Source: a virus (Duplodnaviria > Caudoviricetes). Taken from it: a stretch of DNA of 35,972 bases. The stretch lies in IMG/VR virus record IMGVR_UViG_3300021082_000069, positions 1 to 35,972 of that record, one strand, 5' to 3'. Shown in pieces: positions 1-35,972 of the stretch. The notes below the pieces were generated by a model. The model was not told the DNA's origin. It searched no databases and worked only from the letters and a program-made list of their open reading frames with translations. A program made the translations under genes and the position numbers. Positions within the stretch are counted from its first letter, which is position 1; each line of letters opens with the position of its first letter.

Positions 1-24
1 GCATTGTTTGGAAGGCATTGGCCA

Positions 25-172
25 TGAGTCTGGCGGCGCGGTTTGAGAAGGGTGGAATTTACCGGAATACGCAGGAACTGGCCGGAATACAGGGGTTTAC
101 AGGCCGGACGGCTACTGGCTGACGGATTGAGAAGAAAACCGGCTAAACCTCCTGTTTGGAAAAGGTTTGTAC
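25..172 (+). repeat. Left-end putative transposase-binding sites (L1 25-50, L2 about 121-137, L3 about 157-172)
   Basis: GGTTTGAGAAG at 40-50, CGGATTGAGAAGAAA at 123-137, TGGAAAAGGTTTG at 157-169; each matches right-end sequence in inverted orientation. Confidence 0.75.
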
Positions 173-188
173 CCGGTTTTTGTGATTT

Positions 189-710
189 TCACAGGAGGGT
201 TAACTGGGCTTTAACGGGCGGTTTTTCTGTCCGTTTCCTGGGCTTTAAAAGGGAGGCGGCCTGGGCGAGCTCGCGGACGGGATCCGGGTCCTTGCGGGCG
301 GCCACTTTTCCGGACATCGCGGTCAGAAGCATCACACTCTCCACCTGGTTGCGCATGGACTTGGCTTCGTCGTAGTAGTCTTCGCCGTGGAGGCGGAAAT
401 GGCTGGTTACGACCTGGCGCAAATAGGCCGGAAGGTAGGTTACTTTGGTGGGTTCACAGAATCTTCCTGCCTCGATCAGGATCTTGGTCATGATTTCCTG
501 GATGCGCAGCAGTGGGAGGGTTACACCTCGGCTGTCTAACCAGGTGGCCGGGTAGAGGACTACCCATTTAAGAAGCCGGGGCCGGTCTTTGAGAAAGGAA
601 ATTCCGGACTCACGGTAAAATTTGGACTGGATCAGGGCGAGGAGGGAGTCGATTAACTCGGGGGAAGTCGGCTGGGAGCGCTCAGCTCTTTTGTTACGTG
701 AAGATTTCAC
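189..710 (-). CDS. Hypothetical protein with C-terminal QLTLL (beta-clamp-motif-like)
   Basis: 173-aa ORF, GTG start, last gene of the leftward arm, protein-like composition. Confidence 0.7.
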   Translation of the reverse strand: MKSSRNKRAERSQPTSPELIDSLLALIQSKFYRESGISFLKDRPRLLKWVVLYPATWLDSRGVTLPLLRIQEIMTKILIEAGRFCEPTKVTYLPAYLRQVVTSHFRLHGEDYYDEAKSMRNQVESVMLLTAMSGKVAARKDPDPVRELAQAASLLKPRKRTEKPPVKAQLTLL

Positions 711-739
711 TGGTACCTCAAATTAGGATCCCGTCGCCA

Positions 740-902
740 AACATAACGAACGATCCGCGATCGTCGGCGCCAGAACATAACGAACGACGCAACGCGGCCG
801 GCCGGCATCAAACATCACGAACACAGGTACCATCACCAGGCATTCGAAACAGCGCCATAGGTTCGTTATGTGTTGATTGAGCCGGCTCATGGTTCGTGAT
901 GT
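740..902. promoter_or_regulatory. Array of five ACAT(A/C)ACGAAC sites (3 direct, 2 inverted)
   Basis: Copies at 741-751, 775-785, 812-822 (+) and 861-871, 892-902 (-), in a stretch lacking the genome-wide G skew. Confidence 0.7.
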
Positions 903-903
903 A

Positions 904-1098
904 CTATTTAGCTGCTGGGCCCGAAACCTTTGAAATTGGGGCACGACGGGCCCTCAGCCGGCGCATGCGCTCGCGGGCCTGGGCGCGAAGGATGTGCTCG
1001 CGGCCGGCGCGCCACTTCCGGTTGGCTTCGCGGATCTTGTCCGGGTTGCGCCTGGCCCAATCGAGGCGGGACTGTTTTTGCTGCCAGGTGAGGCTCAT
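904..1098 (-). CDS. Small Arg-rich helical protein
   Basis: 64 aa, ATGA-coupled to the PolX stop; WARRNPDKIREANRKWR type basic helix seen in phage nucleic-acid-binding proteins. Confidence 0.7.
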   Translation of the reverse strand: MSLTWQQKQSRLDWARRNPDKIREANRKWRAGREHILRAQARERMRRLRARRAPISKVSGPAAK

Positions 1099-1619
1099 GC
1101 TTCGCGGTTTTGGGGTGGGATGAAGCCCAGGCCCAGGGCTTGAAAGACTTCTTCTTCGGTGGCGCTGGCGAGCAGGCGGTTGTCCTGGTCGTAGACGCCC
1201 TGGTAGGGGTTCCAGCGGAGGCCGTTTCGTTTGGCGTGTTCCACCAGTTTAATGTTGTGGTTTTTGCTTCCGGTGCGGCAGATCAGGAGGGTGCCGAAGT
1301 TTGACGGGGTGGTTTCGAACAGGGTCTTGGATTCCGGCCGGGCAAAGAAGATATCTAGCTGAATTTCATCGCCGCCGGCGACAGTCCTGGTGAAGATGCA
1401 GTTCTGGGGGCCGTCGACTTTTTGCACCCAGCGTTCACAGCAGCGGCTGACGATGTTCAGGCGCTGGATCTCGGTGGCTTCAATGACGAGGTCGATGTCT
1501 CCACAGACAGGCCGGGAGCGTCGGATGGAGCCGGCGATGACGAGCTGGGTGCAGAGGGGTTTGAGTTCGCCATAGATCTTGAGGGCGAGCTGGGTGGCGC
1601 GTTGGAGGGGGAGGCTCAT
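1095..1619 (-). CDS. polX: Minimal X-family DNA polymerase / nucleotidyltransferase (palm plus C-terminal subdomain only)
   Basis: IAGSIRR, GDIDLV (DxD), QLDIF (third Asp), TGSKNHN, TEEEVFQALGLGFIPPQNRE: the PolX motif series; no 8-kDa, HhH or PHP domain. Confidence 0.9.
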   Translation of the reverse strand: MSLPLQRATQLALKIYGELKPLCTQLVIAGSIRRSRPVCGDIDLVIEATEIQRLNIVSRCCERWVQKVDGPQNCIFTRTVAGGDEIQLDIFFARPESKTLFETTPSNFGTLLICRTGSKNHNIKLVEHAKRNGLRWNPYQGVYDQDNRLLASATEEEVFQALGLGFIPPQNREA

Positions 1620-1621
1620 GG

Positions 1622-1653
1622 GTGGTTGATGGTTGAGAGTGGAGAGTTGAGGG
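1622..1653 (+). repeat. Mixed heptamer tract (GGTTGAT / GAGAGTT)
   Basis: gtggttgatggttgagagtggagagttgaggg just upstream of polX. Confidence 0.8.
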
Positions 1654-1755
1654 TCAGTGGTCGGAAAAGAAGTAGGCTACGACGTCGATCAGGCAGCAGA
1701 GGGCGAAGCCGGCTATGGCGCCGAAAATGAAATAGAATAGCTCGGAGTCAGTCAT
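1654..1755 (-). CDS. 33-aa single-pass membrane microprotein (not in ORF track)
   Basis: Hand translation MTDSELFYFIFGAIAGFALCCLIDVVAYFFSDH; ATGA-coupled to the upstream microprotein. Confidence 0.6.
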   Translation of the reverse strand: MTDSELFYFIFGAIAGFALCCLIDVVAYFFSDH

Positions 1756-1844
1756 TTTGTCTCGCAAAAGTAGCTGAAGAATAACGGGACTCCAACCAGT
1801 AGGATGAAGACCAAGAGGAGACGGATGATTTCGGTGTCTGTCAT
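1752..1844 (-). CDS. 30-aa single-pass membrane microprotein (not in ORF track)
   Basis: Hand translation MTDTEIIRLLLVFILLVGVPLFFSYFCETK; starts 4 nt after the upstream stop. Confidence 0.6.
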   Translation of the reverse strand: MTDTEIIRLLLVFILLVGVPLFFSYFCETK

Positions 1845-1848
1845 GACA

Positions 1849-2118
1849 TTAAGAGGGGTTTATTGCTTCTTCAAATGTGGTGCAGAGGTAATGTGGTGGA
1901 AGGCCGCCCAAGGAACTCAGGAATATAGGGGCTCCAGAATTCAGTTTCTGGAGTTCTGCCGCCGTTGGGAGCCAGGCGACAACCACGAGTTGAGCACCAT
2001 CCACAGATCCACCACTGACATGCCCAAGGAATGCAGGAATGGTACGGCATTGGGATTCCCCCAAGTCCTCTGGAGGGCCGAATTTACTGTTGGCTTGTGG
2101 GAATGTGCAGGGGGTCAT
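1849..2118 (-). CDS. Hypothetical phage protein
   Basis: 89 aa, tightly packed in the early operon. Confidence 0.75.
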   Translation of the reverse strand: MTPCTFPQANSKFGPPEDLGESQCRTIPAFLGHVSGGSVDGAQLVVVAWLPTAAELQKLNSGAPIFLSSLGGLPPHYLCTTFEEAINPS

Positions 2119-2121
2119 GGG

Positions 2122-2757
2122 TCAGAAGGGGTTTTCGTCTTCACAGTAAACAGGCTCCAGGGTTTCGACTTCTGGCTCCGTAGCCTGGTCGGGCTGTCTT
2201 GGGTCTTTGTTGGGATGGAGGGGTTCCAGGTCTTTTGACCCAAAGTGAACCCGGTTGAGGGTTGAGGGGCGAGGGGCGAGGGACGCCTGGCGTTTGGCGC
2301 GATCGCGGGCTGACTTTGCTACCGTGTGTTCCGCGGCCGCGCGGGAGGCCAGGGTGTTCCTTAGCTGTTCGAGCTGGTCGAGGGTTAACTGGTCGAGGTC
2401 GGTGGTGCCCCAGCGGTCGCGGGCGATGGTTTGCCAGTATTCCGTTGATAGGCCGTATTCCTGGAGGCTGTGTTTGATTTTCCACGTCAGCCGGATTCTT
2501 GGCTGGTCCTGGGCGCGGAGCTGGGGAGCGAGGGAGTCGGGACGGGAGAGGAGGGCGAGTTCGGCGAGGACTTTGTCGAAGCCTTTGGTGTGGTCCACCT
2601 GGGTGAGGCTGGTGAAGCCGGCGCGCTGGAGGAGGGCTTTGCGTTCGGCGTCGATTTGGGCGCCGGTCCAGGAGTGGGCTTTGTCCCAGCCTTGGACGTG
2701 GCAGGCGACGGACCACTCGCGCCAGAAGCGTTTAGTTTGGGAGGGGGTTAGGAGCAT
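2122..2757 (-). CDS. GemA/DUF1018 (Mu gp16)-like protein
   Basis: ERKALLQRAGFTSLTQV...FDKVLAEL and DLDQLTLDQLEQLRNTL resemble the two GemA half-domains; late-early position in a Mu-like phage. Confidence 0.55.
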   Translation of the reverse strand: MLLTPSQTKRFWREWSVACHVQGWDKAHSWTGAQIDAERKALLQRAGFTSLTQVDHTKGFDKVLAELALLSRPDSLAPQLRAQDQPRIRLTWKIKHSLQEYGLSTEYWQTIARDRWGTTDLDQLTLDQLEQLRNTLASRAAAEHTVAKSARDRAKRQASLAPRPSTLNRVHFGSKDLEPLHPNKDPRQPDQATEPEVETLEPVYCEDENPF

Positions 2758-3149
2758 AGGGGCGAGGGTCGAGGGTCGAGGGTCGAGGGAAGGGAGGAGA
2801 GGATCACCTTTAGTTGGGTCTTGCAGGCTGGATCGTATTCACAGCGGATGTCGACGTCCCGGATCGCGTGGCGCGCGCCGCTGTGGGTTAGGCCGACGAG
2901 GTTTCCAATTTGGGTGTGGTTTAGGCCAGTCTCGTTCCGGATGATGTAGCAGACGAGGTTGCGGGCCCAGACGATGTGGTCGGGTCGGGATTTGGAGAGG
3001 ATCTGAGCGCGGCTGACGCCGGTGTGGAGGGTGACAGCCTGGATGACCTGGTCGAAGGTGTTTTGCTGGGCGGCGCGGTTTTGCGGGAAGTGGAGGAGGA
3101 TGTTTTCCAGGACTTGGATCCGGGCTTCGAGTTGTTCGAGGGTGGGCAT
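2748..3149 (-). CDS. DnaA C-terminal (domain IV)-like HTH protein
   Basis: DQVIQAV...GVSRAQILSKSR...IVWARNLVCYIIRNETGLNHTQIG...HSGARHAI matches the Bac_DnaA_C pattern; start re-called to ATG 3149. Confidence 0.8.
   Translation of the reverse strand: MPTLEQLEARIQVLENILLHFPQNRAAQQNTFDQVIQAVTLHTGVSRAQILSKSRPDHIVWARNLVCYIIRNETGLNHTQIGNLVGLTHSGARHAIRDVDIRCEYDPACKTQLKVILSSLPSTLDPRPSPLCS
2758..2789 (+). repeat. Heptamer tract GAGGG(G/T)C x4
   Basis: aggggcgagggtcgagggtcgagggtcgaggg; forms the C-terminal tail (PSTLDPRPSP) of the DnaA-C-like gene. Confidence 0.85.
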
Positions 3150-3150
3150 T

Positions 3151-3546
3151 TTAACAGGAGGTAACGGAGGGGACAGGAGGGTCGAAGGTGAACCATTCTG
3201 GGGTGTGGCGAGGGATGTATCCGCGGCCAGGCAGAGGATGGTTTCGGCACCACTTTGGACCAGAGATACAGATTGGATAGTGGCCACGGCCTCCGCACTC
3301 GTGGCAGGATTCATAGTCATCCAGGTCATACCAGAGAGGGTCTTGCTCATGGAGTTCGCCGGGTCCCGTGATGCCTTCTCCACCACAAGCTCCGCAATTT
3401 TCAAATTCCAGCGTGGAACCGCAGCGAGCACATTGGCAATCCCAGCGGCGAGAGTCTCTGGGAGGATGCGAGGCGATAACTCTATTCGATAAGGTCCGCG
3501 AGTAGTAGTAACGGAGGCGGCGAAGGGATTTGTAGCGTTTACTCAT
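3151..3546 (-). CDS. DnaJ-type zinc-finger protein
   Basis: CARCG, CGACGGEG and CHECGGRG motifs; start re-called to ATG 3546. Confidence 0.75.
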   Translation of the reverse strand: MSKRYKSLRRLRYYYSRTLSNRVIASHPPRDSRRWDCQCARCGSTLEFENCGACGGEGITGPGELHEQDPLWYDLDDYESCHECGGRGHYPICISGPKWCRNHPLPGRGYIPRHTPEWFTFDPPVPSVTSC

Positions 3547-3554
3547 GCGTCCTT

Positions 3555-3818
3555 TCAGGCGCGGCCGCCGGGGCCGGAGCGGCGGCTTTTTGGGAGGCGG
3601 CGGGGTTTGGCGTAGCGGTTGTAGGCATCGGCGAATACCTGGCAAACTTCCGGGCTCTTGATTCCGTGCACGAGAGCGGCCCGGCCGACGATTATGGTGA
3701 GGACCTGGTCGCGCTCGAACAAGTCATCGACTTTGCAGCCATATTGGACGGGCCCGGCGTTGAGGCACCGAGCGAGCGCGTTGACCTGGGCTTCGGTGAT
3801 ATCGATGGTTAGTTTCAA
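3555..3818 (-). CDS. Hypothetical protein
   Basis: 87 aa, TTG start directly after a repeat tract. Confidence 0.65.
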   Translation of the reverse strand: MKLTIDITEAQVNALARCLNAGPVQYGCKVDDLFERDQVLTIIVGRAALVHGIKSPEVCQVFADAYNRYAKPRRLPKSRRSGPGGRA

Positions 3819-3821
3819 GGG

Positions 3822-3846
3822 TGGTTGATGGTTGATGGTTGATGGT
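3822..3846 (+). repeat. Heptamer tract GGTTGAT x3
   Basis: tggttgatggttgatggttgatggt fills the intergenic gap. Confidence 0.9.
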
Positions 3847-4031
3847 CAGAACGCGGACCAGCCCCAGGTGATTAGGTACCAGACCAGGCGGGCGAAGACG
3901 CCTACGCCTACCAGGCAGGTGGCGACGATGAAGGCGGTGGCGAAGACGGTGAGGGCTACGGTTAGGGATTTCATGGTTCGGTGGATTTGTTGTTTTCGGT
4001 TTAGTTCGGAGACGTCGAGGAAGTTGTTCAT
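3846..4031 (-). CDS. Small membrane protein
   Basis: 61 aa with a long hydrophobic C-terminal half. Confidence 0.7.
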   Translation of the reverse strand: MNNFLDVSELNRKQQIHRTMKSLTVALTVFATAFIVATCLVGVGVFARLVWYLITWGWSAF

Positions 4032-4273
4032 GGTTGATGGTTGATGGTTGATGGTTGGGCGGGAACGGAGGCGAGTTTTCGGAGTTTCCGCAGGGTTCGT
4101 TCGGCGGCTTTGCGGACGGTTAGTTGGATTTCCTGGTCGGTGATGATGGCCTGCAGCTCGGGGATGGTCATCTTCTTGAGTCTGTCCAGGCGGTCTTCAA
4201 CACAGCAGGTGCAGACGACTCGCTCCCGCGGTGTTCCGGCGTCGATGATGTATTCGAAGGGTTTGAGTTTCAT
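4028..4273 (-). CDS. Hypothetical protein; C-terminus encoded by a GGTTGAT tract (4031-4056)
   Basis: 81 aa, ends QPSTINHQP, ATGA-coupled to the next gene. Confidence 0.7.
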   Translation of the reverse strand: MKLKPFEYIIDAGTPRERVVCTCCVEDRLDRLKKMTIPELQAIITDQEIQLTVRKAAERTLRKLRKLASVPAQPSTINHQP

Positions 4274-4275
4274 TT

Positions 4276-4746
4276 TTATTGGATGGGTTCTTGGTCGTCC
4301 CAGTTGACTTTGATGTCGCTCTTGGGGATGCCGTATTTGTCGCGGCTTAGGCAGGCGGTGATGAAAGCCGGCGCGGCTTTTCCGAGGATGGCGTCGGCCT
4401 CGGTGCGGAAGCGTTTTCCGTTGTCGAAGTTGTTTTCCCAGGTCTGGGTGAGGGTGAAGAAGTCGCGGAGGTGGCCATCGGCGGCGTCGGCGATTTTGAC
4501 GTGGACCGGGCTGTCGTGTTTGAAGGTGCCGATGAGTTTATCGGCGGTGAAGATGACGGGGATCAGGACGCGGGATCCGCGGGCGAGGAAGCGACGGCCT
4601 TCGCGGTCGGCGTCTTTGAGTTCGACGTGATCGCCGTGGAGGCCGGCTTGTTCGAGTTTTTTCTCGATGTCTTTAAGCTCGGCCTGGAGGGTTTTGATTT
4701 GTTTGCGGATATCGAGGCCGCGGTCGACGAGGGGAGTTAAGTTCAT
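4276..4746 (-). CDS. Hypothetical protein with N-terminal coiled coil
   Basis: 156 aa, C-ending codon bias typical of the early arm. Confidence 0.8.
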   Translation of the reverse strand: MNLTPLVDRGLDIRKQIKTLQAELKDIEKKLEQAGLHGDHVELKDADREGRRFLARGSRVLIPVIFTADKLIGTFKHDSPVHVKIADAADGHLRDFFTLTQTWENNFDNGKRFRTEADAILGKAAPAFITACLSRDKYGIPKSDIKVNWDDQEPIQ

Positions 4747-4748
4747 CA

Positions 4749-4781
4749 GATAGTTGATGGTTGATGGTTGATGGTTGATGG
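4749..4781 (+). repeat. Heptamer tract GATGGTT x4-5
   Basis: gatagttgatggttgatggttgatggttgatgg is nearly the entire intergenic gap. Confidence 0.9.
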
Positions 4782-4782
4782 A

Positions 4783-5061
4783 TCAGGAGCCGAGGCGGCC
4801 TTGGAGGATGGCTCGGCGTTTGGCTATGCGGCCGAGTTCGCGTTCGCAGGCGCGGGCGGATTTGGCGTCGGAGCGGTTGAGTTTTTGGATATCGGCCGCG
4901 CAGACTCGATTGGCCGCTTTGACGGCGCGATCGCGGAGGCGGACGGTTTGCTGGGCGAGCCGGCCGAGTAGCCTGCGATGGTGGCCGGCGTCGCGAGTGA
5001 TTTTCTTTTCCGCGCGATCGAGGGCGCGGAGTTCGGCTTTGTAGTTTTTGGTCATGTTCAT
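4783..5061 (-). CDS. Basic helical hypothetical protein
   Basis: 92 aa, Arg/Ala-rich. Confidence 0.7.
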   Translation of the reverse strand: MNMTKNYKAELRALDRAEKKITRDAGHHRRLLGRLAQQTVRLRDRAVKAANRVCAADIQKLNRSDAKSARACERELGRIAKRRAILQGRLGS

Positions 5062-5070
5062 GAAGTGGTC

Positions 5071-5096
5071 GATAGTTGATGGTTGATGGTTGATGG
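5071..5096 (+). repeat. Heptamer tract GATGGTT x3-4
   Basis: gatagttgatggttgatggttgatgg. Confidence 0.9.
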
Positions 5097-5097
5097 G

Positions 5098-5469
5098 TCA
5101 GACGGAGAGTTGGAGGTGGAGGAGTTTCAGGGTGGTTTGGATCAGGGCCGCGTCTTCAGGACGGGGTTTGAGGTTCAGGCTGGTGCTGCCGAGGAGGGGA
5201 TCGATTTCGACACCGGACTCGGTGATGCGGCAGAAACCTGCGCTGATAGGTTTGGTGGAGGGTTTGTCCACGAGGTTGCTGTGCTGGATGCTGGGATGGA
5301 ACAGAACGGCGAGCTCCAGTCCGGGGACGGGCGCGACGATGATGTATTTGAGGAGCGATTCGGGTTGTATCGACGTGCTGCGGGCCGGGACTGCCCGCGG
5401 TCCTGGGGAAGTGGCGGCTCTTGCTAGCATGGCGTGGGTGGGCATTAGGAGGTCGTAGGGGGAGGTCAT
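5098..5469 (-). CDS. Hypothetical phage protein
   Basis: 123 aa; LKYIIV...LF...H...SAGF...S.SL.L..R.ED pattern familiar from small phage proteins. Confidence 0.75.
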   Translation of the reverse strand: MTSPYDLLMPTHAMLARAATSPGPRAVPARSTSIQPESLLKYIIVAPVPGLELAVLFHPSIQHSNLVDKPSTKPISAGFCRITESGVEIDPLLGSTSLNLKPRPEDAALIQTTLKLLHLQLSV

Positions 5470-5474
5470 GGGGC

Positions 5475-5710
<236 letters not shown>

Positions 5711-5714
<4 letters not shown>

Positions 5715-5995
5715 GCTTCATCCTGGGGTTGGAGGGATTCGAGCCAGGCTACGGCTACGGCGGCTACCTGGATTAGTTCGGTGCGGAGGTTTCCTTCGGG
5801 GTCTTCGGCTTCGGATTCGAAGTTGGTTAGGTCGAGGACTTCTTTGGCGACTTCGCCCACCTCTTCCGTGAGGACGGCGAGTTTGTGGGAGTGTTCGATT
5901 AGCGGGCTGGCACAGGTGCCGGTGCCGTGGAGTTTCTCCTGGCGGAGGCGCTCGGCGCGGATGGCGGTGAAGATTTTAGCGAGTTGCAGTTTCAT
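5711..5995 (-). CDS. MazG-like NTP pyrophosphohydrolase
   Basis: ERLRQ...LTEEVGEVAKE...ELIQVAAVAVAW motif set; start re-called to ATG 5995. Confidence 0.8.
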
Positions 5996-6180
5996 GCGGG
6001 TTCGAGGTTGGGGGTTAGGAGGAGTTCTCGCTCGATGCGGCGGAGGCCGGCGCGGGTGGGGGAGACGATTTCGGTGCTGCGGTGGATGCCGCCGCTGCAG
6101 GTCTTGATGTGGTAGTGGACGCGCTTGGTCCAGACGGTGAGGGTCTCGCCCTGGTGGTTGATGGTTTGGGGTCTTTTCAT
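5992..6180 (-). CDS. Hypothetical protein
   Basis: 62 aa, ATGA-coupled to the MazG-like gene. Confidence 0.65.
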   Translation of the reverse strand: MKRPQTINHQGETLTVWTKRVHYHIKTCSGGIHRSTEIVSPTRAGLRRIERELLLTPNLEPA

Positions 6181-6207
6181 ATGGGGTTAACGCGGGGTTA
6201 AGGAACG

Positions 6208-6278
6208 TTGGAATGTTGGAATGTTGGAGTATTGGAATGGTGGAATGGTTGATGGTTGATGGGATTTCAGATTTCAGA
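6208..6278 (+). repeat. Composite tract: octamers TGGAATG(T/G), heptamers GGTTGAT and GATTTCA
   Basis: ttggaatgttggaatgttggagtattggaatggtggaatggttgatggttgatgggatttcagatttcag. Confidence 0.85.
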
Positions 6279-6572
6279 GGGGGGAAGATTAGGATCAATT
6301 TCGTTGTGAATCTGCTTCAGGAGCCGGTGTCCTTTCTCGGTCGGGTGTTCGATGGTTTTCGAGTCGCGCTCGGCGTAGTGAAGGAAGGGGATGTAAGCAT
6401 CATCCTTGCGCATGGAGGCGTATTCGAGTTCGCACTTCAGGCTTGCGACAACCACGGCGGCGGCTTTGACCTGGTGGGCCACGGTCTCGATTGCTCTCGG
6501 GTCGGTTTCAAGACGCTCAAAGGCGCCCAAGAGACAATCCCTTAGTTCCCGGATGTTTTGTGGTTTCGGCAT
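6267..6572 (-). CDS. Hypothetical phage protein (partner of upstream ORF)
   Basis: 101 aa helical ORF overlapping the upstream ORF end. Confidence 0.7.
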   Translation of the reverse strand: MPKPQNIRELRDCLLGAFERLETDPRAIETVAHQVKAAAVVVASLKCELEYASMRKDDAYIPFLHYAERDSKTIEHPTEKGHRLLKQIHNEIDPNLPPSEI

Positions 6573-6868
6573 ATACGTAGTCCTTGAAGTTGCGTGCGCT
6601 TTAGGGAAACGAGGTCTTCAGGCCAGGTGCTCATTTTCAGGGAGGAGCCGCGGGAGAGCCGCCAGCGAACATAGCTATCGGAGAGGGATTGTCTCGCGCG
6701 CTGCGCAGTGCGGCGGTTCCGCGCTCGCTTGCGATCCGGATTCTTCCGATCGCGCTCAATGATGGAGGCATAGAGCTTCTTTTTGTGGCGCTGGTAGTAG
6801 GTCTTATTCCACAGCCTCTGGCCTGATACGCGATCAGGTATGGGGGTGATGTCTAATGTGAGTTTCAC
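6542..6868 (-). CDS. Basic hypothetical phage protein
   Basis: 108 aa, GTG start, LSDSYVR...PEDLVSLKR pattern. Confidence 0.7.
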   Translation of the reverse strand: MKLTLDITPIPDRVSGQRLWNKTYYQRHKKKLYASIIERDRKNPDRKRARNRRTAQRARQSLSDSYVRWRLSRGSSLKMSTWPEDLVSLKRTQLQGLRICRNHKTSGN

Positions 6869-6890
6869 GGGTGGGTGAGGGTTGATGGGG

Positions 6891-7940
6891 TTATTGGAGT
6901 TGGTATTGGCGGAGGAGGAGGGTGTGGGCCTGGCGGAAGGCCTGGCACCAGGTTAGGTCTTTGTTTTTGCCGTGCTTGATTTCGCTGGCGAGCTTGAGTT
7001 GTTTTTCGACGCTGCGGAAATGGCCGTGCTGGGTGCAGACGCGTTCACAGAGGTCGCGGAGTTCATCGAGTTCGCCGTTGACGTCCTGGGCGATGCTCTT
7101 GATCTGGTGGGTGATTAGTTTGCGGCGGTCTTTCTCGCCGGGCTTGACGGCCCAGTGGATGCCGACGCGGCTGAAGCGCTGGGGGTCGTCTTCGAGTTTC
7201 AGAACGAGTTCGTCGGTGCCGATCAAACAAATCGGGATGTTGGTCTCGTCGTAGAGGTCGAAGAGGAGGTGGAGCGCGGGGCGGGTGAGTTTGTGGGCGT
7301 CGTCAACGATGAGGGGGCGGTCGGATCCGCGGAGGCTGGTGACGAGGAAGCTGGCGCGTTTGGTCTGGGGATCGTAGCCGACGTGAGGGATGACGTCCCA
7401 GAGGGCGGACTGGAGGCTATTCTTATCACTCGACCAGGCGCGGACGTGGAAGAGCATGGCGAGGACATTGGATTTTTGGATGAGCTCGATGCCGCGGGTT
7501 TTGCCTTCGCCGGATTCGGCGACGATGACGCCGAGGTCGTTGGTTTTGCGGATGTATTCGAAGGCGGTGAGCATTTGGTCGACGATGTCGCAGGGGGCGG
7601 TCTCGATGCCGGAGAGGCGGCGGCGTTCTTCGTTGCGGAGGAAGTCATCAGCGCTGCGTTCGAGGCGGGCGATATCACCATCATAGATGCAGCCGCGCTC
7701 GTTGAGGTATTGGGATACGACGGAGACGTTGACGCCGAATTTGGTGGCGAATTTGGCGTTGGACCAGGGGGAGCCGTCCTGGTCGCGCATATCGATGAGT
7801 TTTTGCCGGAGGAGGGTGTTACAGGCGAAGATGCGGCGCTCGCGGCCGCCCTCGGTTTTGAAGGTGCCGAGGATTTCAGCCTTTTTGTTGGTGACTGGGG
7901 TTTCGTCGCGGTCGGTGGGGGGGAGGGATAGGGTATGCAT
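6891..7940 (-). CDS. MuB-like AAA+ transposition ATPase with N-terminal HTH
   Basis: HTH (FATKFGVNVSVVSQYL), Walker A AESGEGKT, Walker B LIVDDAHKL, LIGT and SRVG motifs; directly downstream of the transposase. Confidence 0.92.
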   Translation of the reverse strand: MHTLSLPPTDRDETPVTNKKAEILGTFKTEGGRERRIFACNTLLRQKLIDMRDQDGSPWSNAKFATKFGVNVSVVSQYLNERGCIYDGDIARLERSADDFLRNEERRRLSGIETAPCDIVDQMLTAFEYIRKTNDLGVIVAESGEGKTRGIELIQKSNVLAMLFHVRAWSSDKNSLQSALWDVIPHVGYDPQTKRASFLVTSLRGSDRPLIVDDAHKLTRPALHLLFDLYDETNIPICLIGTDELVLKLEDDPQRFSRVGIHWAVKPGEKDRRKLITHQIKSIAQDVNGELDELRDLCERVCTQHGHFRSVEKQLKLASEIKHGKNKDLTWCQAFRQAHTLLLRQYQLQ

Positions 7941-7945
7941 TTTGT

Positions 7946-8004
7946 TTGGAATGTTGGAATGTTGGAATGGTGGATTGGTGGAATGGTGGAATGGTGGAAT
8001 GATG
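7946..8004 (+). repeat. Octamer tract TGGAATG(T/G/A) x7
   Basis: ttggaatgttggaatgttggaatggtggattggtggaatggtggaatggtggaatgatgg between the transposase and MuB genes. Confidence 0.9.
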
Positions 8005-8016
8005 GTTCGGGGGGGG

Positions 8017-10041
8017 TTATAACAGGGATTTCATTAGGGATTCGCGGGCGGTTTCGGAGGTTAAGGCTCGTTGTTTTTCGGCGCGGCGTTTATCGGGTGT
8101 GGGGCCGAGGAGAGCGGAGTTGGCGGCGGCGCGGTCGGTGGCGGCCTGGGTGATGGGGGCGGCGAGGCGGCGGGCTTCGCTGATGAGGGGTGACAGGGCC
8201 TGGGTCTTGCGCTTGAAGGCTTGCTGGAGCGCGGCGGGATCGTCGCGGCGGACGCGGCCGTAGTAGGGGGCTACGCCGGCGAATTGGTTATCGGCGGTGA
8301 AGAGGTAGCAAATGTGAGGAGCCAGGGGGTTGACGCGGACGAGCCATTTTTCATCGTTGCGCAGGGGGTCCTGGACGCCGCGGCCGTTGCGCCGGGTGAG
8401 GCCGAAGACGAGGGGTTCATCGGGGTCAACTTCCGGGACGCCGATTTCGATTTGGTTGTTTTTAACGGGTCGTTCAACGCCGGGTAAATCGTCCATTAAC
8501 AGGGCCGCTACCGCGAGGGGGAGTTTGACGAGTTCGGATTTTCCGGCATCGAAGACTTCGCGGGGGGAGAGGGAGCGTTCGCGTTTGAGGAGGGAGTCGG
8601 GCTGGGGCGTGGAGAGGACGGCGGCGATGGCGTCGCGTTCGGCGGGTTCGAAGTCGAGGAGGGCGGCAGCAGGGCGCCAGGGCATTTGGCGGTTGAGGCG
8701 CCATTCGGTGGTGAGGTGACCGCATTCGCGCCAGGCTTCGAGGGAGTGATCGGTGCGGCAGTTGATGACTTCGGTGATGGCGTCGAGGCGGAAGATGGCT
8801 TCGTGGTGGCTGAGCATGCCGAGGCGGAGGAGTTCGGCTTTCTCCGGATCCATGCAGCGGGCGGCTTTGATGAGGGCGAGGTTGTCTTTTTCGAGACCGG
8901 GCAGGCCTTCCGGCTGGTTGAGGCGGGAGTTGCTGCCGGTCTGGCCGGGGAATTCCAGGAGGTCATCGGTGCGGTTGCGCAGGAGGTTGAACCAGGATTC
9001 GAGGGGGGCTTTCCAGCGGGGGTTGCCGCCACCCGGCCCGGTGAAGAGGGCGGAGATTCCCGGCCCGCCGCCGGAGGGGCCATCCTGGACGGTGATGGCG
9101 TCGCCGAGGGTGGTGGCGAGGATTTCGCGTTCGCGTTTGCGTACGGTGGCGGTGGATTTTTCGCAGATGATGGTGGTGCCGGAGGGGCGGTAGCCGCTGG
9201 TGGTGAGGAAGGAGACGAGGAGCCAGATCATTTCCTGTTCGCGGAGGCGTTCGACGATTTTGGTTTCCTGGTCTTTGAGGGCAGGCTTGTAGCCGCGGGC
9301 GATGTTGCAGCCGCTGAAGAGGTCGAGGACGTGGAAGGCGAGAAGGCGACAGGACTGGCCGTAGGCGAGGACTTTGAAGTCATTCCAGGAGTCGTCGAGG
9401 ATATAGTATTGGCCGACCTGGGCGCCGCAGCGGGTGGTGGGGATTTGGGGCCCGAGGTTGGAGGCGGATTTGGGGCCGATCTGGATGAGTTTGCGGGCGT
9501 AGTTAGAGACGCGTTTATTGAGGGCGGATTTGAGGTTTGAGTAGGTCCAACCAAAGGGCAGGTCGTCATCGGAGAGGGAGTCCGGCTCGGGGCACTGGGG
9601 GTAGCCGGGGATGGCGGCGGACTCATCGCCAGCGCGCCAGCGGCGGTACTGAAGGATGAGTTTCTGGTAGGCAGGCATGAATTTATCGCGCTGGCGCCGG
9701 CCCCAGAGCTGGGCGAGGTAATCGAGGAAGGCATCAGGGAGGCCGAAGGGGGTGGAGTGGTTTTGCCAGAGGGCGCCGGCGATGGAGGCATCGACGAGGG
9801 TGCGCCAGTTGCCATCGTTTTGGACAAAATCGGTGTAGAGGCGGTGGAGTGATTTGGCGGACCAACCGCGTTCGCCCGGATACATGGCGGCAATGGTCTG
9901 GCAGCCGGACCAGGTGGAGGGGGAGTTTTCGATCAGGCGCATGGCGCGGAGGCGGCGCTGGACGAGTTTACGGGCGCGATCGTTGAGGCCGGCGAAGAGG
10001 TCCAGATCATCGGCTGGGACGGTGGTGGTCAAGGCGGTCAT
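8017..10041 (-). CDS. MuA-like DDE transposase
   Basis: 674 aa; N-terminal HTH (SAKSLHRLY...G...LVD), RNase-H core YILDD...VLDLFSG, GNPRWKAPLESWFN, NCRTDHSLE, LSPREVF; adjacent to MuB. Confidence 0.88.
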   Translation of the reverse strand: MTALTTTVPADDLDLFAGLNDRARKLVQRRLRAMRLIENSPSTWSGCQTIAAMYPGERGWSAKSLHRLYTDFVQNDGNWRTLVDASIAGALWQNHSTPFGLPDAFLDYLAQLWGRRQRDKFMPAYQKLILQYRRWRAGDESAAIPGYPQCPEPDSLSDDDLPFGWTYSNLKSALNKRVSNYARKLIQIGPKSASNLGPQIPTTRCGAQVGQYYILDDSWNDFKVLAYGQSCRLLAFHVLDLFSGCNIARGYKPALKDQETKIVERLREQEMIWLLVSFLTTSGYRPSGTTIICEKSTATVRKREREILATTLGDAITVQDGPSGGGPGISALFTGPGGGNPRWKAPLESWFNLLRNRTDDLLEFPGQTGSNSRLNQPEGLPGLEKDNLALIKAARCMDPEKAELLRLGMLSHHEAIFRLDAITEVINCRTDHSLEAWRECGHLTTEWRLNRQMPWRPAAALLDFEPAERDAIAAVLSTPQPDSLLKRERSLSPREVFDAGKSELVKLPLAVAALLMDDLPGVERPVKNNQIEIGVPEVDPDEPLVFGLTRRNGRGVQDPLRNDEKWLVRVNPLAPHICYLFTADNQFAGVAPYYGRVRRDDPAALQQAFKRKTQALSPLISEARRLAAPITQAATDRAAANSALLGPTPDKRRAEKQRALTSETARESLMKSLL

Positions 10042-10856
10042 GCGCGGGTTGAGAGTGGAGAGTTGAGGGTTGAGGGTTGGGAACCCGCGGGGACCTTTCC
10101 GGAGAGCTGCTTGCGGCGTTTCAGGATTTCCACGATGCGCTGGAGGTAGGCGGCGGCTTCATCGCGGTGTTGAAGGAGGGTGGCGGTGGAGACTTGCTGG
10201 AGGGTGGTGTCATTGGGGCTGGTGAAGAGTTTCATATCGAAGCGGAATTCCTTGAGGAGTTCGTCTTCGTCGCCGACGTCGAGGTTGGCTGCCCGGCCAC
10301 CTTCCCCCGGTTTGCGGCCTCGGGCGCCGGCGCCCTGGGGTTTTTTGGCGAGGCCGAGTTCCCACATGAATTCGAGCTGGGTGCGGCCATCGGTGGCTTT
10401 GTGGAGGGCATCGGTGATGAGTTTGGCATCGTCGTCCTGCCATTGACTGGGAGGGACGGCCATGAGGGAGTGGAGGCGATCGCGGATGGGGAGTTTTTTC
10501 CAGCGGGATTTGATGCCGTCGGCCATTTTCATCCAGTTGCGGGCGGTGTCATGTGAGATGCCGGTTTCTTTGAGGACCATTTCCTGGAAGCCTAACTTCG
10601 ACGAATCGTTCGTCGAAGTTACGGCCGGGGAGGTTCCTAACTTCGACGAATCGTTCGTCGAAGTTGGTTTGAGGTCGGAGCGCTGGCCCTGGCGTGGGCC
10701 GTGGAGGGCGCGGAGTTCTTTGAGGGCGAAGCCGGCCATGACCTGGCAGGCGAGGTCGGCTTGTTTGAAGCGGAGGGACATGCCGGCCCAGTAGCGGACG
10801 GCATCCCAGGTGTTGTTTTCCGCGGGAAAGGCGTAGTTGGTTTTAACGAGTTCCAT
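10038..10856 (-). CDS. DUF3102-like / HTH-containing protein upstream of the transposase
   Basis: GFALKELRALHG, GQRSDL and GISHDTARNWM motifs; ATGA-coupled to the transposase. Confidence 0.6.
   Translation of the reverse strand: MELVKTNYAFPAENNTWDAVRYWAGMSLRFKQADLACQVMAGFALKELRALHGPRQGQRSDLKPTSTNDSSKLGTSPAVTSTNDSSKLGFQEMVLKETGISHDTARNWMKMADGIKSRWKKLPIRDRLHSLMAVPPSQWQDDDAKLITDALHKATDGRTQLEFMWELGLAKKPQGAGARGRKPGEGGRAANLDVGDEDELLKEFRFDMKLFTSPNDTTLQQVSTATLLQHRDEAAAYLQRIVEILKRRKQLSGKVPAGSQPSTLNSPLSTRA
10047..10079 (+). repeat. Heptamer tract GAG(A/G)GTT within the 3' end of a CDS
   Basis: gggttgagagtggagagttgagggttgagggttg encodes QPSTLNSPLST. Confidence 0.8.
10591..10665. repeat. Two identical 30-bp direct repeats, each holding a 27-bp palindrome
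   Basis: AACTTCGACGAA-TCG-TTCGTCGAAGTT at 10594-10620 and 10639-10665, period 45 bp. Confidence 0.95.
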
Positions 10857-10862
10857 AAAGAT

Positions 10863-11069
10863 TCAAGCGGGGCGTTGCGGGAGAATTTCCGGGTTGATGA
10901 GGAGGCCGGGTTTGGCCCGGGATTCGTCGTAGATATCCTGGCCGGTCAAGGTGCGGACGGCGCGGCCGAGGGAGGTGTGGTCTTTGGCAACGACGAAGAC
11001 GTCGGTATCGTCATCGAGGTGAACGAGGGAGACGACGCCGTAAAAGCCTTTGAAGGATTGGGTGATCAT
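10863..11069 (-). CDS. Hypothetical protein
   Basis: 68 aa, ATGA-coupled. Confidence 0.7.
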   Translation of the reverse strand: MITQSFKGFYGVVSLVHLDDDTDVFVVAKDHTSLGRAVRTLTGQDIYDESRAKPGLLINPEILPQRPA

Positions 11070-11590
11070 GCCAGGCGGTTTTGGAAGAAGGCTTTCAGGC
11101 TTTGGATGGTGATGAGGGCGGCGCCCTGGGGGCCGCGGGTGTACGTTGTGCCGGGCATCAGGGAGAGGGCGCCGGCTTCGACCAGGTGCAGGATGTGGGT
11201 GGGGCCGCAGTTCAACAGCAGCCGCAATTGGGAACTGGTTAAATAGGGTTTGTTGGTTTGCAGCATTTGGGCGATGACCTGGTCAAGAGTGCGGGGGTAG
11301 CGGCGGGTTGATGGTTGATGGTTGATGGTTGATGGTTGGGAACCGGCAGTCCGGAGATAATGCGAGATACATTCGGGCCAGATGCGGATGTCTCGGGCCT
11401 GGCCCAGGCCGATGTTCCAGGCGTGGAGGAGATGGCCTTCTTCGATGAGGGCGGTGACGTCATCTTCGGTGTGGCCGGGGAGTTGTTCCCTCGCGCTGGC
11501 GACGGTGGCGAGGACGAGCGTGGTGCGTTCACCGGGCAAAACCAGCTTGCGCTGGGACGGGGGGCGAGGGTCGAGGGTCGAGGGGTTCAT
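11066..11590 (-). CDS. Tandem excisionase/MerR-like winged-HTH protein
   Basis: Two units (EDDVTALIEEGHL...IRIWPECI and LLLNCGPTHILHLVEAGAL...ITIQSLKAFF) joined by a repeat-encoded linker; start re-called to ATG 11590. Confidence 0.65.
   Translation of the reverse strand: MNPSTLDPRPPSQRKLVLPGERTTLVLATVASAREQLPGHTEDDVTALIEEGHLLHAWNIGLGQARDIRIWPECISHYLRTAGSQPSTINHQPSTRRYPRTLDQVIAQMLQTNKPYLTSSQLRLLLNCGPTHILHLVEAGALSLMPGTTYTRGPQGAALITIQSLKAFFQNRLA
11306..11338 (+). repeat. Heptamer tract GGTTGAT x4 inside a CDS linker
   Basis: ggttgatggttgatggttgatggttgatggttg encodes QPSTINHQPST. Confidence 0.9.
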
Positions 11591-11796
11591 TGCCGGGGTA
11601 GGAGTTCTTTGAAGTCGAGTTGGAGGGCCGAGACTTTGGAGATGGCTTGGGCGAGCTCGCGGGCGCGAGCGCGGGAGGCCGAGTCCTGCAGGGTTTCGGC
11701 GAGGGCGAGGTAGACTTCGATTTGTTCGTCGGGAGGGCAGGCTTCGACGTGCCGGGTGGCGAACTGGTTGAGGACGTTGATGGCGGCTAGGACCAT
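11587..11796 (-). CDS. Small helical hypothetical protein
   Basis: 69 aa, overlaps both neighbours, ends QLDFKELL. Confidence 0.7.
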   Translation of the reverse strand: MVLAAINVLNQFATRHVEACPPDEQIEVYLALAETLQDSASRARARELAQAISKVSALQLDFKELLPRQ

Positions 11797-11978
11797 AGTA
11801 CGGCGATGATTTGGGTTCGGACTTTGGGGAACCGATGGGCATGGTGAATGGCCTGGGAAACGGTGGAGCGGGGCCGGGGCGGGGTGAGGTTCCGGCTCAG
11901 ATCAGAAACCGACCAGCCCTTGTGGAGGAGTTCGATTTTTATCTCTTTGGCTGATTTCACTTGCAATTTCTGGCGCAT
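11787..11978 (-). CDS. Ner/Cro-like HTH early regulator
   Basis: EIKIELLHKGWSVSDLSR...RSTVSQAI; first gene of the early operon, divergent from the repressor. Confidence 0.8.
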   Translation of the reverse strand: MRQKLQVKSAKEIKIELLHKGWSVSDLSRNLTPPRPRSTVSQAIHHAHRFPKVRTQIIAVLWS

Positions 11979-12037
11979 CGGATTAAATAATCAAAGTTAA
12001 CGCCTGTTAATATGTTTGAAAATTCAAAGTGAGTCAA
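11979..12037. promoter_or_regulatory. Divergent immunity region with candidate leftward promoter and palindromic operators
   Basis: AT-rich. Minus-strand TTGACT (12037-12032)-17 bp-CATATT (12014-12009). Palindromes GATTA-AA-TAATC 11981-11992, TTAAC-GCCT-GTTAA 11997-12010, TTTGAA-AA-TTCAAA 12015-12028. Confidence 0.6.
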
Positions 12038-12541
12038 CAGGAAAAATTGAAAAAGTTGGAAAAATCAAAAAGGCTGCGGGAGATCCGGAATGAGATGGGT
12101 CTGAACCAGGAGGAGATGGGGAAGAAACTGGATCTGGAAAAGACTTATATTAGCCAACTGGAATGCGCCCGGAAGCCGCTTTCGGATTACATACTGGAGA
12201 AAGCGGAGAATATCCTGCGCGAGTTTAAAAAGTCAAAGGGAGTCAAAGGTGAGGAGATGCGGGAGGGTGTGGGATGGGAGGGGCAAGAGGTGGTGTTGCG
12301 GGGCCGTAGCCACCAGCATTTGGACCAGGTGCTGGATGGGTGCAAGCATGACGCTTACCGGCTGGCGTGGACTTACGAGGAGTTGAAGCGGCGGTTTCCG
12401 CTGAGGGACAAGGCGGAAATCATTGCCGAGGAGTTCGAACAGGAAGCGATCGCTGGCAATGAGCATAAGCGCGGAGACGCTGGATCTTCCGTTCCAAAGC
12501 GCGAATCACACGGTCACATTCTTCCGGATCGAGGGATTTAA
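12029..12541 (+). CDS. XRE-family HTH repressor (c-like)
   Basis: RLREIRNEMGLNQEEMGKKLDLEKTYISQLE; divergent from the Ner-like gene; no S24 peptidase domain visible. Confidence 0.88.
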   Translation: MSQQEKLKKLEKSKRLREIRNEMGLNQEEMGKKLDLEKTYISQLECARKPLSDYILEKAENILREFKKSKGVKGEEMREGVGWEGQEVVLRGRSHQHLDQVLDGCKHDAYRLAWTYEELKRRFPLRDKAEIIAEEFEQEAIAGNEHKRGDAGSSVPKRESHGHILPDRGI

Positions 12542-12812
12542 TATTAGCGAACGCGGGATTGAAGCAGACGCAACAGTCAGGTGTGCAAATTTTTTTATCC
12601 ATACAACAACAGGGCGCGGACTCGGCACATCGAGTCCAGGCACCGCCAGGCGCCTCTCCCACAATGCACCGAGCCGCGCCGATGGGCGCAGGCTCAAGCG
12701 CGCGTGGGAATCTCAAAGCTGGCGGTTTTGGACTTCGCGGCCGGTCTGCAAAAACTAACGGCACATTTTATGCCAAATCACGGATGAGAAGGAAAGAGAA
12801 TTTAAAGCGAAC

Positions 12813-12883
12813 TGGAAGGGTGGAAGGGTGGAAGTATGGAATGGGGGCGGGAGTTTTACAGAAGGCAACGAAGATAACGAAGA
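12813..12883 (+). repeat. Octamer tract TGGAAGGG plus 9-mer tract (AACGAAGNN)
   Basis: tggaagggtggaagggtggaagtatggaatgg, then ttttacagaaggcaacgaagataacgaag. Confidence 0.75.
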
Positions 12884-12895
12884 AAGGATTGAACT

Positions 12896-13306
12896 ATGGG
12901 TGGACTTGAGCTTGTGATTTGGATTGTGGTGGGGGGATTGGTGGGGGTTTTGTGCGGGACGGCGCGGGGACGGGTTAACGAAGGGTTTTTGTTTGGAGCT
13001 CTCCTGGGGCCCATCGGGTGGCTGTTGATTTTGGTCGGGCCGGATAAGAGGCCGAAGTGTTCGGAGTGCGGCGGGGTGGTGGTTCCGGGGGCGCGGAAGT
13101 GCATGCACTGCGGGAGTGAGATCGGGGGGTATGTGGGGAGTTCGACGGTGCCAGGGGTGGCGGTGAAATGTCCGGCTTGCGGGGAGATGGGTTGGGTGAA
13201 GGAGGTGAGCGAGGATTCCAACATTGAGTGCCCGGTGTGCCGGCGGACGTTTTCCGGGGTGCGGGGGATGGAGGAGGCGGAGGCGGGAAAGTTTAACAGG
13301 AGGTAA
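12896..13306 (+). CDS. Membrane protein with double zinc ribbons (lysogen-expressed accessory candidate)
   Basis: Two N-terminal TM segments (GFLFGALLGPIGWLLI) and four CxxC pairs; co-oriented with the repressor. Confidence 0.8.
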   Translation: MGGLELVIWIVVGGLVGVLCGTARGRVNEGFLFGALLGPIGWLLILVGPDKRPKCSECGGVVVPGARKCMHCGSEIGGYVGSSTVPGVAVKCPACGEMGWVKEVSEDSNIECPVCRRTFSGVRGMEEAEAGKFNRR

Positions 13307-13390
13307 CAGAGGGAACGGAGAATTCGGAATTGGGAATTGGGAATTGGGAATTTGAAAGCTGGAAGACAGGATGGACAGGATGGACAGGAT
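13293..13390 (+). repeat. Composite tract: 9-mers (AACAGAGGN), heptamers GGGAATT x4, 9-mers GACAGGATG x3
   Basis: ttaacaggaggtaacagagggaacggag / aattcggaattgggaattgggaattgggaattt / gacaggatggacaggatggacaggat. Confidence 0.85.
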
Positions 13391-13396
13391 TGGGAA

Positions 13397-13419
13397 GCAC
13401 TCCTTACGTCGTGCCCTAC
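13397..13419 (-). repeat. REP-like element (GTAG plus imperfect hairpin)
   Basis: Minus strand GTAGG-GCAC-GACGTAAGGA-GTGC. Confidence 0.45.
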
Positions 13420-13464
13420 AGGGATGGGCTTGACAGGATGGGTATGATTTGATTTAGTTGGGGC

Positions 13465-13491
13465 ACCCCAGCCATTCGGTTGGGGTTTTTT
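13465..13491 (+). terminator. Rho-independent terminator closing the repressor-side transcript
   Basis: ACCCCAGCC-ATTC-GGTTGGGGT then a T-run; a second GC hairpin lies at 13496-13518. Confidence 0.7.
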
Positions 13492-13659
13492 GTAAGCGCG
13501 GGGTGCGATGCCCCGCGCATCTTTGTTGAGAGTTAAGGGTTGAGAGTTGAGAGTCTGATGGTTCTTCGGACGGTTTTCTTTCGGGTTTCTTCGGGGGTTA
13601 AAGGGGTATTACCACGGTGGGAATGAGGGGTTTCTTGGGTTGTGGTTTCATGCTGGGGC

Positions 13660-13857
13660 ATGAAAGCAATCGAGTTCCTGCGCGGGAAAAAAACCTACTT
13701 CACGGTGGCGATCGGCGTGCTTTACGTCGGGGGCTGCTATCTCGGGTTCTATGAGTTCGACGAGAAGGTGCTGGTGGTTCTCGGGCTGGGATCGGTGGCG
13801 TTTCTGAGGGCGGCGATGCCCAAGAAATCTGAGGATGTAAAACCGATGAACCAATAA
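13660..13857 (+). CDS. Holin-like small membrane protein
   Basis: 65 aa, FLRGKKTY followed by two TM segments and a charged tail; first late gene; start re-called to ATG 13660. Confidence 0.6.
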   Translation: MKAIEFLRGKKTYFTVAIGVLYVGGCYLGFYEFDEKVLVVLGLGSVAFLRAAMPKKSEDVKPMNQ

Positions 13858-13867
13858 ACGGTTAACC

Positions 13868-13901
13868 GGGGCGGCCCTTTCGGGGGCCGCTCCTTTCTTT
13901 T
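13868..13901 (+). terminator. Rho-independent terminator-like hairpin inside the late operon
   Basis: GGGGCGGCCCT-TTCG-GGGGCCGCTCC followed by TTTCTTTT. Confidence 0.75.
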
Positions 13902-13908
13902 CAACATT

Positions 13909-14364
13909 ATGAAATCATTCAAGCGGATCGGATTGATGGCGGTGGTGGCGGTGGTGGCGAGCCTGGTGGTGGTCGGGTGTTCTTCCACGAAGCTGGAATC
14001 GGGCGGGGCTTACGCGCCGGTGGATGTTTCGGGGAACGCGATCGTGAAGCCGGATCCGGCGTTCTACGTGATCGACGCGGCCTACGCGGTGGCTTACGCG
14101 ACGGTGGACGGGGTGTTCAAGTTCGAGCAGGACAACCGGCTGTTTCTCTGGCAGGTGTCGCCGAACTTCAAGCAGGCGCTGGATAAGATCCGGCCGGAGG
14201 CGGTGAAGGTGAGGGATGATTACGCGCGGTGCCGCCTGGCGTATAAGGCGAACCCGGTGCCGGCGAATCTGACGCAGTTGCAGACGGCACTGGCGCGGGT
14301 GCAGCAGTTGACGGCGACGGCCGCGGCGCTGCTGCCAACAGCGACAACGAAGACGGGGAACTGA
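13909..14364 (+). CDS. Lipoprotein (lysis-region, spanin-like position)
   Basis: MKSFKR, hydrophobic core and VVG-C lipobox; helical mature part. Confidence 0.8.
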   Translation: MKSFKRIGLMAVVAVVASLVVVGCSSTKLESGGAYAPVDVSGNAIVKPDPAFYVIDAAYAVAYATVDGVFKFEQDNRLFLWQVSPNFKQALDKIRPEAVKVRDDYARCRLAYKANPVPANLTQLQTALARVQQLTATAAALLPTATTKTGN

Positions 14365-14371
14365 ACTGGGT

Positions 14372-14399
14372 TTAACAGAAGCAAACGAAGGAAACGAAG
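14372..14399 (+). repeat. 9-mer tract AACGAAG(G/C)A x3
   Basis: ttaacagaagcaaacgaaggaaacgaag. Confidence 0.75.
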
Positions 14400-14401
14400 A
14401 T

Positions 14402-14638
14402 ATGAACGCAGCAACTTTAGCTTTGGTTTTGCAGGGGCTGACGGCCCTGGTGGCAGCGGCGCCGCAGGTGGAAGCCCTGGTGAAGCAGGTGAAGGATTTA
14501 ATCTCCGCGCTGTTTACGGCGAAGCAGATCACGAAGGCGCAGCAGGACGCGATGATGGCACAGGTGGACGCGATCGTGGCGCTGAGCCAGGCGGGGATCG
14601 TGCCGAGTCATTGGGCGGTGCAGCCGGATCCGCAGTGA
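14402..14638 (+). CDS. Small amphipathic helical protein
   Basis: 78 aa, hydrophobic N-terminus. Confidence 0.75.
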   Translation: MNAATLALVLQGLTALVAAAPQVEALVKQVKDLISALFTAKQITKAQQDAMMAQVDAIVALSQAGIVPSHWAVQPDPQ

Positions 14639-14643
14639 TTCGA

Positions 14644-14673
14644 GACGGACGCCTCGGCGAGGCGTCCCTACCT
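14644..14673 (-). repeat. GTAG-type REP-like palindrome, copy 1
   Basis: Minus strand GTAG-GGACGCCTC-GCC-GAGGCGTCC; 30 bp identical to 23425-23454. Confidence 0.85.
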
Positions 14674-14681
14674 TGTTACGT

Positions 14682-15131
14682 ATGACGAATCCTCCTGTTG
14701 AGATTGCGGCCTGGCTGGCGTGCCTGGCGTTTGTGGTGATGCTGGTGAACCAGGGGTCGAAGGCGGTCTCTATTTTTCGGGGGAAACCTGAAGCTGCGGA
14801 GGTGGAGCGGGATGCCCAGGCGCGGTTCGCTACCAAGATCGAGTGCCACGATAAGCACAAGCGGATCGAGGAGGAGAATGCCCGGATCTGGAATAAGATC
14901 GGGGGGATCGAACGGGGGATGAGGGAGCACGTGGATAAGTTGTCGGAGGTGTGGCGGTCCCGGCTGGAGGAGCAGGTGGGGGCGATGCGGAAGGAGCGGC
15001 AGGAGGATCTGGGCGAGCTGCATGGCAAGGTGAATAAGGTGGACCGGGAGATCGGCGAGATTTCGGCCCAGGTGAAGGGGATCTCGGCGCAGTTGGAACG
15101 GTTGGACGACAAGCTTGATTCGAAGACATGA
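14682..15131 (+). CDS. Membrane-anchored coiled-coil protein (Mu gp25-like position)
   Basis: N-terminal TM then a long heptad region; start re-called to ATG 14682. Confidence 0.75.
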   Translation: MTNPPVEIAAWLACLAFVVMLVNQGSKAVSIFRGKPEAAEVERDAQARFATKIECHDKHKRIEEENARIWNKIGGIERGMREHVDKLSEVWRSRLEEQVGAMRKERQEDLGELHGKVNKVDREIGEISAQVKGISAQLERLDDKLDSKT

Positions 15132-15388
15132 ACCCGATTGCTGACATCAAACGTTTTGTGTTGCGCGCGCTGGCGCGGACTGGCGGGATCCCGATGCCGG
15201 GGGATTCGCTGGACGCGGCGGTCGGCCAGGCGGTGGTGCCACGGCCGCTGCATTCGGATGTCTCCCAGGCGAAGCGGGAGTTGGAGCAGGATGGGTTTAT
15301 CCAGGGGAAGAGGGATGATTTGGACGCTGAGCTGGTGACGTGGACTTTGACGGCGAAGGGGGTCCACAAGGCTGGGCAACTGGGATGA
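15128..15388 (+). CDS. Small winged-helix protein (Mu gp26-like position)
   Basis: ELEQDGFI...WTLTAKG wHTH pattern; precedes the small terminase. Confidence 0.65.
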   Translation: MNPIADIKRFVLRALARTGGIPMPGDSLDAAVGQAVVPRPLHSDVSQAKRELEQDGFIQGKRDDLDAELVTWTLTAKGVHKAGQLG

Positions 15389-15392
15389 TGAT

Positions 15393-15448
15393 GAAATCCG
15401 AAAACCGAATCCCGAAATCCGAAAGAAGTCCGAAGGCCGAAAGCCGAA
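15393..15448 (+). repeat. Heptamer element GAAA(T/A/G)CC with GAAAGAAGTCC core
   Basis: gaaatccgaaaaccgaatcccgaaatccgaaagaagtccgaaggccgaaagccgaa; near-copies at 17481-17536 and 31810-31840. Confidence 0.85.
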
Positions 15449-15470
15449 CTCCTTCCGGAGGGGCAACGGC

Positions 15471-16037
15471 ATGAACAAGGCGCGACCTAATAAGTTAGAT
15501 CCGTTTGCGGAGCGGCTGGATGCCTGGTCGGCTGAGGGGCGGACGCTGGCGCAGATGCGGGAGGAGCTACGGAAGGACGGATGCACGGTGGCGATCTCGC
15601 AGATTGGGGATTACCTGGCACGGCGGCGGCAGTCGGCTTTGGAGGAGCGGTTGTTGGGGCAGATTGCGAGCGGGGCGAGGCAATGCCGGGAGGTGGAGGC
15701 GCAGTTTGCGAAGGATCCAGCGCCGGAGTTCGAGACGTTGATCCGGCTGCACCGGGTGCTGATTTTGCGACTGAGCACGGAGAGCACCGGGAATCCGGAA
15801 TTATTGGAGCTGGTGAACCGGATGATGAAGCCGGTGGTACAGTTTGCGCGGCTGCAGCAGTTGGACAAGCAGATTTCGCTGGACCGGGCGAAGTTCGAGT
15901 TCGACGCGGCGAAGGCTTGCCTGGCGCGGCTGCCGGAGCTGAAGGCGATTTCGACGGACAAGGGGCTAACCCAGGCGCAGCAGGTGGAACAGATCCGGCT
16001 GAAGTTGTTTGGGGAATTACCGGAGGAGAACGCATGA
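15471..16037 (+). CDS. Putative terminase small subunit (Mu gp27/DUF3486-like)
   Basis: NKLD...RTLAQMREEL...GCTVAISQIGDY HTH then helical body; ATGA-coupled to TerL. Confidence 0.7.
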   Translation: MNKARPNKLDPFAERLDAWSAEGRTLAQMREELRKDGCTVAISQIGDYLARRRQSALEERLLGQIASGARQCREVEAQFAKDPAPEFETLIRLHRVLILRLSTESTGNPELLELVNRMMKPVVQFARLQQLDKQISLDRAKFEFDAAKACLARLPELKAISTDKGLTQAQQVEQIRLKLFGELPEENA

Positions 16038-17479
16038 GCCGGCCGGAGGCGCTGATCAAGTTCCGGAAGTACCAGCTCACCGTGTTCCTGGACCGGAAGT
16101 CGGGCATTTTGATTTTGCACTGGTCGCGGCAGATCGGGAAGTCATTCACGCTGGCGGGCTGGGCGGTGGACCGGCTGCTGACGCAGTTGCAGCGGTATGA
16201 CTCCTGGCTGATCACGGTGCTGAGCAATTCGCGGGACAATGGTGCGGAGTTCAATTTGAAGTGCGGGGAGGTGTGCCGGAAGATGAGCCTGGCGTTTGAG
16301 AGCGAGGATAGCTCGCCGGATCTGACGTATGAGAATATGCGGATGGAATGCCGGATCACACTGAAGGTGGAGGGGCGGGAGCGGGTAGGCCGGATCAAGG
16401 TGCTGGCCGCGAACCCGAGGACGGCGCGGGGTTTCTCCGGGGATTTGATCCTGGACGAATTCGGGTTTCACGAGGATAGCAACGCGATTTGGGAGGCGGC
16501 GGAGCCGATCCTGTCAGCGAACCCGGAGTTTCTGTGCCGGATATCATCCACGGGGAACGGGAAGCACAACATGTTTTACCGGATGTGTTCGGGGGAGGGG
16601 CCGAATGACGGGACGCCGTTTTTGTCGGCGGCGGGTTTCCGGGTGTGCCGGGTGACGCGGACGGAGGCGCACCGGATGGGGGTGAAGGTTTACGATCCGA
16701 ACACACGGAAGCCGATCACGCCGGAGGAGGCGCGGGCGAAGGCGATGGACAAGCGGGCGTATGATCAGAATTACGAGTGCCGGTTCAATGACGAGAACAT
16801 GGCGCTGCTGACGCACGAGTTGATCAGCGCGGCGCAACGGATCGAGACGCCAGTGGATAATCAGCGGTGGAGCGAGGCCAGCATCCAGCGAATGTTCCGG
16901 GCCCAGGGTGATTTGTACGTGGGGAATGATATTGGGCGGAACCGGGATTTGTCAGTGGTGACGGTGCTGGAGAAGGTGGGGCAGTTGAAGCGGGTGATTG
17001 GGATGCTGCGGATGAGCGGGATGCGGATGCCGGCGCAGCAGGAACAGGTGGACGCGGTGTGCCGGCTGCCCAAGTTCCGGGGGTATGAGGGTGATATGAC
17101 GGGCCTGGGAGTGGGCCTGGTGGAGTATTTGCAGGAGACTCATGGCGATTACCGCATCCGCGGGGTGAATTTTGCATCAACGGAGCCGTTGACGGAGCGG
17201 ATCCGGTCGGACGGCCGGCGGGGGGAGACGGCGCGGGTGACGGAGATCATGGCGACGAATCTACTGGCATGCTTTGAGGAGCGGTCGATTGAGATTCCGG
17301 ATGACCAGGAGTTGAGGGATGACCTGGTGAAGCCGGAGAAGATCACAACACCAGGTGGGCGGGTGAGTATTGCGGCGACACGGGATGAGGCTGGCCACGC
17401 GGATCATTTCTGGAGCCTGGCGCTGGCGGTGAGAGCGGCAGAGATGCGGACGGTGAAATATTTTGCGGCGGTGATCTAA
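16034..17479 (+). CDS. terL: Terminase large subunit (Mu gp28-like)
   Basis: WSRQIGKS, ANPRTARGFSGDLILDEF, SSTGNG, GNDIGRNRD, DMTGLG, GHADHFWSLALA; start re-called to ATG 16034. Confidence 0.95.
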   Translation: MSRPEALIKFRKYQLTVFLDRKSGILILHWSRQIGKSFTLAGWAVDRLLTQLQRYDSWLITVLSNSRDNGAEFNLKCGEVCRKMSLAFESEDSSPDLTYENMRMECRITLKVEGRERVGRIKVLAANPRTARGFSGDLILDEFGFHEDSNAIWEAAEPILSANPEFLCRISSTGNGKHNMFYRMCSGEGPNDGTPFLSAAGFRVCRVTRTEAHRMGVKVYDPNTRKPITPEEARAKAMDKRAYDQNYECRFNDENMALLTHELISAAQRIETPVDNQRWSEASIQRMFRAQGDLYVGNDIGRNRDLSVVTVLEKVGQLKRVIGMLRMSGMRMPAQQEQVDAVCRLPKFRGYEGDMTGLGVGLVEYLQETHGDYRIRGVNFASTEPLTERIRSDGRRGETARVTEIMATNLLACFEERSIEIPDDQELRDDLVKPEKITTPGGRVSIAATRDEAGHADHFWSLALAVRAAEMRTVKYFAAVI

Positions 17480-18132
17480 TGAAAGCCGAAACCCGAAAAC
17501 CGAATTCCGAGAGAAGTCCGAAGGGCGAAAGCCGAAGGGGGCGAGGGTCGAGGGGCGAGGGTCGAGGGGCGGGGCTACGGGGCTCTACGGCGTTTTCTGG
17601 GCTCCATTGGTGCGGGTTGGGGCTCCGGCGCGGCTACGGGGCTGTTAACGGGCTTTTAAGTACCTCCCTGAAGGTGGTTACACTGAGCATTTTGGGTCGC
17701 GCACACGGCATCCTCCTACCGACTCCCACCCGGACCTGGTTGTCCGGGTTGTGCGCGGCTCTTGTTTTGGCGGGTTGTGCGCAGGAAAATGTGAAAGGGG
17801 CGAGGGGCGGGGGGCGAGGGGTGGAAGAATGGAAGGGTGGAAGGGTGGAATTTCCGGCGTTACCGGGGGACGTGGGACGTGGGGCGAGGGTCGAGGTGGG
17901 GAGTGGCGAGACGCCGCCGCCACCCGCAGCCGGGGACGGCCGCGTTACGGTGGTGCTCGCTTGGTCGAATGTTCCGGTTGGGTTGCCCGTGACCTGGAAG
18001 ACTGGAGTGGAAGGTTCAACGAACCTGGTTAACTGGGAGTTGATCGCGATGGTGCCTTACGCGAGTTCGAACCTGGTGACTTTGAGCAATCAGCCGGCGG
18101 TGCGGTTTTACCGGGTCTATAACACGTACTAA
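17479..18132 (+). CDS. Probable lipoprotein with STNLxxW...FYRV C-terminal domain; true start uncertain
   Basis: LVLAG-C lipobox about 100 codons into the ORF; C-terminal VEGSTNLVNW...RFYRV; the 5' part is mostly repeat-derived. Confidence 0.55.
   Translation: MKAETRKPNSERSPKGESRRGRGSRGEGRGAGLRGSTAFSGLHWCGLGLRRGYGAVNGLLSTSLKVVTLSILGRAHGILLPTPTRTWLSGLCAALVLAGCAQENVKGARGGGRGVEEWKGGRVEFPALPGDVGRGARVEVGSGETPPPPAAGDGRVTVVLAWSNVPVGLPVTWKTGVEGSTNLVNWELIAMVPYASSNLVTLSNQPAVRFYRVYNTY
17903..17948 (-). repeat. REP-like double hairpin inside a CDS
   Basis: Minus strand GTAA-CGCGGCCG-TCCC-CGGCTGCG followed by a GGCG-TCT-CGCC hairpin. Confidence 0.6.
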
Positions 18133-18180
18133 CCGACGGAAGACTGGAATGATGGAAGGCTGGAATACTGGAATTTTGGA

Positions 18181-18435
18181 ATGATGGATCGAACTGCCAA
18201 TTCGCGGACGATGCGGGTGCTCCGGATGATCGGGGAGGGGCTTTGCATTAAGGAGATCGCGTCGCTGCTGTCGGTGAGCTGCAAGACGGTGGAGTACCAC
18301 TGGGGACAATGCAAACGGGTTTACGGGTTCCGGTGTTACCAGGATGCGACGCATTTTTGTCTGAGCTCCCGGATGATCCGGAATGAGTTTGATCCTGGGG
18401 ATGAAACCAGGGAGGCGGTTAACCAGGCGTTTTGA
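18181..18435 (+). CDS. Stand-alone LuxR/GerE-type HTH protein
   Basis: RVLRMIGEGLCIKEIASLLSVSCKTVEYH, the LuxR signature; no receiver domain. Confidence 0.85.
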   Translation: MMDRTANSRTMRVLRMIGEGLCIKEIASLLSVSCKTVEYHWGQCKRVYGFRCYQDATHFCLSSRMIRNEFDPGDETREAVNQAF

Positions 18436-18437
18436 TC

Positions 18438-20684
18438 ATGAGCTTGATTTCCAAATTGAAGGGGTGGCTGGGGGCGCGGACGAAGTCGATGAACGTTTCG
18501 GCGTGGATGCGGGGGGAGGAATCCGGGCCGACGGAGCGGATGGTATCACCGTATTCTCAATCGGCCTGGGTGCAATCCGCGATCAAGAAGGTGGCGCAGC
18601 CTATTTCCGCGGTGGGTGTGGATTTTTACCGGGCCGGGACAGGCGCCCGCGGCCGAGGGCGAGGGCGACGGGCGTACACTACTTCGCGCGGGGTGGTGAG
18701 GCGGAGCGACGACCAGGCGGTGGAGCTGCCGGCGATGGAGGAGTTCCTGCGCGCGCCAATGCAAGGGATGGATCGCACAGACCTGGTGGAGGCGACGGTC
18801 GGCTGGCTCAAGCTGGCTGGGGAGTCGTTTTGGATCCTGCCGGATGACGTGCTGATAATGCACCCGAACGAGCGGCGGACGTTTCAGATCATCGTGGGAC
18901 GGCCGGATCGGATGCGGCACGTGGATGAGAATGGAGCGATCAAGGGCTGGGTGTTCTCGGATGCCAAGGGGCGGTCGATACCACTGCTGGCGGAACAGGT
19001 GATCCACACGAAGTTTTGGAATCCGTATGACCCATACCGCGGGCTGGGCGAGTTCGAGGCGGCCCGGATCGCGGCGGACTCGGCCTGGCTGGCGGGGAAG
19101 TTCAAGCGGAATTTGATGGCGGGCAACGGGGATACCGGACCGTACGTGGTGGCCAAGAACGGAATCCCGAGCGACGAGCAACGGGAGCAAATCCTGGAGG
19201 AGTTGCGCAGGAAACGAGCGGCGCAGTTGCGCGGGGAATTCCGGCCGATCTTTTTGAGCGGGGATATCGCGGTGGAGGATCCGCGGATCCGGGTGGTGGA
19301 TGCGGCGTTTATCGCGGGGCAGATTGAGGACCGGCACGAAATCTACGTGGCGTTTGGAGTGCCGCCCAGCATGGCGGATGTGAAGGCGGCGTATTCGATT
19401 GGAAGCGCATCGGATTTCTACCAGCTAATTACTACTACGTGCGTGCCCACCGGGGAGAAGTTTGCCGGGGCGCTGGAGAAGCTGGCGCGGAAGATGATCG
19501 GCCAGGAGGTCGAGTGCCTGCTGGATTGGAATGAGCACCCCGTGATGCAGGAGGTCCGCAAGGAACGGCTGCAGGCGATTGACGGGCTGTGGTCGAAAGG
19601 GATGCCGATGGAGGAGATCAGCGAGTATTTGGGGCTGGCGCTGCCGGAGTTTACCGGATGGGAGCGCGGGTATCTGCCGTTCAGTGTGTCGCCGGTGGAG
19701 GATGCCGCGGTGAGCCCAAGCGAGGATCCGAGCCTGGCGGAGACGGGGAATGGGACCGGGAATGCTGAAGACGAAGGGAATAATGGAATTTTGGAAGATG
19801 GAAAAAATGGGGGCGAGGGGCGAGGGGCGAGGGGCGCCGTGGCTGAGGCTTTGCGGTCGATTGAACTGGTGACTTCGCGGGCGGATAGCACGGCGGTTTG
19901 GGAGGGGCACATGCGGAAGCGGAAGCCTACGGTGCGGGCGTTTGAATCGAAGGTGCGCAAGGTGCTGATGGATTTTCGGGCGGAGACACTGCGGAAGCTG
20001 GAGGGGATACGACTGGGAGGGAAGGGAATGGTGGAAGGATGGAAGGTTGGGGAGGTTGGGGAAACCACAACGCGGGGGCTTATTGATTTGATTTTTGATC
20101 CGGAGCGGTTTGCTCGGGCTTTGCAGTTGTCGGTAAACCCGGTGATGAGTTCAGCGCTGCAGGTGGCGGGTGAGCAGTTGTTCCAGGAGATCGGGAAGTA
20201 TGATCCGTGGAAGATGCCGCCGGCGGAGGCGGTGAAGTTTATCCAGGAGCGGAATCAACTGGTGGCGGGGTGCAGTGCGACGGCGCGGCAGCAGTTAAAC
20301 ACGGCACTGGAACAGGGGCTTAAAGACGGTTTAAGCGCGGATGAATTGGCGGACCAGGTGAAGGGGGTTTTCAACAAGCTGTCGACGTATGAGGCGCGGC
20401 GGATCGCGAACACGGAGACGCAGGCGGCATTCAGCACAGCGCGGGATGCGGCGATGAAACAGGCGGGGGTGAAGTTCAAGTCCTGGCTGAGTTCGCACGG
20501 GCCGAATGTGAGGCCGACGCACGCGGCGGCGGAGGTGCGGTATGGGAATGACCCGATCCCGGTGGATGAGCCGTTCGTGGTCGGGGGCGAGGAGCTGAGG
20601 TATCCAGGGGATCCGGAGGGGTCACCGGGGAACATCATCAACTGCCAGTGTGTGGCGTTGTCGGTGAAGGCGCCGAAGGGGTGA
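18438..20684 (+). CDS. HK97-type portal protein fused to a Mu gpF/SPP1 gp7-like head morphogenesis domain
   Basis: Portal motifs (LKLAGESFW, EQVIHTKFWNPYDPYRGLG, IYVAFGVPP) then ARRIANTET, KSWL...VRPTH, F.VGGE.LRYPGDP, NIINCQC; one continuous ORF. Confidence 0.9.
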   Translation: MSLISKLKGWLGARTKSMNVSAWMRGEESGPTERMVSPYSQSAWVQSAIKKVAQPISAVGVDFYRAGTGARGRGRGRRAYTTSRGVVRRSDDQAVELPAMEEFLRAPMQGMDRTDLVEATVGWLKLAGESFWILPDDVLIMHPNERRTFQIIVGRPDRMRHVDENGAIKGWVFSDAKGRSIPLLAEQVIHTKFWNPYDPYRGLGEFEAARIAADSAWLAGKFKRNLMAGNGDTGPYVVAKNGIPSDEQREQILEELRRKRAAQLRGEFRPIFLSGDIAVEDPRIRVVDAAFIAGQIEDRHEIYVAFGVPPSMADVKAAYSIGSASDFYQLITTTCVPTGEKFAGALEKLARKMIGQEVECLLDWNEHPVMQEVRKERLQAIDGLWSKGMPMEEISEYLGLALPEFTGWERGYLPFSVSPVEDAAVSPSEDPSLAETGNGTGNAEDEGNNGILEDGKNGGEGRGARGAVAEALRSIELVTSRADSTAVWEGHMRKRKPTVRAFESKVRKVLMDFRAETLRKLEGIRLGGKGMVEGWKVGEVGETTTRGLIDLIFDPERFARALQLSVNPVMSSALQVAGEQLFQEIGKYDPWKMPPAEAVKFIQERNQLVAGCSATARQQLNTALEQGLKDGLSADELADQVKGVFNKLSTYEARRIANTETQAAFSTARDAAMKQAGVKFKSWLSSHGPNVRPTHAAAEVRYGNDPIPVDEPFVVGGEELRYPGDPEGSPGNIINCQCVALSVKAPKG

Positions 20685-20759
20685 GGGACGAGGGGCGAGG
20701 GGCGAGGGAATGATGGAAGACTGGAAGACTGGAAGACTGGAATGATGGAAGACTGGAAT
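20683..20759 (+). repeat. Composite tract: GAGGGGC heptamers plus TGGAAGAC/TGGAATGA octamers
   Basis: Fills the whole portal-protease intergenic gap. Confidence 0.9.
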
Positions 20760-20766
20760 CTTGAAT

Positions 20767-21486
20767 ATGAAGACTGTGACTAAGACGATTTACCCGGTGG
20801 CACGGGTGATGGATGCGGCAAAGGGCCTGGTGGAGTATGTGGCGTCCGATGAGACGCTGGATAGCTACCGGGAGGTGATCCGGGTTTCGGGCTGGCGGTT
20901 CGACTTGTTCAAGCGAAACGCGCCGTTCCTGGACTCGCACAAGTATGACTCGATTGGGGTGCAACTGGGGAAGGTGGTGGATTTCAAGGTGGACCGGCTG
21001 AACGGGAAGCCGGCGCTGGTGGAGGTGGTGCAGTGGGCGATTGACGTGCCCGAGAACGAGTTGGCGAAGCTAGGGTTCCGCATGACGGAGAAGGGATATG
21101 CCAAGGCGGTGAGCGTGGGGTTCTGGCCGGTCAAGATGGTGACGAGCTGGAGCGATGACAAGTCGGCTTACCAGGCTCAATTGCTGGAGCTGGGGCTGGG
21201 CGGGGACAACGCGCCGCGAGTGGTTTACCTGGAGCAACAGCAGGTGGAATTGAGCGCCTGCGTGATCGGCGCAAACCCGAACGCGCTGGCGCGGGCCTAC
21301 AAGGCGGGATGCCTCTCGGATGAGGACCTGGTGCTGCTGGAAACGCAGCGCAACAAGATTTCGTTGCCTGAAACTGACGATGAACACGCTGGATCCGCTG
21401 ATGACTCTGCCGATGTGGATCTGGCCTTGCGGCAGGCGTCGTTGGGACTGATGGCGACGGTAGTGAAGCTGTCAAAAAGCTTCTAA
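20767..21486 (+). CDS. HK97-type prohead protease
   Basis: ASDETLDSYREVI, FLDSH, AVSVGF, ELSACVIGANPNAL; start re-called to ATG 20767. Confidence 0.9.
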   Translation: MKTVTKTIYPVARVMDAAKGLVEYVASDETLDSYREVIRVSGWRFDLFKRNAPFLDSHKYDSIGVQLGKVVDFKVDRLNGKPALVEVVQWAIDVPENELAKLGFRMTEKGYAKAVSVGFWPVKMVTSWSDDKSAYQAQLLELGLGGDNAPRVVYLEQQQVELSACVIGANPNALARAYKAGCLSDEDLVLLETQRNKISLPETDDEHAGSADDSADVDLALRQASLGLMATVVKLSKSF

Positions 21487-21487
21487 A

Positions 21488-21517
21488 AAGCAGAAAGCAG
21501 AAAGTAGAAAGCTGAAA
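21488..21517 (+). repeat. Heptamer tract GCAGAAA x4 (also 25529-25559)
   Basis: aagcagaaagcagaaagtagaaagctgaaa. Confidence 0.85.
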
Positions 21518-21522
21518 TTGTT

Positions 21523-22998
21523 ATGAAGAAATACAGGAAAAAAATGGCGACGCTGCGGCTGATGGCACTGGCAGCGACGGTAATTGTGTGTGCCCTGTTG
21601 TTCCCGGCATTGCTGGCTCTGTTGATAGCGAAGCCGGCAGCGATCGGCGGCCTGGCCCTGGCGGCGATGTTCCCGATATTGCCGCGCCGGTGTGATGCTC
21701 CCGATAACGGGGGCGGCGGCGGCGGCGGTGTGGCCGAAGCGCTGACGAGGACGGCGACGGCCCTGGACAGTCTGGATGGCCGGTTAAAATCCGCCGACAG
21801 CAAGATCGTGGAGTTGGAGAAGAAGTACGGCACGGAGCTGACTCCCTTGAAGGATGACATCACCGCGCTGAAGACCGGCCAGAATGAATTGAAGTCGGGC
21901 ATGGATGAGATCAAGCGATCGAGGCTGATCACGCCGAGGACGTTGACGATTCCGCGGCGGGGTCATATCAGTGACGAATGCGCCCGCGCTGTGGCGGCCC
22001 AGTTCATCCTCCACTGTGAGCGAAGCGGGAAGATGGAGGCGCTGACATCGGTGGTGAGCCAGCGGGATGCGTTGCTGGACCAGGCGCGCGGCGCGCTGGG
22101 AATCAGCGTAAAGACGGCGCTGAGCACGAGCGATATTCCGCTCCCGACGGAGTTTGGATCGGAAATCAAAGGGCTGATCAGCGAGTTCGGCACGGTGCGC
22201 AAGGGCATGTCGATGTATCCGATTGGCATGGGGACGGCACGGCCGGCGCGCTGGGGAACAAGGCCGCAATTTGGCTCAATTGCCATGTCGGCCAGCATTA
22301 CTGAGAAATCGCCGACGCTGACGTTTGCGTCTCTGGAATCGCACAAGGTGGGCGGATTGGTGCGGCTGCCGCGCGAGATCGACGAGCAGAGCATTGTTCC
22401 GATGGGCCAGTTCCTGGCGCGTTACGGGGCGGTGGAGTTTGCCCGCGCGGAAGATACCTGGGGATTCCTGGCGGACGGCTCCGCGACTTACGAGAGTGCG
22501 GTCACCGGCGTTTGCAAGACGGCGCGTGATAACACGAAGTCGGTAGTGTTGGCCTCGACGAAGACGAAGCCGAGCGATGCCACCCTGGCGGACTTCCGCG
22601 CACTGCGGACGAAGGTGAACAAAGCCGCGCTGAACGGCCGGTTATCGGCTTACTACCTGGACAGCACGTGGGAAACAGCCCTGCCGGCTTTCCGGACGGC
22701 GGCGGAACCGAATGTGTATCAGCGGCTGCCGGATGGCTCCGCGATACTGGACGGTTACCCGATCGTGTGGACGGATGTGCTGGAGCCTTACGGGACGGCC
22801 GCGGCAGCGGACAAGTACATTGCGGCGTTTGGCGCGCTGTCCTTCTGGTGGATGGGAGAACACGGCTCCCCGCGGATCGACACCTCGGAGCACGTGTTTT
22901 TCGCGAATGACCAGCTTGCGGTGCGGTTCATCGAAGAGATCGACTTCGATTATGCCGCGCTGGACGCGATGGCGGTCATGATCACGGCCGCCAGCTAA
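21523..22998 (+). CDS. Major capsid protein (HK97 fold) with hydrophobic N-terminal leader and coiled-coil scaffold domain
   Basis: Follows the protease; IPLPTEF, KVGGLVRLPREIDEQS, ILDGYPIVWT, AFGAL, FANDQLAVRFIEEID motifs. Confidence 0.92.
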   Translation: MKKYRKKMATLRLMALAATVIVCALLFPALLALLIAKPAAIGGLALAAMFPILPRRCDAPDNGGGGGGGVAEALTRTATALDSLDGRLKSADSKIVELEKKYGTELTPLKDDITALKTGQNELKSGMDEIKRSRLITPRTLTIPRRGHISDECARAVAAQFILHCERSGKMEALTSVVSQRDALLDQARGALGISVKTALSTSDIPLPTEFGSEIKGLISEFGTVRKGMSMYPIGMGTARPARWGTRPQFGSIAMSASITEKSPTLTFASLESHKVGGLVRLPREIDEQSIVPMGQFLARYGAVEFARAEDTWGFLADGSATYESAVTGVCKTARDNTKSVVLASTKTKPSDATLADFRALRTKVNKAALNGRLSAYYLDSTWETALPAFRTAAEPNVYQRLPDGSAILDGYPIVWTDVLEPYGTAAAADKYIAAFGALSFWWMGEHGSPRIDTSEHVFFANDQLAVRFIEEIDFDYAALDAMAVMITAAS

Positions 22999-23005
22999 GC
23001 GAATT

Positions 23006-23085
23006 CCCAGCCGGGTGAGGGTTACCTGGCTGGGGGTTTGAGGTGATGGGCTGCAGGGCCGATTGGGGTTGGCCCTGCAGCTTTT
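23006..23085 (+). terminator. Two hairpins after the capsid gene, the second with a U-tract
   Basis: CCCAGCCGGGTGA/TTACCTGGCTGGG (23006-23034) and GCTGCAGGGCCGA/TTGGCCCTGCAGC-TTTT (23050-23085). Confidence 0.7.
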
Positions 23086-23092
23086 CCGGAAA

Positions 23093-23170
<78 letters not shown>

Positions 23171-23184
23171 CTGAAAGGAAATTT

Positions 23185-23373
23185 ATGCCGTTGGCGAAGT
23201 TGTCGGAGAGGAAGAGGGAGGCGGTGGAGCGGGTGGAGCGGCAGGCGCCGGAGCCGCGGAACCGGATGGTTAGGCGGGAGATGGTGCATGAGCGGCGGGT
23301 GACGAAGCGGACGCTCAGGGAGATGATTGACGGCAGAGAGAGGGATTGGACGCCGGCGCATATTTGCGACTAA
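23185..23373 (+). CDS. Small charged hypothetical protein
   Basis: 62 aa from ATG 23185 after an AT-rich leader. Confidence 0.6.
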   Translation: MPLAKLSERKREAVERVERQAPEPRNRMVRREMVHERRVTKRTLREMIDGRERDWTPAHICD

Positions 23374-23375
23374 TC

Positions 23376-23415
23376 GAGAATTGAGAATTGAGAATTGAGA
23401 ATTTGAAATTGGGAA
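23376..23415 (+). repeat. Heptamer tract GAGAATT x4-5
   Basis: cgagaattgagaattgagaattgagaatttgaaattggga. Confidence 0.9.
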
Positions 23416-23424
23416 ACCGGTAAC

Positions 23425-23454
23425 GACGGACGCCTCGGCGAGGCGTCCCTACCT
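23425..23454 (-). repeat. GTAG-type REP-like palindrome, copy 2
   Basis: Identical to 14644-14673, same orientation. Confidence 0.85.
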
Positions 23455-23459
23455 GAAAT

Positions 23460-24077
23460 ATGAAATGCGGACTTAGTAATTTGACGATTTTGAAGCGGTA
23501 TCTTTTGCCGGATACCTTGGCGACGGATCGGAAGTTCGATGCGGTGCTGCAGGGCATCGGGCTGGGGGTGGCGGGGTTATTCGATTCGGTGTGCAATCGG
23601 AAGCTCGATTACTTGGAAGGCGCGGAGGCGGTTTTTACGGGGGACCGGGAGCATTTCACGCTGCCGCGGTATCCGGTGGTGAGCGTGACGTCGGTGGAGG
23701 CCATAGGGGTGGCGGGGGATTTGCCCTACACGATTAATGAGGGTTCCGGGTTGATCAGGTTCTTTGGAACGATCGGTTCGGAGCGGAGCCAGGTGCGGGT
23801 GGTTTGGACTGGCGGCTACTGGTTTGAGGCACTGGAGCCGGATGATGAGGGGTATCCGAGCGCTCGGCCGGCGGGGGCGACGGAGCTGCCGAATGATTTG
23901 CAGGCGGCGTTTCTGCTGCAATGTGAGCAGGTATGGCAGACGCATGACCGACTAGGGACGGGACTCGTGGGGGATGGCGCCGGGTCCGCATTCCTAAACA
24001 CCCGGCTTTCGACATTGGAGTTGGTGCCGCTAGTGGTGACGATGCTGAATGGCTATCGGAGGTACCAATTGAGTTGA
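23460..24077 (+). CDS. Head-tail adaptor (gp6/gp15-like)
   Basis: LKRYL...D..L...CNRKL...LPRYPVVSVTSV...VRVVWTGGY...LPNDLQAA...LNGYRR. Confidence 0.85.
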   Translation: MKCGLSNLTILKRYLLPDTLATDRKFDAVLQGIGLGVAGLFDSVCNRKLDYLEGAEAVFTGDREHFTLPRYPVVSVTSVEAIGVAGDLPYTINEGSGLIRFFGTIGSERSQVRVVWTGGYWFEALEPDDEGYPSARPAGATELPNDLQAAFLLQCEQVWQTHDRLGTGLVGDGAGSAFLNTRLSTLELVPLVVTMLNGYRRYQLS

Positions 24078-24105
24078 GGGTTGAGAGACCAGAAAGCAAA
24101 AACGA

Positions 24106-24633
24106 ATGGCTGATAGTTATAGAGTCGAGTTGACGCCGGAGGCGGTGGCGGTGATGGGCCGGCTGAAGGATCCGACGCCAATGCTGGCGGCGGTGGCTAA
24201 GGCTTTGGATGAGGAGAACGCTTATTCGGTTTCGCACATTCAGAAGGAGTATCTGAGTTTTCCGAAGGATGGGCCAGCGGTGGCGATTGGGTTGCGGGCG
24301 GTATCAAATAGTTATCGGCGGAGTTTGTTTGCGGCGCCGGCGACGATGGAGGGCGGGCGGTTGGTGAGTTCGATTGGGTCGAACGTGACGAACCGCGGGG
24401 TGAGTTATCCGGCGGTGCATGAGTTTGGGGCAACGATTCCGCCGCACAAGATCACGGCGAAGGGGAAGGCGCTGCGGTTTATGATCGGGGACCGACTGGT
24501 GTTTCGGAAGTCGGTGAATCATCCAGGGGCGGTGTTGCCGGCGCGGCGGCCGATACAGCGGGGGCTGGAGGATCGGACGCAGGATTATCGGGAGTCGGTG
24601 AGCGCTGCGATTGTCAACTGCTGGGAGGGGTGA
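24106..24633 (+). CDS. Virion morphogenesis / tail completion protein (Mu gpG-like)
   Basis: IGSNV...YPAVHEFGATI...KALRF...PARRPI motif. Confidence 0.85.
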   Translation: MADSYRVELTPEAVAVMGRLKDPTPMLAAVAKALDEENAYSVSHIQKEYLSFPKDGPAVAIGLRAVSNSYRRSLFAAPATMEGGRLVSSIGSNVTNRGVSYPAVHEFGATIPPHKITAKGKALRFMIGDRLVFRKSVNHPGAVLPARRPIQRGLEDRTQDYRESVSAAIVNCWEG

Positions 24634-24635
24634 AG

Positions 24636-24728
24636 GGTGGAATACTGGAAGAGTGGAATGATGGAAGAGTGGAAGACTGGAAGACTGGAATGATGGAATT
24701 TTGGAATTTTGGAATTTTGGAATGATTG
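24636..24728 (+). repeat. Longest octamer tract, TGGAA-NNN about 11 units
   Basis: tggaatac tggaagag tggaatga tggaagag tggaagac tggaagac tggaatga tggaattt tggaattt tggaattt tggaatga. Confidence 0.92.
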
Positions 24729-24729
24729 A

Positions 24730-25524
24730 ATGAGTATTTTGGCTTTGGATGTGATTGATCGGTTGCCTTTCGAGCTGGCGGCGCGGCTGGAGTGCGATGA
24801 GTTTTTCTCGGATATCCCGGTGGTGGTGGCCGAGGAGGGGAATGTGCGGGCGACGCTGGAGCGGAAGCAGGCGGTGGTAACGGCGAAGTCGGGGAAGCGC
24901 GGGGTGGCGGTGGTGGTGCTCCAGGTGATCGGGGATGATCCTTACGCGGAGGTGACATTTGGTCCTCTGGCGCTGCGGCCGGCCTTCCAGGTGATCGAGA
25001 ATCTGGACTTAAACCGGGATGCGAACGGGACAGGGAAGAGCGCGCGGCGAGTGGCAAGGCGGATCCGGGATGTGATCAAGAGCCTGGCGCTTTATGGGAT
25101 CGCGACGGATTTCGTGCCGGATAGGCCGTGCATCGAGCCGGTGAATTTCGATGAGTCGATGGGGAAAGCGGTGCGTGGTTACCAGGTGAATTTCGTGACG
25201 TACGAATCGGACACGGAGGTGAGCAGCCAGGTGGCGGTGCCGTATTTCGCGGAGTTCCCGGATGCGGCGCCTAAGATCCAGGTGTTGTGCGCGACGGAGG
25301 CGGCGGAGATCTGGTACTCGCTGGATGATTCGTTTCCGGGCCCGGGACGGGAGGGATCGGTGCTTTACGGGGGGCCGATCGAGGTTCCGGCGGGGGGGAT
25401 GACGATCCGGGCGGCTGGGTATAAGGCGGGCGTGATCGGGAGCCAGGTGAACCGGGCGACGATTACGGTGAGTCCGGGCGGGGATCCGGTGCTGCCGCAC
25501 ACGCCGGATACGCCGCCGGCGTGA
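24730..25524 (+). CDS. Putative tail terminator with C-terminal Fn3-associated/chitobiase-C-type domain
   Basis: Position before the tail tube; C-terminus TEAAEIWYSLDDSFP...LYGGPIEV...TIRAAGYKAG..GSQV. Confidence 0.65.
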   Translation: MSILALDVIDRLPFELAARLECDEFFSDIPVVVAEEGNVRATLERKQAVVTAKSGKRGVAVVVLQVIGDDPYAEVTFGPLALRPAFQVIENLDLNRDANGTGKSARRVARRIRDVIKSLALYGIATDFVPDRPCIEPVNFDESMGKAVRGYQVNFVTYESDTEVSSQVAVPYFAEFPDAAPKIQVLCATEAAEIWYSLDDSFPGPGREGSVLYGGPIEVPAGGMTIRAAGYKAGVIGSQVNRATITVSPGGDPVLPHTPDTPPA

Positions 25525-25586
25525 GGACAAAGCAGAAAGTTGAAAGTAGAAAGCAGAAATTTAACTACAAAACGAAAGACTGAATT

Positions 25587-26513
25587 ATGGGTGTATCTAG
25601 AGCTAGTTTAGGACGCGGGCCGGCCATCGTGACGTTTGGCGGCGCGACACTTTTCACGCGCGACGACCTGGTGCCACGGCATGCGCCGGAATGGCAGGCG
25701 GTCGCGAGTTCGCTGCACGGTCAGACGGACAAGTTCAAGGGAGACCTGGTGATCAAGCATTCGCTGACGCTCTTCGGGCATTGGTCGAGCCTGGGGGTGT
25801 TGTTCCCGGCGGCGCTGCTGAATCCGGTGGTGGGGACGTCGCTATTCGGGGCGGCGGATAATCCGCTGGTGATCCTGGCGCGGAACGGGGACCGGATCAC
25901 GTATCCGAATTCGCAGATCACGAAGCTGGCGGACTTGTATTTGGGCGTGGATAGCGAGTTGTTTGCGGCGGCCGTGGAGGTGACGTCGATCATCAAGAAC
26001 AACGCGAATCCCGAGGACGCCGGCGCTTATTTTGTGCGGGATACCGGGGCTTACGCGGAGACAACGTTTGCGATGACGAATTTCAAGAAGTGCCGGTTCA
26101 GCGCGGCCTGGGGAGCGAAGACGGGGTTCACATCATTCATCGGGCAGAAGGGGTTCAGTTTGTCCTGGGCGCTGGATGCGAAGCCGGACAAGGTCGATGG
26201 GTATGGGACGGTGGATTTCTACGTGGGCTCAGGCGGGCTGGTGGGTTCATGCAAGGCGGTGCCGATCGGGCCGACGATGGCGCAGATCGACACGCAGCAG
26301 GGGGTGGGGAGCGCGCACGGGGCGCTGTTGAGCACTGGGGAGGCGGACCTGACGATCACCGGGACTGGCGTGTCGGTGGTGCTGAAGAATGCGTCGATGG
26401 TGGAGACGGGGACGGCGTTTGGTATTGATCCGCTGCGGGTGGGAGAGGTGAGTTGGGAGACGACGCGCGGGTTTGCGGCCGGGGTAGTGAGTGCGGTGGC
26501 GACGGTGGCTTGA
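25587..26513 (+). CDS. Major tail (tube) protein, putative
   Basis: 308 aa beta-rich, GRGPAIVTFGG start, position after the terminator; no sheath gene seen. Confidence 0.65.
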   Translation: MGVSRASLGRGPAIVTFGGATLFTRDDLVPRHAPEWQAVASSLHGQTDKFKGDLVIKHSLTLFGHWSSLGVLFPAALLNPVVGTSLFGAADNPLVILARNGDRITYPNSQITKLADLYLGVDSELFAAAVEVTSIIKNNANPEDAGAYFVRDTGAYAETTFAMTNFKKCRFSAAWGAKTGFTSFIGQKGFSLSWALDAKPDKVDGYGTVDFYVGSGGLVGSCKAVPIGPTMAQIDTQQGVGSAHGALLSTGEADLTITGTGVSVVLKNASMVETGTAFGIDPLRVGEVSWETTRGFAAGVVSAVATVA

Positions 26514-26597
26514 GGGGCGAGGGGCGAGGGGCGCTGACGAGGGGAGAGGGTCGAGGGGCGAGGGTCGGAATGGTGGAATGGTGGAATGATGGAATAA
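26512..26597 (+). repeat. GAGGG(G/T)C heptamers plus TGGAATGG octamers
   Basis: Fills the intergenic gap after the tail tube gene. Confidence 0.88.
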
Positions 26598-26602
26598 CGA
26601 TT

Positions 26603-26791
26603 ATGAAAGAGAAGATCACGGTGGTTGAAGGGCTCGTTAACGAGCTTTGCAAGGAGGAGAAACAGACGCCGTATTTGCATGCGGCGATCGGCGGGCTGCG
26701 GACGTTCCTGGAGAAGGCGCCCCAGCATGTGACGGAGCTGCAGAAGGCGGAAGCTGCGAAGGCGACCAAGGCCCAGGCTAAGGCGACGTGA
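26603..26791 (+). CDS. Small hypothetical protein
   Basis: 62 aa from ATG 26603. Confidence 0.65.
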   Translation: MKEKITVVEGLVNELCKEEKQTPYLHAAIGGLRTFLEKAPQHVTELQKAEAAKATKAQAKAT

Positions 26792-27180
26792 AGGCCGAGT
26801 GGACACCTGCAGGCGGCGGGCTGGCTACGCTGGGGGATGACTCGGTGAAGCACTCGATGGTGCTGGAACAGATCGGGGGGGCGTCGGTTGAGCAAGTGGC
26901 GGGGTTGTTCCGCGCGGCAGCGGTGAAGCGATTCCCCAGGGGAAATATCTCCGGGGAATGCATTTTCACGTCGGCTAAGAGTCACGCGACGCAGGCGGCG
27001 GCGATGGCGTTTTTTAAGGCCGAGTACGCGCGGTTGAACGGGAAGGGAAGCCTGGTGCTGACGGAGGGGGCGGTGACTTGGACGATGGCGGACGCGATGC
27101 TGACGGCGGTGCAGGTGGTGCAGGTGGTGGGGCTGCGGTTTTGGATTAGGTACCGGTTTGGGATAGCCACTATTAGTTGA
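26788..27180 (+). CDS. Hypothetical tail-region protein
   Basis: 130 aa, GTGA-coupled. Confidence 0.75.
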   Translation: MKAEWTPAGGGLATLGDDSVKHSMVLEQIGGASVEQVAGLFRAAAVKRFPRGNISGECIFTSAKSHATQAAAMAFFKAEYARLNGKGSLVLTEGAVTWTMADAMLTAVQVVQVVGLRFWIRYRFGIATIS

Positions 27181-27263
27181 TGGTTGATGGTTGATGGTTG
27201 ATGGCGGGGACGGGGATTGGGGATTGAGAATTGCAAATTGAGAATTTGAAAACTGAAATCTGA
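27174..27263 (+). repeat. GGTTGAT x4 followed by GGGGATT/GAGAATT heptamers
   Basis: tagttgatggttgatggttgatggttgatgg...ggggattggggattgagaattgcaaattgagaatttgaaaactgaaatctga. Confidence 0.88.
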
Positions 27264-30155
27264 ATGAAGGGATTGATTTTAATTTTGGCGATGGCGGTGG
27301 CTACGGGCGCGCCGGCGGCGACGGTGGTGTTTCCGGTTTCGAAGATGACTGGGGGGGCGGGGAATCGGCGGGTGACGGTGACGATGAAGGCGCCGCCGGT
27401 GGTTAATGGGACGAACCTGGTGGCGTCCGCGCCGGTGGTTTTGACGCCGACAAATGGGGTGGCGCAGGTGGACCTGGTGCTGGGGGATTATTATTTCCAG
27501 ATCGAGGGGGTTAATCGGTCGGTGCCGTTCCGGGTGAACACGAATGGGGTGTTCGGGATTGTGGAGCTGACGGATCCGAACTCGCTGACGTGGCCGCAGA
27601 GTAATGCGGTATTTTATACGCGGAGCGAGGTGGACGCTTTGATTGCGGCTGCACCTGGTGGGACGAATTCAGGGACGGCGGTGGCGGTAGGACACGGGCT
27701 GGTGGCAGATACCAACAACGGGTTGGTGACGGCCTCGATTTCGGCGGATGTGGTGACGAATAACCAGTTGCAGGCGTCGTTTGGGATCGTGTCGGCGGCG
27801 GAGGCGCACTTTGGGACGGCGGCGCTTATTTCGGGGGATGGGTCGACGCTTAATAATATGACGGTGACTGGGGGGGTGGTGAATTTGCCGTCGGCGACGG
27901 GGGCTTTGGTGGTGGGAGGAACGAATGTGGTGAGCAGTGCCGGGAGCAAGGTGAACAACGTTGGAATGACGAATGGGGTGGTGAACTTGCCGGAGGTAGG
28001 GGCTCTGGTGGTGGGGGGGACGAATGTTTTGAGCAGTGCCGGGAGCAAGGTGAACAACGTTGGGTTTACCAATGGCAGCGTCCAATTACCCACTGGATCG
28101 TCCTTAAAACTCGGGGGAACTGATATCCGCGAGACCTATATCGCGACCAGCACTTTTTATGGTCGCAGTGTAACGAGCACCGCCGCGAACGCAGGCAAAA
28201 TGGATTCTGATTCGACGACAAACATCATCATCACGGCTGGGTCTGATAAGGGCCTCATCACGCTAAAAAGCAACGTGGTCGTAACGGGCACGATCACCGG
28301 GAGCGGGGCGGGGTTGACGAATTTGCCGAGGGCGGATTACACGAATCACGGCGGGCTGACGGATACCAATTTCCCGATGGTGGAGAAGCTTCCTAATGTT
28401 CGGCGCAGCCCACCGGATTGGGCGCGAGTGCCGTTTGGTGGGTTCAACACGTGGTATCAGCAGAATAGCACGCAATATCCGCCGAGCGCGTTTCAGTCGC
28501 CGACGAATAAATGGGTCTGGGTGACCAACCAGGTGAACTGGGCGATCAAGAATAACGTGCAGGATTTCTACAAGCTGATCGTCATCGACGACACCTGGCA
28601 GAATACGAATCGGCTGGCGAATGGGGATCTGTGGTGGGACCCGGCGCAGTTTCCGAATGATGGGAACAACGGATGGAGCGGGATGACGAATGTGATCAAC
28701 TGGCTACACTCACTCGGGTTCAAATTCGGGCTGTATACGGAGCTGGACCCTATTTGCGCGGCGGACATTGATTCGACGGGACCGCGTCTCCCGGCGCCCG
28801 GCAGCTACGGTTATTACGAGCAGGACGCGAAGCTGTGGTCATCGTGGGGGGTGGATTACATCAAGTTCGACATGCAGCTTGACGCAGAGACCTTCAAGCC
28901 TGAGTCGGGCCTGACACGGTTCGTGAATGCCTGGGACCGCACGGGCCGGCCGCTCTATATCATGGGGAGCGTGTCTCCGAAGGGGCACGAGGGATGGAAT
29001 GTGGACTTGTATAATGAGCCGCGGACGCCTTACTCGCCGGATTGGCCGGGGTATACGACTAACGATTACCACTTCCACCTGCAGAAGCACCTTTGGTGGG
29101 GGCGGGATCTGCAGTCGTTTGTGAGGCCTGGGATGTTCGCGTCTTACGACATTTTGCCGGAGAATATGGCGGATGGCGGGAATAGCGGGAATGCGTACAA
29201 CGGCAGCACGCCGGTGAGTTTCGAGCTGCAGCGGGCGATGTTGACGATGGGGGCGATGATGGTGTCGCCCAGGATCTACACTCGCGGGGCGGTGGACGCG
29301 CTGCCGAATGGGCTATGGCTGCAGACGAATCGGAGCGTGTTGAAGATCCTGACGGACCCGGCGTGTATCGGAAGCCAGATGGTGACGAATTCGCACGCGA
29401 CGAACGCAACGGTGTGGTGGCGGCCGCTGGGGAGTGCGACAGGGCCGGAATACGCGGTGGCGCTGTATAATTATCAGTCGAATGTGACGGCGGCGACGAC
29501 GATCTATTGCACATGGACGAACCTGGGGATCGCGAGCAACACGGTGATGAGGGTGGAGAACGCGTGGAGCAACGAGGTGTTTCTGGCCACTAATGTGTTC
29601 AGCAAAAGTGTGGCGTGCCGGGGAGCGGAGCTTTACCGATTGACGCCGGTGAGCGGGGGGACGGTTTTGTCTGACACGCCGGCGGTGTTGAAGAACACGG
29701 TGGAGATCGTGCGGGCCAACGAATGGGACATCTCGACGATGTGCACCCGGCTGAGCTATTACACTCAATCGCCGGCGCCGATCGCTGGGCAGAGCGGGAT
29801 TTCGGGGGCAGGCAATTCAGGGTATTATGGGTTCGGTTTTGACATACCGTCGTGGGCGACGAATGTGAGTGGGACGTTTTACCTGCAGGTGGTGAGCGCG
29901 TCGACCAATGTGACGGCGAATCTGGATGCCTGGACTACTTTTAATAATTCGTTTTCGTCTTCCTCCTCTTACTTCTCAGGGCAATACACGGCTTCGAAGG
30001 TGATCACGGCGACGAATGGGGGGCTGAATCCGGTGACGTTTTCGATTCCGCTGCGGCGCGAGGCGTGTGTGAACAAGCGGGCTAATTTCACGCTGGTGAC
30101 TCCGGGGGCGGAGACGATCTACGTGGTGGGGCCGGCGCAGGTGACATACCAATGA
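27264..30155 (+). CDS. Tail-fibre/spike-like protein with signal peptide and GH27 (alpha-galactosidase-family) catalytic domain
   Basis: MKGLILILAMAVATGAPA-A signal; FYTRSEVDALI fibre motif; GH27 series PFGGFNTW, VIDDTW, DPAQFP, LHSLGFKFGLY, DAKLWSSWGVDYIKFD, TGRPL, VWWRPL...AVALYN. Confidence 0.88.
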   Translation: MKGLILILAMAVATGAPAATVVFPVSKMTGGAGNRRVTVTMKAPPVVNGTNLVASAPVVLTPTNGVAQVDLVLGDYYFQIEGVNRSVPFRVNTNGVFGIVELTDPNSLTWPQSNAVFYTRSEVDALIAAAPGGTNSGTAVAVGHGLVADTNNGLVTASISADVVTNNQLQASFGIVSAAEAHFGTAALISGDGSTLNNMTVTGGVVNLPSATGALVVGGTNVVSSAGSKVNNVGMTNGVVNLPEVGALVVGGTNVLSSAGSKVNNVGFTNGSVQLPTGSSLKLGGTDIRETYIATSTFYGRSVTSTAANAGKMDSDSTTNIIITAGSDKGLITLKSNVVVTGTITGSGAGLTNLPRADYTNHGGLTDTNFPMVEKLPNVRRSPPDWARVPFGGFNTWYQQNSTQYPPSAFQSPTNKWVWVTNQVNWAIKNNVQDFYKLIVIDDTWQNTNRLANGDLWWDPAQFPNDGNNGWSGMTNVINWLHSLGFKFGLYTELDPICAADIDSTGPRLPAPGSYGYYEQDAKLWSSWGVDYIKFDMQLDAETFKPESGLTRFVNAWDRTGRPLYIMGSVSPKGHEGWNVDLYNEPRTPYSPDWPGYTTNDYHFHLQKHLWWGRDLQSFVRPGMFASYDILPENMADGGNSGNAYNGSTPVSFELQRAMLTMGAMMVSPRIYTRGAVDALPNGLWLQTNRSVLKILTDPACIGSQMVTNSHATNATVWWRPLGSATGPEYAVALYNYQSNVTAATTIYCTWTNLGIASNTVMRVENAWSNEVFLATNVFSKSVACRGAELYRLTPVSGGTVLSDTPAVLKNTVEIVRANEWDISTMCTRLSYYTQSPAPIAGQSGISGAGNSGYYGFGFDIPSWATNVSGTFYLQVVSASTNVTANLDAWTTFNNSFSSSSSYFSGQYTASKVITATNGGLNPVTFSIPLRREACVNKRANFTLVTPGAETIYVVGPAQVTYQ
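27876..28076 (+). repeat. Internal 33-34-codon duplication in the fibre shaft
   Basis: VVNLP...GALVVGGTNV.SSAGSKVNNVG.TNG twice; 34-bp identical core at 27931-27964 and 28030-28063. Confidence 0.9.
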
Positions 30156-30181
30156 GTCCGATGGCGCAGAACTGAGCGATC

Positions 30182-31810
30182 ATGGCTGATTTCAAGATCA
30201 ATATTATCACGGACGCGAGTTCCGCGGTGTCTGGCGGGAAGCAGGCGGCGGAGGCTTTGAAGGGGGTAGCGAACGAGGCGGAACGGTACCAGACGAAGCT
30301 GCGGGAGATGGCGATCACCGAGAAGTCGGCGGCCGAGGAGCGGCGGCGGGCGGCGGATGACTCGGAGCGGTACGCGGCGACGCTGGAAAAGATGGCGGTG
30401 GCGCAAGGCAAGAGCCGGGAGATCAGCCAGGAGGATGCATCACTGCTGGAGAAATCGGCCGCGCTGCAAGAGAAGCTGGCGGAGCGGAAGCGGCTGACGA
30501 CAGAAGCGGATGAGGAGATCGCTGCCGGTGTTAAGAAGGTCAGCAAGGAGGAGATCGAAGCGGCCGGGATTTCGATGGAGGCGGATAAGGCTACGCTGAC
30601 CCGGAAGGCAGAAATTCAGCAGGCGCTTTCGAAGTTGTCCCGGGAGTTTCCAGTTGCGGCCTCCGCGGCGAAGGCACTTTTCTCGGGAATTGGCGGGGCG
30701 GCGATGCTGGCGGCTTGGGGGTTCAAGAAGCTGCAGGGAGATATCGAGAATTTAATGGCGGCCCTGGAGCCAAGCCAGTGGGCGACGTATGGGTCGGTGG
30801 TGGCGGCCCGGAAGGCGGATTTCGAGGCGGCGGCGACAGGGGCGGCGGGTTTTGCGCGGGAGCTGGAGCAGACAAAGCTGATGGCGGAGAGCGCGAGTGC
30901 GGCGAGCGAAAAGCTGGTGACGGTGTTCAAGGCCCGGCAGAGCGCTCAGGAGAAGGTGGATGCGGCCGCCAAGGATCTGGAGCTGGCACGGGCGGGAGGG
31001 ATTAAGGACCCGGTGCAGCGAGCGCAGGCGGTGCTGGAGATCGAGAACCGGTATGCAGAGCGGTCGCGCCGGCGGCAGGAGGAGACGGCAAATTTCGAGC
31101 GGAATGAACAGCACCGGAAGATCGGCAATGAGCGGATCGCGGTGGAGATGTTGGATAAGCAGTTGGAGGGGGCGCGGGAGAAGCAGAAGGGGCTGAAGAG
31201 CGAGGGGGAGGTGACGGAGGAGATCAAGGTGGCGCGGGACCGGCTGAACACGATCAACAACGAGTATATCACGAAGCAGGAGCGGTTCGAGGCGTTGAAG
31301 GGCAAGGGTTGGGCGTTCCGGAGCACTCCTGAGCAGATGGAGATGGAGCAGCTCGGCGGGCAACTGGATTCGTTATTTGCGCAGCGCCAGGCGCAGCAGG
31401 GGATCGTGGGAAGCCTGGAGGCAGGGGCACCTGGAGCGATCGGGAAGTGGCGCTCGAGCGCGGAGCATATCCAGATGCTGGAGGGGATGAGGAGGGGAGC
31501 TGGGGAGCGGCTGGGCGGGATGATATCGAACCTGCCGACGAGTGAAGCTTTGTTTGGGATCGAGAGCGGGGCGAGGTCGGCGGTGGGGAATCTTGAGGAT
31601 AGGTCGCGGCTGCAGACGGCGGCGAACCAGGCGGCGGCGAACGCCAGCCAGGCGGAGGCTGCGACGCAGGCGGCGATCGAGAAGGGGGCCGGGGCCTCGA
31701 TGACGACTTTGAATTTGATGATCTCTTTTGCGCAACTGCAGGCGGATATAGAGCGGCGGATGAAGCAGTTGGAATCGCGGAACACGGTGGGAGTGCGCGG
31801 GGCGCAATAG
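30182..31810 (+). CDS. Tape measure protein, putative
   Basis: 542 aa Ala/Glu/Gln-rich helical, MADFKINIITDA start, one hydrophobic Gly/Ala segment. Confidence 0.75.
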   Translation: MADFKINIITDASSAVSGGKQAAEALKGVANEAERYQTKLREMAITEKSAAEERRRAADDSERYAATLEKMAVAQGKSREISQEDASLLEKSAALQEKLAERKRLTTEADEEIAAGVKKVSKEEIEAAGISMEADKATLTRKAEIQQALSKLSREFPVAASAAKALFSGIGGAAMLAAWGFKKLQGDIENLMAALEPSQWATYGSVVAARKADFEAAATGAAGFARELEQTKLMAESASAASEKLVTVFKARQSAQEKVDAAAKDLELARAGGIKDPVQRAQAVLEIENRYAERSRRRQEETANFERNEQHRKIGNERIAVEMLDKQLEGAREKQKGLKSEGEVTEEIKVARDRLNTINNEYITKQERFEALKGKGWAFRSTPEQMEMEQLGGQLDSLFAQRQAQQGIVGSLEAGAPGAIGKWRSSAEHIQMLEGMRRGAGERLGGMISNLPTSEALFGIESGARSAVGNLEDRSRLQTAANQAAANASQAEAATQAAIEKGAGASMTTLNLMISFAQLQADIERRMKQLESRNTVGVRGAQ

Positions 31811-31844
31811 AAATCCGAATTCCGAAAACCGAATCCCGAATTAA

Positions 31845-33890
31845 ATGGCTTTTACACTGGAATATAACTCGGTTGAGAGGAGCTTCGAGGATTGGGGGGT
31901 GGAGGAGTCGAAGGCGACTTTAACGCTAGCGAACCAGGCTCCGGATGTGTTTACGGTGGAGGTGCCAGGGGCGCTGGTGACGGCGGACCCGATCTGGCCA
32001 TTCGAGGCGGAGGTGATCATTCGGAAGGGTCGAGCTGGGGCGGGCACGGCCTGGGCGGGAGGCTCGGTGATTTTCCAGGGGAAGCAGGTGAAGCATTTGG
32101 GGTCGGGGACTGCGGGTTACGAGGGGGTGGCTTACGTTTTCCAGGGGCCGTGGTATGACCTGGAGGAGACGCCGTATCAGCAGACGATTTATAGCGTGAA
32201 CCCGGCGGCGGAGGATCCGAGTCTGCCGGCGGGGTGGTTTAGCTGGAAGGTTTCGGAGGTAGTGTTGTTCCAGTTGGTGACGGGTCCCGGGACGTGGGTG
32301 GCGCGGAATAACGGTCAGCAGCTCGGGGATATCCTGCAGCATGTGCTGGATGAGTATGCCGCACAAGGGATGACGGCGCCTTACCAGGTGGGGACGATCG
32401 CGCCGGCGACAACGCTGTATACTTACCAGGTGCGGGATTTGAAGGCGGCGGAGGCGATCCGGATTTGCCTGCGGTGCGAGCCTGACGCGACGGTGTGGTT
32501 TGATTATTCGACGGTGCCGCCGACGGTGAATGTGTCGAAACGGGCGGGGGCGACAGCCGTGGCGGTGGCGGTGGCGGACCTGGTGAATCATGAGGAGATC
32601 CACCTGGCGGAGCGGCCGGACCTGCAGGCGCGGAGCGTGGTGCTGTATTTCAAGCAGACGCACGATTTCAACGGGCAATCGCTGGTGACGAATACGAAGC
32701 AGAAGTACGGCCCGAACGGGCTGAATCACGCGAGCGATCCGGAGGGCGGCCGGCGGGTCCTGGTGATGACGATCGATCTGCAGGGAGGATCGAGGACGGA
32801 TGTGTTCGGGGAGTTGAAGGTGTTCGCGGCCGCGCCGACAACGCGGGCGTTTTGGAAGCGGTATTATCCAGAGTACCAGAGTTCGAAGATCCGGAATTTC
32901 TCGGCGGGGAATTTGCGGGTGGTGGATGATTTAGGGGCGGCGGTGAGCCTGGGGACTTACCCGAATGTGTGCGAGGACGGGAGCAATATTGCGAGCTGGA
33001 TGAAGCTGGGGGGCACGACGCCGGTGGTGGGGAGGCAGGTGACGATTTCGGTGGACGTGAGTTTCACGCAGTGGGACGTGGAGGGCACCGGCGGGTCTCC
33101 GGAGACGGCCACGAACGGGGTGCTGAAGGATCAAATCGTGATGAAGCAGCTCTCGACGCGGGTGACTTTGACGAATGGTACGACGGGGAATTATAGCGCG
33201 ATCGCGAGTGAGTCCGCGGGCGAGGATATCCCCACGGGGCTGGCGCAGACGGTTTACGATAGCCTGGCGCAATTGCAGTATGAGGGGTCGGTGGCGCTGG
33301 TGGAGGAGGAATGCGGGACGGCGGTGACGCTGGCGAATGTGCTGAATTTGACGGGAGGCAAGACAGCCTGGTCGACGATGCGGGCGCAGATTCAGCAGGT
33401 GAAGTTTTCGTATGGATCCGGGCGCACGGAGATCACGGTGGGGCCGGCGAAGCACCTGGGCCCAGGGGATCTGACGGAGTTATTCCTGATCAACCGGAAT
33501 CGGCGGGTGTTTTATGATCCGAGCACGCAGGCGACGGCGAGGTCGAGCCACGGCGGAGGATCGGTGAGTTTGCCAAAGACTTTAGCGAAGGAGAATACAA
33601 CGGCCGGGCTGGATAGCCTTTCGATTGGGTCGATCATCAAGAATTTGGGTACCGGAAACTCGGTGGTGGTGCAGCACTCGGCGGAGGCGAAGTCGATTGT
33701 GATGCATGAAGTGGTCAATGCGACGGGGGTGAGGGATGCGACGAAGGCGGCCATGGAGTTGCTGTTGGCGGATCTGCCGGCGGGCGAGGTGTTGAAGATC
33801 CGGAAGCGGACTTGGAAGGATCACGAGCACGATTGCGCGGTATGGGGTTGCTACGTGGTGTGCTCGGAACCGAAAGCGGAGCCAGTCTGA
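31845..33890 (+). CDS. Tail tip / baseplate hub-like protein
   Basis: 681 aa beta-rich directly after the TMP; IFQG...WYDLE and PDATVWFDYS patterns. Confidence 0.65.
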   Translation: MAFTLEYNSVERSFEDWGVEESKATLTLANQAPDVFTVEVPGALVTADPIWPFEAEVIIRKGRAGAGTAWAGGSVIFQGKQVKHLGSGTAGYEGVAYVFQGPWYDLEETPYQQTIYSVNPAAEDPSLPAGWFSWKVSEVVLFQLVTGPGTWVARNNGQQLGDILQHVLDEYAAQGMTAPYQVGTIAPATTLYTYQVRDLKAAEAIRICLRCEPDATVWFDYSTVPPTVNVSKRAGATAVAVAVADLVNHEEIHLAERPDLQARSVVLYFKQTHDFNGQSLVTNTKQKYGPNGLNHASDPEGGRRVLVMTIDLQGGSRTDVFGELKVFAAAPTTRAFWKRYYPEYQSSKIRNFSAGNLRVVDDLGAAVSLGTYPNVCEDGSNIASWMKLGGTTPVVGRQVTISVDVSFTQWDVEGTGGSPETATNGVLKDQIVMKQLSTRVTLTNGTTGNYSAIASESAGEDIPTGLAQTVYDSLAQLQYEGSVALVEEECGTAVTLANVLNLTGGKTAWSTMRAQIQQVKFSYGSGRTEITVGPAKHLGPGDLTELFLINRNRRVFYDPSTQATARSSHGGGSVSLPKTLAKENTTAGLDSLSIGSIIKNLGTGNSVVVQHSAEAKSIVMHEVVNATGVRDATKAAMELLLADLPAGEVLKIRKRTWKDHEHDCAVWGCYVVCSEPKAEPV

Positions 33891-33891
33891 T

Positions 33892-35175
33892 ATGTTTGGG
33901 GACAATTGTTGCACGTGCGGGGCTTGCTCTTCGCGGTATCTCGCGGCGCAGCATTGGTTCAGTGGGTTTTATGGGATTCCAGCGTGGCAGGTGGGTGATT
34001 TTACAGGGGAGGCGGCGAAGGTAATCGGGGCTCAGTGTTTGCCGGGAACGTCTCCAGCGGGTGAGGGGTGGAAGGATTTGCTGCTTTCGGACATGATCAC
34101 GGCTCCTTTTGATGCGTTGCGCCGGGAGCGATATTTGTATGTGTCGTTTGTGACGACGGGAACTTACATCCCACCAAACAAGGGGAACAGTTACCGGCAG
34201 AGAGCGAAGCATTACGAGTTTTGGGTGGATAAGCGTATCAACCGGATTAACCGGGTGCGTTTAACCGGTCACGAGGGGGATCTTAGGGAGGGGACGGTGG
34301 CGATTTCCGCGGAGACCGCAACGGTGGAGTATAACTGGTCGATCAGTGATGCGGGGGTGGAATCTTCGACCGGGACGGAGGCGCTGGTGGCGTTTGGCGC
34401 GGTGGAGACAGGGTGGTGGGATGTGCTAGCAGAGGATGAAACGGACACAACGCACGAGGGGACTTATAGCGCATCGGTTTCGACTGGCGGGAGGACGTGG
34501 AACGCTTCGTTTTTGATCCGGAATGTCTACGACGAGGACTTGGGGGATTACGTGGACGTGATGATCAGCCACCAGCGGCAGTTGGTGCTGGGGCTGAGGT
34601 ACGATGATGCCGACGTTTTCCGGGACACGGAGGATTTGCTGAATTCGGTGGGGTTCGGGGGGACGTACAGCGTGCACGAGGAGTCGATCGAGGTGGCGCC
34701 GGTTTCGCGGGTGTTTGATTATGGGCGGAATTGGCTGGTGGGGTGGACAAGCCTGGTGTTGACGGCAACGCCGTGGCCGGTGACTAAGGTGATCGTGCCG
34801 GCAGGGCCTGGACCGGTGAACAAGGATTTTGATTGGACGCTACACCGGATGGGGTTTATGGCGTTTAGCCGGCTGTTGATGTCTGATTCGAGGGATTTGG
34901 ATGAGATGCCGGAGCCGGTGGCGGTGTTATCGAAGGTGGGGGTGTCTTTCGGCGGGACTATGGACGTGATGCATTACGAGCACAAGGTGCCACGAGGGGA
35001 GACGGCGGAGGGTGTGGGGTCGCAGTGGTGCGAGTTTACAGGGTTGGTGGATTGTGACCGGGGGTGGAACGGAGGAGTGTACGAGTTTTTTCCGGGGGAT
35101 CTTCCTTTTGATTTTGGGGTTGGCTACCTGGCGCTGTCGTGCCGGGAGACGTTGCCAAACCCGGATTGTCCGTGA
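33892..35175 (+). CDS. Distal tail-region protein with Cys-rich N-terminus
   Basis: 427 aa, begins MFGDNCCTCGAC, 1 nt after the upstream stop. Confidence 0.7.
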   Translation: MFGDNCCTCGACSSRYLAAQHWFSGFYGIPAWQVGDFTGEAAKVIGAQCLPGTSPAGEGWKDLLLSDMITAPFDALRRERYLYVSFVTTGTYIPPNKGNSYRQRAKHYEFWVDKRINRINRVRLTGHEGDLREGTVAISAETATVEYNWSISDAGVESSTGTEALVAFGAVETGWWDVLAEDETDTTHEGTYSASVSTGGRTWNASFLIRNVYDEDLGDYVDVMISHQRQLVLGLRYDDADVFRDTEDLLNSVGFGGTYSVHEESIEVAPVSRVFDYGRNWLVGWTSLVLTATPWPVTKVIVPAGPGPVNKDFDWTLHRMGFMAFSRLLMSDSRDLDEMPEPVAVLSKVGVSFGGTMDVMHYEHKVPRGETAEGVGSQWCEFTGLVDCDRGWNGGVYEFFPGDLPFDFGVGYLALSCRETLPNPDCP

Positions 35176-35189
35176 GAGAGGAATCTATT

Positions 35190-35633
35190 ATGAAAAAGAT
35201 GATTGGAATGGCGGTTTTGATGGTGGGGCTGGAGGTGTTTGGGCAGGCGTATGACTTGTCAAACTGGGGGGTGACAAATCGGCTGGTGAATGGGGCGCTG
35301 CTGACGGGCACGAATAACCTGGGGACGAATGTCCTGGATGTGACGCGATACACGGACGTAGGGCTACAGGTGAAGTTCGCGGGGGCGGGATCCGGGACTG
35401 AACCGATGAAGGTGTGGCTGCTCCGGAGTGCGGATGGGACGAATTGGCAGTCTGGGGACGGAGAGGTGTGGTCGGTGCCTGCAGCCGGGTTGGCGCAGGT
35501 GGTGGCGATGACGAATTTGGACGTCGGGGCGCTGGGTTACCTGAAGTTGAGGGCGTTGACGAATGGGAACTCGGGGGATTTGACGAATGTGACGCTATCG
35601 GCCGTCTTGAAGGGGTATCGGAGGGACCGGTGA
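35190..35633 (+). CDS. Secreted beta-sandwich protein, TN-rich
   Basis: MKKMIGMAVLMVGLEVFG-QA signal-like leader; SADGTNW, YLKLRALTN; start re-called to ATG 35190. Confidence 0.75.
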   Translation: MKKMIGMAVLMVGLEVFGQAYDLSNWGVTNRLVNGALLTGTNNLGTNVLDVTRYTDVGLQVKFAGAGSGTEPMKVWLLRSADGTNWQSGDGEVWSVPAAGLAQVVAMTNLDVGALGYLKLRALTNGNSGDLTNVTLSAVLKGYRRDR

Positions 35634-35869
35634 GGGTGTGGACTGTGGCGGGTTGGCAGGAAGTTTCTGTCAAAGACGGGAAACGGGTGAGGAAGCAGAT
35701 GTCTCCCTGGGAATGGGGTGACTGGATTTACTGTGGAGCGCACCCGATTGCCAGGTGGCTGGATAGGACGTTTGGGACCAGGTTGGCGGGATGCCAGGCA
35801 TGCTCTCGCCGGAGGCAGTGGTTTAACCGCCTTGGCATGGGGGTTAAACGGGCAATTCTCGGGCGTTAA
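35630..35869 (+). CDS. Small Cys-containing phage protein
   Basis: GTGA-coupled; WGDWI...PIARWLD..FGTRLAGCQACSRRRQWFN. Confidence 0.65.
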   Translation: MRVWTVAGWQEVSVKDGKRVRKQMSPWEWGDWIYCGAHPIARWLDRTFGTRLAGCQACSRRRQWFNRLGMGVKRAILGR

Positions 35870-35884
35870 AACGGAACGGGTCTT

Positions 35885-35952
35885 GACGGGTTTGCAGGGG
35901 GGGAGTTTCTCAAACCTTTTCCATTTCTTCTCAAACCTCGCCGCGTTTTACA
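35885..35952 (-). repeat. Right-end putative transposase-binding sites (R1 35927-35952, R2 35906-35923, possible inverted R3 near 35886-35899)
   Basis: TTCTCAAACCT occurs twice in tandem; terminal CA at 35951-35952. Confidence 0.8.
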
Positions 35953-35972
35953 CGTGACTCTATATTTTCTTT

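Follow-up and report, generated by a model that had tools for sequence, protein, structure and literature searches.

What keeps one strand of a small viral genome rich in G over its whole length, and why do its genes spell the same amino acids with different codons according to the direction in which they are read? These questions are raised by a 35,972-nucleotide stretch of DNA (IMG/VR virus record IMGVR_UViG_3300021082_000069), referred to below as the window. A sequence-only reading of it had taken the skew to be intrinsic to the phage and had named strictly unidirectional replication, strand-specific mutagenesis and selection against intrastrand pairing as candidate causes.

A complete Mu-like phage between two host sites

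At 25..35952 (+ strand) the window holds a complete Mu-like transposable phage of about 36 kb and 60% GC, which starts with TG at 25-26, ends with CA at 35951-35952 and carries an inverted pair of transposase-site repeats (18 nt, 94%) close to its termini:

1..24, + strand, left host flank, present without interruption in a host gene at L169:277-300
33..50, + strand, left-end inverted repeat and predicted transposase site, 8 bases inward of the TG at 25
35927..35944, - strand, right-end inverted repeat, 8 bases inward of the CA at 35951-35952
35953..35972, + strand, right host flank, from the sequence and comparison with L169

As the right flank neither repeats the last 5 bases of the left flank nor continues L169, we infer that it is DNA of another insertion site. 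Contigs of run X1 start at 25 and stop at 35953, which fits variable host DNA at both ends; contig depth over the phage is an even 13-17x (these are assembled contigs, and the depth is flat by construction), and runs X1 and X2, from which the window itself may have been drawn, are near-identical to it, with a single full-depth difference at 26341. The phage is intact and now sits at several host sites. A chimeric assembly was rejected: an apparent coverage hole at 13.4-18 kb proved to be an edge effect, which single contigs cross at even depth.

The genes form two divergent arms, of which the following features matter here:

189..11978, - strand, early arm, whose leftward genes use C-ending codons (coding-strand fourfold C 0.76)
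1095..1619, - strand, stand-alone PolX-family polymerase of 174 aa (palm and thumb), tested as a candidate mutator
2748..3149, - strand, DnaA C-terminal helix-turn-helix protein, by domain match
6891..7940, - strand, MuB-like AAA+ transposition protein (phrog_296, E 2.8e-33; AAA_22)
8017..10041, - strand, MuA-like transposase (phrog_310, E 4.2e-12)
12029..12541, + strand, repressor at the divergence point
12896..35633, + strand, late arm, whose rightward genes use G-ending codons (fourfold G 0.73)

The MuA-like transposase has no match in Pfam or NCBIfam, and its acidic residues D216/D217, D240 and E348 are invariant in four aligned sequences. The adjoining MuB-like gene has matches in the MuB-type genes of, among others, SuMu and BalMu-1; as a query against viral contigs it retrieved no relatives, and the tail tube retrieved one. 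The late arm encodes terminase, a portal-MuF fusion, protease, capsid and tail. Phage Mu and the B3/BcepMu-type phages share with the window MuA and MuB, TG...CA ends, variable host flanks and a length of about 36 kb, and B3 and BcepMu also its divergent early/late layout. Unlike in these phages, the head module combines a PF05065 capsid with a PF04860 portal that is fused to MuF, and GemA and Mor, marker genes of Mu-like phages, were not detected: the ORFs in their positions (189-710 and 2122-2757) have homologues in relatives and no match in PHROG, Pfam or NCBIfam.

The bias follows the DNA strand

The whole element counts 14002 G and 7567 C, a GC skew of +0.298, beside an AT skew of -0.037. 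None of 355 overlapping 500-bp windows has a negative GC skew, and the largest fall of the cumulative G-C curve is 18. The skew is +0.293 in the left arm and +0.298 in the right, so that the sequence-only reading rightly found the + strand to be G-rich in both, and its hand counts (36 G to 12 C at 8101-8160, 28 G to 11 C at 16981-17040) are exact; the skew that it had placed at 6891..33890 is present there but is not restricted to that range.

The flip of synonymous codons that it had described between the arms is borne out by 36 hand-curated genes. Leftward genes favour GCC, CGC, ACC, CTC and CCC (shares of 0.82, 0.77, 0.84, 0.68 and 0.63), rightward genes GCG, CGG, ACG, GTG and GGG (0.71, 0.69, 0.70, 0.83 and 0.61), and the codons of Glu and Lys flip as well, with GAA at 0.80 leftward vs 0.16 rightward and AAA at 0.79 vs 0.12. 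On the + strand, fourfold sites are A.082, C.107, G.730 and T.081 in rightward genes (n=3628) and A.062, C.107, G.761 and T.070 in leftward genes (n=1561), which gives skews of +0.74 and +0.75. All 36 genes, accessory ones included, have a positive + strand fourfold skew (range 0.39-0.94); the maximum lies in the MuB-like gene, and the MuA-like gene has 335 C to 27 G at the fourfold sites of its coding strand. Gene skew shows no positional gradient (Spearman 0.18, p=0.30), nor does its sign switch at the repressor, an outcome that the earlier reading had named as contrary to its view. Non-ORF DNA (2660 bases) has a skew of +0.40. With a strand component S of +0.73 and a transcription component T of -0.01, the bias follows the DNA strand and does not depend on the coding strand. 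It is confined to G and C: fourfold A and T are about equal, and the T excess that accompanies G excess in classic replication asymmetry (keto skew) is absent. A context-specific deaminase is ruled out by the flatness of the bias across codon boxes and next base.

The repeats have the same polarity, as had been claimed for them:

2253..31842, + strand, span of the intergenic short tandem arrays of 7-8-mers
13391..13424, - strand, GTAG hairpin 1, read from the sequence; contigs break here
14647..14672, - strand, GTAG hairpin 2, from inverted-repeat and repeat search
23428..23453, - strand, GTAG hairpin 3, from inverted-repeat and repeat search

G exceeds C on the + strand in 27 of the 28 arrays, and all three hairpins, which we take to be REP-like, read GTAG on the - strand. 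The possibility that such a skew is normal for Mu-like phages, raised in the same reading, does not hold for the named ones, whose GC skews lie between 0.00 and +0.15 (Mu +0.07, B3 0.00, BcepMu +0.01, vB_PR2c 0.00, BalMu-1 +0.15). The fourfold skew is +0.08 in both Mu and BalMu-1, and the strand component is -0.01 in B3 and +0.01 in BcepMu vs the +0.73 of the window.

Polarity is labile among relatives

Of 28 relatives with two arms, nine have the polarity of the window, two have it reversed and 17 are near zero, the lineages behind the 9 vs 2 count not being independent. Given this split, polarity is labile and not a constant of the family. Both signs and all magnitudes of skew are scattered over the MuA tree (a quick tree of 37 rows with no bootstrap). 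The two closest relatives by MuA are near zero (L025 -0.10 and L279 -0.15 vs -0.85 in the window); L280, whose genes are ordered alike and whose MuA is 44% identical, has a reversed early arm (+0.55), and L015 is a full mirror image with a skew of -0.31. In the family at large the strand component runs from about -0.35 to +0.73, with a mirror fragment at -0.81.

L001 shares the polarity of the window at 82% TerL identity, and the fourfold sites of the two are near saturation (identity 0.57 vs 0.50 expected, n=1127). Since the polarity was kept despite such turnover of silent sites, this comparison indicates that the skew is maintained in both and is not a single inheritance. Among relatives, the closest pairs are 99.8-100% identical and the others tested 68-85% alike.

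Some chromosomes of the host order carry the same signature in blocks

The host of the phage is likely a member of the Limisphaerales; a search of 401 genomes of this order, the only one covered, gave no match to the species (best 82%). The window's own host DNA, represented by one 10.3-kb locus that is the target of the left flank, is weakly skewed (+0.03; fourfold -0.06/+0.17), and so are the genomes nearest to the host (median 4-kb |skew| 0.05 in G374 and 0.01 in G271). Seven comparisons of prophage and flank have a clear phage skew. The signs are opposite in three (G060, about -0.3 vs +0.13 to +0.18; G231, about +0.1 vs -0.20; G334, +0.07 vs -0.13) and the same in four (the window, G039, G383 and G005), where the phage skew is 2-10x that of the flank. 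The weak skew of the target locus and the three prophages that run against their flanks thus show that the present site is not the source of the skew.

To this extent the view of the skew as phage-intrinsic and not host-derived stands, but the same signature recurs in chromosome blocks of the host order. Some Limisphaerales chromosomes have blocks with G up, C down and A=T, in one host with a similar size of skew: G/C log-odds are +1.85 in the window, +1.06 in G231 and +0.92 in G060, and T/A log-odds +0.05, -0.12 and -0.08, respectively. A 26-value profile of the window correlates with those of the G231 and G060 blocks at r = 0.94 and 0.93, values that are mostly driven by three broad site classes; fine context (32 values) shows no correlation with the same blocks (r -0.01 and 0.20). 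Housekeeping genes of G231 have fourfold skews of 0.76-0.83, and single genes reach 0.96, with values of at least 0.7 in 16 of 139 genes; the median gene skew is 0.72 in the window vs at most 0.34 in any sampled host. Host blocks change sign within kilobases to tens of kilobases; no skew switch was found at dnaA in G060 or G347, and rpoB clusters gave no informative pattern. We infer that these blocks arise from replication. Because they carry the signature of the phage, the bias is likely a product of host replication chemistry, to which the phage would add only its fixed polarity. The phylum of the Limisphaerales is scored as ordinary for strand bias in a part of PMC4613354, and our search, which took in few subscription papers and no supplements, found no earlier description of a comparable skew, whether for transposable phages or for Limisphaerales.

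Proposed one-way replicative transposition and its alternatives

We posit, with odds that we put slightly on its side, that one-directional replicative transposition has recorded the leading/lagging bias of the host, the composition of the phage pointing to the direction of the fork. Being a complete Mu-like phage whose two flanks stem from different sites, the element would be replicated from one end to the other by the restart primosome and Pol III of the host, as is Mu, whose copying by host PriA, DnaB and Pol III is described in parts of PMC3325207 and PMC3334882. This machinery would mutate its two strands unequally, a strong bias in the present host being assumed; the blocks of the host order have the same signature, but alternate in sign. 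If copied from the same end in most rounds, the phage would amount to a single unbroken replichore, its silent sites could reach the full equilibrium of the bias, and the divergent gene layout would convert strand bias into mirror-image codon usage. Because the leading strand is generally G-rich, the forks would be expected to set out from the left end (position 25), moving in the same direction as late-gene transcription and head-on to the early genes. The end preference would vary by lineage and could weaken or flip. The proposal is consistent with the uniformity of the skew over both arms, non-ORF DNA and repeats and with the lack of a gradient. Against it count the 17 of 28 relatives near zero, among them the two closest by MuA, the reversed early arm of L280, the mirror image in L015, and Mu itself, whose replication starts preferentially from the left end and whose skew is small (+0.07). 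Unidirectional replication, one of the candidates of the sequence-only reading, remains the best reading, but the bias that it displays is likely host-made.

A passive origin is also conceivable, in which the phage long resided in one orientation in a strongly skewed host block, ameliorated there and is mobile again now. Blocks of G231 reach the needed size of skew (the 16 of 139 genes noted above), the scatter of signs and magnitudes over the MuA tree would agree with such a history, and so would capsid-related clusters, some of them apparently chromosome-resident, that have either sign (-0.66 to +0.67). We nevertheless consider it unlikely, because the phage is today an intact element present at several sites, the polarity common to L001 and the window outlasted the near-saturation of their silent sites, all 36 genes including accessory ones are skewed, the median gene exceeds every sampled host median, and host blocks flip sign over short distances. 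Insertion that is always oriented the same way relative to the host fork, which would keep the lysogenic leading strand constant, appears quite improbable. The phage encodes a predicted DnaA-type DNA-binding domain, four of the seven prophages match the sign of their flank, and fork-oriented transposition has a precedent in Tn7 TnsE (part of PMC5027513); however, the prophages of the three hosts with clearly skewed flanks oppose the local sign, though local skew may not reflect present fork direction, Mu insertions do not lie near forks (part of PMC3325207), and phage Ab30 inserts both ways, with no orientation bias at a hotspot (part of PMC5977238).

We give little credence to a strand-specific mutator of the phage, whether the minimal PolX or another early protein, that writes G during gap filling. 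African swine fever virus Pol X is prone to G:G mispairs, the 174-aa protein is weakly similar to its structures (E 2e-4 to 4e-4), and transversions have to be asymmetric or very unequal to give the fourfold pattern. Homologues of PolX, however, accompany weak same-sign skew in G024 (S +0.26), reversed skew in G039 (-0.29) and the early arm of G448, and near-zero skew in G427 (-0.06), whereas the phage query found no PolX in G008 (S +0.36; an incomplete record); host housekeeping genes, moreover, carry the signature without the phage. PolX as the cause was rejected, its presence being uncorrelated with skew among relatives. A selective origin, through favoured G-quadruplexes or disfavoured intrastrand pairing on one strand, has in our estimate a very slight chance. 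The 20 canonical G4 motifs all lie on the + strand (0 on -), but their count equals the shuffle expectation (21.6 +/- 4.2). A G/C-balanced shuffle is ~3 kcal/mol more stable per 150 nt than one that keeps the composition, but the actual sequence, taken in 150-nt windows, is slightly more folded than its shuffles (-20.8 vs -19.4, n=40), which gives no support to the avoidance of pairing that had been proposed; the bias is also flat over codon boxes and contexts, and close relatives lack it or have it reversed. Transcription-linked mutation or codon selection has next to no prospect: many relatives do prefer C on the coding strand (T about -0.1 to -0.2), but T is -0.01 in the window vs a strand component of +0.73, and the nearly identical + strand composition of the divergent arms rules such a bias out.

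Returning to one-way transposition, we tentatively extend it to a wider proposal that we regard as possible yet doubtful. The polarity of Verrucomicrobiota Mu-like phages would be lineage-specific and switchable, depending on which end loads the replisome, with a strictness sufficient for silent-site equilibrium; the G-versus-C-only bias of the Limisphaerales would need an asymmetric transversion (C-to-G or T-to-G) and not deamination alone; and the same bias would leave their chromosomes as patchworks of oppositely skewed blocks, not as two replichores. If one-way copying is correct, base composition would be a readout of the copying end and its strictness across many uncultured prophages, and the control of end preference in Mu-type replication could be tested by comparison within the family. 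The G/C-only signature common to phage and host blocks suggests a strand-asymmetric mutation process that is as yet undescribed, for which a GC-rich bacterial order would be the candidate seat. Such skew distorts host prediction from codons or composition, binning and gene calling for these phages.

Comparison with other strand-biased replicons

In animal mitochondrial DNA, single-strand exposure leads to a deamination-driven strand bias. As in the window, one strand loses C and gains G, and transitions are asymmetric; unlike under deamination, the window has neither a T excess (fourfold T/A about 1) nor a positional gradient. When transitions were modelled as free and transversion rates as strand-symmetric within 10-fold, the skew was at most 0.19 under the constraints of the window, whose fourfold pattern thus requires the unequal transversions mentioned above. 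Cytosine deamination alone fits poorly.

Strand-specific codon usage is also known in Borrelia and Chlamydia. Genes of the leading and lagging strands differ in codon usage on the chromosome and plasmid 3 of Lawsonia intracellularis (part of PMC2671203), where, as in the window, synonymous codons split by strand and not by function, into G-ending and C-ending. The bias described there is of G+T vs C+A, in an AT-rich intracellular bacterium with two replichores, whereas that of the window is of G vs C only, at 60% GC, in a transposing phage of 36 kb that has neither an origin nor a switch point. Pseudoalteromonas chromids replicate unidirectionally and have a one-signed GC skew over the whole replicon (part of PMC7858055); as for the window, this skew is read as the result of one-way copying by host machinery. 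The chromids are circular, with a fixed origin and a measured direction of replication, whereas the phage is a linear mobile element whose direction of copying is deduced.

Strand skew of the window

The G skew of the window is real and extreme: GC skew is +0.298 overall, AT skew is -0.037, and 0 of 355 500-bp windows are negative. A sequence-only reading, whose hand counts of G against C were exact on recount, had confined the skew to 6891..33890; the strand bias stands but not this limit, as the whole element is covered. At the fourfold sites of 36 hand-curated genes, the + strand carries G.730, C.107, A.082 and T.081 where genes run rightward (n=3628), and G.761, C.107, A.062 and T.070 where they run leftward (n=1561). 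Their skew (G versus C) is positive in 36/36 genes, with no positional gradient across them. Twofold sites agree, Glu and Lys codons being A-ending in leftward and G-ending in rightward genes, and these curated genes bear out the flip in codon usage between the arms, from C- or A-ending leftward to G-ending rightward. Non-ORF DNA has a skew of +0.40, and the fourfold skew decomposes into a strand part (S) of +0.73 and a coding part (T) of -0.01; the pattern is independent of transcription. Other loci were scored with our own ORF scorer, which may admit false ORFs and on the window gives +0.72/+0.74 versus +0.74/+0.75 by curation.

The comparison with other transposable phages sustains the claim of an unusual skew, with Mu at +0.07, B3 and vB_PR2c (33.4 of 36.3 kb) at 0.00, BcepMu at +0.01, and BalMu-1 at +0.15 with a fourfold value of only +0.08. 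Published work describes strand-specific codon usage in bacterial chromosomes and one plasmid (PMC2671203) and skew of one sign in unidirectional chromids (PMC7858055); no report of such skew in transposable phages or Limisphaerales was found in the literature searched, which excludes most subscription papers.

The phage and its repeats

The window is a complete transposable phage, whose ends were read from the sequence:

25 (TG) and 35951-35952 (CA), + strand: phage termini
just inside either end: inverted repeat, 18 nt

Its genes include those for a MuA-like transposase (phrog_310, E 4.2e-12) and a MuB-like ATPase (phrog_296, E 2.8e-33). The early arm runs leftward, an arrangement shared with B3 and BcepMu; the repressor lies centrally, and the late arm of terminase, portal/MuF, protease, capsid and tail runs rightward. 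It occurs in two metagenome runs, which may be its source, at an even depth of 13-17x (assembled contigs); in one run contigs start at 25 and stop at 35953, fitting the expectation of variable flanks. Position 26341 is A in the window and C at full depth in both runs, a strain difference or window error. Where TerL relatives lie in genomes, most belong to prophages in Verrucomicrobiota and Kiritimatiellota.

About 28 short tandem arrays of 7-8-mers (GTTGATG, GTTGAGA, GGAATGGT, GAGGGGC) lie at gene boundaries in 2253-31842, at a density far above the 0-3 per 20 kb of sampled host DNA; G exceeds C on + in 27/28, and the same types occur on other contigs of the same runs. Three REP-like GTAG hairpins share one orientation:

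13391-13424: REP-like GTAG hairpin
14647-14672: REP-like GTAG hairpin
23428-23453: REP-like GTAG hairpin

Two such hairpins in the related locus L001 are oriented likewise, as is one in the mirror-skewed locus L015, so hairpin polarity may not follow skew (n=1).

Insertion site and host chromosomes

Among 241 million metagenome records, one alone matches the 24-base left flank exactly: locus L169, where the match falls within a host gene that is uninterrupted. The right flank is not a continuation of this locus. L169 has a skew of +0.03 (fourfold -0.06/+0.17), and the window skew is independent of its present insertion site. The topoisomerase gene of L169 shares 82% identity with a genome from the order of G001, the one order searched; G001 is titled Verrucomicrobia subdivision 3, and its order we take to be Limisphaerales.

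Median 4-kb |skew| in Limisphaerales chromosomes runs from 0.01 (G271) to 0.14 (G060), and G231 reaches 0.30, with fourfold |skew| of at least 0.7 in 16/139 genes, ordinary housekeeping genes included. The bias of host blocks affects genes of both strands and shares the form of the phage's, with G raised and C lowered against A and T, T/A near 0, and flatness across codon boxes. Composition profiles of host blocks in G231 and G060 correlate with the window at r 0.94 and 0.93, at G/C log-odds of 1.06 and 0.92 against 1.85; a finer 32-value context profile is uncorrelated, which places the match at the level of base classes. The signature thus probably belongs to the hosts, and of the proposal that it is phage-intrinsic, independence of site survives while exclusive ownership by the phage does not. 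In a 5.92-Mb contig of G347, skew over 12 samples alternates between about -0.23 and about +0.24, and there is no sign switch at dnaA in G060 or G347. This patchwork is not a two-replichore pattern. In G231 (C59 190-236 kb, C25 200-240 kb; L178-L180, L230-L231) and G347 (C1, L194-L205), sign flips within kilobases to tens of kilobases, and single genes reach -0.96.

Relatives

Among 28 relatives chosen for having genes on both strands, S is at least +0.2 in nine (G060 +0.60, L001 +0.43, G008 +0.36, G449 +0.35, G450 +0.32, four at 0.21-0.27), at most -0.2 in two, both from Kiritimatiellota hosts, and near zero in 17. The late-arm fragment L015 is a true mirror image: its skew is -0.31, and its codon usage follows that of the early arm in the window. 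Strong values show no clustering but a scatter over a quick MuA tree (37 rows): the window stands at -0.85, its nearest neighbours at -0.10 and -0.15, and the phage locus L280 at +0.55. The window and L001 keep the same polarity at a fourfold identity of 0.57 versus 0.50 (n=1127), near independence; hence the trait is long sustained within lineages and labile between them. In mosaic phages (G448, L286-L288; G008/G014, L106, L003, L124; L010) the size or sign of skew differs by module, as if modules had been swapped between lineages of different history.

Proposed mechanism and alternatives

Mu replication prefers the left end, a preference of which the literature searched gave no report. Replication of Mu-type phages from end to end is the work of the host's restart primosome together with Pol III (PMC3325207, PMC3334882, PMC10052514). 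If most forks started from one end, the same strand would always be leading, whatever the insertion orientation, and a phage copied one way would form a single unbroken replichore. It would display undiluted a host bias that the chromosome displays diluted, probably by inversions; PMC4613354 links rearrangement negatively with strand bias. If the G-rich strand is the leading one (PMC7858055), the left end would be where forks begin. What we infer is that forks run one way, which way they run, and that the window's own host is strongly biased. With transitions free and strand-symmetric transversions within a 10-fold range, modelled skew at this GC, with A near T, is at most 0.19 (0.57 for a 30-fold range). 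Plain deamination therefore fits poorly as the chemistry; either some transversion must be asymmetric, or the rates of transversions must differ greatly.

A long stay within one skewed block of a host chromosome would account for the scattered signs among relatives, yet it is an unlikely source of the skew, fitting poorly with an intact, mobile phage that exceeds every sampled host median. Insertion oriented by the fork has precedent (PMC5027513) and is more doubtful: the expected match of sign with the flanks fails in three skewed hosts (G060, G231, G334), where prophage and flank are opposite. Among the seven prophages with clear skew (weakly skewed G427, G085, G256 and G206 being excluded), the sign is shared in the window, G039, G383 and G005, the phage being 2-10 times stronger. 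A little less probable still is an attractive mutator candidate:

1095-1619, - strand: stand-alone PolX-family polymerase, 174 aa

PolX occurs alike with same-sign, reversed and absent skew. The window's PolX, here in a Mu-like phage, is as long as Pol X of African swine fever virus, and homologues are found in several relatives (G024/G025, G039, G427, G448). Selection for G4 or against pairing, the latter among the causes suggested from the sequence alone, is very improbable, since 20 G4 motifs are observed versus a shuffle mean of 21.6 and the real sequence folds no less than its shuffles. Against these alternatives, we favour one-way copying that displays a host bias.

Other observations

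A separate early gene (2748-3149, -) encodes a DnaA C-terminal DNA-binding domain; prophages of G060, G085 and G206 carry genes like it. Within a 272-aa ORF upstream of the transposase, a 28-nt self-complementary unit forms an in-frame duplication (10594-10665) encoding TSTNDSSKL twice. At 18438-20684 and 21523-22998, the portal carries a fused MuF domain and the capsid shares ~70% identity with that of numerous short clusters of portal, protease, capsid and adaptor genes (L249-L277). Some of these clusters seem to reside in chromosomes, and their skew ranges from -0.66 to +0.67, taking both signs. In G005, whose chromosome is nearly unskewed, terminase small/large pairs with TerL split by insertions (L063 9198-11821, L064 9491-11830) have a C-rich coding strand (-0.62, -0.75), a polarity reversed relative to the intact-looking late module of that genome (L327). 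A 963-aa tail-region protein (27264-30155, +) with alpha-galactosidase (GH27-like) domains is likely a receptor-binding depolymerase.

What the first reader, a model, noticed from the sequence alone, without database searches (positions are those of the whole stretch)
21523..21730. Major capsid protein starts with a signal/TM-like leader
MKKYRKK is followed by about 40 mostly hydrophobic residues, then RRCDAPDNGGGGGGG before the coiled coil. The ATG at 21523 has the same AT-rich TTATG context as other late starts (13909, 25587, 26603, 35190). It suggests a membrane-tethered capsid precursor released by proteolysis.
Basis: partly seen in the sequence, partly recalled or inferred. Interest (0 to 1): 0.7.

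Follow-up and report, generated by a model that had tools for sequence, protein, structure and literature searches.

The report
Membrane-type leader on phage capsid protein
The main shell protein gene of this uncultured Mu-like phage encodes an extra, strongly hydrophobic 54-residue head piece that about a third of its relatives keep in the same pattern and the rest lack; it likely ties the capsid precursor to the cell membrane until a protease would cut it free, a step I found described for no tailed-phage shell protein.

Summary
Observation confirmed. ORF 21523-22998 is an HK97-type major capsid protein (PF05065, TIGR01554) in a terminase-portal-protease-capsid block of a transposable phage whose relatives lie mostly in Verrucomicrobiota. 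It begins with a basic n-region, a membrane-grade segment (13-36), Lys-Pro, a marginal second segment (39-54), then RRCD and a Gly run. The leader is very likely translated: pooled dN/dS is 0.48 in relatives, leader ATGs have the same A-rich context as leaderless starts, and internal starts are poorer in 32 of 33. It is conserved in pattern, not sequence: 35 of 98 non-redundant loci have it, and it changes state at least 5 times, so it is optional. Best reading (0.5): a membrane hairpin with both ends in the cytoplasm, cut off before or during shell closure. Neither membrane insertion nor cleavage is shown. Sequencing the mature N-terminus would not test it, because the whole scaffold domain is predicted to go at about K197. 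Nine literature searches found no description. This scan has noted such leaders before on other phages.

The parts
21523..22998 (+). HK97-type major capsid protein precursor, 491 aa (484 aa if started at Met8, 21544)
   Evidence: PF05065 E 3.7e-20, aa 207-483; TIGR01554 76.9 bits over cut-off 27.5; phrog_10 E 1.2e-15
21523..21558 (+). Basic n-region, aa 1-12 (MKKYRKKMATLR), 6 K/R, no acidic residue
   Evidence: Sequence; median 3 basic and 0 acidic residues before h1 in 59 leaders
21559..21630 (+). h1, aa 13-36: strongly hydrophobic, membrane-spanning length
   Evidence: Insertion score -1.1 on my approximate scale; below 0 in 51 of 59 leaders; AF2 helix 2-36, pLDDT 82-92
21631..21636 (+). Lys37-Pro38 helix break between the two segments
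   Evidence: AF2 break at 37; P-K or A-P-K at the same place in P0002, P0003, P0004, P0007, P0009, P0027
21637..21684 (+). h2, aa 39-54: marginally hydrophobic segment rich in small residues; holds the internal Met49 (21667)
   Evidence: Score +1.3; median +1.5 in 59 leaders against 2.65 for the best window of the soluble core; AF2 helix 38-49
21685..21729 (+). RRCDAPDN plus Gly7 linker, aa 55-69; candidate release site (inferred)
   Evidence: AF2 pLDDT under 50 at 52-68; an R-D/S...GGG linker recurs in the window's subclade but in only 4 of 35 leader loci
21730..22113 (+). Scaffolding (delta) domain, aa 70-197: predicted coiled coil 68-136 and helical region, ending at the predicted maturation site K197 before T-A-L
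   Evidence: AF2; a [RK]-x-[AS]-[LIV] motif found in 93 of 98 loci at this place; cleavage inferred from HK97 K103/S104 (PMC10275583)
20767..21486 (+). Prohead protease-like gene directly upstream
   Evidence: phrog_617 E 1.2e-8, phrog_4523, phrog_80; NF045541 E 2.1e-7, far below its cut-off; no Pfam hit
18438..20684 (+). Portal fused to a MuF domain; no hydrophobic leader
   Evidence: PF04860, PF04233; best insertion window +5.4
21487..21522 (+). A-rich intergenic stretch before the start codon, partly a short repeat element also found on unrelated contigs
   Evidence: many other contigs match only 21485-21519

Best explanation
The capsid gene encodes a 54-residue leader in front of its scaffolding domain, and this leader likely inserts into the host inner membrane as a helical hairpin with both ends in the cytoplasm, so that newly made capsid precursor would be held on the inner face of the membrane until a protease cuts it free. 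Shown: the sequence, its pattern in relatives, selection on it, its start-codon context, and its repeated absence. Inferred: translation of the leader (strong), insertion of h1 (moderate), insertion of h2 and so the hairpin (weaker), release by a cut in or near the RRCD-Gly linker before or during shell closure (weak; enzyme unknown, the phage's own prohead protease or a host membrane protease), and removal of the rest of the scaffold at about K197 (by analogy with HK97). The likely benefit is to gather subunits on a surface where head assembly starts; it is an aid, not a requirement, since many relatives do without.
For: Basic n-region plus membrane-grade h1 in 51 of 59 leaders, a second apolar segment under +2.5 in 49 of 59. 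Same architecture despite almost no sequence identity: a search with residues 1-70 finds only the protein itself among 1024 candidates, yet 45 of 120 top homologs, 35 of 98 DNA-checked loci and 22 of 68 inspected 50%-identity representatives have such a leader. Pooled dN/dS 0.48 over 9 pairs, Fisher p 1.6e-8. Leader GC3 0.78 against 0.80 for the rest of the gene. Leader ATG context equals that of leaderless starts (median A 0.55 in both); best internal start poorer in 32 of 33. Two Arg directly after h2 in the window, and K/R after h2 in the P0132/P0151/P0152/P0160/L028 type, fit a cytoplasmic C-side. Portal and protease have no hydrophobic segment, so the capsid body must meet them in the cytoplasm. 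T4 shows that a tailed-phage prohead can assemble on the inner membrane and be released after proteolysis (PMC9958956, passages).
Against: No direct test of membrane insertion; no SignalP/TMHMM-type predictor was available and my score is an ad hoc weighting of a hydrophobicity scale recalled from the literature. h2 scores below 0 in 1 of 59 only, and that row (L035) is a misplaced window. After h2 the median is 1 basic and 3 acidic residues, which does not follow the positive-inside rule in the commonest leader type (25 of 35 loci). Some members have one segment or weak ones (L056, P0144, L004, L012, L053). 63 of 98 loci lack the leader, among them L025 and L027 with tail-region genes; the link to tailed elements is not significant (7 of 9 against 14 of 27, p 0.25). 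Single-pair pN/pS runs from 0.10 to 0.97, and the window's own pairs are weak (0.59, 0.83). No conserved cleavage motif spans the leader types and no rhomboid or other multi-pass protease was seen in the window. A tether on an inward-pointing scaffold conflicts with shell closure unless cut early.
Confidence: 0.5

Rival explanations
1. The leader never enters a bilayer: it is a hydrophobic extension of the scaffold that packs with its copies in the centre of the prohead, or a handle for a chaperone, and is digested with the scaffold.
For: Its place at the tip of an inward-pointing scaffold (PMC10275583) needs no early cut; h2 is marginal and often followed by acidic residues; the 80alpha capsid leader is also dispensable and was proposed to act in folding (PMC5744158, passages).
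Against: A 24-residue apolar h1 behind a basic n-region scores like the window's own membrane proteins and would be expected, from general knowledge of SRP/YidC targeting, to be caught as it leaves the ribosome; sequence is not conserved as a packing interface would be.
Confidence: 0.2
2. Subunits stay anchored during assembly, so the prohead grows over an inward bud of inner membrane and encloses a small protein-lipid vesicle as its core, which is dismantled at maturation.
For: It needs no early cut and fits the scaffold's direction. My rough geometry (415 copies, 55.6 nm prohead as in JBD30, 10 nm coiled coil) puts the leader tips at about 12.5 nm radius, where two helices per subunit would fill about 40% of a bilayer (assumptions mine).
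Against: No route is known for lipid to leave an HK97 shell or for a soluble portal to open into such a vesicle; close relatives with near-identical scaffolds lack the leader; no dedicated membrane or scission proteins seen in the head block.
Confidence: 0.1
3. The leader is a dosing or hiding device: it parks capsid precursor at the membrane, or sends part of it to membrane proteases, to time assembly or keep free capsid protein from host sensors.
For: Optional, fast-evolving and often lost, as expected of an accessory trait; kept even in cassettes with only protease and capsid genes (L041, L054, L055).
Against: No test bears on it directly; it still needs insertion and release.
Confidence: 0.1
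4. It is a Sec signal peptide and the capsid protein is exported to the periplasm.
For: Basic-hydrophobic order; A-x-A motifs near the end of h2 (ALA at 46-48 here; LALAAAP in the common type) followed by acidic residues; other proteins of the structural operon in relatives do carry classical signal peptides.
Against: Twice the length of those signal peptides, with two apolar segments; portal and protease have no export signal; leaderless relatives share the same gene block; an exported shell could not package DNA.
Confidence: 0.06
5. The leader is an untranslated open frame; the real start is internal (21667 or the GTG at 21730).
For: Most relatives are leaderless; several subclade members have a Met soon after the Gly run.
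Against: Selection on the leader, codon pattern, poor internal start contexts in 32 of 33 loci, and an ATG plus basic residues before h1 in all 35 leader loci.
Confidence: 0.04

Closest known systems
HK97 gp5 delta (scaffolding) domain
   Same: N-terminal helical coiled-coil pro-region fused to an HK97-type capsid domain, protease gene directly upstream, predicted cut after a basic residue.
   Different: No hydrophobic leader or membrane is mentioned for HK97 (0 hits for 'membrane' in PMC10275583); the delta domain is essential (title of a cited paper), whereas this leader is an optional addition in front of it.
T4 membrane-bound prohead (gp20 portal with gp40, YidC, DnaK)
   Same: Head assembly on the inner face of the inner membrane, release after prohead protease action (PMC9958956, passages).
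   Different: In T4 the portal binds the bilayer surface and the capsid protein has no anchor; here every capsid subunit would carry one and the portal has no hydrophobic segment.
Staphylococcus phage 80alpha capsid and scaffold leaders cut by host Prp
   Same: Removable N-terminal leader on a capsid protein, dispensable on the capsid protein (PMC5744158, passages).
   Different: 13-14 residues with an F|A site; here 40-55 residues with two apolar segments and no Prp-like motif in 35 leader loci.
M13 procoat (pVIII precursor); recalled, no call
   Same: Coat precursor that inserts as a two-segment hairpin with both ends cytoplasmic.
   Different: M13 keeps its second helix as the coat and extrudes through the membrane; here the shell-forming part is a soluble HK97 domain 150 residues further on.

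Membership tests
HK97-type major capsid protein with delta domain | Match to the family profile above cut-off | tested here: met
   PF05065 72.9 bits over 24.2; TIGR01554 76.9 over 27.5
HK97-type major capsid protein with delta domain | Terminase-portal-protease-capsid gene order | tested here: met
   same order in relatives
HK97-type major capsid protein with delta domain | N-terminal coiled-coil scaffold fused to the capsid domain | tested here: met
   Predicted helix 68-136, pLDDT about 56-77; prediction only
HK97-type major capsid protein with delta domain | HK97 fold by structure | tested here: inconclusive
   AF2 core poorly modelled (mean pLDDT 62.5); Foldseek top rows include phage capsids but E 0.7 or worse; no PDB sequence match
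HK97-type major capsid protein with delta domain | Scaffold removed by the prohead protease | not testable with these tools
   Motif at K197 conserved in 93 of 98 loci; cleavage not observed
Sec/SPase I signal peptide | Basic n-region | tested here: met
   6 K/R in aa 1-12
Sec/SPase I signal peptide | One short h-region, then a polar c-region with A-x-A within about 30 residues (definition recalled) | tested here: not met
   42-residue apolar stretch in two segments; the family's own signal peptides are about 18-25 aa. No SignalP run possible
Lipoprotein signal (SPase II) | Lipobox [LVI][ASTVI][GAS]C at the end of the h-region (pattern recalled) | tested here: not met
   Cys24 follows V-I-V, Cys57 follows P-R-R; neither Cys is conserved
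Prp-cleaved capsid leader | 13-14 residue leader with F|A site shared with L27 | tested here: not met
   0 of 35 leader loci match my Prp-like pattern; feature from PMC5744158
Two-helix membrane hairpin anchor | First segment able to insert | tested here: met
   Score below 0 in 51 of 59 leaders, -1.1 here (approximate scale)
Two-helix membrane hairpin anchor | Second segment able to insert, basic residues on both cytoplasmic ends | tested here: inconclusive
   h2 median +1.5; RR after h2 here, but acidic residues after h2 in the commonest type
Two-helix membrane hairpin anchor | Integral membrane behaviour in cells | not testable with these tools
   Needs fractionation or topology reporters

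The most novel reading that the evidence does not exclude
These phages build an HK97-type prohead on, or around, a bud of the host inner membrane: every capsid subunit is an integral membrane protein until maturation, and the hairpins with lipid form the core of the scaffold. With the signal-peptide-bearing all-beta protein encoded next to the capsid gene in relatives, this would be a tailed-phage assembly path that runs through the membrane.
Probability: 0.1. Interest if true: 0.9.

Novelty: new variant of a known kind. Interest (0 to 1): 0.5.

Why it matters
Tailed-phage capsid proteins are treated as soluble proteins, and the membrane-linked head assembly I found described (T4) runs through the portal. 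An anchor on the capsid precursor itself would add a membrane-targeting and release step to HK97-type assembly and implies an unidentified cut. The family offers natural with/without pairs that are close in the rest of the protein (L035/L082, L031/L040, L041/L021), so the question is directly testable by expressing portal, protease and capsid genes in a laboratory host. It also warns annotators that these N-termini are real and should not be trimmed.

Tried and rejected
Internal start at 21667 or a conserved second start: rejected. Sequencing or assembly error: no sign in two assemblies that may be the source. Expression data: two RNA runs laid gave 0 and 2 contigs, neither on the leader, so nothing can be said. 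Cultured relatives: no match in 50,697 phage records. Solved relatives by sequence: none. Fold search of the capsid model: nothing at E 0.001. ESM Atlas: residues 1-140 gave only scores under 0.9, one of them a 91-aa cluster named phage major capsid family, mostly Pseudomonadota; residues 1-260 gave capsid-fragment clusters at 0.93-0.94; leads only. Leader homologs outside this protein by sequence: none. Phage-encoded rhomboid (lead from e1-7965051): not seen among window ORFs; the window may be incomplete. Link between leader and tail genes: not significant. Loss of protease or portal as an explanation of leader loss: both states keep them. Prp motif and lipobox: not met. The careful tree did not finish; the quick tree was used, rooted at the midpoint on a long branch, so ancestry of the leader is a reading, not a test. 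Loci L145-L166 were not analysed for leaders. No complex prediction was run. Literature: 9 searches; passages read in 11 papers; none describes a membrane-type leader on an HK97 capsid protein. Subscription journals are mostly missing and no supplements were opened, so an annotation table noting a predicted helix could have been missed.

Full report
Observation. The ORF at 21523-22998 (+) encodes 491 aa. It starts MKKYRKKMATLR, continues with 42 residues (13-54) holding a single charged residue, and then RRCDAPDN and seven glycines. The hydrophobic peak (2.75 over 19 residues) is far above the rest of the protein (1.11) and was reached in the first 60 residues by 0 of 5000 shuffles. Two assemblies that may be the window's source agree letter for letter.

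What the gene is. The protein matches PF05065 at 207-483 and TIGR01554 above their cut-offs. It follows terminase, portal-MuF and a prohead-protease-like gene, and precedes a head-tail adaptor; the other strand carries Mu-like transposase and transposition ATPase genes. Of 30 related loci in genomes, 22 have record titles in Verrucomicrobiota, so the host is probably of that phylum (inference). AlphaFold2 gives helix 2-36, a break at 37, helix 38-49, a low-confidence stretch 52-68 and a long helix 68-136; the capsid core is poorly modelled. A basic-x-Ala-Leu motif at K197 is present in 93 of 98 loci and, by analogy with K103/S104 of HK97 (PMC10275583, section 6), is the likely end of the scaffold domain.

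Is the leader translated? Four lines say yes. GC3 in codons 8-48 is 0.78, against 0.80 downstream. In nine member-disjoint pairs of leader-bearing relatives that I picked as the closest available, pooled pN/pS is 0.56 (dN/dS 0.48, Fisher p 1.6e-8), against 0.08 for the core; single pairs range from 0.10 to 0.97, and the window's own comparisons are saturated and weak, 0.59 and 0.83. The ATG before the leader has the same A-rich context as starts of leaderless genes (median A 0.55, n 35 and 63), and the best internal ATG/GTG/TTG is poorer in 32 of the 33 loci that have one. In the window the internal Met at 21667 has no A in the 20 bases upstream. Met8 is a possible alternative start and changes nothing about the hydrophobic part; P0027 begins MKKYR like the window, which favours Met1.

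How far does it spread? By sequence it is not conserved: residues 1-70 find only the protein itself. By pattern it is: 45 of the 120 listed homologs and 22 of the 68 representatives I inspected out of 150, plus two more behind over-long start calls. Protein databases can mis-call starts, so I checked DNA. Of 145 sequences (144 loci and the window), 119 passed my filters for an intact upstream frame and core; 98 remained after removing those 97% identical; 35 have a leader and 63 do not (labels by hydropathy of at least 1.45, with L020 and L085 set to 'none' by hand because their window lies before the likely start). Some leaderless genes have an in-frame stop just upstream (L015, L027, L029, L030), so absence is real. 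On a quick maximum-likelihood tree of the core the label changes 18 times, at least 5 forced by well-supported branches. All deep branches of the 92-row clade holding the window have a leader, and inside the 84-row clade one leader type is scattered among leaderless rows, which reads as ancestral presence and repeated loss; the root is not inferred. Leader ends fall into types: P-h-h-L-T-EEQ in 25 of 35, R...GGG as here in 4, other in 6.

Anatomy across 59 leaders (35 loci, 24 chosen proteins). On an approximate insertion score, built from a recalled scale and not a published predictor, h1 is below 0 in 51 (median -1.3), h2 is marginal (median +1.5; under 2.5 in 49; below 0 in one misplaced row), the best soluble-core window has median 2.65, and the window's small holin-like protein scores +0.9. 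The n-region is basic (median 3 K/R, 0 D/E). After h2 the window has two Arg, but the family median is 1 basic and 3 acidic. So h1 is a credible membrane segment; the hairpin is plausible here and less certain in the commonest type.

Mechanism. Portal and protease carry no hydrophobic segment, so the capsid body has to stay in the cytoplasm, which needs either no insertion or a hairpin. True signal peptides in the same phage family are short, about 18-25 residues, often ending Ala or Gly before Gln, unlike this leader. I therefore favour a hairpin tether (0.5). The difficulty is geometry: HK97 scaffolds extend toward the prohead interior. Tethered subunits must be cut free before the shell closes, or they would bend membrane into the shell. 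I put early release first, with the flexible RRCD-Gly linker as the candidate site, but there is no shared motif and no candidate enzyme beyond the prohead protease; no rhomboid was seen in the window. A protein-only hydrophobic core (0.2), an enclosed membrane bud (0.1; geometrically possible on my rough numbers), a dosing or hiding role (0.1), export (0.06) and non-translation (0.04) remain. The leader is not needed by all members, including L025 and L027 with tail-region genes; its link with tailed elements is not significant (7 of 9 against 14 of 27, two loci unclassified).

Comparison with what is known. It is an HK97-type capsid protein with a delta domain. It works, if the best reading holds, somewhat like T4, whose prohead forms on the inner membrane and is released after proteolysis, but T4 is attached through the portal (PMC9958956, passages). 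It is not a Prp leader (PMC5744158, passages; 0 of 35), not a lipoprotein signal, and fails the shape of a Sec signal peptide. M13 procoat is a topological analogy only (recalled). Nine full-text searches and passages of eleven papers showed no account of such a leader; the library lacks most subscription journals and I opened no supplements. Earlier notes of this scan report similar leaders on other phages; they are unchecked and are not counted as support.

Verdict. A real, very likely translated, optional membrane-type leader on an HK97 capsid precursor: a new variant of a known kind, with an untested mechanism and a clear experimental route. Interest 0.5.

Noticed in passing
L035, L039, L044, L046, L048, L051, L058, L061, L109 and others: Many relatives in bacterial contigs are head-only cassettes: small membrane protein (like window 14682), 85-aa protein (like window 15128), terminase-small-like gene, terminase, portal, protease, capsid, adaptor, flanked by host-type genes with no tail genes seen in up to 6 kb downstream. 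Possible satellites or domesticated head modules; 15 of 151 genomes sampled from one order have a match.
   Followed up: partly
L041:4717-7032, L054, L055:4997-7212: Only protease and capsid genes (capsid with leader) between host-type genes; no portal or terminase match within 6 kb upstream. Candidate domesticated, possibly membrane-tethered shell.
   Followed up: partly
L001:7534-8106 and the same position in L002, L003, L024, L025, L026, L028, L056, L062: The gene right after the capsid gene encodes a 190-205 aa protein with a classical short signal peptide; absent from the window. AF2 gives an all-beta fold (pLDDT 88.9) with partial likeness to uncharacterised phage and tail-fibre-type proteins (TM about 0.3-0.4) and only weak PDB matches. 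Its place suggests a head decoration or fibre protein; an exported one would be odd.
   Followed up: partly
window 27264-30155 (+): 963-aa tail-region protein with a signal-peptide-like N-terminus, kept in relatives (L001, L002, L003, L026, L039), and an alpha-galactosidase-like domain (PF16499, PF17801). Rich in Thr-Asn and Asn-x-Thr/Ser motifs.
   Followed up: partly
window 35190-35633 (+): 147-aa protein at the end of the tail region with a signal-peptide-like start ending in G-Q; no Pfam hit.
   Followed up: no
window 13660-15131 (+): Small membrane protein, lipoprotein (13909, lipobox before Cys24), 78-aa and 149-aa hydrophobic-start proteins: looks like a lysis block, but no endolysin was recognised among the ORFs scanned.
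   Followed up: no
window intergenic regions, e.g. 21487-21519, 23096-23170, 23376-23410, 13320-13400: Short degenerate tandem repeats (GAGAGTT, GGAAGACT, GAGAATT, AAAGCAG) fill many intergenic gaps just before start codons; the one at 21485-21519 recurs on many unrelated contigs.
   Followed up: no
window 17479-18435 (+): A lipoprotein-like ORF (LAGC motif at about residue 100, likely later start) and a LuxR-type HTH gene (PF00196) sit between terminase and portal.
   Followed up: no
window 1095-1619 (-): 174-aa protein with DNA polymerase beta (family X) palm and thumb domains only.
   Followed up: no
   Followed up: no
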